64,000 nt of DNA from Cyanobacteria bacterium auto_48_18 (GTDB taxonomy: Bacteria > Cyanobacteriota > Vampirovibrionia > Obscuribacterales > Obscuribacteraceae): contig JAVHQC010000011.1 in NCBI GenBank assembly GCA_036170915.1, forward strand, positions 32,001-96,000. The letters are read 5' to 3'. The notes beneath the pieces were generated by a model. That model had not been told where the DNA came from. It ran no database searches and saw nothing but the letters and a program-made list of their open reading frames with translations. The translations under genes were made by a program, and so were the position numbers. The stretch's first letter is position 1, and the number at the start of each line of letters is the position of its first letter. Of this stretch, positions 1 through 64,000 are shown one piece after another.

Positions 1-1
1 G

Positions 2-367
2 TGCAATGCCGGTCGAATTTTGCATCATTTTTTGCGGCAGCTTAACAGCCCTGAGACTCTTGTAATTATTGTCGGCTATCAGGCCAAAGGATCAATTGGT
101 AGAGATTTAATTGCCGGAGTAAGCCAGGTGAAAATTCTTGGTGAGACTGTTCGTGTTCGCGCCACTGTCGCGGGCATAGACGGTTTTAGTGCCCATGCTG
201 ACCAGAAAGATTTGCTACGCTGGCTGCATCCTTGCGCTATGGGACGTCCGCGAGTAGTGCTCACTCACGGCGAGAGTCACTCAATTGACCAGCTTGCCTA
301 TCAAATTGATGAGGCGTTCAAGATTAAGTGCGAAAAACCTAAGCAAGGCGCAAAAATTCAATTTTGA
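2..367 (+). CDS. MBL-fold beta-CASP ribonuclease, C-terminal part (5' truncated by the window)
   Basis: Frame is open from base 2: CNAGRILHH, VGYQAKGS, FSAHAD and THGE motifs of the beta-CASP/RMMBL domain. Confidence 0.9.
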   Translation, partial: CNAGRILHHFLRQLNSPETLVIIVGYQAKGSIGRDLIAGVSQVKILGETVRVRATVAGIDGFSAHADQKDLLRWLHPCAMGRPRVVLTHGESHSIDQLAYQIDEAFKIKCEKPKQGAKIQF

Positions 368-386
368 AAGCGAACAAGTGAGATAA

Positions 387-3146
387 GTGGTGCCAGAAGA
401 AGCAAGTTTGATCAACGATACGCAGCCTGCCGTTTGTAGCAGCGAGAGTGAGCTTAGCGATCAGCCAGTGGCCTTGCTTCTCAAAGATCTCGGCACTGAT
501 AGAGTCTTGGGTTTACCTGCCGAAGTGGCAGCTCACAGGCTTGCCACCGATGGTACCAACGAGTTTGCTAAAGCACATTCGGTTAGTGCCTTCAATGTGC
601 TGCTTGAACAATTCAAATCGAGCGTTGTGATTTTGCTCATAGTTGCCACTGTGATATCACTTCTGATGCATGAATATCTTCAGGCCGCCGGAATTGTTGC
701 CGCCCTGGTAATTAATGCCACCATTGGTTTTCTGACTGAGTATCGAGCCAAAGTGTCTCTTGCGGCGCTGGCTAAAATGGCTGGCGCTGTCATTCGCGTC
801 AGGCGTGCTGGTCGTGAGTCAGAGTTGGCGGTGACCGAACTTGTGCGCGGCGATATCATTTTATTAGAGTCAGGAACTCGAGTACCAGCCGATTTGCGCC
901 TGATTGAAAGCGCTGCATTTTCCATCGATGAGTCAGCGCTTACCGGCGAAAGCGTTGCTGTTTTTAAAGATGCCGATGCCTTCAACACCGATGATAGGCT
1001 CGCTTCACAAGGCACCTGCGTTGTGAGCGGGCGCGCTGTAGGTGTGGTTATTGCTACCGGCGACAGAACCAAAATGGGTAAGCTGGGTGCAATTCTCCAT
1101 GATGTGCAGCTTGCTGAAACGCCCTTGACCAAGGCTCTAGACGCTCTCGGCCGCCAGTTGACCATGCTCGTGATGGTATTGTGTGTGGTTTTTGTTGTGC
1201 TCGGTTTATTGCGGCACACATCTCTTGAACGAATGTTGGAAACCAGCATCGCACTGGCAGTGGCAGCTATTCCTGAAGGTTTGCCAATTATTGCCACCCT
1301 GGCTCTGGCCGCCGGCATTAGAAGAATGATTGTGGCCAAGGCACTGGTCAGACGACTGGCCGCTGTTGAGACTCTGGGTTGCACCACGGTTATCTGTACT
1401 GACAAAACCGGCACACTGACTGAAAACAAAATGCTGGTAACGCACATAATTTTAGATCGTCAGGAATTACGTATTTCAGGACGAGGCTACGAACCCACCG
1501 GCGAACTAACCAGTATTCATGCAGATCTTACGTTGAGCAGTCCTGTAGTACGAGATTTTCTGGCTGCAGTCAGACTTTGCAATGATGCTCGGTTAGAAAA
1601 ACATGATGGGGCGGAAGGCTGGCATATTCACGGTGATCCTACAGAAGGCTCACTAATCACAGTCGCAGTTAAACTTGGTCTTGACGACGAGCAGCTTTGT
1701 GCCGACTTCCCGAGAGTGGCTGAAATTCCGTTTGATTTAAGCCGCAAAAGAATGACTACTATTCACGCCAGGCCTGACACAGGTCATGTGCTTTATCTTA
1801 AAGGGTCTCCTGAAGCTGTGCTTTCAGTCTGTCACCAGTGGCGTAGTGCCGAAGGCAATAAAGAACTAACTGCAGAGACAAGGGAATGGTTTCTCAATGA
1901 AAATGAGAAATTGGCACGGCAGGGGCTGAGAGTTCTAGCTGTAGCCACTAGCGATTTGGAAAAAGTTCCTGATGATCTGGACAGCTCTATTGTCGAAAAA
2001 GAACTGACATTGCTTGGTTTGGTAGGTATGGCTGATCGGCCGAAAGAGAATGTGGCTGAGGCAATTGCCATGTGTCACGATGCTGGTATTCGCCTGGTTA
2101 TGCTTACTGGCGATCAACCTGAGACAGCTAAGGCAATTGCTGTTGAACTAGGCATCACTGATGGTGTGACAGATCAAAAGTCGATTCTTTCGGGCAGTGA
2201 TCTGAACAAGCTAACAGATGAAGAGATAGTACGTGTGCTCGCTCAAGTTACTGTGTTGGCTCGCGTTACACCTGAGATGAAATTAGATATTGTCAAACGC
2301 TTACAAGCAGCAGGCCAGATAGTAGCCATGACCGGTGACGGTGTAAATGACGCACCGGCCTTACGGCAGTCAAACATAGGCATCGCTATGGGGCTTGCCG
2401 GCACAGATATGGCTCGTGAAGCGTCGGACCTTGTTATTACTGATGACAATTTTGCCACTATCGTCAAAGCTATTAAACAGGGAAGAATTATATACGGCAA
2501 TATTCGCCGAGCGGTTGGATATTTGCTTACTGCCAGCCTGACGTCGGTGGTTGCTATTGGTCTTGGTCTTCTTGCCAATACTGGGCTCTTTCTTGAGCCA
2601 TTGCAACTACTCTATCTAAATTTGATCATGCATGTCTTTCCCGGCCTGGGCATCGTGCTGCAAAACGATCCGGCTGACGTGATGAAACGCCCGCCACGAA
2701 AACAAAATCAAAACTTACTGGGCCGGTACGAACAATTTCAAATTCTTACTCGCAGTGCGCTAATTGGCATTATCACCCTTATAACCGTGGCCATAGACCA
2801 AATCTATTTCAATGCTGCCAATTGCGCCACTGTGGCCCTGTCAACCTTGTCGCTGGCTTTGATATTGCAATCATGGTCGTGGTTGAAAGCCGGAAGCATA
2901 AGCATTGAGCGCGGCCACCAGAGCCGGTTTAATGCTCCTATGGTGGGAAGCACCGTTATTAGTCTGGTTCTGGTGGTGGCAGCAATTTATCTGCCGCCAT
3001 TGCAGATAGCTTTAAACACAACCATTCTCAGTCAGGCAGAAATTATTCTTGTCTTGATTTCAGCCTTGTTTACATATGTGCTATCTATGCCCCTTTCGGG
3101 GCGGCTGACCAAGCCATTGACTGAAATGCTGAAAAGCGACCGTTAA
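387..3146 (+). CDS. Cation-transporting P-type ATPase (P2A, Ca2+-type; PacL/CtpF-like)
   Basis: TGES, PEGLP, DKTGTLT, KGSPE, TGDGVNDAPAL motifs; multiple TM segments. Confidence 0.95.
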   Translation: MVPEEASLINDTQPAVCSSESELSDQPVALLLKDLGTDRVLGLPAEVAAHRLATDGTNEFAKAHSVSAFNVLLEQFKSSVVILLIVATVISLLMHEYLQAAGIVAALVINATIGFLTEYRAKVSLAALAKMAGAVIRVRRAGRESELAVTELVRGDIILLESGTRVPADLRLIESAAFSIDESALTGESVAVFKDADAFNTDDRLASQGTCVVSGRAVGVVIATGDRTKMGKLGAILHDVQLAETPLTKALDALGRQLTMLVMVLCVVFVVLGLLRHTSLERMLETSIALAVAAIPEGLPIIATLALAAGIRRMIVAKALVRRLAAVETLGCTTVICTDKTGTLTENKMLVTHIILDRQELRISGRGYEPTGELTSIHADLTLSSPVVRDFLAAVRLCNDARLEKHDGAEGWHIHGDPTEGSLITVAVKLGLDDEQLCADFPRVAEIPFDLSRKRMTTIHARPDTGHVLYLKGSPEAVLSVCHQWRSAEGNKELTAETREWFLNENEKLARQGLRVLAVATSDLEKVPDDLDSSIVEKELTLLGLVGMADRPKENVAEAIAMCHDAGIRLVMLTGDQPETAKAIAVELGITDGVTDQKSILSGSDLNKLTDEEIVRVLAQVTVLARVTPEMKLDIVKRLQAAGQIVAMTGDGVNDAPALRQSNIGIAMGLAGTDMAREASDLVITDDNFATIVKAIKQGRIIYGNIRRAVGYLLTASLTSVVAIGLGLLANTGLFLEPLQLLYLNLIMHVFPGLGIVLQNDPADVMKRPPRKQNQNLLGRYEQFQILTRSALIGIITLITVAIDQIYFNAANCATVALSTLSLALILQSWSWLKAGSISIERGHQSRFNAPMVGSTVISLVLVVAAIYLPPLQIALNTTILSQAEIILVLISALFTYVLSMPLSGRLTKPLTEMLKSDR

Positions 3147-3168
3147 AGAGAAGACTACGGCTCTTTAA
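3143..3168. terminator. Possible bidirectional hairpin between convergent genes
   Basis: Perfect 8-bp IR TTAAAGAG...CTCTTTAA with a 10-nt loop, covering both stop codons; AT-rich and weak. Confidence 0.25.
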
Positions 3169-4505
3169 GACAAAAGTCTTCCATGAAGTTCAAAACATTG
3201 TTTCTCGAGAGAAGCACGGAAATTCGGGTGAGCAATTTCAACTAGAGCACGCATTCGCTGGGTCAAAGATCTGCCGTGAAGCTGTGCGATACCATATTCA
3301 GTGACAACATAGTGTACATCCGCCCTGGTTGTCACTACGCCGCTACCTGGTGCCAGGCAGGCAACAATGCGCGATACGGTGTCAGCTTTGGCTGTTGACG
3401 GTAAGGCGATAATTGCTTTGCCGTCTTTTGACCTTGACGCCCCTCTGATAAAGTCGAGTTGTCCACCAAAGCCGCTGTACAAATAAGATCCAATTGAATC
3501 TGATGAAACCTGGCCAGTGAGATCTACGGCCAGTGCTGAGTTAATTGACGTCATGCGGTAGTTTTGCGAAATTATAAATGGATCGTTGATGAAATCTACA
3601 GTTTGAAATTCTACTGCTGGGTTGTTATCAACAAACTGATAAAGTCTTTGCGTACCCATAATGAAGCTCACCGCAACTTTTCCGGGAAGTACGGTTTTTG
3701 CATCATTTGTCACTACACCAAGTTCCATTAAATCTACTATGCCATCAGACAGCATCTCGCTGTGAACACCCAGATCTTTTTTGGCTGTTAAATGTCCCAG
3801 CACTGCATTTGGTATCGCACCAATACCCAGTTGTATTGTTGCTTGATCGTCAACCAGCGAAGCTACATTTTTGCCAATGGCCTGATCAATCACACCGATA
3901 TTATCAGGAGCCAGCTCTGGTAATGGCCTGTCTGTTTCAACTATATAATCAAGCCTGCTCACATGCACAAAGGATCGACCAAGTGTGCGGGGCATTTGTT
4001 TGTTTACTTCAGCAATGACAATGCGTGCGGCTTTGCGGGCAGCGATTGTACAGTCGACAGATACACCATAGCTGCAATAACCATGGGCATCTGGTGGCGA
4101 TACTTGAATTAAGCAGACGTCGAGCGGCATTTGTTTGCTCTCGAATAACCTGGGTATTTCGCTCAAAAAAATTGGCGTATAGTCAGCCCGTCCCTCATTT
4201 ATAGCTTGCCGAACGTTAGCGCCGATAAACAGCGCGTGTACTTTAAAAGAGCCTTCATATTGCTTGTTTGCATATGCAGCTTTTCCCATGGTCATTATGT
4301 GCACGATTTGAACGTTTTGCAATTGGTTGGCCCGACCCACCATGGCGTCAATCAAGGGCTCAGGGGCAGCAGCATGAGAATGAATGTAAACTGAATCTCC
4401 TGACTTGATGGCCAATACTGCTTCTTCAGCAGAGACGAGTTTTTTATCGTAAGCTGCTTGCCATTCATTTTTTGGTGGAGTGGTTTCAGTTTGAGTTTGA
4501 GTCAT
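3165..4505 (-). CDS. Acetyl-CoA hydrolase/transferase family (4-hydroxybutyrate CoA-transferase-like)
   Basis: QLGIGAIP, HSEM catalytic Glu, GFGGQLDF and VVTEYG motifs. Confidence 0.92.
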   Translation of the reverse strand: MTQTQTETTPPKNEWQAAYDKKLVSAEEAVLAIKSGDSVYIHSHAAAPEPLIDAMVGRANQLQNVQIVHIMTMGKAAYANKQYEGSFKVHALFIGANVRQAINEGRADYTPIFLSEIPRLFESKQMPLDVCLIQVSPPDAHGYCSYGVSVDCTIAARKAARIVIAEVNKQMPRTLGRSFVHVSRLDYIVETDRPLPELAPDNIGVIDQAIGKNVASLVDDQATIQLGIGAIPNAVLGHLTAKKDLGVHSEMLSDGIVDLMELGVVTNDAKTVLPGKVAVSFIMGTQRLYQFVDNNPAVEFQTVDFINDPFIISQNYRMTSINSALAVDLTGQVSSDSIGSYLYSGFGGQLDFIRGASRSKDGKAIIALPSTAKADTVSRIVACLAPGSGVVTTRADVHYVVTEYGIAQLHGRSLTQRMRALVEIAHPNFRASLEKQCFELHGRLLS

Positions 4506-4520
4506 TCTAGTTTCGTCCTT

Positions 4521-5018
4521 TCATGCTTGCTCACAGAGGGCGTGCTTGTTGATTTGGTCGATGATCTGGGCAGCTACTTCAGGCACCAGGTCAGCCACCA
4601 CATCACTTAAGTTTTCGAATAAACCAAAGTGACAACTACCAATGGCATAGAGCCAGGCTGGCGGATTGTGATTATACAAAGTCTGACTTAACTGCATTAG
4701 TGTCAGCGGGTTACAGCGATGACTGAGAAATATTGAACTGCCACATTCTAACTCTGAGCTGATGGATTTTTGCAAATCAATCTTTTTGGGTAGACCATCA
4801 GTGAGAGCAGCGCTAGCATCGATGAAAATCACAGCGTCGGCAATGTTAATATCTTCTAGCAGCTCAGGGGCGAGAATTCTGGTAGCAATCACTTTGATGG
4901 TAATTTGCATTGCCAGGTCATAGGCTGCTCGCTTTTTGATTTGCTCGGCTACAGCAATACCAAAACCGTCATCACCTGCCAGATCATTACCAAAACCAAT
5001 TACAAGCCAGTGCATCAA
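4521..5018 (-). CDS. hoxW: Hydrogenase maturation endopeptidase
   Basis: GFGNDLAGDDGFG, IDA and SH motifs; directly downstream of hoxH. Confidence 0.88.
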   Translation of the reverse strand: MMHWLVIGFGNDLAGDDGFGIAVAEQIKKRAAYDLAMQITIKVIATRILAPELLEDINIADAVIFIDASAALTDGLPKKIDLQKSISSELECGSSIFLSHRCNPLTLMQLSQTLYNHNPPAWLYAIGSCHFGLFENLSDVVADLVPEVAAQIIDQINKHALCEQA

Positions 5019-5033
5019 GAGTCCTATTTTAGC

Positions 5034-6443
5034 TTAGCGTTTAACCCTGTCTAAAACAGTACCACCCACATCAATTAGTTGTACGTCTAGAGCCATTTGT
5101 CCCACGGCATGTGTGGAGCAACTGAGGCAGGGGTCAAAAGTACGAATCACAGCTTCAATGCGATTTAAAATGCCTTCTGTCAGTTTGTCGTTTTTGATGT
5201 AATGCTTAGCAGCCTGAGTAATGCCTTTATTCATGGCTAAGCTGTTGTGTCCTGTGGCTATAATCAAGTCAGCATAGGTAATCAAGCCGTTATCGTCAAT
5301 TTTGTAATGGTGCATGAGCGTGCCACGCGGTGCTTCAGAAATACCAAAACCCTCGTGAGCATTGGCGGCGGCATGAGCGCGCACATGACTGTCTAAAATC
5401 ACGTCGTCGCTCAGCAACTGTTCAATCATTTCAAAGGCGTAGAGAATTTCAATCAGTCTTGCCAGGTGATAATGAAAAGCACTTTTGTGATCGAGTTTTT
5501 TAAATTCAGTCAGTGCTTGATCTGCTCTGGGAGTGCCACAAGTTTTGGCGAGGTGCAGCCGCGCCAGGGGCCCAACTCTATAGAGACCAGCGGGATAACC
5601 CTGCGGTTTATAATAAGGAGATTTCAAATAGCTGTGTGGATTAATGGCCTCAGCGACGATGGTTTTATAATCTTCGGCTGGTAAATCTGCCACCACTGTT
5701 CCTTGATCGTCAGCCAAGCGCAAGCGTCCATCATAGGTTTCAAGCTCATCGTGACTTCCTATCAGACCCATAAACAAGCCCGGAAAATTGGCAAAAACTG
5801 CTATTTCTTCACTAAACTTTTCTAGTGCGACGCTAAACCATTTGATTGTTTGTTCGGCTATTTGAATGGCTTCCGGCAATTTTTTCAAAATGTAATCACG
5901 ATGTTCAGCGCTTAATGCGTGACTGACTCCCCCAGGTACTACCCAACCCGGGTGTATCTTTTTGCCGCCTAGAATTTCGATGATTTCCTGCCCCAGCGCA
6001 CGCAACTGCACTCCACTTCGAGCCAGCTCAGGATTTTCCCTGGCCACTCCAACGATATTGCGTTTGGCTGGGTCCGAATCCATGCCTAAAAGCAGATCTG
6101 GCGAAGAGAGATAGAAAAAACTGAGAGCGTGTGACTGCGCTATTTGAGCCAGATTTATAATTCGTCTTAATTTGACGGCAGTAGGGGGGATGCGTACCGA
6201 CATCAACATGTCGCAAGCTTTGGCTGAGGCAACTAGATGGCTGACGGGGCAAATGCCGCAAATTCTGGCCATTAATGAAGGCATTTCATGAAAGGGTCTG
6301 CCCTCAGCAAATTTTTCAAAACCACGCAACTGCGTGACGTGAAAAAGCGCTTCCTCCACTTCGCCTTGATCATCAAGGTGAATGGTTATTTTTGAGTGTC
6401 CTTCGATTCTGGTGACCGGATCAATAGTAATTATCTTGCTCAT
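5034..6443 (-). CDS. hoxH: Bidirectional NiFe hydrogenase large subunit (group 3d)
   Basis: TRIEGH, RICGIC (L1) and DPCLSCSTH (L2) followed by a cleavable C-terminal tail. Confidence 0.95.
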   Translation of the reverse strand: MSKIITIDPVTRIEGHSKITIHLDDQGEVEEALFHVTQLRGFEKFAEGRPFHEMPSLMARICGICPVSHLVASAKACDMLMSVRIPPTAVKLRRIINLAQIAQSHALSFFYLSSPDLLLGMDSDPAKRNIVGVARENPELARSGVQLRALGQEIIEILGGKKIHPGWVVPGGVSHALSAEHRDYILKKLPEAIQIAEQTIKWFSVALEKFSEEIAVFANFPGLFMGLIGSHDELETYDGRLRLADDQGTVVADLPAEDYKTIVAEAINPHSYLKSPYYKPQGYPAGLYRVGPLARLHLAKTCGTPRADQALTEFKKLDHKSAFHYHLARLIEILYAFEMIEQLLSDDVILDSHVRAHAAANAHEGFGISEAPRGTLMHHYKIDDNGLITYADLIIATGHNSLAMNKGITQAAKHYIKNDKLTEGILNRIEAVIRTFDPCLSCSTHAVGQMALDVQLIDVGGTVLDRVKR

Positions 6444-6467
6444 GCAGACTTCCTAAAATATGCTTGC

Positions 6468-7007
6468 TTAGAGGCCAAAACGAGTGATACCGTGCAGATC
6501 TGGTGTTCTTCCCGCCAAAAGCTCTGTTAGTACCGTGTGAATAGTATCGGCTGAAGGTGGGCAACCAGGTACGTAGACGTCGACTTTAACAACGGTGTGA
6601 ACCGGCCGCGCGTGAGCGCAAAGCAAAGGCACCGTATCTGGTTGCTTGGGTAAGCCGCCGTTGCTTACTCTTTCAAGGATGGCATTTACTCCCAGTGGAT
6701 TGCGCAAAGACGGTACATTAGCGGTTACTGCACAATCACCCAGTGAGACTAAAATTTTGGTATGCTGGCGTACCATCAGTATTTTTTCAAGGTCACTTTC
6801 GCTGCTGACTGCCCCTTCCACAAGGGTAATATCAACATTGTCGGGAAAGTCTTTTCGATCAACTAATGGGCTATAAACAAGATCCACTTTTTCAAGCAGA
6901 GTGAGCAGGCGATGATCCATATCGAGCAATGACATGTGGCAGCCCGAGCAGCCATCTAACCATACCGTGGCCAGAGTTGGCAAAGCTTCGACTTCAGTTC
7001 TGCTCAT
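6468..7007 (-). CDS. hoxY: Bidirectional hydrogenase small subunit
   Basis: WLDGCSGCHMS, GDCA and PGCPP motifs. Confidence 0.95.
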   Translation of the reverse strand: MSRTEVEALPTLATVWLDGCSGCHMSLLDMDHRLLTLLEKVDLVYSPLVDRKDFPDNVDITLVEGAVSSESDLEKILMVRQHTKILVSLGDCAVTANVPSLRNPLGVNAILERVSNGGLPKQPDTVPLLCAHARPVHTVVKVDVYVPGCPPSADTIHTVLTELLAGRTPDLHGITRFGL

Positions 7008-7711
7008 GATTTTTCCGCTTTCATGTCGGCCAGATAGACGAGGAATTTTGGATCTTTAACCATTTCTCCGGCTGCCTTACCTTTTTCGAACAAGGCGCCA
7101 GTGGGACACGCCTCTACACATTTGCCGCAACTGGTGCAACTGGTAGATTCACCCCAGGGCTGATTCAAATCAGAAATTAATTGTGATTGAATACCGCGAC
7201 CGGCGACATCCCAGGTATGGGCTCCTTCTACTTGATCACAAACACGAACGCAGCGTGTACAGAGAATGCAGCGGTTGGCATCGAAGATAAACAGATCGTG
7301 AGAAGCATCCACGGCTCTGGCCGGGTAACGATATGGTAGGGAGATATGGTCAATTTTTAAATCAGAAGACATGTCTTGCAATTCGCAATTATTATTTGAA
7401 ACACAAACTGAGCAGATATGATTGCCTTCAGTGAAAAGCATTTCGACGATTGTCTTACGGTAGCCACTCAAGCGTTCTGATTCTGTGTTGACCACCATGC
7501 CTTCGCTTACTTTAGTGACGCAGGCAGCCGAAAGTTTTGCACTGCCTTCGATTTCTACCAGACACAGACGGCAGCCGCCCCATTCTGATATGCCATCAAG
7601 TTGGCAAAGTGTAGGAATTTCTATGCCGTGTTCCCGGGCCACGTGCAAAATGTCTTCGTCTTCGCGGCCGCTCATTTCTTGGCCGTTTATTTTTAAGGTG
7701 ACAACGCGCAT
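7004..7711 (-). CDS. hoxU: Bidirectional hydrogenase diaphorase Fe-S subunit
   Basis: IPTLC, CRLC, HICSVC and two CxxCxxC ferredoxin motifs; start moved to 7711 because AGGAGG lies just upstream. Confidence 0.93.
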   Translation of the reverse strand: MRVVTLKINGQEMSGREDEDILHVAREHGIEIPTLCQLDGISEWGGCRLCLVEIEGSAKLSAACVTKVSEGMVVNTESERLSGYRKTIVEMLFTEGNHICSVCVSNNNCELQDMSSDLKIDHISLPYRYPARAVDASHDLFIFDANRCILCTRCVRVCDQVEGAHTWDVAGRGIQSQLISDLNQPWGESTSCTSCGKCVEACPTGALFEKGKAAGEMVKDPKFLVYLADMKAEKS

Positions 7712-9390
7712 GTGGGCCTCCTGATGTCTTGGCCAATGGGGGCGCAAACTCCTGCAGGGCAGGTATGTCCAACTATGTGAGCCAGATATTCACTTTTGAA
7801 AAAGCGTAAAGTACTGAGCACCGGATTCGGTGCGCCCTGACCCAAGCCACAAAGGCTTGTAAATTTGACCACATCGCAAAGAGATTCGAGTTGTCCCAAT
7901 TCTTCCATGGTGCCTTCGCCTTTAGTGATGCGGTCGAGCATGTCGTGCATATGGGCTGTGCCAACCCGGCAAGGAACGCATTTGCCGCAAGACTCGGCAG
8001 CGCAAAATTGCATGAAAAACTTAGCTACATCTACCATGCAAGAGCTATCGTCCATAACAATCATGCCCCCGGAGCCCATAAAAGAGCCCAGCTCCATTAA
8101 CGTTTCGTAGTCGATGGTGGCGTCTAGATGTTCTTCCGGAATGCAGCCGCCAGCAGGCCCACCCGTTTGCACCGCCTTAAATTTGTGACCGTCAGGCACA
8201 CCACCACCAATATCAAATATCATCTGGCGCAGTGATGTTCCTAATGGCACCTCCACCAGGCCGGTATTCATGATTCGGCCGCTCAGGGCAAATGTTTTGG
8301 TGCCTTTGCTGCGCGGGGTGCCGATGGTGGCATACCACTCTGCCCCATTAGTGATAATCGGCACTACATTGGCGAATGTTTCAACGTTGTTGATTAGCGT
8401 GGGCATGCCCCACAACCCAGATTCGGCTGGATAAGGAGGCCTTGGGCAAGGTAAACCTTTGCCACCTTCTATAGATGAAATCAAGGCCGTTTCTTCACCG
8501 CAAACAAATGCACCGGCACCTAGTCTAATTTCTACGTGAAAATCTAATGACATAGAGCCGATTTTGTTGCCCAGTAGGCCGTGTTTTTCAGCGCTGCGAA
8601 TGGCCTTTGTCACTCGCTCAACTGCTAGCGGATATTCAGCTCGCACATAGACGTATCCTTTGGTGGCGCCCACTGCATAAGCAGCTATAGCCATGCCTTC
8701 CAAAACGCGAAAAGGATAATCTTCCAGTACGCTGCGATTCATGAAGGCACCAGGGTCACCTTCGTCGGCATTACAAATCACATATTTTTGTTCGGCTCTG
8801 GCCTTGGCCACTGTGCTCCACTTTAGCCCGGTTGGGTAGCCGGCACCACCGCGTCCGCGCAGCCCGCTCTTCTGCAGCTCCTGCACCACATTGTCTGGAG
8901 AAAACTCAGCCAGAGCTTTAAGCAAAGCGCGAAAACCGCCGGCGGCAATGTAATCTTCGATGCTTTCTGGATTAAGCAAGCCGCGGTGATTGGTAACCAC
9001 ACGATTTTGCTTGACGAAAAAATCGCTTTTGTTATCGCACAATAAACGACTGACTGGTGCACCGGCGAGTGCATCAACAATTTCTTTGGCATCAGCAGGT
9101 TGAACTGTCTGATAGAGCAAATCTTGCTCTGGCACCGAAACTAGAGGAGCGCTGGCGCAATTGCCCTGGCATCCACCAGGTGATACCAGACATTCATTGT
9201 CGCGCCCTTTGTCTTTAATTTCTGCTTGCAAAGCAGCAAGTACCGCGCCGCTTTGCACTGATTGGCAGGCAGTGCCCATGCAAACAAAAACGCGGTGTTG
9301 GTATTGAGCCTGCCAGGCCTCTTGTTCGGCCGCTACTTTTGCCAGGTCTTCTGCCGACGCAATTTGCTGAGTTATTTTTCGATCTATCAT
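7693..9390 (-). CDS. hoxF: Bidirectional hydrogenase diaphorase flavin subunit (NuoF-like)
   Basis: GRGGAG, NADEGDPG, GEETAL, SCGKCVPC motifs and an N-terminal 2Fe-2S domain; ATG at 9390 overlaps the hoxE stop (ATGA). Confidence 0.93.
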   Translation of the reverse strand: MIDRKITQQIASAEDLAKVAAEQEAWQAQYQHRVFVCMGTACQSVQSGAVLAALQAEIKDKGRDNECLVSPGGCQGNCASAPLVSVPEQDLLYQTVQPADAKEIVDALAGAPVSRLLCDNKSDFFVKQNRVVTNHRGLLNPESIEDYIAAGGFRALLKALAEFSPDNVVQELQKSGLRGRGGAGYPTGLKWSTVAKARAEQKYVICNADEGDPGAFMNRSVLEDYPFRVLEGMAIAAYAVGATKGYVYVRAEYPLAVERVTKAIRSAEKHGLLGNKIGSMSLDFHVEIRLGAGAFVCGEETALISSIEGGKGLPCPRPPYPAESGLWGMPTLINNVETFANVVPIITNGAEWYATIGTPRSKGTKTFALSGRIMNTGLVEVPLGTSLRQMIFDIGGGVPDGHKFKAVQTGGPAGGCIPEEHLDATIDYETLMELGSFMGSGGMIVMDDSSCMVDVAKFFMQFCAAESCGKCVPCRVGTAHMHDMLDRITKGEGTMEELGQLESLCDVVKFTSLCGLGQGAPNPVLSTLRFFKSEYLAHIVGHTCPAGVCAPIGQDIRRPTCALSP

Positions 9391-9935
9391 GATGGCGATT
9401 TCGTCTCGTTCAATTCTAACTCTCTCAACCAACCGTCTACCTGAGCTTCCACCAGCGCCGGTGACAGATTGCCCAACACGCGGCCGTCGAAAATGCCTGC
9501 TGGAGCTATGCCGCACGCTCCGAGGCACCGCGCTTCGAGTAATGAAAACTGATTGTCGCTGGAAGTGCAGCCCACTTTGAGACCGTATTTTTGATCAACC
9601 TTTTGCAACAATTTAGCGCTGCCTTTGATATAACAGGCGGTGCCCATGCAAATAACACAGTTATGTTTACCCTGTGGTTTAAGACGAAAGTGGCTATAGA
9701 AAGTAGCGACTCCGTACACCTTGCTCAGCGGTATGCGCAAGCTATGAGCGACAAAAGCTAAGGCAATATCATCGAGATAGCCGAAAGTGGATTGCACAGA
9801 GTGTAATGTTTCAATCAGCGCGCTTTGAGCTGAACCGTGTTTTCGCATCACTGCTGCGACGATTAACCAGCGTTTGTCATCTGACGGAACTTTGACAGCG
9901 ACAATTTTCCGTGTTGCCCGGGTATTTACCGACAT
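9387..9935 (-). CDS. hoxE: Bidirectional hydrogenase subunit E (NuoE-like 2Fe-2S)
   Basis: GVATFY, CMGTAC and CLGACG motifs; first gene of the hox operon. Confidence 0.92.
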   Translation of the reverse strand: MSVNTRATRKIVAVKVPSDDKRWLIVAAVMRKHGSAQSALIETLHSVQSTFGYLDDIALAFVAHSLRIPLSKVYGVATFYSHFRLKPQGKHNCVICMGTACYIKGSAKLLQKVDQKYGLKVGCTSSDNQFSLLEARCLGACGIAPAGIFDGRVLGNLSPALVEAQVDGWLRELELNETKSPS

Positions 9936-10120
9936 AACTGGATTATTACTCCGGTATCTGGTCTATTAATTTTCAATTTTGAATTTCGACCATGAGTTTA
10001 CTCGAAATTGATTATGAATCTCGAAGTTTAGTCTAGTTCGATTGGAAAAATAAGGTATCAACCGCAAGAGTGATTTGAGTTGTTTTGATTTGATTATTCG
10101 ATGGCGTGAGCAAAATCAAA

Positions 10121-10900
10121 TTATTTGGCTGGCGGCAATGACATCAGAAAGTCAGTCACAGCTCTGATTTGCGCCGGCGAAAAAGCAGAAGGGCTCATGA
10201 TGACTTTATCTCCATGCTTTTCTTCTTCGCTAAGCGTATGAACCTCGGCAGCAGTGAGAGTATTGGCAATAAAGGCACGATCTCGACGCTGGCTTATGCC
10301 GTCGAGTCGCGAGGCAAATTGTCCGCCACCGTTTCCGATACTGTGACATGAGAGGCAGTTGCGTCTGAGAAAAAGACTTTTTCCGGCTTTAATCGATTGC
10401 GCTGTAGAGATTTGCTCTGGCTTGATTGAAGCGGTTGAATTAGCTTCAGCCACCGGGTGACTGCCAATTTTAAAGCCTCCCGCCGGTTCAGGCAGGGTTA
10501 GCAAATAACTGACTAGATTTTTAGCTTGCTCTGCCGGCACTCTTGGGTGAGCAAACAACTCACCTGTAGAGTTCAGTTTCGCGTACTCATCTACTGCTGC
10601 TCTTCCTGAAGTAATTCGTGCCAGCATGAAAGCACGCGAGCGGCGAGCACCGATGCCGTCAAATGGTGGTGCCATGCTACCCCCGTGACCTTCAAGGGAG
10701 TGGCAGGCGGCACAATTTTGTCTTGCGGCTAGTTTTTTTCCTACGGCACTGCTGGGGCTTTCTAATTCTGGTTTGAAACTACTTGACGCTAGATAGACAT
10801 TGGTTTGAGGCTCTTTGGCCTGACTATTGCTGATACTTAGCAGGCTCAAGCACATCAATAAAGCGATACTGGCAATCAAAGGGTGATTATCTTTGTTCAT
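10121..10900 (-). CDS. Exported diheme cytochrome c
   Basis: Signal peptide; CAACH and CLSCH in two homologous domains; start may be 10936. Confidence 0.85.
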   Translation of the reverse strand: MNKDNHPLIASIALLMCLSLLSISNSQAKEPQTNVYLASSSFKPELESPSSAVGKKLAARQNCAACHSLEGHGGSMAPPFDGIGARRSRAFMLARITSGRAAVDEYAKLNSTGELFAHPRVPAEQAKNLVSYLLTLPEPAGGFKIGSHPVAEANSTASIKPEQISTAQSIKAGKSLFLRRNCLSCHSIGNGGGQFASRLDGISQRRDRAFIANTLTAAEVHTLSEEEKHGDKVIMSPSAFSPAQIRAVTDFLMSLPPAK

Positions 10901-11057
10901 CAATCTTTGCCATGGGAAGATTTGCTCAATATACACCAGTCCAGTTACAAATTTGCTCTTGAGCTCGATTGAAAAAAAACCGCTCTAAAGTATGATGTGC
11001 GCCACTAACCAGGGCTGGTAAATTGCAGTAGTGACGAGCTCAAAGAGTTGACTCTAA

Positions 11058-11552
11058 ATGAAAAATTTAAATCGAAATCTAATTGTTGCCCTTGCTGTTT
11101 TAGGTATTGCAAGTATCGTTTTCTCGAATCTCTCTCAGGCTAGAAACATTGAGAACAAAGCCAGTTCAAAAGCTACTGCAGACTCTTTGTGCGTGGGCCA
11201 CTTAGCACCTGTCAACAAAAAGAAAGGCGATCAATCTGAGGCTAAGGCAGAACCGGTTAATGATGCGAAACACACCAATGGTCGCGTTGCAGAAGGTCGA
11301 ATGCTCTTCTACGATCGTGGCTGCATAGTCTGCCACACGGTGCGCAATCGAGGCGGTCGTGTGGGCCCTTCCCTTGATGGCCTGGGTAAACGACACGACC
11401 GTCAGTATGTGGCCGGTCGCATTAATGATGCAGAATTCGTAGTCAAGCTAAAAAAAGATAGCGGTGAGCATGCTGCTTATGCCATGCCGCCTTCGGGGCT
11501 GACCAAGTCGCAGGCAGACTCATTAGCTGATTACATTATGACTTTACCCTAA
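11058..11552 (+). CDS. Exported monoheme cytochrome c
   Basis: Signal peptide, CIVCH, GPSLDG and a distal MP motif. Confidence 0.87.
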   Translation: MKNLNRNLIVALAVLGIASIVFSNLSQARNIENKASSKATADSLCVGHLAPVNKKKGDQSEAKAEPVNDAKHTNGRVAEGRMLFYDRGCIVCHTVRNRGGRVGPSLDGLGKRHDRQYVAGRINDAEFVVKLKKDSGEHAAYAMPPSGLTKSQADSLADYIMTLP

Positions 11553-11554
11553 CA

Positions 11555-12490
11555 TCACCTGACGTCGGCATGTTCCAGCTTTTCTGCGCCTGTTTCGCTG
11601 TGGTTCTTATATTCAAGATATTCCTCTGGCATGAGTAACATCGAGGAAGCAGTCAGGCAATGAACAAATGCCGAAGCATTGACGTCCAGCAGACTGACTC
11701 GCGCACCGGCAATCGCTCGTGTTGGTACTACTGGCAGAGTCGTGTCATAAGAGTCAGATGCAGCCTGCGATACTGAAAGATCGTCCAGCGAACTCAAGTT
11801 TATCTCAAGGTCTTTGGTCCTGGGATTAGCCTCCCTGAGCTGACAGATAATGTCCTCTGTGGATTTCGCTCGATTGTCAGTACCAAGGCAAACAATTATT
11901 GGCTTCAAATCCAGTAGCTCAGCAAAGTCAAGACAAGCGTCAATATATTTTTCGTTTAGATGTTCTAGTGAGACTAAAATTGACATTGTATTCCAGCTTT
12001 GACCATTGTCTTGAACAACCAAGAGTGGAACTGGACAGCTGTGAGTCAGGGCCTCAGCAAAAGAAGTACGCTCGACACTTTTGTGACTCTGTTGTTTGGC
12101 AGTTATTGAAAGGGGGGCCTTATGGTGGTGACCAACAACCACCAGGTCGTGGGCTTTAGCGCGCTCGCACACTGCAGTTACCGGATCACCTTTTTCGAGG
12201 ACAAAACTGGAGGTGACACCATATTTGGCGGCTTCATTCAAATATCGATTTTGCAATTGCTGGCCAATTGCCCAGAGAGATTTACTCAAATAATCATAGA
12301 CAGACTTGTACTCTTTAGATGAAACAAAGCCCTCGGGCTCTCTTATGACAAATTCTCTAGCGCCTTCAGTATCAACTACATGATGAGCTACAACACTTGC
12401 ATCGGCTGCATTGGCCAGCCGAAAACACAGATTTGCAGCATGAACTGCATAAATTGATCCGTCCAGAGACAGCAATATAGACCGGTTCAT
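11555..12490 (-). CDS. Universal stress protein (USP domain plus divergent second half)
   Basis: SILLSLDGS, GDPVTAV, DLVVVG and CPVPLLVV motifs; start set at MNRSILL. Confidence 0.8.
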   Translation of the reverse strand: MNRSILLSLDGSIYAVHAANLCFRLANAADASVVAHHVVDTEGAREFVIREPEGFVSSKEYKSVYDYLSKSLWAIGQQLQNRYLNEAAKYGVTSSFVLEKGDPVTAVCERAKAHDLVVVGHHHKAPLSITAKQQSHKSVERTSFAEALTHSCPVPLLVVQDNGQSWNTMSILVSLEHLNEKYIDACLDFAELLDLKPIIVCLGTDNRAKSTEDIICQLREANPRTKDLEINLSSLDDLSVSQAASDSYDTTLPVVPTRAIAGARVSLLDVNASAFVHCLTASSMLLMPEEYLEYKNHSETGAEKLEHADVR

Positions 12491-12594
12491 TTTCAACCTT
12501 CTCCACCGTTGGCAAGTATAATTAACCGTACAAGCAAAGGACAACTCATCTGCTGCACCAGCATTATTATGCAGCTTACTTTTCAAGCTTAATA

Positions 12595-12610
12595 TCGACC
12601 TAAAGGTTGA
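12595..12610. promoter_or_regulatory. Putative NarL-family regulator box
   Basis: TCGACC-TAAA-GGTTGA near-perfect palindrome between divergent USP genes; related boxes recur across the island. Confidence 0.55.
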
Positions 12611-12713
12611 ATCTTTAGAGAAGAATGCCGATTTGTTTGATGCTTAAGGTGGATGGCGTTTGCAGATAAATGATGGAAAATACAGTGAACGCACAGGTTT
12701 AAGGAGCGATGGA

Positions 12714-13229
12714 ATGAAAGTATTGATTGCAGTGGACGATTCACTTTGTTCACACGAGGCAGTAAGCGTTGTGGCTAATCGACCCTGGGCTGATGGCACG
12801 CAGTTTAAAATTGTTCACGTGGTAGAGCCCATTGCCGCACAATATGGGCTGGTTGCTCCTGAGGCTGTTAGTCTAATGCTAGAGGCCGAGAAAAAGCTTA
12901 AGGCGTATGGTGTCAAATTTACAACCGACATCGGCGACTATCTCAAAGAAATCTTCGGCGACCAACAAGTGAGCTCAGTCGTTATTGGTGGCTATATTGC
13001 CGACTCAATTATTGAGCTGGCAAGAGATTGGCATGCTGATGTGATAGTAGTCGGCTCACATGGTCGTACTGGTTTGGACAAAATTTTGCTCGGTAGCGTT
13101 GCCGAAAAAATCGTCAACCGCTCACATTGTTCTGTTGAAGTGATCAAAATGAAAATCAAAAAAAATGATGACACATCTTCTAAAGATGACGGAAGTAATG
13201 CACTCGCAAAACAAAAACAAGCCGTATAG
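12714..13229 (+). CDS. Universal stress protein
   Basis: MKVLIAVDDS and VVGSHGRTG...LGSVAE motifs; AAGGAG SD at 12701. Confidence 0.93.
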   Translation: MKVLIAVDDSLCSHEAVSVVANRPWADGTQFKIVHVVEPIAAQYGLVAPEAVSLMLEAEKKLKAYGVKFTTDIGDYLKEIFGDQQVSSVVIGGYIADSIIELARDWHADVIVVGSHGRTGLDKILLGSVAEKIVNRSHCSVEVIKMKIKKNDDTSSKDDGSNALAKQKQAV

Positions 13230-13255
13230 TCGCATTCATTCATTCAGGTGAAAAA

Positions 13256-13714
13256 ATGAAAGTAATAATTGCCGTCGACCAAACAGATAACTGGAAGCAA
13301 ATTATTGAAGCTACAGTTAAACGCTCATGGCCGTCAGATACCATTTTTAGAATTCTTACTGTGGTCGAGCCTGGTGCTGATGCTCTGGACAAAACAAAAA
13401 CGCATCAAGCACATACTGCCGATAGGGTGGTGCATGAAGCACGGGCACTAATGTTTGAGCATTTGCCCGGATGCACTGTTTATAGCGAAGTACGAAAGGG
13501 CAAAGCCGCCGATGAATTAGTCACTGTTGCCGCCAATTGGATGGTTGACAAAATCATATTGGGAACCCATGGTCGCAAGGCAAATCGCCTGATACCAGCG
13601 ACGGTGCCGCAGCTTGTCAGTCAAAATTCTTGTTGCTCAGTTGACCTTGTTAAATTAACACCAGTAAAAGCTTCTGTGGGCGAATCATCACTAACCCAGG
13701 CCACTGCTCAATAG
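13256..13714 (+). CDS. Universal stress protein
   Basis: MKVIIAVD, ILGTHGR and CSVDLV motifs. Confidence 0.85.
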   Translation: MKVIIAVDQTDNWKQIIEATVKRSWPSDTIFRILTVVEPGADALDKTKTHQAHTADRVVHEARALMFEHLPGCTVYSEVRKGKAADELVTVAANWMVDKIILGTHGRKANRLIPATVPQLVSQNSCCSVDLVKLTPVKASVGESSLTQATAQ

Positions 13715-13742
13715 AGCACCACCTTTTAGACAAGGAAATACA

Positions 13743-14534
13743 ATGACAGGCACCCACTGCAATAAGTTAACACTGGCCAAGACTCATATTCAAGTTGCCC
13801 GCATGGCATATAGCGCCGGAGAATATACCGCCGCCTTCAAAAATTTGAATACGGCTGAGCGTGAACTGGAGGAACATGATCTTTCTGTGGACGACTTAAC
13901 GCTTTTTGATCTGAGAAAATTCTTTGGCAAAGTGCGTGTTGCACTCGGCATGTTCGGTCAAGCGGAGGGTGATTTTCAGCGGGCGCTCGACCTGGCCAGG
14001 ACCTCTTCTGAAATTCCCGAAAAAAGTTTGTTTTCCATAAAGCGTCATCTGGCCGATTGCATTCGTTTGAGAAGCCGATTCGACCAAGCTGAGTCTATTT
14101 ACCGTGAACTTATAGGCGCTTTAGAAGATAAAGAACCGCCAATAGGCAATCAACTTGCTAAATCATACATGGGTCTTGCAACTGTGCTTATAGATAGTGG
14201 TAAGACAGGGGAAGCGCGACCCTTTATCGACAAAGCCATTCAATTAATTGAAGACGGACCAGGCCGCAAGTGTTTTTGGTATGGCAGAGCACTGATTGTT
14301 AAAGCACGGTTGTGCTGTGCTATTGGTCAGAAGCTGGAGGCACATGAGCTATTTCAACACGCACTGTCTATCGTCGAACCATTAATTGGCGCAGAACACC
14401 CGCTGGCGCGCTTGCTTGAGCGAAAGAAGAGCGAGCCTGTTCACCTGATTTTTGCAGAATTGAAAAACATAGAAAAACAGCTAAAAGACCACCAGCTAGA
14501 TAGTGAACATTCAATTTCAGGCAGTCTGCTTTAA
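13743..14534 (+). CDS. Tetratricopeptide repeat protein
   Basis: Repeated LA/LG...A...Y/F..AL helical pairs; GAEHP kinesin-light-chain-type motif. Confidence 0.75.
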   Translation: MTGTHCNKLTLAKTHIQVARMAYSAGEYTAAFKNLNTAERELEEHDLSVDDLTLFDLRKFFGKVRVALGMFGQAEGDFQRALDLARTSSEIPEKSLFSIKRHLADCIRLRSRFDQAESIYRELIGALEDKEPPIGNQLAKSYMGLATVLIDSGKTGEARPFIDKAIQLIEDGPGRKCFWYGRALIVKARLCCAIGQKLEAHELFQHALSIVEPLIGAEHPLARLLERKKSEPVHLIFAELKNIEKQLKDHQLDSEHSISGSLL

Positions 14535-14966
14535 CGAAACCAAAATCACTGAACAGGGCCCCTCGTTAACAATGGCTCGAGCAATGCTACCAAGGGTAAA
14601 TTTGTTTGCTCCGCGACGGCCATGAGCGGCTACAGCTATAGAATCTGCCGACCATCTCTTTGCATTTTCAACAATAGTGTCAACGACAAAGCCGTTTTGT
14701 ACCTCTGCTGTTACTACTGACTGAGGAAAAATCGAGCGCAGCATTTCTGCCGTTTCGTGCACAACCTTCTCTCCATCTGCAAACGCTTTTTGTTTAATTT
14801 CATCGAGCATTGGTCCAGGAAGGATGCTCATGTAGCTCCCCACCGTCAAAGGCTCAACTACGTGTAGAACCTTCAGTTCGTCGCCTTCGGCTAGCTTAAA
14901 GCCGCGCAAATAGTCAACTATATTTTGACTCGAACCACTCTGATCAATGGCAACTAATATTTTCAT
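14517..14966 (-). CDS. Universal stress protein
   Basis: MKILVAIDQS and AAHGRRG...LGSIA motifs. Confidence 0.9.
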   Translation of the reverse strand: MKILVAIDQSGSSQNIVDYLRGFKLAEGDELKVLHVVEPLTVGSYMSILPGPMLDEIKQKAFADGEKVVHETAEMLRSIFPQSVVTAEVQNGFVVDTIVENAKRWSADSIAVAAHGRRGANKFTLGSIARAIVNEGPCSVILVSLKQTA

Positions 14967-15057
14967 GGCTTTTCCTCTTTTCTGATTATCTACTAGCGCC
15001 AGCCTTCTAGCTTCCATCGCATAGCCTATCTTAAGTAGGCCGCGATGAGAACAGTTT

Positions 15058-15077
15058 AGTCATTCTAAAGGATGACT
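15058..15077. promoter_or_regulatory. Putative NarL-family regulator box
   Basis: AGTCATTC-TAAA-GGATGACT (7 of 8 positions palindromic) between the divergent USP and globin genes. Confidence 0.55.
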
Positions 15078-15180
15078 GTAATCTAAAATTCATACTCGAT
15101 CAGGATGTGCAAACCGGGATTAATTGTGAACATAGGAGGATAGAAAACAGCTTGCACTGCCATAGGAAACGGTTAAGAGA

Positions 15181-15702
15181 ATGGCTCTAAATGTAGCACT
15201 CCTAACAGAAAGTTTTGAGCGCGCCAAACGTGAGAGCGGTGGTACAACCAGTCTGGGCATGAGCTTTTACAAAAGGCTTTTTGAGAAATACCCATCTGTA
15301 AAACCATTATTTACGAAGCCTCCGGAAGTTCAGCACAAAATGTTGATGTCTGCTCTGGCCACAATTGTTGCCCAGGCAGATCAATCAGATCAGCTCGTTC
15401 CTTATCTTCATGCGCTTGGTATTCGGCATCTTTTATATAAAACCGAAAATGCTCATTATTCAGCTGTGGCCGAGAATCTTCTTGCTGTTCTGCGCGAGCA
15501 TTTAAGCAAGGAAGGTGAATGGACCGACGCCATGCAAGAAACGTGGACAGCCGCGATTGCCTTGATTGTCAAAGTGATGATGGAAGCGTCGAATAATCCT
15601 GAAGCATACGCCGAAGAATTGGCAAATCATGGCTATGGTCCAAACGGATTGGTAATTCAGAAATGTGGTGTATCAACTGATGGCAGACCTGAAGTTTCCT
15701 AA
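15181..15702 (+). CDS. Single-domain globin (Vgb/flavohemoglobin globin-like)
   Basis: FY (B10 Tyr), PLF (CD1 Phe), Gln at E7, LGIRH proximal His, HY..V motif; no reductase domain. Confidence 0.9.
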   Translation: MALNVALLTESFERAKRESGGTTSLGMSFYKRLFEKYPSVKPLFTKPPEVQHKMLMSALATIVAQADQSDQLVPYLHALGIRHLLYKTENAHYSAVAENLLAVLREHLSKEGEWTDAMQETWTAAIALIVKVMMEASNNPEAYAEELANHGYGPNGLVIQKCGVSTDGRPEVS

Positions 15703-16102
15703 TGTGCGACTTCAGCTTCATGATCTGATCGCTAAAGATAAACATTCGCCACCATATGCAATGGCACACCTGGCCGTACTTTCTGGTCTCATTCCAGAGC
15801 ATGCATTAAAAGCTATTGTCGCGGTTGAGCCGCTGGACATGTGCCTCTGCATGGCATCTGCCGAACAAATTATTGAAGAGTACTTAAGAAACTTACCAGC
15901 GAAGACTAACTTCCCCTCAATCAAGGCATCTCACATTGGTTGCAGTTTGGCTAAAGCAGCTGAAACGCATATTAAAAGCACCACAAGCGATAACTTTCTA
16001 TCTGCTGGTATGAACCTGCCCAGCCACGATTGTCATCGCTTTGCTCCCATACTTTTTGATCTTATGCTTCAACAATTGATGCGTTATCCGGGCCTTGAGT
16101 AA
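15665..16102 (+). CDS. Hypothetical protein
   Basis: 145-aa ORF filling the gap; overlaps both neighbours by about 40 bp; no motif recognised. Confidence 0.35.
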   Translation: MVYQLMADLKFPNVRLQLHDLIAKDKHSPPYAMAHLAVLSGLIPEHALKAIVAVEPLDMCLCMASAEQIIEEYLRNLPAKTNFPSIKASHIGCSLAKAAETHIKSTTSDNFLSAGMNLPSHDCHRFAPILFDLMLQQLMRYPGLE

Positions 16103-17714
16103 GAAGTTTAAAACTAAATGTCGCCCCAGGGCCTGGGCTATCACGGCACCAGATTCTACCGCCGTGTCCTTCAATAATGCGCCGACAAAGGTAAAGCCCT
16201 AACCCGGTACTAGCATAGTAACGACCCGTCGAACCAGCTTGCCAAAATCGCTGAAATAATTTTGGCCGATTTTCCTCTGGTATACCCTTCCCTGTATCAC
16301 TGATACTAAATGTAGTGTACTGATCATCTTGTTTCAAACTAACTTCAACCGAGCCGCCGTCAGGTGTAAACTTCAATGAGTTGTCAATCAGATTCTGAAT
16401 TACCCGACGAATTTCCTCCTGATCGCAGCGAACTTCTTGCGATGCTTCTGGTAGTTTTGCGCTCAATGTCACGCCCTTCTCTTTAGCGAGGGGCATAATC
16501 TCGCTGAGCAATTTTGTGATTAGTTTGACTAAATCGCATTTCTGCAGGTGAAATTCTTTAACGCCGCTATCGAAACGATAAACATCGAGAAGGGTTTGAA
16601 CAAGGCTGTAAAGAGCAGTATTGCTCTGCAAAATTGTCTCTAGCACAACTGTCTGTGATTCGGGTATGGGCCCGAAGTCGCCGTCGAGCATGAAACGCAC
16701 CGCTCTATTGGTGGCGGATACTGGCGTCTTTAGATCGTGGGTTAAGGTAGCAACAAAATCTTCGCGCTGCTGTTGCAGCAAAACGCTGGCGGTCGTATTG
16801 GTAAACATGGCCACCAGGCCCGTCATATTGCCGTCATTGTCTTTAACTGGCCATGCAAGCCAGTCCCAATAATTATTATCGCCACTACCTTTTTTTGAAA
16901 GTTTTAGCGGGTCACCAGTATGCTTGATAAACTGGCCGCCCTTTAGTACTGCTTCAAAAAGTTGAGGGGTCAAGGCCGGTGCAAATTCGAAAAGAGGCTT
17001 AGCGACTAGATCAGCACGGCTGCCACCATCAACTTGTTCGACAAACTTGTCGTTGCATTCGAGACAAATCATGTCGCGGTTTAAGCTGATAATGCCCACA
17101 GGAGAATTTTCTAGAATAGACTTGGTTACTCGCCTCTCTGTTTCTAACTCGCGAATTGAATCTGTGTGATATCTCAAGGCAGCTTCTTTAGCGGAGATGT
17201 AGCAATCTATTGCCAGGCCCATATCTAAAAACACCAATTTCATCAGTGCTGAAATAGCCTTACACAGCTTGTCCGAGTCACCTTCATATTTGCCTATTAC
17301 TTTTGGTAAAAACCATCCTAAAACCCGATTATAGGCGCCGATATACCACTTGGGGTCAAGCTCGATGCGATGATGCGTGGCACCAACCCTCAATCTATCA
17401 TTGGCATAATCGGTGCCGTAATTTCCTTTGGTTAGCCTGACAAAATAGTCTTTTTGAGCTGCTTGAGCCCTTTTTAGGATTTGTTCATTGGGAAAATAGC
17501 TACGTGTCTCTTCAAAGGTTAGAAAATGCGCATACATTGACTCGATCAATTCATCAATATGATCAGTAACCAGCTTGTCAAGCTCGAGTTCAATCATCTC
17601 TTCGTCGCTAGCCGAAAATTCTAGCCAACGTTTGCGCAGCTCAACTTCTTCAGCGTTTAGCGTCAATGCCGAGGAAGGCCTGTCGGGCTCTCTCTTCAAT
17701 TCAAACTTCCCCAT
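16062..17714 (-). CDS. Globin-coupled sensor histidine kinase (sensor globin-PAS-HisKA-HATPase)
   Basis: HemAT-like N-terminus (MYAHF, RVGATHHRIELDPKWYIGAY); PAS; THDLKTP H-box; NLIDNSLKF, DTGKGI and GLGL boxes. Confidence 0.9.
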   Translation of the reverse strand: MGKFELKREPDRPSSALTLNAEEVELRKRWLEFSASDEEMIELELDKLVTDHIDELIESMYAHFLTFEETRSYFPNEQILKRAQAAQKDYFVRLTKGNYGTDYANDRLRVGATHHRIELDPKWYIGAYNRVLGWFLPKVIGKYEGDSDKLCKAISALMKLVFLDMGLAIDCYISAKEAALRYHTDSIRELETERRVTKSILENSPVGIISLNRDMICLECNDKFVEQVDGGSRADLVAKPLFEFAPALTPQLFEAVLKGGQFIKHTGDPLKLSKKGSGDNNYWDWLAWPVKDNDGNMTGLVAMFTNTTASVLLQQQREDFVATLTHDLKTPVSATNRAVRFMLDGDFGPIPESQTVVLETILQSNTALYSLVQTLLDVYRFDSGVKEFHLQKCDLVKLITKLLSEIMPLAKEKGVTLSAKLPEASQEVRCDQEEIRRVIQNLIDNSLKFTPDGGSVEVSLKQDDQYTTFSISDTGKGIPEENRPKLFQRFWQAGSTGRYYASTGLGLYLCRRIIEGHGGRIWCRDSPGPGATFSFKLLTQGPDNASIVEA

Positions 17715-17758
17715 CTTATTGGCAGGCTATAATTATGACTCTTCGGTAAAGGCTCATT

Positions 17759-18499
17759 ATGTCTGACCAAACACCTTCTGCGACTGTTAACTCCATAAAT
17801 GTATTGCTGGTTGAAGATCATGTTCTGACGAGATTGGGTCTCAGAGCTGCTTTGCAGAGAACTCAAGATATCCATGTAGTTGGTGAAGCCTCTAATGGAG
17901 AGGAAGCGATCGGCCTGGCCGAGTCATTGCAACCGCATGTCATTCTTATGGATGTTGGTATGCCGGTGATGGATGGCATTCAAGCGGCTGCGAAAATCAT
18001 CGGACGACAACCGGCTATTAAAATTATCATGCTCACGCAGCATGATAATGAGTCAGACATTATGGCTTCTCTAGGTGCAGGTGCCAGTGGCTATTGCCTG
18101 AAAGATGTGGAGCCTGAGAGGCTATACATGGCTATTCGGTCGGTTAATGCTGGTGATGCGTGGCTCGACGCGGCCATAGCGAGCAAGGTGCTGAGACATT
18201 ATTCACCAGTGGTGGCACCAACTAAAGTTAAAACGACTGCCCCAGAAGCAAAGTCTGCGCCCAACCACGTAGATGAAAGTAGTGCTGATATCGACCGCCC
18301 CGCACCAGATGCTCTTTCTCCTCGAGAACTAGAGGTGATGAAGCTGATTGTTGATGGTCTCTCCAATCAAGAAATCAGTGACAAGTTATTTGTCTCACTG
18401 GCCACGACCAAAACCCACGTGCGCAATATTCTCAACAAGCTGGCTGTGGACGATCGTACGCAGGCAGCTGTGCATGCGATGCGTCGTGGGCTGGTTTAA
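17759..18499 (+). CDS. NarL/FixJ-family response regulator (REC plus LuxR HTH)
   Basis: VEDH, LMDVGMP, GYCLK; LSPRELEV...GLSNQEI...KTHVRNILNKL. Confidence 0.95.
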   Translation: MSDQTPSATVNSINVLLVEDHVLTRLGLRAALQRTQDIHVVGEASNGEEAIGLAESLQPHVILMDVGMPVMDGIQAAAKIIGRQPAIKIIMLTQHDNESDIMASLGAGASGYCLKDVEPERLYMAIRSVNAGDAWLDAAIASKVLRHYSPVVAPTKVKTTAPEAKSAPNHVDESSADIDRPAPDALSPRELEVMKLIVDGLSNQEISDKLFVSLATTKTHVRNILNKLAVDDRTQAAVHAMRRGLV

Positions 18500-18616
18500 C
18501 AGCAAGCTCGAGCTATGCACCGTAAGGCTGATTTGCTTCGACTAGTCCTAACGGATGGCGAGAGCAACAGTTAACGCTGCTATGGTAATCATGTCGACCG
18601 ATTAACAGGACATATC

Positions 18617-19633
18617 ATGAACGAAATTATCAATGAGCTACTGCAGTGTGAGAACGAACCGGTGCTTACCCTGATAGTTGATCTGGACATGAATCGAAAA
18701 GAGAACGAGGCAAAACTAAAACACCTTGCATCAGAAGTGCAACATCTGAAATTAGATCTCCCCGATTCGACCCGCGACATACTTTTTAAGCGGCTTGAAT
18801 TGATTTTGCAAAGTATTGATGGAACATTGTTTAATGGCAGCGTTGCCATTTTTGCTGCTGCCAACTTCGGCAAAATTTTTCCCTTGCATTACCACGCTAA
18901 ACCTCGAGTGGTTGCCGACAATGGTTTTGCTCTCACTGAAATAGCTTACAGCACCAGCACGTTCCCTCTATGCCACGTCTTAGTTTTTAGCTGCCATGGA
19001 GTGCGGGTATTTAGCAAAAATGGAGAGCATGTATCAGAAATTGCAGACAACCCTGCCGCCGCTCATGCCACTCATCTGCTCAAAGCATTGGCTCACAGCG
19101 GACACGTAAATGAAGCCAAAAACAGTGGACGTGGAGTAAAGGCATGCTCTGATCCGAAACTCAAGGCGGCGATTTCTGCTCTGTCAGAAACCCTTGAAGG
19201 ACCAATGATCATTGCTGGAGCCTCGCACGCCGGAGAGTTGCCACCATCGTTGGACAGCCGAAGCATTGCCACCGTAGATGGTTGCTACGAGAACGCATCA
19301 ATAGCTGATATTGCAAAAGTCGCGCAAGAAGCATGCGAGAAAGCAAGCACCGAAAGAGCACAAAATTACCTGGAAGCCATCGAAGCATTTTTGCATGAGA
19401 AGCGTCTTGGCTCTGGCAACGATGAAATTGAGCAACTAATTTTGGCAGGCCGGGTGCAGACACTTTATGTGGAGGATGATGCGGCTATCAGCATTAAGGC
19501 TTCCGAGCAACATAAACTCTCGGAAGAAGATCGAATGATAGCGTCGGCTCTGCGATACAAAGGCGAAATCGTCTTTCTGCCAAAAGAGAGTTTGTCGAAC
19601 TATGGTGCTATGGCCGCAGGCTTGCGATTTTAG
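18617..19633 (+). CDS. baeRF/aeRF1-like protein (Balon-like ribosome hibernation factor candidate)
   Basis: SVAIFA, PRVVADNGF, GRVQTLYVE and C-terminal GEIVFL...GAMAAGLRF pattern of bacterial aeRF1 homologues; no GGQ. Confidence 0.7.
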   Translation: MNEIINELLQCENEPVLTLIVDLDMNRKENEAKLKHLASEVQHLKLDLPDSTRDILFKRLELILQSIDGTLFNGSVAIFAAANFGKIFPLHYHAKPRVVADNGFALTEIAYSTSTFPLCHVLVFSCHGVRVFSKNGEHVSEIADNPAAAHATHLLKALAHSGHVNEAKNSGRGVKACSDPKLKAAISALSETLEGPMIIAGASHAGELPPSLDSRSIATVDGCYENASIADIAKVAQEACEKASTERAQNYLEAIEAFLHEKRLGSGNDEIEQLILAGRVQTLYVEDDAAISIKASEQHKLSEEDRMIASALRYKGEIVFLPKESLSNYGAMAAGLRF

Positions 19634-19672
19634 TGCGCGACCAGGCAATTAGAAGTCTAGATACTGGTTTGG

Positions 19673-20170
19673 CTAGACGATTTTTCTCTTAGGGCCATTT
19701 GACTTTTTCTGGGCTATTAATTTTGGAAATGGCGCGTCAGCTGAAAGCTTATTTTGCGCCTTTTTCGTGTGTATCAAATCGGGCAGGGTTGTTTGATATA
19801 CCATCTTTGTCAAGGCATACAAGGCAAACTGATTTAGCGATGTGTTCTCCGTCTGGGCAGCTTGTTTCAGGCCTAAATGCAGCGATTTGGGTATGCGCAA
19901 AACAATTGTGCCACCCACTTCATCTGCTTCTGGCTCGCGTCCTTCTGGCGTGGGAATATTAGCGTTTGATTCTACCGCCGCCTTAAGATATGCAGGCAAC
20001 AACTGTGCCACCTTTGATAGTGCTTCAGCCTGGCTAGCTGCGAAGGTTGAGCAATTTGGTAGTTCAGAGACCCATGCCCAATAGCCTGGCTTACCATCCC
20101 ATTCTGACGATTGAATCGAAAAGTGCCATGGCATACTTACATACTCGTCAAGGTTTATTTTCTTACTCAT
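19673..20170 (-). CDS. hicB: HicB-family antitoxin with C-terminal ribbon-helix-helix
   Basis: YWAWVSELPNCST...IPTP and GTIVLRIPKSLH...SLNQ; ATG at 20170 overlaps the hicA stop (ATGA). Confidence 0.88.
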   Translation of the reverse strand: MSKKINLDEYVSMPWHFSIQSSEWDGKPGYWAWVSELPNCSTFAASQAEALSKVAQLLPAYLKAAVESNANIPTPEGREPEADEVGGTIVLRIPKSLHLGLKQAAQTENTSLNQFALYALTKMVYQTTLPDLIHTKKAQNKLSADAPFPKLIAQKKSNGPKRKIV

Positions 20171-20424
20171 AATTCTTTGCCCTCCTCTTCGATTTCTAGT
20201 TCGAGTATTACTTTGTTTACGTCCATAGGGTGACAGAATTTGTTGTTGCCATGCGGCTTCACTATTAGTATCGGAATTCGGCCTGTTTTCGAATAAATAT
20301 GGTGTGAACCATTCGTGCTTTGTAATTTCCATGCATGTCGTTTAAGGATTCGCTCTATAACTGTGAAGCGAATGTTTTTCTTGTTACCTTTCAGCATGCA
20401 AAGATAATCTTGCTTTTTCGCCAT
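20167..20424 (-). CDS. hicA: HicA-family mRNA interferase toxin
   Basis: Small basic protein with GSHH and KPHG motifs; GGAGG SD; upstream of hicB. Confidence 0.88.
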   Translation of the reverse strand: MAKKQDYLCMLKGNKKNIRFTVIERILKRHAWKLQSTNGSHHIYSKTGRIPILIVKPHGNNKFCHPMDVNKVILELEIEEEGKEL

Positions 20425-20439
20425 AAAACAACCTCCATC

Positions 20440-20468
20440 ATGCTAGCACATGCGCTAGCACTCCGCAA
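20440..20468 (-). promoter_or_regulatory. hicAB promoter and operator
   Basis: Minus strand TTGCGG-17 nt-TAGCAT; IR TGCTAGC-N6-GCTAGCA at 20441-20460 overlaps the -10 and spacer. Confidence 0.55.
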
Positions 20469-20569
20469 TAATCGTGATTTGAGTCGGGGGAGATTAGAAG
20501 CTAAGTCTATTTGTTTTGTAGGGTTTGAACAATGCGCAAGAGACAGTAAGTTTAGGCATTGAGAAAGGA

Positions 20570-20971
20570 TTACTCAAATGTTTTTTCGTGATCAGGAGTT
20601 TTTTGCCACGGAAATTTTGGAGCGCGATTCGGTTCTTCCCAGCGACCTACTTGAATTGCCCTTAGAAAATCGCCCACAAATAACTCGGTCTTTTTTCCTT
20701 TATCAGTTACGTACATCATTGCCCAAATGGCTGGCGCTAAAATATTCAACGAGAATCCAACTGACGCGGAGAGTTCATCCTCAAAGTATCTTCTGCCAAT
20801 CATCGAAAGGTCGAGTTGAAATTCTTTAGAGATCTGCTGAATTAGCAGGAACGCCTCATCTCCAGTCAACTCTAGATCCTTTTGTATTGACGTGGAAAGA
20901 CTTAACGGAGAGTTTGGCTCTGCATATTTCTCAATTAGCGAGAAAAGCTGTCTTTTCATGCGTTCCGTCAT
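20570..20971 (-). CDS. DUF1493-like protein (ACP-like, lacks the DSL serine)
   Basis: TSIQKDLELTGDEA...FQLDLS...YFEDE...GRW pattern; ATGA-coupled to the upstream gene. Confidence 0.6.
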   Translation of the reverse strand: MTERMKRQLFSLIEKYAEPNSPLSLSTSIQKDLELTGDEAFLLIQQISKEFQLDLSMIGRRYFEDELSASVGFSLNILAPAIWAMMYVTDKGKKTELFVGDFLRAIQVGRWEEPNRAPKFPWQKTPDHEKTFE

Positions 20972-21606
20972 TCCTGCCACCTTTTGCACGTCTCCCGTCT
21001 CAAACATTCTGCACTCACAGATGCTTTGCCATCGAACTCGTCACCGGCTGGTCCGATCCATATGGCTGAACAATAGAAACCGCAATGATGCAATAGCCAT
21101 TCGACATCTGTTGATGAAAGATGCGGTCGTTTCAGTAATTTTGCGGTGCCATTTTGTTCGCACCACTTTTGCAACCAACTATATTGGACAGCCCTTAGTG
21201 GGATGCGATCACATTCCGGCACAGTCATCCACATGCTCTTACTTTTATTCCAGCACGTGTTGGTATGTTTCAAATTTCTGCCTCTAGCTCCAATCAAGCC
21301 AGAATATTCTTTTACCATTTTTATACGAGCATCTGTTGGTAAGTGCGGCCAGGGGTCTCCCTTATTAAATGCTTTCGACATTTGCAGATCATCAACATCT
21401 TCGATAAGCGAACCAAGCGGATCATCCAAATTTTGAAAAGTGGCCCCTTCATTTCGCAAATATTCTTTGGCGCTAAAGTTATTGTGAAAATGCTTGTTCT
21501 GCTGAACCGTGTTTGATGGTCCTGCAGACGCCGCGTTAGCAACAATGATAACTACTCCAACAATGCTGGCAATTTTGAAGGCAGTTTCGAATTTTGATTT
21601 GAGCAT
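20968..21606 (-). CDS. Hypothetical secreted protein
   Basis: 212-aa ORF with an N-terminal signal-like segment ending ANAASA. Confidence 0.6.
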   Translation of the reverse strand: MLKSKFETAFKIASIVGVVIIVANAASAGPSNTVQQNKHFHNNFSAKEYLRNEGATFQNLDDPLGSLIEDVDDLQMSKAFNKGDPWPHLPTDARIKMVKEYSGLIGARGRNLKHTNTCWNKSKSMWMTVPECDRIPLRAVQYSWLQKWCEQNGTAKLLKRPHLSSTDVEWLLHHCGFYCSAIWIGPAGDEFDGKASVSAECLRRETCKRWQE

Positions 21607-21682
21607 TTAACTATCATAACTGTTTACCTGAGGCTAATTTTTCCGCCGTGGGGGCATATAACCGGCACAGGAGAGCCCTCAA

Positions 21683-22723
21683 TTGAAAGAATTCTGCGAA
21701 ATTAAAGAAGCAGTAAAACTGGTCGAAGTTGCGAATAGCGACCACAGCGCAGTGCCGGCCGTGGGTGAAATTGAAGTCGACATGGCTACCTCTAGCTCTG
21801 CTGTATCAACTTGTGCGTCTTCCTCGGTAAATTTCACACCGTCACCAGCTTTTGCGAGCGGAAGTGCATCCCCCTCCGCTGGCCCTATCCATAAACCTTC
21901 AGCCTGGTATAACTTCAGCCAGCGTGCGGCCATATCTTCAATTGTGGTTGGTTCGCTAATGACTTATCTGGTCATTTATTTACTCTCTGGCCATTTGTTC
22001 TGGCATCTCACGGGAGTACAGACCAATGATTACGTTTACGCGACTGTGAACGCATGCGGAATTGGTCTGGTGCTGACTGCAGTATGCTATATGGAATTTC
22101 TTCATCGCTTTGTAAATTTGAAGAATAGTATTTTTGGGCTATTTGCTTCAGTGGCAGCGGCGCTCTTTGTTGCTGGCTCGCTCACAGAGGGTCTGCAAGG
22201 AGTCTGGGTAACACTTGCTTGCTGCCTCGCGGCCTTAGTAACTGGCAAATTGGCTCAACAGGCAAGGCAAGCTATACCCTCTAGTTTCCGCTATGGTAGG
22301 GCAGTTCTTATCAGCGCTTTAGCCTCACTGCCGGCAGCGTTTGTTAGTATTTTTACTTTCGCGGCTGCCGCTGCTGATACCAGTACTGCTCCAGTTGTTT
22401 TTTCTAACAGCGTCTGTGGAGATGAAATTGCTGCGGGGATAGCTCTATTTGTTTTCCTTGCTGTTCCAGCCTACGCCTTTGCTCGTTGCGCGCGCACTAG
22501 CGAAGCAAAGCCTCTGATTGCTCTGGGCTTCTTGCAAATGTCGCCGTTGATTATAGGTGTTCTCGCTCAGCTCATACTGTTGTCTTCTGCTGGTAATGCC
22601 GTTGCCCTTGCGACATCAGGAATCACTGCATTAGCCTGTGCCGCAATTTGCGTGGCCTGGGGCTCGAGCGCCGGAGCGCTGGTGAATGGTTTGCGACATC
22701 GTCGGAAAATGAGCAAGGCTTGA
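21683..22723 (+). CDS. Hypothetical multi-pass membrane protein
   Basis: AGGAG SD; about 8 hydrophobic segments after a low-complexity N-terminus. Confidence 0.7.
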   Translation: MKEFCEIKEAVKLVEVANSDHSAVPAVGEIEVDMATSSSAVSTCASSSVNFTPSPAFASGSASPSAGPIHKPSAWYNFSQRAAISSIVVGSLMTYLVIYLLSGHLFWHLTGVQTNDYVYATVNACGIGLVLTAVCYMEFLHRFVNLKNSIFGLFASVAAALFVAGSLTEGLQGVWVTLACCLAALVTGKLAQQARQAIPSSFRYGRAVLISALASLPAAFVSIFTFAAAAADTSTAPVVFSNSVCGDEIAAGIALFVFLAVPAYAFARCARTSEAKPLIALGFLQMSPLIIGVLAQLILLSSAGNAVALATSGITALACAAICVAWGSSAGALVNGLRHRRKMSKA

Positions 22724-22752
22724 ACCGGAATAATCATTCCTGCTGTCAGATT

Positions 22753-23838
22753 TTATCTGGAGAGGTGCTTGTGGCTTTCTAAAAGAGCTGCTTGCGCTGG
22801 AATCAAGTAGAGATTGCAGTCCTTAATCAGTATTGCTTTGTCGTACTCATAGTGTTCAAGATTTTTCTTTGACGCCTTATCTTTGCTGAATTTAATTACG
22901 TGGTGCAAAAGCGTTACTGCATTGGAATACTGCTTTGCTTTGTTGTAGACAAGTGCCAGCTGCAGCTCTGTTTCGACAGTTTTCCACTCATTCGAATTTG
23001 ATTTATGCAAAAGAATCAATGCTTTTTGACAAGTAGCAATTGCATCTGAATAACGACCCATGCCTTCGTATGCCCTAGCCAAATTACATAAAGGAATTGC
23101 TTGGCCAATATCAGAACCCTTGTCGATGTCGATGGCCTCTGTTAAAACAGTTACGGCCTTTTCAAACTGCTTGGATCTAATGTAATCGCAACCCAAGAAG
23201 TTGAGCGATATCGACAGAAAGGCCCCACTATTTTTCAGGCTGCGCGCTAAGGCGAGCATTTTTTCCGACTCATCCGTCGCTTCCAGGTAGCGTTTTTGCT
23301 CAGTCAAGATAAGACTGAGATGGCGATGCAAGCCATACTCGGCAGCACTTTGTTTTCCTGACTTTTGACATGCCGCAATTGACTGGCGAATTAGCGAACT
23401 AGCCTCTTCGTCGCGGTTTTGCGATCGCAGATAAAATGCGAGCTGATCTCTTGCATGCAATGTGTCACTGTTAAGCTCGCCAAGTTCTCGCGCATAAATT
23501 TCGGACGCAGTACGGAGTAATCTTTCCTTTTCTGGATTTGCTCGCTTGGACATAAAGGGATAATCTGGTGGCAAAAACCGTTCCAGTTGAATTGCAATGT
23601 CAGCATAACTGAGAGCGTCCGTGCCTGTAGATGGCATTTCCCGAAGAATCTGGCTCCAGAGGCGGATACCCTTTTCATAATCATGCGCGGTAATCGCACG
23701 ATCGCCTTCTTCGTATAGAGCACACCAGCGAGCTCTATTTGAATAGTCCACTAAATTCGGAGCAAACAGAATCGACATTGCCGTTAAGACGGCAAATATT
23801 ACTCTGATAGTTATTGAATTTTTCTTGATCGCTAGCAA
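22753..23838 (-). CDS. Membrane-anchored TPR protein
   Basis: N-terminal TM segment and multiple TPR units (NLARAYEGMGRYSDAI). Confidence 0.8.
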   Translation of the reverse strand: MLAIKKNSITIRVIFAVLTAMSILFAPNLVDYSNRARWCALYEEGDRAITAHDYEKGIRLWSQILREMPSTGTDALSYADIAIQLERFLPPDYPFMSKRANPEKERLLRTASEIYARELGELNSDTLHARDQLAFYLRSQNRDEEASSLIRQSIAACQKSGKQSAAEYGLHRHLSLILTEQKRYLEATDESEKMLALARSLKNSGAFLSISLNFLGCDYIRSKQFEKAVTVLTEAIDIDKGSDIGQAIPLCNLARAYEGMGRYSDAIATCQKALILLHKSNSNEWKTVETELQLALVYNKAKQYSNAVTLLHHVIKFSKDKASKKNLEHYEYDKAILIKDCNLYLIPAQAALLESHKHLSR

Positions 23839-23963
23839 GACTTCAGCCTCCGGGTCGCTGAATGGTGCAACCGCAGGCTAACATAAAACAATGAAGGCTC
23901 CTATGGGAGGCACCCCCCTGAAGCATTCAGGCTTGGCAATTCGCTTTAACCAGTGAGACTGCC

Positions 23964-24785
23964 TTACGGCAAGACCTTCAACCGACGCTCTTTACGTTTT
24001 GCTTTGACGCCGTCAGCAGCTGGGGGAACAATCTCCATAATCTCTCTCTTGGCCTCAGCAGCCAGAAACTCTTTGAATTGCCCAAGCAATTGTTCAGGAC
24101 AACAAATTGTTTTGGTGACTTCTCCAATGAAGAAGTTAAGAGCCATATCTTCAGTCATCTCATGGCGGGCGATGACCGGTAAAACAGCGTTATTCATCCA
24201 ACGGTAGCCTTCTTGCAAAGGCATAATGAAGTTGTCGCCAGGCTTCAACACCTCGACATTGGTTACGCCTGCCTGAGCCAGGTGATTTGCCAAACCCTTA
24301 GATAAGGGGGCGATAGTGGCACTTTTCGAAAAATAGATAAAGGCCTGATATGTAGACTTTTCTGCGACCTGGAAGAGTTTCAACCCAGATATACCGGCAG
24401 TTGAAAGCGCAGCGCTGAGTTTCTCCCAAATTTCTCGATCTTCGTCACGGCCTACCGATTGAAACTGCAAAATCAAGAATGATTCTGATTGTTCTAAAGT
24501 TAGAGCTCTATATGCTTTCGACTCTTTAGATATAGATTCAAGCAATTCTTGATCGCTCAACTGATGGAATTGGCTCAATTTTCGCCAAGTAGCACTACCA
24601 GCAGTGCGAGCGTAGCTACCACATCTTGACGAAAAGAGCTTAAGAAAGAGTGCTTTAGAATCTGGTGCGACTACAGGTACTAGAGACGCTGCAACGCTCA
24701 TTGGTGGCTGAGATGTAGTAATGACCGAGTCCTCAACGAATGGCGAGTGGGTGACATCAGATTTAGTACCGCGAATTGTTGTCAT
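23964..24785 (-). CDS. Hypothetical protein resembling a degenerate archaeo-eukaryotic primase domain
   Basis: W...LSDQEL, FLILQFQ, YQAFIYF, VEVL and MPLQEG spaced like AEP motifs; recalled resemblance only; start may be 24812. Confidence 0.5.
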   Translation of the reverse strand: MTTIRGTKSDVTHSPFVEDSVITTSQPPMSVAASLVPVVAPDSKALFLKLFSSRCGSYARTAGSATWRKLSQFHQLSDQELLESISKESKAYRALTLEQSESFLILQFQSVGRDEDREIWEKLSAALSTAGISGLKLFQVAEKSTYQAFIYFSKSATIAPLSKGLANHLAQAGVTNVEVLKPGDNFIMPLQEGYRWMNNAVLPVIARHEMTEDMALNFFIGEVTKTICCPEQLLGQFKEFLAAEAKREIMEIVPPAADGVKAKRKERRLKVLP

Positions 24786-24883
24786 CTTAATGCCGAATGC
24801 CAAAATGTTCAAGTCGTATATCTATGCGTGGAGAATTTGTATATATCAGTCGGTGGTATCATGAAGCCCCCGGGGGAATTTTC

Positions 24884-26092
24884 ATGCATAACTTTGCTTT
24901 CCGTTCAGTCGCTTTCTTGTTTTCAATGGTAATAGCTAGCCAAGCTTTACCAGCTTCTGCCGCACCAGAGCCGGTATCAATGCCAAGTGCTGTTTCTACT
25001 GAAGTAGCTATAACGCCTGCACAAGAAGTAGCCATTGTTGAGGCCGCACAAAAGCAACTGAAAGTTTTTGGTGGCAAGCAGCCCATACCGGGAGCCTACA
25101 TCGCAATCTATATGCCAGGCAAAGCGCCGTACTTTAAAGCTGTTGGCGTGGCCGATCTGAAAACAAAAGCAGAGTTTCAAAGGTCGGATAGATTTCGCAT
25201 CGGCAGCAATACCAAAACTTTTGTGGTCACTGTTTTACTACAGCTGCATGATGAGCATTTGTTGAGCTTGGATGATCCTATTAGCAAGTTTGATATTGGC
25301 GTAAAGGTACCGAACGGTGATCACATAACTATCAGACAGCTAGCCGAAATGCGCAGCGGCTTGTTCGAAGCCTACAACACCAAAGAGTTTAATGGGCTTA
25401 ACTTTAGACCGAATATGCGCATAACGCCGGACGAAATGATCAGCTGGGGCGTTGCTCACAGGCCGCTCTTTGCACCCGGTGCGCGCTGGAATTACAGCAA
25501 CACAAACTATCTCATTCTTGGACGAATTATTGAAGCCGTTACGCACGATACCGTCGGTAATCAAATTCGCAAGCGATTGATAGAGCCTTTGGGCCTGAAA
25601 GAAACTATTTTTCCCGATACGGTCGACATGCCATTGCCGTTCGCCCATGGTTATGATTTTAACTCAAAGGGTAATTGGGTAGACGCCTCGGAGACACTTT
25701 CACCCGCAGTCACATGGGCAGCCGGTGCGATGATTTCATCTATTCCTGATATGGCACGTTGGGTCAAAGCTTATGTCACTGGCACCACTAATAGTGCAGA
25801 ATCGCAGCGGGCGCGTCTGCAATGTTTGCCCATCGCAACAGGCACTAAAATGGCGTTTGGTCTGGGCATAGGCAACAGTGCCGGATGGTACGGATATACC
25901 GGTGGGCTACCCGGCTATCACACCGCCGCATATTATCTGCCAGAAAAAGACATCACGCTTATTGCCTTTGTCACTGCTCAAAGAGAAAAACCTGCTCCTG
26001 GCGCTGCTAATTGCATTATTCGCGATATCTCTCGCATTATCACTCCGCAAAATGTAATCTTTGCCGACGCACCACGGTCAGAGCCGAGGTAG
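24884..26092 (+). CDS. Serine hydrolase (class C beta-lactamase / D-Ala-D-Ala carboxypeptidase family), secreted
   Basis: FRIGSNTK (SxxK), YSNTNY (YxN) and GYTGG motifs; signal peptide. Confidence 0.9.
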   Translation: MHNFAFRSVAFLFSMVIASQALPASAAPEPVSMPSAVSTEVAITPAQEVAIVEAAQKQLKVFGGKQPIPGAYIAIYMPGKAPYFKAVGVADLKTKAEFQRSDRFRIGSNTKTFVVTVLLQLHDEHLLSLDDPISKFDIGVKVPNGDHITIRQLAEMRSGLFEAYNTKEFNGLNFRPNMRITPDEMISWGVAHRPLFAPGARWNYSNTNYLILGRIIEAVTHDTVGNQIRKRLIEPLGLKETIFPDTVDMPLPFAHGYDFNSKGNWVDASETLSPAVTWAAGAMISSIPDMARWVKAYVTGTTNSAESQRARLQCLPIATGTKMAFGLGIGNSAGWYGYTGGLPGYHTAAYYLPEKDITLIAFVTAQREKPAPGAANCIIRDISRIITPQNVIFADAPRSEPR

Positions 26093-27265
26093 CTAATTCT
26101 TTTGCTGGCTAATTCGAGTATCTAAATCAGACGCTTCTATTAAATGCCCTGACATGCGCAGAAATTGAGAATATTCAATAAAATAAGCTCGTAATTCTAT
26201 ATTTTCAGAGAGCTGTAATTTATCTATAACCCCCAAGGCACGAGAAAAAATCTGCCGTGCTTCGGCTGGCTTATTTTGTTTGAAATACATGCCTGAGAGC
26301 TCGAGTAGAGATTTTGCGGTTGTCGGATTTATATATCCTAATTTTCTTTGCTTTGAAACTAAGGATTTAGTGGCCAGCGAAACCGCTTCTGTATAGCGTC
26401 CTTTACTGCAAAAATACCGAGATAATCGATCAAGATTTTCAACCGCTTCGTCACTGTCTAAGCTGGAAGTTTTCTTCTCATCGGAAAGAATTTCGCCTTG
26501 CCTTTGAATTTTCGCCCAAAAGGCACTGTCAAACGAATTACTGAAGCTGTAAAGTAACTTTTTCAAGTGCTCTACTTTTGCTTCTAAAATTGGATCGCCC
26601 AGCGCTCTGTAGCTGACCCACGGATGATCCACCATAATGCGAGCAAATACTTCAGCTTTGTCCTCGCTTGCACTAACTTGTGAATACGGGCTTACGAATC
26701 CAGCCTTTTGCAATGGGCCTTCTCCTGATCCGCTCTCATATTCACTATTTGATTTGCCATAGTGAAAGCTTGGAGCGTTCATTGACTCCCATTCACTATC
26801 GGGCTGATTAATTTTCCGATCAATCATATGAAAAAATTCGTGATGCAGTGCTTCGCGCAAATCTTTCGATGACTCCACTGTAGTGATGTTCAGATACAAA
26901 ATATTTGACGGTCGGACACAGACACCCATCTTTGGAACACCCTGAAGTGCAAGATTTTGACAAAAAACTATTTTTCTAAGTTGAGTTTTGGCAATAACTT
27001 CAGCCGGATATCTTGAAAATTCAGCAACGAACAATTGTAGATATTGATCAACAACGTGCGGGGTTGGTTTGTCAGCTGAGGCATCCCCGTCTCGAAGTAA
27101 TTGTGCCATTTCTGAAACTTGTGACTCAGATAAATCTGTCTGAATTTCAATACTCAACTTTTGTGCGAGAGCCTTGAGCTGCTCCTGTGATGTATCCATA
27201 GATTGAGCGGAGCTCGGCAGCACCGCAAATAGGAAAATTATTAAGGAGGCTGGGATATGTTTCAC
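26093..27265 (-). CDS. Secreted zinc metallopeptidase with C-terminal TPRs
   Basis: HHEFFH, GFVSPYS...EDKAEVF; C-terminal TPRs; signal peptide. Confidence 0.75.
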   Translation of the reverse strand: MKHIPASLIIFLFAVLPSSAQSMDTSQEQLKALAQKLSIEIQTDLSESQVSEMAQLLRDGDASADKPTPHVVDQYLQLFVAEFSRYPAEVIAKTQLRKIVFCQNLALQGVPKMGVCVRPSNILYLNITTVESSKDLREALHHEFFHMIDRKINQPDSEWESMNAPSFHYGKSNSEYESGSGEGPLQKAGFVSPYSQVSASEDKAEVFARIMVDHPWVSYRALGDPILEAKVEHLKKLLYSFSNSFDSAFWAKIQRQGEILSDEKKTSSLDSDEAVENLDRLSRYFCSKGRYTEAVSLATKSLVSKQRKLGYINPTTAKSLLELSGMYFKQNKPAEARQIFSRALGVIDKLQLSENIELRAYFIEYSQFLRMSGHLIEASDLDTRISQQKN

Positions 27266-27331
27266 ACCGTCATCAACCTCAGCGGAGAGGAATTATTTGG
27301 ATGGTAGCATTTCATCGGCTAGAATAGTTAC

Positions 27332-28135
27332 ATGCCCCTGACCATAGCTCATGCTGCTGCTGTTCTTCCATTTAAAAAGTGCTGTCCACGCTTTTTGAGT
27401 TTTGCCGCTTTAATTGCTGGTTCAATGGCACCAGATTTGACCTATCCATTTCATCTATTTCAACTCTCTGCATATGCGCATTCATTTACTGCATACTTTC
27501 TGATCAACCTACCGGCTGGCGTTCTTTTATTGATGATTTATTTCTTTAGTAAGAACTTGGTAGCAAGCCAGCTGCCCTCTCCGCATCGAGAATTTTGGAC
27601 GGTTCAAAGTATTACTCTTAACGACGCTACTAAAGCTAACTCGCTGCTGGCCCCGATCGCAGTTTCAAGTCTTTTTTGTTCTCTATTGATAGGTTCTGCT
27701 ACTCATATTATCTGGGACAGTTTTACCCATCAACATGGGTTTGCTGTGGAAGCCATTCCATTATTGCAGCAGAATTTTTTGCTGAGCCAGAAAATTGATT
27801 TTAAGGTCTACAAGTTTTTGCAATATTTTTCCAGTGTTACTGGATTGATCATTATTTGTATCTTTTACAGCAGACAAATCGCCGCGTCAAATATTGCCAG
27901 TATTCCCGACGCTAGAAGGAAGGTCGACGAGCGGAAATTTTTTAAGCTTGTGGCATGTTCGGTTTTACTCGCTACGCCATTGACTGTTTTTCAGGCAGTA
28001 AATGCGGTCGGACAGACTTTCGCTCATTTAGGATTTGTTTTCATCGTTAATAGCATGGTAATGCTTCCTGCTACATTAGTTGTAAGCGGTCTTATTGATC
28101 GTCTGATCACACGTCAAGGTGACCGTCCTAGATGA
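27332..28135 (+). CDS. DUF4184-family membrane protein
   Basis: MPLTIAHAAAVLP, GSMAPDL and THIIWDSFTH motifs. Confidence 0.85.
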   Translation: MPLTIAHAAAVLPFKKCCPRFLSFAALIAGSMAPDLTYPFHLFQLSAYAHSFTAYFLINLPAGVLLLMIYFFSKNLVASQLPSPHREFWTVQSITLNDATKANSLLAPIAVSSLFCSLLIGSATHIIWDSFTHQHGFAVEAIPLLQQNFLLSQKIDFKVYKFLQYFSSVTGLIIICIFYSRQIAASNIASIPDARRKVDERKFFKLVACSVLLATPLTVFQAVNAVGQTFAHLGFVFIVNSMVMLPATLVVSGLIDRLITRQGDRPR

Positions 28136-28833
28136 ATTACTACATTGACACGGAATCCGTCCCAATCGCTGACGTTGCGGCAACTGTCTATAGATTAGTT
28201 TGTCGGTGCGATTTTTCGAGTCCCGGTTTTGCACTGGTCAGGCAATCACACGTAAGCGATTCGCTAACGCACAGGCGTGAACTCGTAGCAATTAAAGAAG
28301 CACTATCGATGATACATTCGAACGAAACTGGCATTGGTTTAGGATGGTTCACAATGAGCCGATTCGATCAGAAGAACACGACCAAGCTGCATCGCGATGG
28401 CGGTCCCAGTGAATCGCTGCTGATCTTAGGCTACGAACCGACTGAAGTTGTCAGTGAAGTTTCGATAGCCGATTACTCGGCTTGTGCTCATGACTTGAAC
28501 ATGACTCCCGACGAATTTCTTGAAAATTTCAACCCAATGTACGGCGAGGGAGTCGATAAGTTGATGCCTTACACAACATCCCTCGAAAAATTTGACCGAA
28601 GTGCCTTTCAGATATTGATAGTAAACAACAGTTCTTCTCCATATCATCCTAGTTCTACAAGGTGGCAGGGTGTTCTGCACGGAGCAAAAATGGTCCGATA
28701 TGAAGATGCTGAACAGCGCGTTATAAACTCAACGAGTGTAGTGCCGGTGGCCGCAAGAGTCGACGAGGCGGTTTCACCCGAGCGAGTGCAACAATTTCTA
28801 AGCGGCGAACCCCTTTCGGTTTCTAGCTATTAG
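28132..28833 (+). CDS. Hypothetical protein with HxD...H motif (2OG-Fe(II) oxygenase-like?)
   Basis: LHRDG...GVLH...R; ATGA-coupled to the DUF4184 gene. Confidence 0.55.
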   Translation: MNYYIDTESVPIADVAATVYRLVCRCDFSSPGFALVRQSHVSDSLTHRRELVAIKEALSMIHSNETGIGLGWFTMSRFDQKNTTKLHRDGGPSESLLILGYEPTEVVSEVSIADYSACAHDLNMTPDEFLENFNPMYGEGVDKLMPYTTSLEKFDRSAFQILIVNNSSSPYHPSSTRWQGVLHGAKMVRYEDAEQRVINSTSVVPVAARVDEAVSPERVQQFLSGEPLSVSSY

Positions 28834-29155
28834 TTACTGCTTCGGTAGCTGAATCTAAATCATACTTATCTACGATGATCCGGAGAGCTTCCAAAAAGGA
28901 AACTTTTTTGAACTTCTGCACAAAATTGAAAATATCGCCGCCCTCGCCGCATGTATAGCACGCAAAACGTTCTTCTTTGGACACCGTAAAGAACTGACCA
29001 TCCTCGTGTCTGCAAAACGGGCAGATGCCCACATAGCGCTTGCCTTTTAATTTAAGTGTGGTGTGCTCCGATATGATTTCGACGATTTTTACTTGCGATT
29101 TCGCAGCCGAAATTAATTCAATCATTTTCGCATCGTTTGACTCATCGTAATCCAT
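28823..29155 (-). CDS. Stand-alone CHC2 (DnaG-type) zinc-finger protein
   Basis: GICPFC...F.V...FACYTCGEGGDIFNFV...SFLEAL; no primase catalytic core; start 29155 (TGATG overlap) or 29185. Confidence 0.8.
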   Translation of the reverse strand: MDYDESNDAKMIELISAAKSQVKIVEIISEHTTLKLKGKRYVGICPFCRHEDGQFFTVSKEERFACYTCGEGGDIFNFVQKFKKVSFLEALRIIVDKYDLDSATEAVTNS

Positions 29156-29808
29156 CAGAATTTTCCTTCGAGCCATTGTGTCCATTGTACTGACGGTATG
29201 ACTTGATGATAGTAAACGATTTCGCCAGCCTTGATTGGTTGGCTAGTTACTCTCCCGCTCGCTATCCAAATGTCACCAACTGCATCGCTAGGACACCTGC
29301 TCTCTCGAATTTGTTCAACCCTCAGATTTGCTGGCAGAGTCACAGAGCCAGTTGAAATATCCTTCAAGCTTCGAACAACAGGAATTTGTCTATCTTGCTC
29401 CATTTCCTCCGCATGGAGTGATGGATGCCCCTGCAATTGCAAAATATGCATTTTGTTCGCGGTAGTTAGTATGGATTCAGGAAACACTTGATCAAAAAGC
29501 ACCTGCTTGCCAGCGGTCAGCGGTTTAACTGCGCGCCTTCCAATTGCAATCCATGTGTCATACAAGGCATCCTTAGAGCGAACATTCCGGTCAACAAATT
29601 TGCGCTTAAGGCAGTCGCCAGTTACCACTTTATTGGCCGCGACACTCTTTGTGCAGTAAACGACTTTCACTAATGGCTGTTCGTTGGCCTTGGCGTCTGA
29701 TTGTCTAGTAATGGAAGGGAGAATACCCACTAGTGCCAGGATAGCCGTCAGTAAAAGTGTAGGACGTCTCAATTTAATACCCTGCTGCAACTTCTGCTTT
29801 GAAGCCAA
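29155..29808 (-). CDS. Exported protein with two SAF-like domains
   Basis: Two repeats: VV..K.V/I...V...L....DA..D.WIA.GR....P...G; N-terminal TM or signal segment. Confidence 0.7.
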   Translation of the reverse strand: MASKQKLQQGIKLRRPTLLLTAILALVGILPSITRQSDAKANEQPLVKVVYCTKSVAANKVVTGDCLKRKFVDRNVRSKDALYDTWIAIGRRAVKPLTAGKQVLFDQVFPESILTTANKMHILQLQGHPSLHAEEMEQDRQIPVVRSLKDISTGSVTLPANLRVEQIRESRCPSDAVGDIWIASGRVTSQPIKAGEIVYYHQVIPSVQWTQWLEGKF

Positions 29809-29990
29809 CTTTGTTCATTCTAAACCCTTTGTAGATATGCAGGAACGAGCGTTTGCCATCAGCGCCCGGAAACAAATGCCCAGATTAGACGTCTCAGATC
29901 TGAACATCCATTTTAATGGATGCAAGGCCCAGGCTTACCTGCATTGCAAGATGGCCTTGATAGGAATCTGTGGTATCCGGGGAAGTAAGC

Positions 29991-30776
29991 ATGAGGCGAT
30001 TCTTTAACATTTCTTGTCTGGCAGCCGTGGCTACCTGCCTTCTGTCAGTGAGCTTAATTGGTCCGATCCAGGCGCAGTCTCTCCCATCAATCCACTTTGC
30101 CCCGCCACGGAATAACTTTCGGCCTTATTATGGCGGGGGTCGCTTTCAACAATATTTTTCTAACCCGCCTCCCATTGCTCCCTTTTATGGAGGGTCAGCG
30201 GCGTCACGAGAATTTGAAGCTGCTACCAGCGGCTGGAGCGCTCTGCCGGGGTCCGTTGCTCGCTGGCCTGCGCAGAAACTCCCGCTTGCCGTGTATATAG
30301 CGTCTGGCGATGGCGTACCAGGTTACCGCCCATCGTTCAGCGATATTGCGGTTGAAGCATTGCGCGATTGGTCACAGGTCTCAGGTGGAAAGCTGAAGTT
30401 TCAATTGGTATCAGATCCACGTTACGCAGATATTACTCTGTCATGGTCAAGCTCTGCACCCGGCAATGAAGCGATGCTGGAAGCCGGAAATACGCTCACC
30501 ACTGCTAGTATCAACAGACGAAACGGCAGCCTATTTATAGAACACGCCCGCATTTCTATACTTACTCAAATTCGCGGCGTTTCATTTACCCCGGCAGAAA
30601 TTAAGAAGATCGTGCTTCATGAGTTCGGTCACGCAATCGGCATCAAAGAACATTCTCCAGTTCCGACAGATATTATGTTCGCTGTGACTTCACCAATGCA
30701 GCAGCCAGCCTTGTCTGTGCGAGATATCAATGCGGTCAATCAGATTTATCGCGGTTATCCGGCAGCGAACCTTTAA
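29991..30776 (+). CDS. Matrixin-family (M10) metalloprotease, secreted
   Basis: HEFGHAIGIKEHS, DIM Met-turn and LS.RD motifs; signal peptide. Confidence 0.88.
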   Translation: MRRFFNISCLAAVATCLLSVSLIGPIQAQSLPSIHFAPPRNNFRPYYGGGRFQQYFSNPPPIAPFYGGSAASREFEAATSGWSALPGSVARWPAQKLPLAVYIASGDGVPGYRPSFSDIAVEALRDWSQVSGGKLKFQLVSDPRYADITLSWSSSAPGNEAMLEAGNTLTTASINRRNGSLFIEHARISILTQIRGVSFTPAEIKKIVLHEFGHAIGIKEHSPVPTDIMFAVTSPMQQPALSVRDINAVNQIYRGYPAANL

Positions 30777-30806
30777 AATCTCCAAGAGGTAAGATAGTGT
30801 TGGGCG

Positions 30807-33263
30807 TTGGCGCGCCTATCTTATGCGGACAGTTATAGATGGGGATATTCAATGATTAGGGGCCGACCATTCGTCAGCATTGCAAACCGATCGGCTGTTG
30901 TCATGGCCTTCTCTCAGGCAGTCCTTGTACTAATCTCCACGCTTCCAGCAACGGCTGGTTCAGAAGGTTTATTTAGTGAGACCTACAAACGCATTACCGT
31001 TGCCAGCGATGCAGAACAGTTAGTGATTGAGCGTGAAGCGGACCAGGCGTCCAAAGCAAAGAATTATTGTGAGGCCAGCGCCAAATATCTAGCGGCTGCT
31101 GCGCACCTTTATATAGCAGGAAACTTTGAACGCGCCCGGCCAGCCTTTGACAAGGCATTTCTAATGGCAGCACAACTTTCGCCTGAAGAGCAAAAGCAGA
31201 TGCTTTTGACTTTGAGCAAAGTGATTTCGAATAGTCGCGGTGACCGCGATATTAACGCATACAAATATTTTGCGCAGCAGCGACTGAAGCTGTTGCAGAA
31301 AAATTCGACGGCGACTCCTGATCAGCGCTATTATGAAGTGCAGACTCTTGCATTGAGCTGTTCTCGACATGGGCGATTTAAAGAAGCTATATCGCTATTG
31401 CTCGATACTCTAAAAGATCTAGAGTCTATTAAGCCACTGCCACGATCTTATGGCACTTGTCAGGCCACTTTGGCGCGAGTCTATGATGAGAGCGGCGATA
31501 AGGCTAAAGCTCAAACATACTATGAGCGAGCGCTCGAGTTTACCCGGCAATCACCCGATACAAATGGCTATGAGCATGTTCTTCAGAGCTATCTCGGGTT
31601 TCTTCTGAAAAATAGAATGGGTAAAGAAGTTGGACCAATCGCCGAAGAGTATTACAAGTTCACTACCGCACCGGGCTATAGCAGATGGCGAGATCGCGTA
31701 TCGTACGGAACAATGGCTCAAAAGCTCGCCGAATTAAATGTGGATCTGGCGAATAAATACTATCGTGCTGCTTTTGAAAATCAGGTGGCAGGCACCAGAA
31801 CAGCCATGAATATGGGCTACGGACAGACATGTGTTGAGTGGGCACAAATGCTGCATGCGGCTGGCAGAACCCCTGAGGCAATAGACGTGTTGCAAAATGG
31901 AATGGCTTTTTGCCGCAGCGCAAAGTGGCCTAATGCATTTGAGCGATACATGCCAATGATGCTCGATCCGTGCGAAGGATACCTACGCCTGAGCAATCGT
32001 CACAGCGATGCTGACCAACTTAGAGCGAATTACGAGAAAGAGAAAATATCGCGCAAGGTTGCTGTTCTGGAAGAACGAGAAGCTTGGCTGCAGCAAGCTT
32101 CCAGCGGCCCGGGACAAAAGCCGACCGACCAGGTTGAAGCTCTTACTGAATTGGCTTACCGAGCATTCGATACTCAGAAATGCGATGAGGGTCTAAAGTT
32201 GCTTAAAAGCGCTGTGGATGCCTACGAGATGAACGCCGACAGTAGAGATAGTGAGCGCATGTACAACCGGTTTCTAAACATTAGTGCTCGATTGAAGAAA
32301 TGTGGTCATGAGGGCGACAGTAAGGCACTTTTACTTCGAATTGTGCGCGCCAGGATAGTAGCTGGTTTTCCGGATCCTGACGGTAATCACATTACCGTTT
32401 GCACAATGGGCCCTCGTCCGCTGGATGCGCTTACCGATTTGATGTATCAGAACAATTCAGATAAAAAAGCTGTGATAGATATTCTATTGGCCGATGCGAA
32501 GGCTTCCTCCAAGCCGACAAGCGTCATCTATTTTATGCAGTTTTCAAATCCAATTTCTGTGGATGAGCGGGGTCTAGCAAACTTAGAAGAGATCGAAGAG
32601 TGGAAAATCAAAGCAAACAATCCACCGCTTTTGTTTGCCCATATGCTGAGAATTTCAGATTGGATGATCCATTTGAATCAGTTTGACAAGGCCGCAGCAA
32701 AGTGGAAACAAGCAGTAGCTCTCGCCGAGACAGCGAAAACGCAATCGCCAAAGATGCTGAACTATTCGGCAACCGTGAGACTGCAAAATGTTGGCGCAGC
32801 CTTTGTTAAGAAGAATCAGATGTCTAAAGCGGCTGATGTCTATACTGTTGCTTACAAATTGGCCTTGAATGAGCCGAAAGAATATAGTGCTCAGACCATA
32901 GCTAAATCGATTGACACTTTAGCATCGAAATATGTCGAGGCTGGTGACACCGCATCTGGTGAATCGCTATTGAACAGTGTGCTTGAAATCAGTAGGGCCG
33001 AGAGAGGCAGCGATAGCCTGCTTGAGCGCATGTGGCTTATCAAGCTTGCTGACTTTTTTGCCCAGCGAGGAGATAAAGCAAAAACTAAAAGTGCCTGTAG
33101 TGCTTTCTTTGACTCAATCAACAAGCCTGGCTTGACTGTTAGCGCCAGTACTATTGATGATATGAGAAAGCATCTGACAGTCTTGAAGAACTATGGCTTT
33201 TCCTCAGAGGCCTCATCGGTTGAGAAGAAATTGCACGAGCTAGACGCGCACCAGTGCAAATGA
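30807..33263 (+). CDS. Large TPR-like helical repeat protein
   Basis: 818 aa with repeated TPR-like units; N-terminal signal-like segment; start uncertain. Confidence 0.75.
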   Translation: MARLSYADSYRWGYSMIRGRPFVSIANRSAVVMAFSQAVLVLISTLPATAGSEGLFSETYKRITVASDAEQLVIEREADQASKAKNYCEASAKYLAAAAHLYIAGNFERARPAFDKAFLMAAQLSPEEQKQMLLTLSKVISNSRGDRDINAYKYFAQQRLKLLQKNSTATPDQRYYEVQTLALSCSRHGRFKEAISLLLDTLKDLESIKPLPRSYGTCQATLARVYDESGDKAKAQTYYERALEFTRQSPDTNGYEHVLQSYLGFLLKNRMGKEVGPIAEEYYKFTTAPGYSRWRDRVSYGTMAQKLAELNVDLANKYYRAAFENQVAGTRTAMNMGYGQTCVEWAQMLHAAGRTPEAIDVLQNGMAFCRSAKWPNAFERYMPMMLDPCEGYLRLSNRHSDADQLRANYEKEKISRKVAVLEEREAWLQQASSGPGQKPTDQVEALTELAYRAFDTQKCDEGLKLLKSAVDAYEMNADSRDSERMYNRFLNISARLKKCGHEGDSKALLLRIVRARIVAGFPDPDGNHITVCTMGPRPLDALTDLMYQNNSDKKAVIDILLADAKASSKPTSVIYFMQFSNPISVDERGLANLEEIEEWKIKANNPPLLFAHMLRISDWMIHLNQFDKAAAKWKQAVALAETAKTQSPKMLNYSATVRLQNVGAAFVKKNQMSKAADVYTVAYKLALNEPKEYSAQTIAKSIDTLASKYVEAGDTASGESLLNSVLEISRAERGSDSLLERMWLIKLADFFAQRGDKAKTKSACSAFFDSINKPGLTVSASTIDDMRKHLTVLKNYGFSSEASSVEKKLHELDAHQCK

Positions 33264-33287
33264 GTATCGGTCGCGTCCCGCTAGCTG

Positions 33288-35696
<2,409 letters not shown>

Positions 35697-35954
35697 TCAT
35701 CAACTAATCAATTGTAGAAGATTCTTTGTGGTCCTTCCACCACATTTTTCAATTTTGCGGCTCATTACTAGAATGTCAATGTATGGTTCTTTGCGTGCTT
35801 TGAAATTGCTCATGCGTTTGAGGGCACCACATGTAGTGCGGAGCCTGGCCGATCACCGATTCGGTAGAAAGTAAAGAACCTCACAGCAATCTAACGCTGA
35901 TATTTGTATTGTCTTTGTTGTGACCACTTACCACATCAAGCAAAAGGCAGTTTC

Positions 35955-36329
35955 ATGACAAAAGCAATCGAAGATGTAAGCGACAATGCTAAACCTCAAC
36001 AGACAGATAACAATTCTGACTTGTCTGTATCACTCTGGCAGTCAATGCGAAACGAAGGCACCGTAGGCACCACCAACAACAATCGACCAGGTAGCTTTGC
36101 CATTACCGATAACAACCGCGGAGCAAATGGTAGCGAGAAAGTATTGCCTGCCATTGATTTTTTTGACTCTCAATCAGCAGAGAATTCGCCCACTGGTCCT
36201 TATAAGTTCGAGAGCGTTTCCAGTTCCTATGTAGGGAAGAGCGACGCGCAAGAGCAGATGAGAATTGAAATGAAATTTGAAAGCGTAAACAGCTCGTATG
36301 TCGGTAGCAGCGAGGACCTTTATAAATAG
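35955..36329 (+). CDS. Hypothetical low-complexity protein with a duplicated C-terminal motif
   Basis: KFESV[SN]SSYVG occurs twice; synonymous divergence between the copies supports coding. Confidence 0.7.
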   Translation: MTKAIEDVSDNAKPQQTDNNSDLSVSLWQSMRNEGTVGTTNNNRPGSFAITDNNRGANGSEKVLPAIDFFDSQSAENSPTGPYKFESVSSSYVGKSDAQEQMRIEMKFESVNSSYVGSSEDLYK

Positions 36330-36391
36330 CTAGTTAAATTCGTTACCGAAGAAAGGCCAAGTTTTTCTCTTTACTCTAGCGATCCTCACCC

Positions 36392-36419
36392 TTGACATAA
36401 GTGGCACGGTTGCTAGAAT
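36392..36419 (+). promoter_or_regulatory. Sigma70-type promoter
   Basis: TTGACA (36392-36397), 16-nt spacer, TAGAAT (36414-36419) with extended -10 TG. Confidence 0.7.
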
Positions 36420-36450
36420 GTTTTTAGGTTCCCCCCATCTTTAGAGGTAA

Positions 36451-36710
36451 AGGTCATGTTTTCCCGAAGTACGTCGCACAGCAGCATATCGCTCTAAGGG
36501 CTCACAGCCCCTGCTTTGTACTTGGGACAAATGATCTGACGGAACTACAGCTTCTGTAATTTATCGTTGTATCCACTGCTCTGGCATCGCGCCTTGCTGC
36601 GGTAGTCAATTACGCATCCACGCGCCCGTTTAAAAAGCCTGCATCTGAGCGGCTTTGTATAACGCGCATCGTTTTTCACTTCGCTTGCAGCGGAGAGCTT
36701 TGCTGCGAGC
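36451..36710 (+). promoter_or_regulatory. Structured 5' leader (attenuator-like)
   Basis: 36452-36472 pairs with 36518-36536; nested stems inside; further hairpin at 36683-36710 before the SD. Confidence 0.55.
36456..36497 (+). CDS. Putative leader peptide MFSRSTSHSSISL
   Basis: GAGGT SD upstream; 13 codons; embedded in a long hairpin. Confidence 0.5.
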   Translation: MFSRSTSHSSISL

Positions 36711-36724
36711 ATTCGGAGAATTAT

Positions 36725-37540
36725 ATGTTTGCCAATTTGGAAAAGTCATTTAGAAAAATCGGCGCTAAAGTCGCCATAAAAATAGCCAATGGAGACATTG
36801 TACGCGGCCGCCGACAAGTTCAAAAAGCACCGGTGCGCCTCAATATCGTCACTACAAAGGGAGAAGAAATTTTCGAGATTTCAGTTCGCCGAGATGCACT
36901 AGCAGACTTAGAGCTTTCAGTTTTAGAAGTTCTTGCTCACGACAAACACTTATTGTTGCTTTCTAGACAACTGGATAGCAATGGAACCGCACGGAGAAAA
37001 GACCATTTTCTTTGCGGTCGAGATGAGCGCCATCTGTTTGTCGCAGCTGTTGAGGGGGTGTCCACTGTGGCTGCTGCAAAAGCCTCTCTCAAACCAGATG
37101 AGATTTTGCATCAAGAAGTGGGAGTCAATGCAGTCAAACGAAACCGTCGCAAAACAAAGGCATTCCGACGCCAGGGAGAATGGTTTTTCATTCCAGTATC
37201 GCTGGTAGTGCCAACTGCTGTCATGCGCTCACATGAACCTCTTGTACGGGGAACCGGTGGTAAAGCTCATGTGGCCAGGTATGCATATCGCACTGGCGGT
37301 GAGAGTGTGATGGTGTGCAATCGATATCCTCAAGGGCTTACTGAGCCGGAACACGCAGCTTTGTTGGCAAGCGACGCGTTGGCCAGGTCATTTAATTGGC
37401 GGCTGATGTCTCGAAATGCAACCGTTTACGTTAAGGGCCCGGTGCGCCATCCTGACCACGCCACTATCGTTCTCAACCAGTGGCACCGGGTTCTCATGAA
37501 CACCGAAGTGCGAACAGGCACCATTGCTTTTCTCGACTGA
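36725..37540 (+). CDS. Basic hypothetical protein, first gene of the rtcB-prfH operon
   Basis: GGAG SD; Arg/Lys-rich; FLCGRDERH, RQGEWFF and HPDH motifs; 26 bp from rtcB. Confidence 0.85.
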   Translation: MFANLEKSFRKIGAKVAIKIANGDIVRGRRQVQKAPVRLNIVTTKGEEIFEISVRRDALADLELSVLEVLAHDKHLLLLSRQLDSNGTARRKDHFLCGRDERHLFVAAVEGVSTVAAAKASLKPDEILHQEVGVNAVKRNRRKTKAFRRQGEWFFIPVSLVVPTAVMRSHEPLVRGTGGKAHVARYAYRTGGESVMVCNRYPQGLTEPEHAALLASDALARSFNWRLMSRNATVYVKGPVRHPDHATIVLNQWHRVLMNTEVRTGTIAFLD

Positions 37541-37566
37541 TCAAAAATAACTAAGAAAGGACAAAT

Positions 37567-38673
37567 ATGACCACTAGAATAATTGCATCGTCAAAAAATT
37601 GGATAGAAGGCGATGCTATCGAACAACTAAATCAAACATCCCGATTGCCTGGTATGCGCCAAGCAATTGGAATGCCTGATCTTCATCCCGGCAAAGGCAC
37701 TCCAATTGGTGCCGTTTTTGCCTGCCAAGGTTTTGTCTATCCACATCTTGTCGGTAATGATATCGGCTGCGGAATGGCCTTCTGGCAAACGAACTTAAAC
37801 ACCGCGCAAATTAAATTGGATAAGTGGATTAAGAAACTAAACGACTTTGAATCTGTCAAAGTCGATAATCATGGTGAACTGATTGATGGCACTGCGTTGG
37901 CAACCAATAATTTCGACAACGCATTGGGCACTATAGGTGGAGGCAATCACTTTGCTGAACTTCAGCGAGTTCACACTATTGTTGAACCAGCAGTGTTTTC
38001 TTCTCTGGAGATTGATAAATATAGCCTTTATGTTCTCGTGCATAGCGGATCACGTGGCCTTGGTGAGCACATTTTGCAAACTCACCAAATGCTTTATGGA
38101 AATGGGGGCCTTGAGGAAAGTTCGCATGAGGCACGTGAATATCTTTCTGCGCATGACGCTGCCGTCAGTTGGGCTAGCTTAAACCGTCGAATTATCGCCG
38201 CCAAGTTTATGCAGTGTCTTAACACGAGCGGAAAGGAAATCTTGGATGTTTGCCACAATGGTGTCCATTTCAACCCTGAAGAACGCTGGTGGCTTCATCG
38301 CAAGGGCGCGGCACCGTCAGATCAGGGGCTCGTGGTTATACCCGGTTCACGCGGCACCCTCAGTTATCTTGTGCGCGCGTGCGGAGATCAGACTTCAAAT
38401 CTTGCAACGGTGGCACATGGTGCTGGCCGCAAGTGGAAGCGCTCAGATTGTCGCGGCAAATTGGAAAAGCGCTATAGCAAAGAAAGTCTCAAGCGCACCG
38501 AATTTGGTGGCCGAGTGATTTGCGAAGACAAAGCTTTGCTTTACGAAGAAGCACCACAAGCCTATAAAGATATCGATGTGGTTGTGGATGATCTGGTTAA
38601 TGCCGGCCTAATTACGGTAATTGCAACGTTTGCGCCCGTCATTACGTACAAGACAGGAGGCTCAAAACGATGA
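37567..38673 (+). CDS. rtcB: RtcB-family RNA ligase, PrfH-coupled (RtcB2 type)
   Basis: MPDLHPGKG, DIGCG, GGGNHF, HSGSRG, HRKGA, HGAGR and EEAP.AYK motifs. Confidence 0.93.
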   Translation: MTTRIIASSKNWIEGDAIEQLNQTSRLPGMRQAIGMPDLHPGKGTPIGAVFACQGFVYPHLVGNDIGCGMAFWQTNLNTAQIKLDKWIKKLNDFESVKVDNHGELIDGTALATNNFDNALGTIGGGNHFAELQRVHTIVEPAVFSSLEIDKYSLYVLVHSGSRGLGEHILQTHQMLYGNGGLEESSHEAREYLSAHDAAVSWASLNRRIIAAKFMQCLNTSGKEILDVCHNGVHFNPEERWWLHRKGAAPSDQGLVVIPGSRGTLSYLVRACGDQTSNLATVAHGAGRKWKRSDCRGKLEKRYSKESLKRTEFGGRVICEDKALLYEEAPQAYKDIDVVVDDLVNAGLITVIATFAPVITYKTGGSKR

Positions 38674-39296
38674 CGGTTTGGTTGCAGATTACTGCGGGCC
38701 TTGGGCCTGATGAATGTTGTTTAGTTGTGGCGAGAGTGGCAACTTTGATTTCGGAGGAATCGAAACTCAATCAAACCGAATTGCACTTAATCGAAGCCGT
38801 AGATGGAAAAAGAACTGGAACCTTCCAATCGTTGTTATTTTCCATCGACTCTGAAACTGTCCCTGGTTGGTTGCAAGCCTGGATTGGTTCGGTGAAATGG
38901 GTGAGCAATAGTCCATATCGCCCCAACCACTCTCGCAAGAATTGGTTTGTTGGTGTGCAGGCTTTGCAACCGCCCTCGGGAATTAATTTTAAGTTGTGCG
39001 ATGTGCGCATAGACACGTGCCGAGCTTCAGGACCAGGTGGGCAACATGTAAACAAAACTGAGTCGGCAGTTCGGGCTACGCACTTACCAACAGGCCTGGT
39101 GGCAATCAGCCAAGACGCTCGTTCTCAAAAACACAATCGCGATCTGGCACTGGAGCGACTTAAGCGAAAGTTGCAGGTCGTAGATGAGGGCAAGCGAGCA
39201 AACTCCAAGCTACAACTTCATAACCAGCATTCACAGCTTGAAAGAGGTAATGCAGCCAAGACTTTTATGGGGGATGAATTTAGCCTGAGGCTCTAG
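38670..39296 (+). CDS. prfH: Peptide chain release factor H
   Basis: GPGGQHVNKTESAVR and SPYRPNHSRKNWF motifs; ATGA overlap with rtcB. Confidence 0.93.
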   Translation: MTVWLQITAGLGPDECCLVVARVATLISEESKLNQTELHLIEAVDGKRTGTFQSLLFSIDSETVPGWLQAWIGSVKWVSNSPYRPNHSRKNWFVGVQALQPPSGINFKLCDVRIDTCRASGPGGQHVNKTESAVRATHLPTGLVAISQDARSQKHNRDLALERLKRKLQVVDEGKRANSKLQLHNQHSQLERGNAAKTFMGDEFSLRL

Positions 39297-39345
39297 CGGC
39301 TTTTCTACTAGCCATTCCAACCCACATTTGCTATCCTCTGCTGTC

Positions 39346-40155
39346 ATGTATACATTAGGTCATGCTGTAATTTTAATTATCGTTGTCGTCACCCTGGCCC
39401 TGATAGGCCAATGGGTCGTCAACCGCAGCGTCAAGCAAGATGTGCTTGAACAACACCACAGTGCTGGCGAAGCAATGATGGGTGTAGTGGGCACACTTTT
39501 TGCTGTCTTGCTTGGTTTCATGATTGCATCAGCTATGGATCGCTACAACGACGCCCGTATGCACGATGAGCAAGAGGCTAGTAACACTGCCAGTATTTTC
39601 CGCGTAGCCCGTGGCCTGTCTGATATTGACAGACCAAGAATCAGACAGCTTTGTCGTGACTATGTAAATGACGTCATTGATAGCGAGTGGCCAAAGATGG
39701 AACGCCGCGAAAAAATCAACCACGGATGGGAAACTTATCAGAAGTTATGGGAAGCTACCGTTGCAACCGTTCCAGAAAACGATAGGCAGAGTAATTTGCA
39801 GCAAGGCCTGATTGCTTCGATGCAAAATTTGGGCGAGCATCGCCGCGCTCGCATTATGTTGGCCCAGACTTCGATGCCGCCGGCTCTCTGGATTATTGTC
39901 GGTCTTGGCGCGGTGATTACAATTGTGTTGAGCTACATCTTTGCGTCGCAATTCCCAAAAATTCAAGCTGCAATGACTACTTTAGTAGCAACGGCACTTT
40001 CCCTCAATATCTGGCTGCTTTCGGCTTACAGCAACCCTTATAGCGGTGAGCTGAAAATTAAGCCGACAATGTTTTTACTTTTAAGAGAAAGTGTGATGCC
40101 TGTGCCTGATACGCCATCGCGCTATTTGCATGACACCAAGGAAGTAAGTAAATAG
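39346..40155 (+). CDS. DUF4239-like membrane protein
   Basis: GTLFAVLLGF, EW..M and PYSG...I.P motifs; four TM segments. Confidence 0.7.
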   Translation: MYTLGHAVILIIVVVTLALIGQWVVNRSVKQDVLEQHHSAGEAMMGVVGTLFAVLLGFMIASAMDRYNDARMHDEQEASNTASIFRVARGLSDIDRPRIRQLCRDYVNDVIDSEWPKMERREKINHGWETYQKLWEATVATVPENDRQSNLQQGLIASMQNLGEHRRARIMLAQTSMPPALWIIVGLGAVITIVLSYIFASQFPKIQAAMTTLVATALSLNIWLLSAYSNPYSGELKIKPTMFLLLRESVMPVPDTPSRYLHDTKEVSK

Positions 40156-40169
40156 CCGCAGGACCGTAA

Positions 40170-41441
40170 ATGGCTAGCTCAATTGAGACAAAGCAGAAAG
40201 TAATCAAATGCATTGAAGAACTGGGCAATGTTGTCACTGTTCCTTCAGTTGTACAGCATACCGGGTTGTCGCTCAGTGAAGCAAATTTACTCGTCAATCA
40301 GATTGGTGGCGATGTCGGAGCGCATCTCGCGGTAAGCGCTGATGGCCAAGTTACTTACAAATTTGAATCTGGCTTTGCCAATTACTATGCCTTGAAGGGA
40401 ATGACCAAAGTTCTCTATGCCATAGCATTCACAACTTTTGAGGCTGCGTTTTTTCTTGTGCGCATGTCTTTTGGTTTTATGCTGATCTTCAGCTTTCTTG
40501 TCATAGTGATCTTACTGATTGTCGGCATTGTGGCTCTGCTTGCGGCTCTGCGGGCTGACGACGCGCCAGATATCAGTGGTGGAAGCGCATTTGATATTGG
40601 TAGTATGGACCTTTCGTCCATTGGTGACGCCTTTTCATGGAGTTATACTCCAACGCACCAGGCTAGATTGAGGAAAAAGGAGCACAAAGGGCACTTCTTT
40701 CTTGAATGTTTTTCCTTTCTTTTCGGCGATGGCGACCCCAACTATAATTTCGACGAAGAAAAATGGAAGACCATCGCTCAAGTGCTCGCCACCAAGGGTG
40801 GAGTCGTATCAGCTCTTGAACTTGCACCATATACCGGTTTTACAGAAGAAAATGAGAAGGAACTATTTGCTGTGCTCGCCAGGTTTGATGGCAAACCAGA
40901 GGTGACGGAGAGCGGCAACATCGTTTATACATTTGAGCAATTCAAACCACAGGCGTTCAAGCCGAATATTGATCTTAATTCACCCCCGCCGCAGTCGATG
41001 CTTGAAAGATATTGGAATTTTAGTGTCTATCCAGACTTCTCCTTAATCAGAGTTTTTCTCTTCGCTGCCTTCAACTTATGGGGCAGCTGGTGGCTATGGA
41101 GGCACATTGCCACCATCAATGTTTTGCATCACTTCGTTCTAATTATTGATATTCTTCTCGCTTACTCCGCGTTCTTTTTGATCATTCCGCTTTTGCGTAT
41201 TGCTTTCATTATCTTTGCTAATTCTGCCATAGATGCCAGAAATGATAAGAAAGACGCCAGTGTTGAAGCACTTGAGGAGGAGTCTGCCAAACAAATCTTG
41301 CTAGAGGCTCAGGCAATGAGGCAGCTGGCAATTGAGAGTGAAAAATCGAAAAGTGATCATGGGCAAAAGATTGTTTACACCACAGAAAAGCCTGTTGATG
41401 AACAAGATGATGATAAATGGCCTGCCGTGCCAGAGCAGTGA
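40170..41441 (+). CDS. At5g03900/slr1603-like conserved membrane protein
   Basis: GAHLAVSADGQVTYKF, FSFLFGDGDPN and RFDGKPEVTESGNIVY motifs. Confidence 0.7.
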   Translation: MASSIETKQKVIKCIEELGNVVTVPSVVQHTGLSLSEANLLVNQIGGDVGAHLAVSADGQVTYKFESGFANYYALKGMTKVLYAIAFTTFEAAFFLVRMSFGFMLIFSFLVIVILLIVGIVALLAALRADDAPDISGGSAFDIGSMDLSSIGDAFSWSYTPTHQARLRKKEHKGHFFLECFSFLFGDGDPNYNFDEEKWKTIAQVLATKGGVVSALELAPYTGFTEENEKELFAVLARFDGKPEVTESGNIVYTFEQFKPQAFKPNIDLNSPPPQSMLERYWNFSVYPDFSLIRVFLFAAFNLWGSWWLWRHIATINVLHHFVLIIDILLAYSAFFLIIPLLRIAFIIFANSAIDARNDKKDASVEALEEESAKQILLEAQAMRQLAIESEKSKSDHGQKIVYTTEKPVDEQDDDKWPAVPEQ

Positions 41442-41475
41442 ACGACTAATTTCTTAGCCATCCACCGCTCTAACT

Positions 41476-42903
41476 TCACACCTGGTGCAATTTCCATTTA
41501 CCGACTTTGAATTGCCAGAGCATCAGTAGGCCCAGCATTACAGTTGGAATAGCAATCGCATACCAGCATCCGATTGGTCCCATTTTGAATGTAATCGTCA
41601 GTAGCCATGCCAGCGGTAAACGAATTACAGCCAAACAAATTACCGATGCCCACATCGGCCAGGTGGTGTAACCTGCTCCGTTCATGGCTCCCATCAAGAT
41701 CAACCAGATGGCCACAAATGGTTGCGCAATGCCAACAACTTGCAAATATTGCACGGTGTATTCGAGCACCAGCGGATCATTAGTCATTGCTGACGCCAGT
41801 GGTCGCGCTCCAAAAAAGAGAACGATTGCGATTAACGCGTTCACCCCTGCACCGAGCGAAGCAACCTTCCAGCCGGCTTCAGCCGCCCGTTCTGGTTGTT
41901 TAGCTCCCAGGTTTTGTCCGACAATTGTTGCTACTGCCATGCTTAAAGCATAGATAGGAAAACCACCGAGCATTTCTTCTAATCTCCACCCGATTCCCCA
42001 GGCTGCTTCCGTAGCAGTTGGATGAGCGGTGTGGGCAAAAATTACAAGCAATACTCCATTGCCGCCGACCCATGCCAAATCTTGTACACAGGCTGGAATG
42101 CCGATTTTCATCAGTCGCTTGAACCATTCAATAGATGCTTCTGCAAACATCTTTTTCAAATTTAAGCAGTCGCCCAAATCTGAACGCTTGAGCAATACAA
42201 GCGATAAAGTTAAACCGGAGATACTGGCAATGCCCCAGGACATGCCGATTCCAGCGCAACCTAAATGGAGTGGCCCAAGGCAGAGAAGGTAGTCGAGAGC
42301 GATAACCTGCGCTGTGATTATTGCCATAACCAACATCGGTACGCGGGTGTTGCCACGGGCGCGAAAAATTGAATTGCTTACCCAGAGCACCGTAAATGGT
42401 ATCTGAGCCAACAGATCAAATTTTAAATATTCCCAACCGAGTTTTTCAACTTCAGGAGACGCCCCAAGCAGGTGCAAAAGTGGGCGGCAGATTATCAGGC
42501 CAGTAGTGGCCGAGAAGATGCCGAATATAGCCGAAAACAGTAGTGCCTGCCTGGCAGCCACGATTGTTTTTGCCTTATCGCCTTCGCCCCAGAAACGGCT
42601 GACGAGCGCATTTGTACCTGATGACAGTGCCACTGCCAGAAGTATCATAAAGATTGAGATCTGCCCGCTCACGCCGATAGCAGCTTGAGCTTGCGAACCA
42701 AGTTTACCGGCAACCCAAATGTCAGCGAAGCTGGCAAATGCAATGGTTACCATGTTCAAGAATAGTGGCCATGACAGAGTCCAGATTGCGAGCCAGAGTG
42801 ACCCTTGTGTGATCGCTTCATGGTTTGCGTTCTTTTCTGGTGTCTGGTCTTCTAAATTACCAACATCTACATCGATGTCGATTTCACTTATATGTGCGTT
42901 CAT
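41476..42903 (-). CDS. MATE-family efflux transporter
   Basis: About 12 TMs; RARGNTRVPM, VGQNLGA and GAG.T..PM motifs; start uncertain (up to 43002). Confidence 0.92.
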   Translation of the reverse strand: MNAHISEIDIDVDVGNLEDQTPEKNANHEAITQGSLWLAIWTLSWPLFLNMVTIAFASFADIWVAGKLGSQAQAAIGVSGQISIFMILLAVALSSGTNALVSRFWGEGDKAKTIVAARQALLFSAIFGIFSATTGLIICRPLLHLLGASPEVEKLGWEYLKFDLLAQIPFTVLWVSNSIFRARGNTRVPMLVMAIITAQVIALDYLLCLGPLHLGCAGIGMSWGIASISGLTLSLVLLKRSDLGDCLNLKKMFAEASIEWFKRLMKIGIPACVQDLAWVGGNGVLLVIFAHTAHPTATEAAWGIGWRLEEMLGGFPIYALSMAVATIVGQNLGAKQPERAAEAGWKVASLGAGVNALIAIVLFFGARPLASAMTNDPLVLEYTVQYLQVVGIAQPFVAIWLILMGAMNGAGYTTWPMWASVICLAVIRLPLAWLLTITFKMGPIGCWYAIAIPTVMLGLLMLWQFKVGKWKLHQV

Positions 42904-43133
42904 TTGTTCCTCGTTTGCGGCCGAGGCCGCCTTTGCTGAATCGATAGAAACGGAAATTGGCCCCATCTTTGCGAAAAATGGGCACAAAAAAACCAACAGC
43001 ACGCGCCAAGCCCGGAGGGCAAGTTGTCGCAGACCATTGGTAGTCAGTTAATATCTCATACCTCTACCTTACCTTCTTTTTTGCAAAAGGCAATAGTTTG
43101 TTAAGTGGAGGAATTGAATTATTTATCGCTGCG

Positions 43134-43721
43134 CTAAGGTCTTCGAGTTGGACCAAAGCAAGCTGGAATCATTCTACAAATAGGGAAAAGTTTTTTTGTT
43201 TGCGGGTCTACCTGAGCAAGTGATGGCGAGTACCCGTCCGTACAGAAACGGTAAAGCGCTGGGAACTCTGTTCTATACATAGCTTTTCTGTTTAAATCAA
43301 GTTTCAAAATTGCTAGCAACAATTTGTTATTGAGTTGTGCTGAACCAGTTTGTTTGATCCATTTTAAATGCCCGATTTTAAAGGTCTTATCGATTTGAAA
43401 TTCTATGCAAGCTATTGACTCGGGATGAGGCCATGCCTCTAGAATCTTTGTAAGTAATTCCGAAATGGCAGAATCGAAAGGCCCATTGTCTATAACTGCG
43501 AGCTGTTCTTCTAAATTAGCCCGCAGTTTCTGCAGGTCGACCAGGCGCTGTTGCTCATCTGATTTTTCTTCAATGAGTGACAATCGATCAAGATAGTTCT
43601 TTTCGCCCACACCTTTGCTGTTTCCGTATTTCAATCGTTCTACAAACACTGAACGATTCGATTCATAGTTTTCCTGACCATATGCGCCCAGCGGCATAAC
43701 GAGCAACAAAATCGGCGTCAC
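43134..43721 (-). CDS. Hypothetical protein (possible TonB-C-like C-terminus)
   Basis: KI..AW, IEFQID and QTGS..LN pattern; weak. Confidence 0.5.
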   Translation of the reverse strand: MTPILLLVMPLGAYGQENYESNRSVFVERLKYGNSKGVGEKNYLDRLSLIEEKSDEQQRLVDLQKLRANLEEQLAVIDNGPFDSAISELLTKILEAWPHPESIACIEFQIDKTFKIGHLKWIKQTGSAQLNNKLLLAILKLDLNRKAMYRTEFPALYRFCTDGYSPSLAQVDPQTKKLFPICRMIPACFGPTRRP

Positions 43722-43813
43722 CGTAAGCTGATAGAAAAGTTTTTGCCGATGATACTTTTGCGAGTTCGTACAATCACCCTTGCTTGTAATCCTATATTTG
43801 ATACGTTACTCCT

Positions 43814-44392
43814 ATGAGTATCTGTTTCATCAATAATTTAACCAATTCAAGGTTAAGCCTTCTATTTGCAGGGCTTCTAGTCTCTACCATGATTTTGATG
43901 AATCAAGTTTGTTTCCATAAATTACTGATTCCACGAGAAATCCGGTGTGCTCTATTTAAACAAGCTCAGTTGGCGTATTGCAAACATGATTATCTTCAGT
44001 CTGAAAGTCTCTGGCGCCTGTTGATATGGCTGGACAAACAGCATATTAGTTGTGAGGTTGAAGTTTGGTGTACTGAGATCTGGTTGGCAGACTCCTTGAT
44101 GGAGCATGGTGCATTTGCTGAAGCTGAGCCACTTTTGATTGAGGCTGTTGGAATAAGTCGTCGGATTGGTGCACACCCGTCCACAGAGATGTCATTGTCT
44201 ACGTGGAGGCTGGCTAGTCTATATCTGGCACAGCGTCGGTGGAAAGAGGCCGAGGCTATGTATTCGCAATGCCTGGAGATTCGGAGAAATGCGTTTGGGA
44301 TTGGACACCCGAAGGTCACCAGTGCTGTAGAGCGATTGGCCCTTGTTCGCAAAGTTCAAGCAGGCCGTGCGACGGCTGTACTACGTCCGTGA
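43814..44392 (+). CDS. TPR protein with N-terminal TM segment
   Basis: LASLYLAQRRWKEAEAMY...GHP TPR units. Confidence 0.75.
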   Translation: MSICFINNLTNSRLSLLFAGLLVSTMILMNQVCFHKLLIPREIRCALFKQAQLAYCKHDYLQSESLWRLLIWLDKQHISCEVEVWCTEIWLADSLMEHGAFAEAEPLLIEAVGISRRIGAHPSTEMSLSTWRLASLYLAQRRWKEAEAMYSQCLEIRRNAFGIGHPKVTSAVERLALVRKVQAGRATAVLRP

Positions 44393-44455
44393 ATGCGCAC
44401 TGAAGCCTTTAGAAATGCTAAATTAGCAGCCTAAAGCCTCGTTGAGAATTCTCAA

Positions 44456-47038
44456 ATTAAGCATTTACCAATCGACGATATTTTGCCTCAGGTCATTTCA
44501 GATCTCACAAGCAGTGAGAGCGGTGCTCTCGTGCTCATTGCTGCGCCTGGTGCTGGTAAGACGACGCGAGTACCACCAGCTATCCTTGATAGCGGCCTGG
44601 CTGACCTTGCTGGTGGTGCAGGTCAAATTGTTGTACTTCAACCGCGCCGGGTCGCGGCACGTGCTGCAGCATCGCGCATGTCTGATGAGCGCGGCACCAA
44701 AATTGGCGAAGAGATTGGCTATCAGGTTCGTCACGAAAGCAGAGCTTCTGCTCGCACACGCATACTCGTGTGCACTGAAGGCGTTTTTCTCAGGCGTTTG
44801 CAGAAAGATCCTTTGCTTGAAAAAATAGCCGTGGTTATTTTTGATGAGTTTCACGAGCGTAGCCTTGATAGCGATCTAGCATTGGCTCTAGTCAGGCAAG
44901 TGCGCAATGAATTGCGGTCGGATCTGAAAATCATTGTTATGTCGGCCACTCTTGACGCCGAACCTGTGAGCCATTACTTGGCGAATTGTCCGGTAGTAAA
45001 TAGCCCAGGTCGTACTTATCCGGTCAACATCGAGTATCTGCAATCTTCGCCCAATCCAAGTAACCTTGAGCAGACAGTTTGCGATGGTGTCAAACGAATG
45101 ATCAGCCATAGTGATGGTCACATTCTGGCTTTCCTGCCTGGTGTTGGCGAAATTCGCAGAACGCAAGAACTGCTTGAAGCAACTGCCGCACGTGATGATT
45201 TATTGTTGCTTCCACTATATGGCGACTTGCCATTAGAGGAACAGCACCGCGTATTAAGCGAATCGAGTAAACGCAAAGTGGTGCTTGCTACCAATATTGC
45301 AGAAACTTCCTTGACTATTGATGGTGTTACAGCTGTTGTCGATAGCGGTATGGCCCGAGTGAACAGGTTGGATGCGCGATTGGGTCTCAATCGCCTGGCG
45401 CTCGAACGCATTTCGCAAGCATCTGCTGACCAGCGGGCTGGTCGTGCCGGTCGCACCACCAGTGGTTCATGCCTTCGCTTGTGGACCGAGCGCGAGCATA
45501 GAAACATTGCAGCTTTTACTTCTCCCGAAATCGAACGAGTTGATTTATCTGAATGCGTGTTACAGCTTTTTGCCTGGGGAGAGAATGATCCAAAGGCATT
45601 CAGCTGGTTCGAGCAGCCGCCAGAAGGAAGCCTCAACCGGTCTTTGGAATTACTTGAGCGCTTAGACGCATTAGCGAATGGCAAATTGACACCGCTTGGT
45701 GGCAAGATGGCGCTCTTACCACTTCAGCCCAGGCTGGCTCGGCTACTTTTGACAGGAGCAGAATTGGGTCGCCTCAAGGATGCAGCCCTTTGTGCGGCCC
45801 TGCTGGCAGAGCGCGATCCGCTTAAGCGCTCCACTGAAAATAAGGGAGCCGCTCACAAGTCAGAATCTGACGTTCTGGACCGAATCTGGGCCCTCAAAGA
45901 GTTTGCAGATAGCGGACACAGGCACTCTTTTGTCGGCGAGCTTATGGTAAATCAGGCTAAGCAAATTTTACGTGCTGCCGAACAACTCACTCGTCTCGTG
46001 AGTGACTCAGGCACTGCAGGCAGTGACAAACAGCTTAGCGACACGTCAGGCAATAAGACATCTGCAAAAGCAGATGAAGCGGTGATGCAGGCTTTGATGC
46101 TAGCGTTTGTCGATCGCATTTGTCGTCGTCGAGAGACTGGTGGCAGAACGGCAATAATGGTGGGTGGCAGGGGTGTGCGGCTTTCCAATGACTCAGCTGT
46201 CACTGAAGCAGAATTTTTCGTCGCGGTAGAACTTGCTGAAACCGGGCAATCTGAAGCCACTGTCAGGCAAGCTTCAGCTATCGAGAAAAGCTGGTTACCT
46301 AAGTCGCACCTTTCTACAAGTACTGATGTTTTTTACGACACTGTGCGTGAGAAAGTCTTGGCATTGAAGCGCACTCGATTTTGCGATCTAGTTATTGAAG
46401 AAACAGTGTCAGCTATGCCTGAAGGCGTCGATACCGGTGAAGTGCTGGCTCAAGGTCTAATAGCAACCGGCGCAGATCTAGCCACCTTAGTTGACGAGCA
46501 GACTTTTCAATATTTGGCTCGCATAAACTATCTGCGTGAAAATTTGCCAGAACTAAATCTACCCGAGTTTTCGAGCGAGCCCTGGCGCGATTTATTGTCG
46601 CAGTGGTGCGCTGGCTCTTCAAGCCTCGCAGAGCTCAAGGCATGTTCATTTTTATCAATTTTGCAATCGCAACTTGATCATCAGCAGCTATCGACAATTG
46701 ACTCTGAGGCTCCCGAACGTCTACTCGTGCCCAGTGGCAATCTAATCAAAATTCATTACGAGAGTGGTAAGCAGCCGGTTCTAGCTGTGCGAATTCAAGA
46801 ATTATTTGGAATGGCCGCAACTCCAAAAATTGCCAGGTCGCGTCAATCTGTGTTATTGCATCTACTGGCTCCAAATTATAGAGTGCAGCAAATCACTGAC
46901 GATCTTGCGAGTTTCTGGAAGAATACATATGGCGATGTGAAAAAAGATCTGAAAGCTCGTTATCCTAAACACTCATGGCCTGATAATCCGTTGATTGCAC
47001 AGGCTGAGAGTCGGCCAAAGAGGCGGATTCAATCGTAA
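44456..47038 (+). CDS. hrpB: ATP-dependent RNA helicase HrpB
   Basis: PGAGKTT, DEFHER, SAT, QRAGRAGR and C-terminal RYPKH.WP motifs; first canonical start is TTG 44483, ATT 44456 proposed. Confidence 0.95.
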   Translation: MKHLPIDDILPQVISDLTSSESGALVLIAAPGAGKTTRVPPAILDSGLADLAGGAGQIVVLQPRRVAARAAASRMSDERGTKIGEEIGYQVRHESRASARTRILVCTEGVFLRRLQKDPLLEKIAVVIFDEFHERSLDSDLALALVRQVRNELRSDLKIIVMSATLDAEPVSHYLANCPVVNSPGRTYPVNIEYLQSSPNPSNLEQTVCDGVKRMISHSDGHILAFLPGVGEIRRTQELLEATAARDDLLLLPLYGDLPLEEQHRVLSESSKRKVVLATNIAETSLTIDGVTAVVDSGMARVNRLDARLGLNRLALERISQASADQRAGRAGRTTSGSCLRLWTEREHRNIAAFTSPEIERVDLSECVLQLFAWGENDPKAFSWFEQPPEGSLNRSLELLERLDALANGKLTPLGGKMALLPLQPRLARLLLTGAELGRLKDAALCAALLAERDPLKRSTENKGAAHKSESDVLDRIWALKEFADSGHRHSFVGELMVNQAKQILRAAEQLTRLVSDSGTAGSDKQLSDTSGNKTSAKADEAVMQALMLAFVDRICRRRETGGRTAIMVGGRGVRLSNDSAVTEAEFFVAVELAETGQSEATVRQASAIEKSWLPKSHLSTSTDVFYDTVREKVLALKRTRFCDLVIEETVSAMPEGVDTGEVLAQGLIATGADLATLVDEQTFQYLARINYLRENLPELNLPEFSSEPWRDLLSQWCAGSSSLAELKACSFLSILQSQLDHQQLSTIDSEAPERLLVPSGNLIKIHYESGKQPVLAVRIQELFGMAATPKIARSRQSVLLHLLAPNYRVQQITDDLASFWKNTYGDVKKDLKARYPKHSWPDNPLIAQAESRPKRRIQS

Positions 47039-47278
47039 TTTTGTGGTAGTGCACATCACTAAATGACATCTATCAAAAAAATAATCTTTCCAACGGAAAC
47101 AAAATTTTTTTCAGAACGTCAAGCCCGAAAAATGTTGCCAGGGCGAGATTTTCGCCTCATTTTATTTGATAAGATACCGCGTGTTTCCTGAAGCCAATCC
47201 AGTGATCGGTCAGCGACCGATGACAATGAAAGCGCGCATTCTAATGCGACCTTGTGGCAATTATAATGGGGTATCGAA

Positions 47279-50200
47279 ATGGCACGCACTCGAATTTACG
47301 CCGCAGTCCTCTTCTCTTGTTTGGCGTTTTCTCCGCTTGCCATTGCCAAATCGCATCAGGCAGAGGGAGCACTTCTCAAAAGAGGTGCCTCGCAGATCTC
47401 CAAGATTTCAGCACCCAGAGCGGATTATTTCTTAACGCACATTAGTACGGATAAGCCAATTTATCGTGTTGGTGAGAAGGTATATTTTCGTGGCGTAATG
47501 CTGAATGCATCAGATCGAAAGCCCTTAGCTGACAACTCTAATACTAACGCTGCTATCCAGATTCGAAGCCCAAAAGGCGAAGTAATTTTTAGTGGTACGG
47601 CCCGCACGCAAGATAGTGTTTGGTCCTTTGAGTGGCCGGTCTCGGCCGGACAGGCTGGCGGTGAGTATACCGTGTTGGCAACTTATCCATGGCAAGGCTA
47701 CGCGCCAGCTGAGAGAAAGTTTGACATCAGAGCCTATAGAGCTCCACGACTAAATTCTCAGATAAGTTTTTTGCGCGACGGCTACGGACCGGGAGAAAAA
47801 GTAACGGCCACATTGGAAGTGAAGCGCGCTGAAGGGGGTATTCCGGCCGGCGCAAATGTTTCAGTCAGTGCCCGCGTTGATGGCGTTGCTATCGACGGCG
47901 GCCGTGGAACCGTGGACGAAAAAGGTTTCTGTTCGGTCAGTTTCGTTCTACCTTCAGAAATTTCACGTGGCGAGGGTACGTTAGCCCTCGCCATTGCAGA
48001 TGGTGGTGTTGTTGAGACAGCGTCAAAAACAATTCCAATACTCCTAAAAAAAGTAGACCTTCACATTTATCCTGAAGGTGGCGAACTTATTGGTGGTTTT
48101 AAGAACCGTGTTTACGTGCAGGCAAATCAGCTTAATGGGAAACCTGCAGATTTGGAAGCAGAAGTTCTTACCTATATTGGTGGTGGTAAAACCAGTGCTG
48201 TTGCGCATTTTTGCACTGAGCATGAGGGTCGCGGACGTTTTGAGTTTAGGCCCGAATCAAATCGGCAATATTTTTTGAAAATATTGAATCCCTCCGGAAT
48301 TGAAAAAACGTATGAGCTGCCGGCCGTAAAAGATGCCGGTGCAATAATCTCTTCTGACAAAGAGGTTTTCGAAAGAGGAAAACCAGTTACTGTTCATTTA
48401 GGCTCAACGCGAAAGAAGATTCGAGTAACAATCTCCAAGCGTGGTGTTGATCTTGCTACCGTTCACGCCACCATGAGTGGTAGCACGCGGCACTCGGACT
48501 TAAAGACTATAGTCTTACCTTTGCCTTCCGAAGCAGACGGCGTGCTCACTGCTACGGTTTGGGATGAAGACGGTCTGCCACTTGCCGAACGTTTGATTTT
48601 CCGGCAACAAGCAAAACCCCTCAATGTGACCCTTAGCCTAGACAAGGAGAACTATATTCCGGGCCAAAACGCATCTGTGAAGGTAAAAGCTACCGATATT
48701 GATGGCAAGCCCGTGTCAGCTATTATTGGTGTAACTGTCACTGATGAAAGCGTACTGCAAATGATTGAGAAGCGGGAGCATGCACCACGGCTCCCTATCA
48801 TGGTTTTATTGGAGCCCGAAGTAAAAGATCTGGCTGATGCACATGTCTATTTGGATGAAAATAATTCTAAGGCACCACTGGCCACCGACCTTTTACTTGG
48901 CACACAAGGCTGGCGCCGTTTCGCCCAAATTGACGTAAACAAATTTATACAGGTCAATGGTGACAAGGGTCGCCGTGCTATTTCGGCTGCGTTGCCTAAA
49001 GTAAGTTCGTTAGGAACAGGCATTGGAGCTTTGGCAGGCGGCCGGATTGTGGCAGGAAGAATCGGGGAATTCGGCAAAATTCTGCGTCCAGACAATCGCG
49101 TCCAAATTCCAAATGAGATTGGGCGGGTGGAAGGCCCGCGCGACATGAATATGTTTCAAGTTGAACCCACCGTCGTTGATGAACGCCATTTCTCATCAGG
49201 CCGGGCCGAAAGACATCAGAAAACGAGCCCTACTTTACCCGATGGAGCACCAGTTCCTGATGACGACGGCGCAAGTGGAACTGTAGATAGGTTTACGTTC
49301 TTCAGGTCAAATTTGGGTAGCCCGGTCGCCGTGGTGCGCGAGTTTGCTCATCAGGTACGTCAGAACAGACAGGCTAACGATCGCAGTGATTTTCAGGAAA
49401 CTATCTATTGGAATGCCGCAGTTAAAACAGATGCAAATACAGGCGAAGGCACTATCAATTTTGGTTTAAATGACAGTGTAACTACATTCCAAGTTTTTGC
49501 TGATGCCTTTTCGAATGATGGCTCAATTGGTGCCACCAGTATGGGCTTGAAATCGGTTCAGCCTTTCTATGCTGAAGCAAAGCTACCTTTAGAGGTGACT
49601 ACCGGTGATCAAATATTTCTTCCCATTAGTCTTGTGAATGCTACCAGCAGTTCGCTTGCAAACACTAAAACTACTGTTGATTTGGCCGGCCCATTTAAAG
49701 TGATGCCCCTATTAAATCAGTTACAAGAACTAGCCGCGGGCGCACGTGAGCGTTATATACAAGCCATTGATGTAGGATTCGGAAAAGGATTGATGAATTT
49801 CATTCTGCATGCAAATGCTGGCTCTTATGAGGACAAAGTAACACGTCAGCTCTTAGTTGTGCCAAAGGGTTTTCCTGTAGAAAAAACATTTGGTGGCTTA
49901 CTTGAACCCGGCAAAAAGATCTCTCTAAAAATCATTATTGACAAAAATGTGGTGCCAGAAAGCATTTCCTCTAACACTGCAGTTTATCCTACTCCACTAG
50001 CGAATATGACCGGTGCTCTAGAAAGAATGATTCAAGAGCCAAATGGTTGTTTTGAACAAACGTCGTCTACGAGCTATCCACTAACTATGGCTCAGCAATA
50101 TTTCCTTTCGCACTCAGGTGTTTCACCCAAGTTGATTGAAACATCGCGCGAAACTTTGGACAGGGGTTACAAGAAACTGATTAGCTTCTGGTGCCCAGAT

Positions 50201-51466
50201 AAGGGTTACGAGTGGTTTGGTACCAATCCTGGACACGAGGCGCTCACTGCATTTGGCTTGCTTCATTTTAATGATATGGCGCAAGTCAGAGAAGTCGATC
50301 GCGATATGACGACCAGCACTCGCGCGTGGTTGATGAAGCAAAGAGATGGAAGTGGCGGGTTCACTCGTAAGCGTGCATCATTGCATACCTGGATTGAAGA
50401 TAAGGACTGCTCAAATGCGTACATTCTTTGGGCGCTCTTAGAAATTGGACAGAATCCAGATGATTTGAAGCCTGAAATTGAGTCGCTAAAGGCCGCGGCC
50501 GGCAAAAGTCAAAATAGTTATGTCTTAGCGTTGGCGGCAAGCGCGCTTTACCTGTCAGGCGACAAAACTTTGGCGAAGCAATTGATGCAGCGATTAGCGA
50601 CATTGCAAAAGGCTGATGGTTCTGTTGATAAAATTGAAAGCACCATCGTTGGGAGTGGCGGCGAATCTCTTCAAGTAGAGGGAACGGCGCTTGCAACCTT
50701 AGCTTGGTTGCGAGATCCACAATTTGCAGGCAACGTAGAGAAGGGTATTCAATATCTAGCCGAATCATGCAAGGCCGGACGCTTTGGTTCAACCCAGGCC
50801 ACCGTCCTCGCCCTTCGCACCATTGTAAATTATGACAAGCAAAGGGCTCGCCCTAAGACGGCTGGCAAGTTGTGTTTGTTTGTTGATGGACAGCCTACCG
50901 GTGACTGTATAAACTTCAGCCCCTCCAGCCAAGACGCGATTAAACTTCCAGATCTCAGCAAGATCCTCAGTGCGGGTGACCATTTGGTTGTGCTGCAGAT
51001 GGAAGGTGGAAGCGCTATGCCCTACTCACTTGCAGTTAAATACAACACTCTGAGTTTTCCCACTGACCAAGATTGCAAACTTAAATTGAGCGTCAAAATG
51101 TCGCAGGACAAAGTAGTTGAGGGTGCTTCTACCGAAGCGAACGTTTCAGTTGAGAATATGACCAAAGAGGCTGTCCCGACTCCCGTTGCCATCATCGGTT
51201 TGCCAGGCGGGTTGGAACCGAGACACGATCAGTTAAAGGAACTGGTTAAACGTGGAACAATCGACGCCTACGAGGTGCTTGGTCGTGAAGTTGTCTTCTA
51301 CTGGCGCGCTATGCCTGCTAGCACAAAGATAGAAGTTCCAATCAGCCTCATAGCTGCTGTGCCCGGCACTTACACTGGACCAGCCAGCCGTGCTTATCTG
51401 TATTACACTGATGAGCACAAAAATTGGGCTGATGGACTGCGTATTGAAATCGCTGCAAAAAATTAA
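47279..51466 (+). CDS. Bacterial alpha-2-macroglobulin family protein
   Basis: TDKPIYR (MG2), ETIYW, thioester motif GCFEQ, STQAT; signal peptide. Confidence 0.9.
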   Translation: MARTRIYAAVLFSCLAFSPLAIAKSHQAEGALLKRGASQISKISAPRADYFLTHISTDKPIYRVGEKVYFRGVMLNASDRKPLADNSNTNAAIQIRSPKGEVIFSGTARTQDSVWSFEWPVSAGQAGGEYTVLATYPWQGYAPAERKFDIRAYRAPRLNSQISFLRDGYGPGEKVTATLEVKRAEGGIPAGANVSVSARVDGVAIDGGRGTVDEKGFCSVSFVLPSEISRGEGTLALAIADGGVVETASKTIPILLKKVDLHIYPEGGELIGGFKNRVYVQANQLNGKPADLEAEVLTYIGGGKTSAVAHFCTEHEGRGRFEFRPESNRQYFLKILNPSGIEKTYELPAVKDAGAIISSDKEVFERGKPVTVHLGSTRKKIRVTISKRGVDLATVHATMSGSTRHSDLKTIVLPLPSEADGVLTATVWDEDGLPLAERLIFRQQAKPLNVTLSLDKENYIPGQNASVKVKATDIDGKPVSAIIGVTVTDESVLQMIEKREHAPRLPIMVLLEPEVKDLADAHVYLDENNSKAPLATDLLLGTQGWRRFAQIDVNKFIQVNGDKGRRAISAALPKVSSLGTGIGALAGGRIVAGRIGEFGKILRPDNRVQIPNEIGRVEGPRDMNMFQVEPTVVDERHFSSGRAERHQKTSPTLPDGAPVPDDDGASGTVDRFTFFRSNLGSPVAVVREFAHQVRQNRQANDRSDFQETIYWNAAVKTDANTGEGTINFGLNDSVTTFQVFADAFSNDGSIGATSMGLKSVQPFYAEAKLPLEVTTGDQIFLPISLVNATSSSLANTKTTVDLAGPFKVMPLLNQLQELAAGARERYIQAIDVGFGKGLMNFILHANAGSYEDKVTRQLLVVPKGFPVEKTFGGLLEPGKKISLKIIIDKNVVPESISSNTAVYPTPLANMTGALERMIQEPNGCFEQTSSTSYPLTMAQQYFLSHSGVSPKLIETSRETLDRGYKKLISFWCPDKGYEWFGTNPGHEALTAFGLLHFNDMAQVREVDRDMTTSTRAWLMKQRDGSGGFTRKRASLHTWIEDKDCSNAYILWALLEIGQNPDDLKPEIESLKAAAGKSQNSYVLALAASALYLSGDKTLAKQLMQRLATLQKADGSVDKIESTIVGSGGESLQVEGTALATLAWLRDPQFAGNVEKGIQYLAESCKAGRFGSTQATVLALRTIVNYDKQRARPKTAGKLCLFVDGQPTGDCINFSPSSQDAIKLPDLSKILSAGDHLVVLQMEGGSAMPYSLAVKYNTLSFPTDQDCKLKLSVKMSQDKVVEGASTEANVSVENMTKEAVPTPVAIIGLPGGLEPRHDQLKELVKRGTIDAYEVLGREVVFYWRAMPASTKIEVPISLIAAVPGTYTGPASRAYLYYTDEHKNWADGLRIEIAAKN

Positions 51467-51735
51467 GTTGATCTATGTGTCACAGATGCAAAAGTTGCGT
51501 TTACGATCACGCGTCAAAGCATAGTGACATCAAAATATTGATTCGATTCCTTAGCACCGAATATGGTGTCAACCCAATTGAGCTTGGTTCGCTATGTGTT
51601 CAGCTCTGAACATCCAACTCTATGCATATTTTGCAAATAGTAACCTTGCGGCTGTGCTAAGCTACGCCTATAGAAGTACTTATAGATATGCAGTCTGAAT
51701 TGTGACTGTAAACTAACTCTACAGTTGGTGAGCGT

Positions 51736-53112
51736 ATGTCAACAATTCGACCGATTTCCGTCCTGATTGCAGAAGACGAATCTATTATAAGACTTGGTCT
51801 TACGTGTTCGCTCCAGCCTTTTACCGATATAAAAGTCGTAGGCACAAGTGCTGATGGTCGAGCTGCAGTTTGTGACGCGGTTGAGCTCAAGCCCGATGTG
51901 ATCTTAATGGACATCGGATTGCCTCTCATCGACGGCATCACCGCTTCGCAGCAAATTAAGGCTGTTATGCCTGGTGTGCGCATTATCATGTTCACTGCTT
52001 CTGGAGACGAAGCCACAATTAATGCAGCATTAGGTGCTGGCGCCGATGGTTATTGCTTTAAAGACTGTTCACCCGCCCACCTCTATTCTGCTATAAAGGC
52101 TGTTGCTGGTGGTGTTGCATGGCTTGCTCCAGGCATCGCCGACCTGATTTTGCGCAACCGCCCAGCAATAACGCCTAGCGATAATTCCCTTGCTGGAACA
52201 GAAAAAAACCTTGTAGATGCCAGTCTGATAGCTCTGCCTTCTCTTGCCAGCGCCTCCTCAAGGCCTTCAACTTCAGCGTTGGAAAAGGGATCACTTCTCG
52301 GTGATCGTTATTTGATTGACTCGACGCTTGGCCGAGGCGGCATGGGTATTGTCTATAAAGCCACGCATTTATTGATGGACCGACCAGTTGCAATTAAGAT
52401 GCTTCATTCTCATCATCTTGCCGACGCATCTATTGTTAAGCGCTTCCAGACCGAGGCCAGAAGTCTCTCACTACTGACCCATCCCAATTTGGTGACTGCG
52501 TTTGATTTCGGTATGACGCAATTAAATGAACCGTATATGGTGATGGATTTTCATGATGGTAAGGGGCTCGACGAGATACTGCAAACTTATTCGAAAATTA
52601 CTTTCGGTCGCGCCGTGAATATTTTTTCTCAAATTTGCGACGCGCTTACTGCGGTTCACGAATGTGGAATTGTGCACCGAGATATTAAACCGAGCAACAT
52701 ACTGATTTCAGAGGCGGGGCTGGTAAAACTCGTTGACTTCGGAATTGCTAAAAGCATCCAAAGTATGACATCAAATCTAACTTTGGCTGGACAAGTGATG
52801 GGTACTCCGAGGTACATGAGTCCCGAGCAATACATGGGTAAGGAATTAGATTCTAGAAGTGATATTTACGCCTTGGGCTGCGTCATGTACGAGGTTTTTA
52901 CTGGCAAGCCTCCTTTTTCCGCTACTGGCTATTTTGAGCTCGTGCGGCAGCACGTCGAAGATTTACCATCACACGAGCCGTTTGCTCCGCTTATTGATTT
53001 TTCACCAGCCCTGGAGGAAATCATATTTAAATGTTTGGAGAAAGATCCAGATTTTCGATATCAATCTGCTGAGCAGTTAAACTATCAGCTAGCAAATATC
53101 GGGTCGAGTTAG
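51736..53112 (+). CDS. Receiver domain fused to a Hanks-type Ser/Thr kinase
   Basis: AEDE, LMDIGLP, GYCFK; GRGGMG, VAIK, HRDIKPSN, DFG and YMSPE motifs. Confidence 0.92.
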   Translation: MSTIRPISVLIAEDESIIRLGLTCSLQPFTDIKVVGTSADGRAAVCDAVELKPDVILMDIGLPLIDGITASQQIKAVMPGVRIIMFTASGDEATINAALGAGADGYCFKDCSPAHLYSAIKAVAGGVAWLAPGIADLILRNRPAITPSDNSLAGTEKNLVDASLIALPSLASASSRPSTSALEKGSLLGDRYLIDSTLGRGGMGIVYKATHLLMDRPVAIKMLHSHHLADASIVKRFQTEARSLSLLTHPNLVTAFDFGMTQLNEPYMVMDFHDGKGLDEILQTYSKITFGRAVNIFSQICDALTAVHECGIVHRDIKPSNILISEAGLVKLVDFGIAKSIQSMTSNLTLAGQVMGTPRYMSPEQYMGKELDSRSDIYALGCVMYEVFTGKPPFSATGYFELVRQHVEDLPSHEPFAPLIDFSPALEEIIFKCLEKDPDFRYQSAEQLNYQLANIGSS

Positions 53113-53571
53113 TGTCGACTTGGTGTAATCAAAATCGTATCTTAGAAAACCATTGAACTTCGCCACTTTGTCGTAGAGCAAGCGAGCCTGGATGTTGTTG
53201 TCTTGGGTGAGCCAGTAGCATTTGTAGCAGTCCAAAGTTTTAGCAGTCTCGGCGACTTTCTCAATCAATCTTCGAGCGAGACCCTGACCACGACAATTTG
53301 CATCAACAAACAAATCTTGTAGGTAACACATCTTTTTAGGCGTCCAGGCCGTCTCGTGAAGCAAATAATGCGTTATACCCAACAACTTTCCGTCTACACT
53401 TTCGCGTACTCCAAATCCGCTCAGGGTGCCAGACCTGCTCATCAATCTATTCCAGGTTGAATCAAAAATTTCGGTTGGTAGAGTTGTATTGTAGAAGGCC
53501 AGATATGCAGTCCAGAGTTCCACCCAGCGGTCGTGATCGGCTTCGCGAATTTCTGTTACTACTGCTTCCAT
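53089..53571 (-). CDS. GNAT N-acetyltransferase
   Basis: YLQDLFV...RGQGLA and N..A..LY motifs. Confidence 0.9.
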   Translation of the reverse strand: MEAVVTEIREADHDRWVELWTAYLAFYNTTLPTEIFDSTWNRLMSRSGTLSGFGVRESVDGKLLGITHYLLHETAWTPKKMCYLQDLFVDANCRGQGLARRLIEKVAETAKTLDCYKCYWLTQDNNIQARLLYDKVAKFNGFLRYDFDYTKSTLTRPDIC

Positions 53572-53687
53572 GAAAGAACCTCTTTAAAAGTCTGCTAGAT
53601 TTGCCTCGCCAAGTCCAGGTATATTTTAAGCCTAAAAAGCAAATACAATTAAGTTACGCTACCTTCCGGTTTGCCAAGGTTTATCTG

Positions 53688-54194
53688 ATGACCATCTGTG
53701 TGCATTTGACTGCCGAATCCAACGTTAAGCATATTTTGCGCTCTGGAATTAAGGCGCAACCTGGTGGCGTAAATGGTGTCAAAGGTGTCTATTGCATGCC
53801 TGTTTTGCAAAATTACTATGCTTCGCACCAGTGGCTGCGCGAACTTCGACAGGGAGGTGGACGAAATAGAATGGCCATGATTGCCGTTGATTTTCGCCTG
53901 CATTCAGATGAAGCTGTTCTTGTCGGGCACTACGCCCAACCGCATGTTGAAACAACGGTCTCGCAAGCAGCCAAAGTAATTATGTCAGCGCAAGATCCAA
54001 TGGGGTTCGAAATCTTTTTGCCACGGTCAGTTAAGCGGGATGAGATCCATAAAATTCGGTCTGTGGCACAAGTGATCGGATGGAGATACAGTCCGACGGC
54101 TAAAGGTACCAAGCCGTTTTGCACCTGTGAATATTGCATCCGCGGCACCTTTGGCGCTAAAAAGTTACGAGCCTTGAGACCCGACTCTGACTAG
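53688..54194 (+). CDS. Hypothetical protein with ADP-ribosyltransferase-like motifs and a CxCxxC tail
   Basis: VHLT..N...ILRSGI, GVYC, FEIFL, CTCEYC. Confidence 0.55.
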   Translation: MTICVHLTAESNVKHILRSGIKAQPGGVNGVKGVYCMPVLQNYYASHQWLRELRQGGGRNRMAMIAVDFRLHSDEAVLVGHYAQPHVETTVSQAAKVIMSAQDPMGFEIFLPRSVKRDEIHKIRSVAQVIGWRYSPTAKGTKPFCTCEYCIRGTFGAKKLRALRPDSD

Positions 54195-54314
54195 TAGTTT
54201 GCCCGGTCACGTCAGACTCGCCACAGTTTCGCCATATTGAAGCCCTAGTATCAAATTGCCGACCGAACCGCTCTGGAGTGTTCGGACCGGCACTTACTAT
54301 TATTTGAGGTGGTT

Positions 54315-54881
54315 ATGACACCCGATTTCCAAAGTGATCGTGCAGAACAGCATCAAAAGGGCGACCAGGCCGAAAGCCGTGTGTTCATTGATATGGCTGA
54401 TCCCAAAAACAGTCTTACCGCAAAATCACTAAGCGGTCCCGGGCATATGGAGGGCAGCGGCAAAGGTGAACCTGCTTTTTTAAATTTTGATGATCCTTTT
54501 AAATCGGGCTCTGACAAGAATCATCACCAGGGCTTTAACAACCAGCACGATGGTTATCAACCAAAGCAAGCTAACCAACATGAGAACAATTCTGCTTCAT
54601 CCGATAATACTAGGTGGTCTTTTGTCGGACAACAAACTTCTCGCGAACCTTTTGATTTAGAGCGCTTTGTATCATCGTTTAATTTGAGTGAGCGCGCGCG
54701 CTGGATGTTCCAGGCTATTGGACTTAATTACGACCCATCTAATTCATATGCTGCCGCGGCCTATGATGATTACAAGGCTAACCAGCGAGTTGATTCCAAT
54801 ACTAAGCGCGAAAATTTTGCACCAGAGGTTGCCCCATCAGCTAGACACATCTCGAAGAACCATCCTAGGCGTGCGAACTAG
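54315..54881 (+). CDS. Hypothetical hydrophilic protein
   Basis: GAGGTGG SD; low-complexity sequence. Confidence 0.6.
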   Translation: MTPDFQSDRAEQHQKGDQAESRVFIDMADPKNSLTAKSLSGPGHMEGSGKGEPAFLNFDDPFKSGSDKNHHQGFNNQHDGYQPKQANQHENNSASSDNTRWSFVGQQTSREPFDLERFVSSFNLSERARWMFQAIGLNYDPSNSYAAAAYDDYKANQRVDSNTKRENFAPEVAPSARHISKNHPRRAN

Positions 54882-54938
54882 GGAGTGCTTTCATACGTAA
54901 GTCACCAGTGCTTTTGAGCGGTCTGCTAAACTGAAAGG

Positions 54939-55337
54939 ATGGAAAAAAAGGATAAATTACGACGCGAAGCAGTCGGGGCGGTTGGAACTTTTGGGTTTCT
55001 CTGCGGCACTGTTGGTCTGGTGCTGGTACCCCTGCCGTTAACATTCGTTCTGTTTTTCTTCTGCGTTTTGGCCACTTGTTTTAAGTTCTTGCGCCGCAAA
55101 AGAAGCCCCGCTGCTGCCGCATCCATTGAGTCAGTTCAGCACAAATATATTTACCCGTTGGGCGATTTGATTTTGGCTACAACGATGGCAATGTTTTCTG
55201 TCGTGTTGACAGTGGTCTTCATTGCCGTATTTTTCAAATTTATACCGCTTGCTTTAATAGGCGCTGTTTTCTATTTCGCGGTCGCTTCGTGGCGAACAAA
55301 ATCTAGCGACGCTGTGGTCAACAGTGGGTCAGCATAA
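54939..55337 (+). CDS. Hypothetical membrane protein
   Basis: Two hydrophobic hairpins; 3' end overlaps nadB. Confidence 0.55.
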   Translation: MEKKDKLRREAVGAVGTFGFLCGTVGLVLVPLPLTFVLFFFCVLATCFKFLRRKRSPAAAASIESVQHKYIYPLGDLILATTMAMFSVVLTVVFIAVFFKFIPLALIGAVFYFAVASWRTKSSDAVVNSGSA

Positions 55338-56836
55338 TCTTCTCTCAAATGCGAACCGCGAGATTCTGTTCGCAGTAGGGCGGCCTGCGCAATAAGAAGG
55401 CCAACCTGGAAAATATTGCGATGACTATATTGTTCAGCTGTCAATTGACTCTCAGAAACACTCTTTGATGGCGAATTCAGTAGCATATTCAAACCGCTCT
55501 GTGACCGCACCAGGCCGGCGTGTCTGTACATCTGTGCGCGGAAAATTTGCACATCTAGCGGCAACAATATTTGCTCATTTCTCTTCTGGCTAGCATTTGC
55601 CCTAACCGATTTACAATCTGATGCAAATAGTTCATCACCAAGGTTTAGTGCCATAACTCCAGCTTCGAGCAGCGAATTGCTGGCTAATCTGTTAGCTCCG
55701 TGCAGGCCAGTGCACGCGCATTCACCAATTGCATAGAGACCAGGCACGCTGGTGCGCCCTGAAACAGTGGCTTTAATTCCGCCCATCATATAATGAGCTG
55801 CTGGCGCAACCGGTATCGGCTGCGTCAGTATGTCGATGCCGTACTGGCCGCAGGTTTTTAAGATATGCGGAAATCTCTTTTCTATCTGAGCCGCACCGAT
55901 CGGACGCATGTCTAAGTAAACTTGCGGCAAATCATTTTCACTCATAACAGAGTGAATAGCGCGAGCAACGATATCACGAGTGGCTAGTTCGCCATCTTGA
56001 TGAAAGCGTTTAACAAATCTTTGGCCCTTGTGGTCAAGCAGGGTGGCACCAGCGCCTCGGGTCGCTTCCGAAATGAGAAATGCAGGTGCATGGTCTAATC
56101 TCAAGGCGGTAGGGTGAAACTGCACAAACTCCATGTCACTTAAAACAGCGCCGATACGGTACGCCAGCGCGATACCGTCTGCAGTGGCTACCAGAGGGTT
56201 AGTGGTACGTTCGTAAACTTGTCCAATGCCACCCGTAGCCAGCACCGTGTGGGTGGAATGCACAATAGTTTTGGTGCCATCTTTGAGCAGTTCGGCTCCG
56301 CAACAAACATCGCCTGTGGTGCGAAGATTTATGGCAATGGTATTTTCTAAAACAATCAGGTTTTCATTTTCTATCGCCGCCGCCAGCAGTTTAGCGCTCA
56401 ACGCCTCAGTAATGGAACGACCTGTAGTGTCTTTGTTGTGCACAACACGGGCTTGTTTGTGGCCGCCTTCTAACGCCAGGTCATAAGCGCCCACCGGGTT
56501 TTTCTCGAATGCCACGCCAAGGCGATCTAATTCGGCAATTAAGCGGTGGCCATCAAAAATGATACTTCTTGCTGCATCAACATTGGTCAGTCCTGCCCCA
56601 GCTTTAATGGTGTCAACAAGGTGAATTTCTGGCGAGTCAAACGGGTTGGCACCTGTTACCGCAGCAACACCCCCTTGAGCCCATGAACTGTTTGAGTCAG
56701 AAAGGCCTGCTTTAGACACCAGCACCACTTTCAAATCTGACGATTGCAGACGCAATGCAAGCATTAAGCCTGCTATGCCGGAGCCGATGATTAGAACATC
56801 GGCATTAATGACTGGTGCGGTGCACTTGTTGTTCAT
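55271..56836 (-). CDS. nadB: L-aspartate oxidase
   Basis: GSGIAG, WAQGG, EGGH, QFHPT and HGANRLASNSLLE motifs; adjacent to nadA. Confidence 0.95.
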   Translation of the reverse strand: MNNKCTAPVINADVLIIGSGIAGLMLALRLQSSDLKVVLVSKAGLSDSNSSWAQGGVAAVTGANPFDSPEIHLVDTIKAGAGLTNVDAARSIIFDGHRLIAELDRLGVAFEKNPVGAYDLALEGGHKQARVVHNKDTTGRSITEALSAKLLAAAIENENLIVLENTIAINLRTTGDVCCGAELLKDGTKTIVHSTHTVLATGGIGQVYERTTNPLVATADGIALAYRIGAVLSDMEFVQFHPTALRLDHAPAFLISEATRGAGATLLDHKGQRFVKRFHQDGELATRDIVARAIHSVMSENDLPQVYLDMRPIGAAQIEKRFPHILKTCGQYGIDILTQPIPVAPAAHYMMGGIKATVSGRTSVPGLYAIGECACTGLHGANRLASNSLLEAGVMALNLGDELFASDCKSVRANASQKRNEQILLPLDVQIFRAQMYRHAGLVRSQSGLNMLLNSPSKSVSESQLTAEQYSHRNIFQVGLLIAQAALLRTESRGSHLREDYADPLLTTASLDFVRHEATAK

Positions 56837-56845
56837 TATTGGCTC

Positions 56846-57820
56846 CTAGAAAATCGAAATCATGCGCTCGATAGCGAGACGCGCTTTGGAAGCTATTTCT
56901 TCTTCGACGGTGACATGAAACACATCATCAACCAGCGAGCGGTGCAGCTTTTCCAGAGTGATCATTTTCATAAACTGACAGCTCATTTCTGAACTGATTG
57001 GCAAAAATTCTTTTTCTGGATTTTCTTTTTTCAGTCTGTGCAAAATTCCAATTTCGGTAGCAACTACAAATTTTTTCGAGTCAGAAGAGTTTGCCAGTTT
57101 CAACATTCCTTCTGTTGATGCCACTTTCAAAACATCTTTGCTGTCGCCACCTTGCCGTGCAACGCGGTCCAGATATGGTGTCAAACATCCGCATTCAGGG
57201 TGAATGAGAAGTTCAGCATCAGGGTGCTCTTTCATTTTTTCGTCAATTTTACTTGGGTGTACTGCGGCATGTACGTGGCATTCACCCATCCAGATGTGCA
57301 TGTTTTTGCGCCCGGTCATTTTTTGAACCCACGAGCCAAGAAAAACATCGGGCAAAAACAAAATTTCTTTGTCGTCAGGTATAGACTGAACAATCTTCAA
57401 CGCATTGCCTGATGTGCAGCAAAAGTCTGATATGGCCTTGATTTCAGCGGTAGTGTTAACGTAAGAAACCACTACAGCGCCAGGGTGTTCCGCTTTCCAG
57501 TCAACCAACTGCTGCAAGTTAATAGATGCAGCCAGGGAACAACCAGCTTCAAGATCTGGTATCAAAACTCGCTTGGTGGGGCAAAGAATGGCGGCTGTTT
57601 CTGCCATAAAGTGCACTCCGCAGAAGACAATCATCTCAGCGTCAGTTTTAGCTGCTTGCTGAGAGAGCCCCAGAGAGTCGCCCACAAAGTCAGCCACATC
57701 TTGAATGATCGGAATTTGATAGTTGTGAGCAAGAATGACAGCATTACGCATTTTGCTGAGGTATTTAATTTCATCGACCAGGGTTTGCGTTTGTTTGTCG
57801 ATTTTAGAAAGGGTATTCAT
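56846..57820 (-). CDS. nadA: Quinolinate synthase
   Basis: AHNYQ, GDSL, FCGVHFMAE, AGCSLA, YVNT and HPEC motifs; GAGGT SD. Confidence 0.96.
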   Translation of the reverse strand: MNTLSKIDKQTQTLVDEIKYLSKMRNAVILAHNYQIPIIQDVADFVGDSLGLSQQAAKTDAEMIVFCGVHFMAETAAILCPTKRVLIPDLEAGCSLAASINLQQLVDWKAEHPGAVVVSYVNTTAEIKAISDFCCTSGNALKIVQSIPDDKEILFLPDVFLGSWVQKMTGRKNMHIWMGECHVHAAVHPSKIDEKMKEHPDAELLIHPECGCLTPYLDRVARQGGDSKDVLKVASTEGMLKLANSSDSKKFVVATEIGILHRLKKENPEKEFLPISSEMSCQFMKMITLEKLHRSLVDDVFHVTVEEEIASKARLAIERMISIF

Positions 57821-57871
57821 TGTTTGTTTTACCTCTTGCACCCGAGCTCACTATCTGATTGTGGTGTCGAG

Positions 57872-57892
57872 TAAGCGTACTTCTTACGTTTT
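57872..57892. promoter_or_regulatory. NrtR-type operator upstream of nadA
   Basis: TAAGCGT-N7-ACGTTTT with the GT-N7-AC core. Confidence 0.6.
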
Positions 57893-58185
57893 ACCACTAA
57901 CTAGGCGGTTGTGCACCTAAAATTGCCAAGGTGCACATTAATTCGCAAGTTTTCGCTTAGTTTGGACCGTATCGCGACCCTTTACTGTGGATGCTGGCCC
58001 TCTGTGGTGGAGGCTATAACCGATCTAGGCCGCTAAACTAACTGTATAAACAACGGTAACCAAATATTCTGCCGATTGTCTTTTGCCTTCTCGGCATTTG
58101 GTTAAAGGCCTCTAAGAAAGCAGGGTGAGTCGTAAGACTGTGAGTGGGCCTGCTTAAGCAAGTGTTCAGTTGATTGCTTTAAGCC

Positions 58186-58206
58186 TTAGCGTTTGCTTTA
58201 CGATTA
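58186..58206. promoter_or_regulatory. NrtR-type operator upstream of nrtR
   Basis: TTAGCGT-N7-ACGATTA; TATACT -10 at 58214-58219. Confidence 0.6.
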
Positions 58207-58273
58207 CTTCCGGTATACTGGGGGCAATTCGAGCTCCTTTCAACACCGTGGCAGCGCGCAAAAACCATAATTT

Positions 58274-58948
58274 ATGGCTATTGAACCTATTAAAGTAACC
58301 GTCGATACCGTGGCTCTGGCAGTTCAAGAGGGCCAGCTAGAGATTGTTTTGGTAAAACGCAAGCGCGAACCCTTTAAAAATCTATGGGCATTGCCTGGTG
58401 GCTTTCTTGCCGATGATGACAGCATTGAGGACGCGGCTGCCAGAGTGCTTTTTGAAGAGACAAATGTTGGTGGTGTGTACCTCGAGCAGTTGTACACCTT
58501 TGGCGACCGCGGGCGTGATCCACGGGCTCGCGTTGTAACCGCATCATATCTGGCTCTGTTGCGGCAAGACGATTTGGAGCTCAGAGCCAGCGCTGATGCC
58601 AGTGGCGTGGCCTGGTGGCCAGTTTTGGATCTTCCACAGTTGGCTTTTGATCATAAGAGAATTGTCGAATACGCCCACCAGCGAATTAAATACAAAATCG
58701 AGTATTCAGCCGCTGCATTCAATTTGCTGCCTGACAAATTTACCTTGCGCGATTTGCAGTCAGTCTACGAAGCAGTTTTAGGCAGGCCGGTAGATAATCG
58801 AAATTTTCGCAAAAAATTTCTCAAGTCTGGCGTGTTGCGCGAGTTAGACGAAACCACCCAACAGGGATCTTTCCGTCCGGCCAGACTCTATGGTTTCTCG
58901 CAAGAAGAATTTGACGAGCTTCCTGATCGCCCGGTTTTTACTTTCTAG
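58274..58948 (+). CDS. nrtR: Nudix-related transcriptional regulator
   Basis: Degenerate Nudix box (GGFL...AARVLFEETNV), RDPR, LAFDH; wHTH with RNFRKK and RPA.LY; divergent from nadAB. Confidence 0.9.
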   Translation: MAIEPIKVTVDTVALAVQEGQLEIVLVKRKREPFKNLWALPGGFLADDDSIEDAAARVLFEETNVGGVYLEQLYTFGDRGRDPRARVVTASYLALLRQDDLELRASADASGVAWWPVLDLPQLAFDHKRIVEYAHQRIKYKIEYSAAAFNLLPDKFTLRDLQSVYEAVLGRPVDNRNFRKKFLKSGVLRELDETTQQGSFRPARLYGFSQEEFDELPDRPVFTF

Positions 58949-58982
58949 CCACGTCACGTCACGTCACTATATATGGTGCGCA

Positions 58983-59678
58983 CTATGTCTTGGCTTTCGC
59001 CTTGGCCTTAGGCTTCTCTTTGATGAAGTCGCTGCGATTGAGTACGGTGCCACGAAACTGACGCACAATGTATACAGGGGTATTTCTTCTTACCATGCCA
59101 TACAGGCGCGATATGTCTGAGTTGGAATGGCGAATGCAACCGTGACTGGCACTTTTTCTAATTTCTTTTGGCTCATTGGTACCATGCAGAGCTAACTCGT
59201 CGCCGTTGAGATATATCGCTGCTACTCCAAGCGGGTTTCTATGCGTCTGATTGTAGGGTGGGATCGGTTTCTGTTTTGGATCTATTGTTCTAGGCGGCAC
59301 CCAGATCGGAAACTGCTTTTTCATCGCTACCAGATATCTACCTGAAGGAGTTGGCTTGTCGATGGTTCCAATGGCATTCGATAAGGTCATCACTCGCATA
59401 ATTTCATCACGACGGCCGAAGTGTTGCAGCTGCAAAACGTGAGTGGAATGGCTGCCTTTATCAACAACGAGCACAGTAGGAGCATTCGAACGGTAGCCGT
59501 TAGTTTTCATTATTCCTGTCAACGCATAGTGTCCATTGATAAATGGATACTGCATATTTGCTTTGGCAACCCCAGGAACAGGTACAGCTTTCTTCGGATG
59601 AGCTACCGGAGCGCTAAACGCCGGCGCCCAAGCATTGATGCCGATGATCAATGCTGCCACTAAAGAAAACTGTTTCAT
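58983..59678 (-). CDS. L,D-transpeptidase (YkuD family), secreted
   Basis: PTPSG, NPLG and LHGT...SHGCIR motifs. Confidence 0.9.
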   Translation of the reverse strand: MKQFSLVAALIIGINAWAPAFSAPVAHPKKAVPVPGVAKANMQYPFINGHYALTGIMKTNGYRSNAPTVLVVDKGSHSTHVLQLQHFGRRDEIMRVMTLSNAIGTIDKPTPSGRYLVAMKKQFPIWVPPRTIDPKQKPIPPYNQTHRNPLGVAAIYLNGDELALHGTNEPKEIRKSASHGCIRHSNSDISRLYGMVRRNTPVYIVRQFRGTVLNRSDFIKEKPKAKAKAKT

Positions 59679-59764
59679 TGCGCCCCTCCGGCCAGACTAT
59701 TGCCCTAAGATCGCTAGTCGGAAGTAAGGAGAGTTAAGTTCCACTTTTAGAAGCGCCAGTTTGC

Positions 59765-60361
59765 CTATTTGAAAACTTCGTAAGGATCAACGTCAGCGGT
59801 TTGCCACCAATTGCGCTTAGCATCGCCCAGGCCAACAGCAAAATGCAGATGGGGACTAGTCGGCGGCGCGTTGCCCGAAGTGCCTACGTAGCCTATTACT
59901 TGGCCTTTTTTTACTTTGTCTCCATCTTTCAAATTGGCAGCATATTTTTCTAAATGCGCGTAGTAATAGACGTATTTATTCGACGGTTCACTCTGATAAA
60001 TGGTTAAACCGCCCGCTTTGCTCGAGAATAGTTTGACGATTACGCCGTTATCAACGGCCAGTACCGGAGTATTGCGGGGAGCGGCCATATCGGCGGCGTT
60101 ATGCTTGCTGTCACCGCGTATTTCAGTGAATGAACCCTTAATAGCAGCCATGTTAAAACCAGCGATTGGCGAACCTAAACGTTTGGCACGCAGTTCTTTG
60201 ATTGCTGCCTGCATTTCGGCGTCTGATAGTGGTGGCTGTTCTACAGTCGTTTTTACCTTTGGTTCTTCTTTGTCTGCCGCAGCACACGGGCCGAGGCTAG
60301 CCGCACTAAGGGCCAAAAAGCAAAGTATTAATATGGGAATACTTAGTCTATTCATGCGCAT
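59765..60361 (-). CDS. M23-family metallopeptidase
   Basis: HNAAD, YYAHL and PHLHF motifs; signal peptide. Confidence 0.9.
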   Translation of the reverse strand: MRMNRLSIPILILCFLALSAASLGPCAAADKEEPKVKTTVEQPPLSDAEMQAAIKELRAKRLGSPIAGFNMAAIKGSFTEIRGDSKHNAADMAAPRNTPVLAVDNGVIVKLFSSKAGGLTIYQSEPSNKYVYYYAHLEKYAANLKDGDKVKKGQVIGYVGTSGNAPPTSPHLHFAVGLGDAKRNWWQTADVDPYEVFK

Positions 60362-60554
60362 AAGGACGTTCCTAACAAGTTAGAAGTTCCAAGAAGCAAA
60401 TGACAGCTCTCAGTTGTGATTGTGGTACTCAAATGTTACGCGCTCGTTGAGAGTCGCATACAGGGAGGGTATTTGTTATGGCTTTCTGCAAAAATAGTTG
60501 GTCGCCGTAGCGGTTCAAGTTTCACTGTTGTGCAGAACGTTATCAAGGAGCTTC

Positions 60555-61169
60555 ATGAATAAGTACAATCGATTGTCGAAAGACACTGCCGCTGTTTTGC
60601 TAGTCGACCATCAGGCTGGCTTATTGTCACTGGTTAGAGATTTTACTCCTGATGAATTTAAAAACAATGTGTTAGCGCTGGCTGATGTCGCTAGATTTTT
60701 CAATTTGCCGACGATTTTGACTACGAGTTTTGAGCAAGGGCCCAACGGTCCCATCGTACCCGAGCTTAAAGCCATGTTTCCAGATGCGCCTTACATAGCT
60801 CGCCCCGGGCAGATTAATGCTTGGGACAATTCTGATTTTGTCGATGCCGTCAAAAAGACAGGTCGTAAACAGTTGATCATTGCCGGCGTTGTCACTGATG
60901 TATGTGTTGCTTTCCCTGCACTAGCCGCTTTAGAGGAGGGTTTTGAGGTCTTTGTCGCCACTGACGCTTCAGGAACTTTCAATACGACTGTGCGCGATGC
61001 TGCGTGGAGTCGCATGACTGAGAACGGTGCTCAACTTATGAATTGGTTTAGCATCGCTTGTGAATTGCACAGAGATTGGCGCAATGATATTGAAGGTCTG
61101 GGCGCGCTGTTGTGCAAACATTTGCCTGCTTACGACAATTTGATGCAGAGTTACTCCGTCAAAAAATAA
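60555..61169 (+). CDS. ycaC: Isochorismatase-family cysteine hydrolase (YcaC-like)
   Basis: VDHQ, RPGQINAWD, TDVCV and ELHRDW motifs; AAGGAG SD. Confidence 0.9.
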   Translation: MNKYNRLSKDTAAVLLVDHQAGLLSLVRDFTPDEFKNNVLALADVARFFNLPTILTTSFEQGPNGPIVPELKAMFPDAPYIARPGQINAWDNSDFVDAVKKTGRKQLIIAGVVTDVCVAFPALAALEEGFEVFVATDASGTFNTTVRDAAWSRMTENGAQLMNWFSIACELHRDWRNDIEGLGALLCKHLPAYDNLMQSYSVKK

Positions 61170-61199
61170 TTCTGGTCAACGCCAAGACAGGGATACTTT

Positions 61200-61760
61200 A
61201 TGACCATTTCTACGCGCGGCGAGCTAATTGAATTGCTTGACCAAGGGAAAAGTTTTGAATACTTGCCGTTCTATGACCACCGTCTACCGGCCGATGGATC
61301 TATTAGTGAAACTTGTTGCAGCCAGTGGTTTCCTGCTTCATTTAAGGTTGATGGAATTTATTATTCCACAGCAGAACATTTCATGATGGCCGAGAAGGCG
61401 CGGCTATTCAATGATGAGGAAACCCTGCAAAAAGTGCTCAAATGTGACACCCCGCGCGAAGCCAAAGCACTCGGTCGCAATGTTCGAAATTTTGATTCCA
61501 AAATTTGGAAGCCACATTGTTCTCAGATCGTTATTCAGGGCAACCTTGCCAAGTTTGAACAGAATATTGATTTAGGCCACTGGCTTAAATCAACAGCGCC
61601 TAAAATTTTGGTTGAGGCCAGTATCGACGATCGAATATGGGGAATTGGCTTAGAGAGCTCAAATGCCGATGCCCATGATCCGCGCAAATGGAATGGCGAG
61701 AATTTGCTCGGCTTTGCAATAACACGCGTGCGAACGCTGCTGCTAGAAGCTAAAAATTAA
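61200..61760 (+). CDS. NADAR (YbiA-like) family protein
   Basis: SQW, TAEHFMMAEKA, K.LGR, LVEAS..DRIWGIG and GENLLG motifs. Confidence 0.92.
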   Translation: MTISTRGELIELLDQGKSFEYLPFYDHRLPADGSISETCCSQWFPASFKVDGIYYSTAEHFMMAEKARLFNDEETLQKVLKCDTPREAKALGRNVRNFDSKIWKPHCSQIVIQGNLAKFEQNIDLGHWLKSTAPKILVEASIDDRIWGIGLESSNADAHDPRKWNGENLLGFAITRVRTLLLEAKN

Positions 61761-61824
61761 AGCGCAGCGGCTCCGATAACAGGTCCTCTATAATAATGAG
61801 AGAAAGAAGAGTTAGCCCAGCCAC

Positions 61825-62754
61825 TTGATTAAACTGCCTACCTACAAAGAACTTGGTCGACTGTTGTTGTTCGCCGCAGTAATGCTTAGCCTTCTGGCTG
61901 TAGGTGTATATCTTTACTACATGCCGCGATTTAATCGCTCTATGATCAATTATGTTTTGTTTCATCCGCCTGATAGAAAATTGAATCAGCGTATTGAAAT
62001 TGGTGGTGTGGTCGGCGAGCACCATAAAATTGCTGTTTCAACAACCGCGAAGTCTCCTGGCGCTGCCATTACTCTTGATTGTCTGTTATTGAAAGCGAAA
62101 GAAGAGAAGGGAATAATTTTATATTCGCAAGGCGTGGGCAGCTCTATAAATGGACTAGCCGACCATTTCAAAATAGCAACCATGCTGAAGCTAGGCTATT
62201 CGGTTTGCATTTATGATCACGAAGGGTACGGTCTATCCAGCGGTGAATGCAATCTAGATCGCATCGTACCTGATGCTATTGCTGCTTATGATTTTCTTGT
62301 CAAAAGCTTGCATTATCCGCAAAATTTAATTGTTGGTTATGGAGAATCTTTTGGTGGTGGCGTTACTTCTGAGTTAGTAAAGCACAGACCTCTTAAGGCG
62401 GTAATTTTAGAATCGACTTTTATTTCGCCGAAGCAGTGGGCCGACGATCAAGCCGGATTTACAGTTATCTATCCTTCGTTTCTCTTTATGGAACCGACCT
62501 TCGACAATCTGTCTATGTTGAAGGGCATTCACCCACCGGCTCTACTAATCGTCGCCGGAAAAGATAAAAGTATGCCGGCATCACATGCTGCACTTATGGA
62601 GAAAGAAGCAGTTCAGCCGTTCCAGTTTGTTAACTTACCAACTAGCAATCATGCGCTGGTTAGCCTGGCCGATCGTGATTTGTATGCCACTAGCATAAAT
62701 TCGTTTCTCACCAGATACGGTGCCGGTGCTGTGGGCTCTGGTAAACCGCTTTGA
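61825..62754 (+). CDS. Membrane-anchored alpha/beta hydrolase
   Basis: GYGLS, GESFGG nucleophile elbow, GKD and NH motifs. Confidence 0.85.
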   Translation: MIKLPTYKELGRLLLFAAVMLSLLAVGVYLYYMPRFNRSMINYVLFHPPDRKLNQRIEIGGVVGEHHKIAVSTTAKSPGAAITLDCLLLKAKEEKGIILYSQGVGSSINGLADHFKIATMLKLGYSVCIYDHEGYGLSSGECNLDRIVPDAIAAYDFLVKSLHYPQNLIVGYGESFGGGVTSELVKHRPLKAVILESTFISPKQWADDQAGFTVIYPSFLFMEPTFDNLSMLKGIHPPALLIVAGKDKSMPASHAALMEKEAVQPFQFVNLPTSNHALVSLADRDLYATSINSFLTRYGAGAVGSGKPL

Positions 62755-62808
62755 AAAGGTATTTTTCACAAATTCCTTTGCTTGCTAAGTGTGCGCTTTG
62801 CTCCCGAA

Positions 62809-63672
62809 CTAGATTGAGCTTATGGATTTTAGGTCTAGCACGTATAAACTTGTTGAATCCACAAAAAAGAACTTTGAGCCACGTGCGGCTGACTGTCTAA
62901 TTGGAATTCTTTCTCCTTTTGAATCCACCGGATAAAAGTCTTTGGCCGCGCTACCGCCGCCCAGTTCTAAAATAGTGAGATAGGGTGGGCTAGTCGCACG
63001 GGAACTTTGAAACATTACGGTGTCTTCTGTAACGGCGAAGTAACGCGAACGCGGGCCGATGTTTGTTTCGAAAGTGGTATCAATGTCAGCGTCGACAATT
63101 TTGGTGAGCCCATTATAGTTTTGATACCATACAACGCTGTCTGATACAACGTTAAGTCCATCGCACCAGTCTTTGGTGTACGAGTGCAGCATTTCGCCAC
63201 TGGCGTCAAAAACTGCCAGACCGACGTGTTGCTCTGACCGCATAAAAGCTTCATCTCCAAATCCGACCCAGATTTTATCAGTTTCAGTTATTTGAACATT
63301 CTGAGTATCGTGACCGAAAAATAACCGCTGCACAATGTCGCCCCGATGATTAATTACTGTGGCCGAGTCGGTTGGCGCTTGCTGCAGTGGTGCAATCAGG
63401 TAGCTCTTTCCGCTTAGAGGTTGAACAGCGAAGTTTCCCAATGGAACTTCACTTAACTCTATATCGCCTAAAGTCCCGTTTTGATAATGGCAAATTTTAT
63501 ACGAGTTTCTATGGTCATGCGTTTGCAAAAGTCGCGGGTATGCTTCGGTATTATTGAGATAGAGAATGACATCATCATTCGGCCCAACAAATATCTCGCT
63601 AAGCCGTAGATTCGCAAATCTGGCTTGGTAGTTGAAAAGTTTTTCCGCCTGAATTGGTTGAATGTTTCGCAA
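62809..63672 (-). CDS. Hypothetical protein (beta-propeller-like)
   Basis: 287-aa beta-rich ORF; IWVGFGDE and GLAVFD..G segments. Confidence 0.65.
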   Translation of the reverse strand: MRNIQPIQAEKLFNYQARFANLRLSEIFVGPNDDVILYLNNTEAYPRLLQTHDHRNSYKICHYQNGTLGDIELSEVPLGNFAVQPLSGKSYLIAPLQQAPTDSATVINHRGDIVQRLFFGHDTQNVQITETDKIWVGFGDEAFMRSEQHVGLAVFDASGEMLHSYTKDWCDGLNVVSDSVVWYQNYNGLTKIVDADIDTTFETNIGPRSRYFAVTEDTVMFQSSRATSPPYLTILELGGGSAAKDFYPVDSKGERIPIRQSAARGSKFFFVDSTSLYVLDLKSISSI

Positions 63673-63786
63673 GAATTATTCCTCTATCTTACAGAACAAT
63701 CATACTGATTATGTTTTCAGTAGCCGCCAACGTTAACAGTTGCGCTGCGCGTCCAAGTCAAAGTGATCATCATGCAACTGACTTGA

Positions 63787-63996
63787 TCACTCGTCATCTA
63801 AACTTGCCCTGAAGGCCGCGCAACGTTTCATAAATTCCTCCCACGCCGGCACTTCCGGTTGGGGATGAATTTTTTCAGGCAGAACATCCCACAGTTCAGG
63901 CAAATACCAGCAAAGGTCGTGGCCCTGCTGATCGCGTTGTTGCCTTAGCGCAGTACGCAGTTTAATTACTTCTGCGCGCAGTGCTTCGGCGTCCAT
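63787..63996 (-). CDS. Small hypothetical protein (may extend beyond the window)
   Basis: GHDLCW..PELW..LPE...C..FR.SL; frame is open at the window edge. Confidence 0.6.
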   Translation of the reverse strand: MDAEALRAEVIKLRTALRQQRDQQGHDLCWYLPELWDVLPEKIHPQPEVPAWEEFMKRCAAFRASLDDE

Positions 63997-64000
63997 AGTT

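Follow-up and report, generated by a model that had tools for sequence, protein, structure and literature searches.

A predicted low-oxygen switch of a globin-PAS kinase and a NarL-type regulator across the Obscuribacterales

How do the Obscuribacterales, a branch of the cyanobacteria's dark sister group that excerpts of PMC4040986 describe as metabolically versatile, respiring and fermenting, distinguish oxic from anoxic conditions? We found no account in the literature searched. The question is raised by a 64,000-nucleotide stretch of one contig (the window), in which a sequence-only reading had seen a DosR-like regulon, gathered in a single island under a globin-coupled kinase. Profile searches and inspection of open reading frames found every gene it had named where it had placed them (Table 1), and its assignment of the host to a non-photosynthetic cyanobacterial relative held, the closest named records being Ca. 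Obscuribacter and Obscuribacterales. Our genome comparisons lean towards an answer in which an order-wide pair of globin-PAS kinase and NarL-type regulator acts as a low-oxygen switch for palindrome-bearing hydrogenase, stress and dormancy genes. If true, it would give the non-photosynthetic sister group of oxygenic cyanobacteria its first mapped O2-sensing transcription circuit.

Table 1 Genes and candidate operators of the island, in window coordinates
Feature	Position	Strand	Remarks
beta-CASP metallo-beta-lactamase RNase, 3' end	2..367	+	full gene 463 aa
P2-type cation ATPase	387..3146	+	DKTGT, TGES motifs
Acetyl-CoA hydrolase/CoA-transferase	3165..4505	-	final gene of hox run
hoxE-F-U-Y-H-W, bidirectional NAD-linked group 3d [NiFe] hydrogenase and protease	4521..9935	-	
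Candidate operator before hoxE	10056..10075		14.6 bits; TAGACT 30 bp downstream towards hoxE
Diheme c-type cytochrome	10121..10936	-	two CxxCH
Weak candidate operator between divergent cytochrome genes	10978..10997		9.9 bits
Monoheme c-type cytochrome	11058..11552	+	
Long universal stress protein (USP)	11555..12586	-	
Candidate operator between divergent USP genes	12593..12612		15.6 bits
USP	12660..13229	+	ATP-binding G-2x-G-9x-GS motif
USP	13256..13714	+	
TPR protein	13743..14534	+	
USP	14517..15017	-	
Candidate operator between USP and globin	15058..15077		18.8 bits, the genome's third-highest score; neither side has a -10-like hexamer at +29 to +31
Single-domain 3/3 globin	15181..15702	+	flavohemoglobin-like globin domain; Tyr30, His83
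Orphan gene	15665..16102	+	likely start 15680, 140 aa
Globin-coupled histidine kinase	16062..17714	-	protoglobin-PAS-HisKA-HATPase
Divergent kinase/regulator spacer	17715..17758		44 bp; perfect TATAAT towards regulator
NarL/LuxR-type response regulator	17759..18499	+	REC plus GerE
Two tandem candidate operators before baeRF gene	18514..18560		13.2 and 11.1 bits
baeRF3/Balon-like factor	18617..19633	+	without GGQ, NIKS or HP dipeptide

The island and its order-wide core

The cluster extends about 12.2 kb leftward beyond the window, through a resolvase-like ORF, three further USP ORFs, two further cytochromes c and hypBAEDCF. A third unit, with the gene order cytochrome c, RNase, ATPase, starts there, and its RNase gene begins 1 kb left of the window. 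Gene clustering exceeds chance: six of the ten ORFs retrieved from the assembly with the USP189 query fall within the island's 32 kb, as do both long USPs, retrieved with a different query, and all four cytochromes of the island's family. The kinase globin, single globin, HoxH, CoA-transferase and baeRF are each single-copy in the assembly. Island GC is 47.1%, against 47.8 ± 0.9% for the genome's 32-kb windows, so there is no sign of recently acquired DNA. A HicAB pair borders the right end and the resolvase-like ORF the left; the catalytic Ser of the resolvase-like domain is kept in only 2 of 24 copies and is absent from the island's own.

The kinase was found in 91 of 107 Obscuribacterales genomes and in 38 of the 39 good ones, such that the proposed single island gives way to a kinase-regulator pair that is the core of the order. 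Pfam delimits protoglobin (residues 21-177), PAS (201-310), HisKA (316-384) and HATPase (431-537) domains in the kinase and no GAF domain. Heme-pocket residues Tyr61 (B10) and His114 (F8) and the phospho-site His326, within H-D-x-x-T, are invariant in all 47 aligned homologues, in which the N, G1 and G2 boxes are also conserved and the PAS domain carries a nearly invariant CxxC (43/47 and 46/47 for the two cysteines). In an alignment with the globin kinase AfGcHK (structure 5OHE), Tyr61 and His114 fall on its Tyr45 and His99. The match to the AfGcHK globin is distant (E = 1.5e-4), and the nearest relatives outside the order are globin-STAS and globin-GGDEF proteins, so the polarity of AfGcHK need not be inherited. 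The core is of the HisKA type (PF00512), with VicK/WalK-like proteins as best structure matches. The pair likely senses oxygen through heme.

The regulator carries Asp65, Thr93 and Lys115, has an HTH that is nearly invariant across the order and matches VraR (E = 3e-42), NarL (1e-36) and DevR (1e-27). Regulator and kinase genes are transcribed divergently in 40 of 41 regions and in 24 of 25 genera. The assembly holds eight LuxR-type and four clear CRP-type HTH matches, and none of its six CRP-type matches falls inside the island.

Synteny comparison bore out the expectation that the genes are co-conserved, in the form of a shuffled set: gene order varies between genera, while the same set remains within 20 kb of the kinase. 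The genomes compared are kin, and the counts therefore overstate independence, with USPs in 37 of 41 regions, the hydrogenase large subunit in 26, the P2-ATPase in 25 and the CoA-transferase in 17, accompanied by hyp genes, PEP synthase and the orphan. The hydrogenase at this place in relatives is either group 3d (6) or sulfhydrogenase-type 3b (19), and the similarity cluster of the TPR protein recurs near the kinase in 11 genera. Three other genes of the proposed regulon are present but are minority neighbours, namely the hibernation factor (3/41), the single globin (3/41) and the beta-CASP RNase (8/41). A quinol NO reductase was likewise near the kinase in only 3 of 41 regions; it occurs, with the single-domain globin and a fatty-acid desaturase, among neighbours that bear the palindrome described below.

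The orphan gene, overlooked in the earlier reading, is present in 26 of 41 regions and encodes a helical protein with conserved Cys55, Cys57 and Cys118 and no match in Pfam, NCBIfam, Atlas or by fold. It has its own palindrome in 17 of 19 upstream regions and hence looks like an output. The hydrogenase belongs to group 3d, with HoxEFUYH, a protease and two CxxC Ni motifs in the large subunit; HoxU is over its NCBIfam cut-off (394 vs. 333) and HoxE slightly under (219 vs. 224). As for the supposed aeRF1-like factor, the absence of GGQ and NIKS and the best family (NF052287, E = 2e-20) agree with that assignment, but the protein scores below both family cut-offs (73 vs. 330 bits in NCBIfam, 22 vs. 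31.5 for Pfam baeRF3). It also lacks the HP dipeptide, a decoding-site motif, and by its sequence is classed as Balon-like, not as a family member.

A palindrome at the promoters

The promoters of island genes have in common a new 7-2-7 palindrome, ATCATCCT-N2-AGGATGAT, whose core, TCA-N10-TGA, was found de novo in 112 of 414 island upstream regions compared to 40 of 404 others. A scoring matrix trained without the window's genus found sites in 29 of 51 island upstream regions of that held-out genus and in 4 of 53 others (139/8280 in shuffles). The matrix places a site before nearly every transcription unit of the island, except in the kinase/regulator spacer, where the operator is absent. In the window's own genome, 5 of 16 intergenic matches of at least 14 bits, including the top-scoring one, lie in the island, where 0.08 are expected. 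When the window alone was searched with a plain IUPAC pattern, matches were not above chance (8 vs. 5.4 expected, 17/100 shuffles).

Of the 142 de-duplicated sites, 34 have a -10-like hexamer at +30, against a background of 4.0 ± 2.0 (maximum 9), an example being the TATGGT 30 bp past the second tandem operator before the baeRF gene. NarL spacings of 29 and 32 bp correspond to -41.5 and -44.5 (PMC9314961), and on this sequence geometry the palindrome, with a weak -10 box 30 bp downstream, is in an activator position.

Beyond the training windows, group 3 hydrogenase operons had 26 intergenic sites in 22.2 kb (12/12 regions), and other hydrogenase loci none in 15.8 kb (0/8). Per-gene counts, which outside genus g1 include training sites, were 10 of 29 upstream and 1 of 30 downstream for phosphoketolase and, more weakly, 7 of 19 and 3 of 18 for baeRF. 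Distant baeRF genes (L214, L216, L217 and L218; 20-24% identity), on different contigs from the kinase or more than 100 kb away from it, also have sites upstream. HSP20 (HspX-like) genes, with a site in only 1 of 30, are not supported as targets, and in the window's own genome neither the two oxygen reductases nor the NO reductase, which lies behind an Rrf2-type gene, have one. Site density peaks around the kinase-regulator pair, with as many as 21 within 20 kb; near the kinase, counts drop to 0-3 in three regions from a single family and in four further genomes. Five genomes without a detected kinase (88-94% complete) had 6, 2, 3, 4 and 0 exact pattern matches, where about 1-2 are expected.

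The proposed circuit and its alternatives

A DosR-like regulon is likely present, as co-conserved genes, a common candidate operator and parallel outputs suggest; the characterised globin kinase, AfGcHK, has the polarity opposite to the one that the DosR analogy calls for. In the circuit that we propose, the pair would be made constitutively from the consensus -10 promoter without operator, and the globin would bind heme and O2 via His114 and Tyr61, leaving the O2-bound kinase silent or a phosphatase. Deoxy kinase would phosphorylate His326 and then Asp65 of the regulator, whose phosphorylated dimer would occupy the 7-2-7 site, centred near -42.5, and recruit RNA polymerase at weak promoters, a single site often serving two divergent genes. 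Predicted outputs are a group 3d or 3b hydrogenase reoxidising NAD(P)H to H2, fermentative carbon flow through CoA-transferase, phosphoketolase and PEP synthase, the USPs and P2-ATPase, and in some lineages a Balon-like factor parking ribosomes. With sensor, regulator, operator and targets named, the circuit could be tested in vitro and in E. coli with no need to culture the organism, and could be read in oxic and anoxic metatranscriptomes of soils, lakes and wastewater reactors.

The deoxy-ON step contradicts the only biochemical precedent, since AfGcHK is active in the oxy and inactive in the deoxy form (and active also with CO or ferric heme). A kinase that is ON in O2 needs an inverter and none was found here, so we predict reversed polarity, which the inserted PAS domain may enable. 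Such polarity bears on how globin sensors couple to kinases and, if true, would make this the first deoxy-active globin kinase. It is unlikely, in our judgement, that regulon and regulator are as proposed while the kinase keeps the AfGcHK polarity and something else reverses the sign, be it an unlinked hybrid kinase of the NmpRSTU kind, the Cys-bearing orphan or activation by the unphosphorylated form of the regulator. AfGcHK and NmpU are both oxy-ON, NmpS inverts the signal, and the orphan, with its three cysteines, lies tail-to-tail with the kinase in 16 of 42 regions and 11 genera; against this, none of the 42 regions has a receiver-plus-kinase hybrid, the orphan's own site is output-like and the globin is remote from AfGcHK. 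We give similarly little credence to another factor, whether a second NarL-type paralogue or an unlinked protein, binding a real palindrome while the kinase pair acts elsewhere or only upstream. A paralogue on contig C4 does have a similar recognition helix and a 17.6-bit site adjoining its start, pattern matches persist where the kinase was not found, the -42 position is typical of CRP/FNR factors too, and an Anr/Fnr-type factor is presumed to control the lxa island of Burkholderia. The 7-2-7 geometry, however, fits a NarL-type dimer, unlike the TGA-N6-TCA lxa/Anr motif, the sites crowd around the kinase pair, and the five kinase-less assemblies are incomplete and their excess of matches small.

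That the signal is NO, CO or redox state, or that the regulon is O2-induced as protection on re-aeration, is highly improbable. The site-bearing globin, NO reductase and desaturase, the activity of AfGcHK with CO or ferric heme and the PAS CxxC would fit such signals, but globin and NO reductase are each rare neighbours, the genome's own NO reductase and oxygen reductases have no site, and the constant targets (group 3 hydrogenases, CoA-transferase, phosphoketolase and USPs) serve under low oxygen in M. smegmatis and Burkholderia. It is scarcely credible that generic stress genes under no common control are gathered here by mobility or chance: the bordering resolvase-like ORF and HicAB pair and the differing gene content between genera speak for it, whereas ordinary GC, the mostly missing catalytic Ser and the kinase's spread across the order, on which we also rejected a mobile genomic island, speak against it, and the held-out motif enrichment largely refutes it. 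Returning to the low-oxygen switch, a bolder version of it, held tentatively and at slightly less than even confidence, is that it would be the Obscuribacterales' own DosR, evolved separately from those of mycobacteria and from the myxobacterial system, comprising a deoxy-ON globin-PAS kinase, a NarL-type activator, a new 7-2-7 operator, an order-wide fermentation and dormancy regulon and two undescribed parts, the three-cysteine helical protein and a dead serine-recombinase domain.

Relation to described systems

DosRST sensors bind heme in a GAF domain, the DosS kinase core is of the HisKA_3 type and the DosR box differs from the 7-2-7 palindrome. The Obscuribacterales system resembles DosS/DosT-DosR in joining a (here predicted) heme sensor kinase to a NarL/LuxR-type regulator and in its predicted outputs, which include group 3b hydrogenase, PEP synthase, USPs, a cation ATPase and a Balon-family factor; DosR of M. 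smegmatis controls group 3b hydrogenase and PEP synthase. It differs in having protoglobin-PAS instead of GAF-heme and HisKA instead of HisKA_3, on which grounds DosRST membership was rejected, and in a regulator to which VraR and NarL are nearer matches than DevR and which is apparently not autoregulated. The two systems are convergent, not homologous. Such an additional, independent arrival at DosR-like outputs would be relevant to the recurrent co-regulation of USPs, group 3 hydrogenases, PEP synthase, P2-ATPase and hibernation factors.

The earlier suggestion that no such system had been described does not stand, as NmpRSTU, in the available portion of PMC11841059, is a globin-coupled kinase system over a hypoxia regulon with USP and P-type ATPase. 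AfGcHK of Anaeromyxobacter and NmpU of Myxococcus xanthus are, like the present kinase, soluble, with an N-terminal sensor globin, B10 Tyr and F8 His (excerpts of PMC11841059 and PMC8697598, which also show the regulon likeness). Unlike them, the Obscuribacterales kinase has a PAS domain between globin and kinase core; its partner is NarL-type, whereas Nmp uses a hybrid-kinase relay (NmpS) to the NtrC/sigma-54 activator NmpR; the operator differs; and fermentation and dormancy genes are the predicted targets, in place of the cbb3 oxidase and HemN that NmpR activates.

The lxa locus of Burkholderia cenocepacia, in the portion available of PMC3721108, shares several USPs, a cation ATPase, a metal-dependent RNase, cytochrome c and an ATP-dependent Zn protease in one cluster tied by a common palindrome. 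That motif resembles Anr/Fnr boxes, in contrast to TCA-N10-TGA here, and the locus is strain-variable, whereas the kinase-regulator pair is order-wide; the word 'hydrogenase' is absent from the text of that paper. We rejected an lxa-type Anr/Fnr island on the motif and on the lack of any CRP-type match inside the island. The hydrogenase itself resembles cyanobacterial Hox (group 3d) in hoxEFUYH with hoxW and hypA-F, an enzyme used in fermentation under anoxia according to passages of PMC6349859; here, by contrast, it alternates between genera with a group 3b counterpart and sits behind the palindrome.

Distribution and gene neighbourhood of the globin-coupled kinase

Family scanning of the sensor kinase gave the domain order protoglobin-PAS-HisKA-HATPase, and against solved structures its globin matched HemAT, a Geobacter-type globin, a stressosome protein and the Anaeromyxobacter globin kinase AfGcHK (E 5e-8 to 1.5e-4). 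Kinase Tyr61 and His114 aligned onto Tyr45 and His99 of AfGcHK, which the accessible text of PMC8697598 describes as the O2-recognising and proximal residues, respectively. Together with His326, both were invariant in all 47 homologues aligned out of the 120 listed. Of 107 genomes in the order, 91 had the globin-PAS part (32/38 genera); among those with completeness of at least 90%, it was found in 38/39. Two globin-PAS kinases were found in some genomes (G105, contigs C2 and C6; G070, C9 and C78; G016). Because the named records most similar to the kinase were Ca. Obscuribacter, Obscuribacterales and Melainabacteria entries, with some matches under other, older labels, the host can be placed among non-photosynthetic cyanobacterial relatives, as the sequence-only reading had supposed.

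Globin-kinase fusions were absent from the 10 loci read in other orders of the class, where the fusions seen were HemAT-like chemoreceptors (L220-L237). One family (f6) had protoglobin matches in 0/85 genomes. Elsewhere in the phylum, a search of 400 more genomes gave 3 with a match, confined to the globin part. The nearest outside globins were fused to STAS, GGDEF/EAL or MCP domains, and a search for longer fused forms gave none at E 1e-10, which is weak evidence. We infer that the kinase is a separate fusion of its own rather than a descendant of AfGcHK.

All genes named in the sequence-only reading were recovered by the ORF list and family scans of the window. Leftward, the cluster extends past the window edge as far as contig position 19.8 kb, and on the right it ends with the Balon-like baeRF gene, followed by HicAB; its 31.9 kb have a GC content of 47.1%, within the range of its own genome. 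For comparison, we read one region of up to 40 kb in each of 41 genomes (25 genera), picked by long contigs and genus spread among the 90 others with a kinase match. The regulator was divergent from the kinase in 40/41 regions, and a universal stress protein (USP) gene lay near the kinase in 37/41, with a median of 5 USP ORFs in the 35 regions of at least 30 kb. A [NiFe] large subunit occurred in 26 regions: HoxF accompanied it in 6 (group 3d) and beta/gamma subunits of the sulfhydrogenase type in 19, the group 3b assignment of the latter reflecting best NCBIfam matches below cut-off. Other neighbours were hyp genes (25 regions), P2-ATPase (25), the orphan gene (26), cytochrome c (22), CoA-transferase (17), PEP synthase (16), a resolvase-like gene (16), FtsH (14) and GNAT (11). 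The proposed gene set was thus co-conserved, except that baeRF and the single globin (3/41 each, as for NO reductase) and the beta-CASP RNase (8/41) were minority members. Gene order and orientation varied among genera, and some genomes retained only the kinase-regulator pair plus two or three USPs. Given this variation and these neighbour counts, the window is best read as one packing of a predicted regulon.

Several further genes were seen near the kinase. HSP20 paralogues lay about 4-40 kb away in a dozen genomes (G070 C9, G013 C4, G050 C508, G093 C151 and others), and the fatty-acid desaturase family occurred nearby in 5 genera; desaturase genes with an upstream operator-like site were found in two genomes (L165:1701-2507, L190:2491-3423). 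A stand-alone GNAT adjoining USPs (L053:17747-18322) was closest to the mycobacterial acetyltransferase Pat (E 9e-25), and 7/7 GNAT upstream regions carried a site. In mycobacteria, Pat acetylates a USP.

Candidate operator and predicted regulon

Dyad counting in upstream regions yielded nested palindromes that together make up ATCATCCT-N2-AGGATGAT. For training a symmetric matrix we used 163 sites, which came from 31 genomes in 21 genera and left out the window's genus. In that held-out genus, 29/51 upstream regions of the island carried a site vs 4/53 others (shuffles, 1.7%). At 14 bits or more, the window's own genome had 46 matches, 16 of them intergenic, and 5 of these fell in the island vs 0.08 expected; at 10 bits, 7/54 did so vs 0.26 expected. 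Plain pattern search of the window alone showed no enrichment, and a generic promoter and terminator scan performed at chance level.

Genes, candidate operators and other loci of the cluster and window
Feature	Position	Strand	Context	Basis
Resolvase-like ORF, multi-domain USP, long USP, cytochrome c, USP	left of window		L001	
hypB-A-E-D-C-F, cytochrome c, beta-CASP gene start	left of window		L001, continued	
Candidate operator	left of window		before resolvase-like gene	
Candidate operator	left of window		before USP-cytochrome unit	
Candidate operator, 21.1 bits, genome's best	left of window		between hypF and cytochrome-RNase-ATPase unit	
Matrix match	7146		inside hoxU	
Candidate operator	10056		before hoxE	matrix scan
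Candidate operator, weak	10978		between cytochromes	matrix scan
Candidate operator	12593		between USPs	matrix scan
Candidate operator	15058		between USP and globin	matrix scan
Orphan gene	15665-16102	+		
Globin-coupled histidine kinase	16062-17714	-		
NarL-type regulator	17759-18499	+	divergent from kinase	
Candidate operators, two	18514, 18541		before baeRF	matrix scan
baeRF	18617-19633	+	right end of cluster	
HicA-HicB toxin-antitoxin pair	19673-20424	-	directly right of cluster	
Two-domain heme peroxidase, catalase-peroxidase-like	33288-35648	-	upstream intergenic site absent	
RtcB ligase, RF-1-domain protein	37567-39296	+	adjoining; ribosome-repair-type pair	
HrpB helicase, alpha-2-macroglobulin-like gene, receiver-Ser/Thr kinase fusion	44483-53112	+		
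nadA and L-aspartate-oxidase-like gene	55271-61760		divergent from NrtR regulator; isochorismatase and NADAR genes close by	

NarL sites have the same 7-2-7 architecture, with distances of 29 bp and 32 bp corresponding to -41.5 and -44.5 in the accessible text of PMC9314961. After reduction to a single site for each genus and gene (142 sites), a -10-like hexamer peaked 30 bases past the site centre (34/142 vs a background of 4.0 ± 2.0). From this spacing and that distance convention, the candidate operator would be centred at about -42.5, the position of activator-polymerase contact. Such a hexamer does not accompany every window site, and the one at 15058 has none at the expected distance. 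Sites were found upstream of the kinase in 0/33 cases and of the regulator in 0/37, and the spacer between the two held a perfect TATAAT in most genomes.

The operator also recurred beyond the 20-kb training windows. Group 3 hydrogenase loci elsewhere had intergenic sites in 12/12 cases (two 40-64 kb off on the kinase contig, two >1.4 Mb off, the others on different contigs), and by reading, the site headed the hydrogenase run in 10/12; eight loci of another hydrogenase type, presumably uptake, had 0. Among the best 30 loci per search, sites were upstream vs downstream of phosphoketolase in 10/29 vs 1/30 and of baeRF in 7/19 vs 3/18; for two of three distant baeRF genes outside that count, upstream sites were seen directly. 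The same comparison rejected HSP20 as a target in its best-matching clade (1/30 vs 2/30), which is not the clade of the kinase-linked paralogues, and the own-genome HSP20 has a site 297 bp upstream. Terminal oxidases were likewise rejected, the three heme-copper/bd loci of the own genome having no site.

In genomes without a kinase match a few pattern matches remained, comparator genomes gave 0-10, and the reversed pattern was too low to serve as a control (0.36 vs 1.16 expected). The own genome had 6 matches to a pattern with 6-bp spacing vs 7 for 4-bp spacing, and in G105, 3/4 exact pattern matches lay on the contig of the second kinase copy. The regulator helix was almost invariant, and a family with an altered helix still has sites (L316). 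Operator and regulon are well-supported predictions.

Proposed polarity and comparison with known systems

The predicted targets that stayed constant were NAD(P)-linked hydrogenases of the cytoplasm, enzymes of substrate-level metabolism, and USPs. A search for RNA runs over window positions 9000-18900 listed none. Because of these target types and the activator position of the site at weak promoters, the simplest reading is that the linked regulator activates its targets at low oxygen. A second NarL-type regulator in the own genome (C4, L189:2061-2770), whose first start codon lies 4 bp from a 17.6-bit site, makes cross-talk or alternative binding of the palindrome possible. Low-oxygen activation by the linked regulator would clash with the polarity of AfGcHK, described in the accessible text of PMC8697598 as active in the oxy and inactive in the deoxy form. 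Myxococcus inverts the globin-kinase sign through the hybrid kinase NmpS, as far as the available part of PMC11841059 goes. Given this clash and the absence of an NmpS-like hybrid kinase from the 42 regions, we predict that the kinase polarity would be reversed relative to AfGcHK, as the PAS insert would permit. Linkers can flip the sign of a kinase, and H-D-x-x-T motifs generally confer phosphatase activity; here this motif would give the kinase phosphatase activity in air. Protein-family assignments are the only guide to the direction of H2 flow, the pumped ion, the substrate of the CoA-transferase and putative ribosome binding.

The predicted system would work like mycobacterial DosRST and, judging from the accessible text of PMC3721108, like the lxa locus, but tested as a member of neither; its kinase is globin-coupled, yet it is not an Nmp system. 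According to the parts available, DosR switches on both Hyh, a group 3b hydrogenase, and a PEP synthase (bioRxiv 10.1101/2023.09.11.557286), and Rv2629 and Msmeg1130 are Balon homologues induced by hypoxia (PMC10901736). Obscuribacter metabolism is treated in PMC4040986 and PMC6349859, whose accessible portions do not contain the word globin. A literature search, with most subscription journals outside its reach, found no paper on the kinase, regulator or operator in the Obscuribacterales lineage.

Orphan and resolvase-like proteins

The orphan had 43 homologues with only hypothetical names and no Pfam family, and those with a named source came from Obscuribacterales or Melainabacteria. Conserved cysteines at three positions point to a possible metal or Fe-S site. 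The model (pLDDT 79.8) has six helices and had no Foldseek match at E 0.001, from which a new fold does not follow; VIA-align gave a best Z of 6.4, with none at 8, and Atlas returned no usable match. The resolvase-like protein (L001:5762-6202) consists of a catalytic-type domain alone (Pfam resolvase; TP901-1 integrase, E 0.002), with no DNA-binding domain; the catalytic Ser was present in 2/24 copies, some copies had an N-terminal CxC extension, and 10/15 upstream regions of the gene carried a site. In G004, a perfect-pattern site (L174) lay between an Rrf2 regulator and a unit of cytochrome c and a molybdopterin oxidoreductase, which we take, by its motif, to be nitrate-reductase-like.
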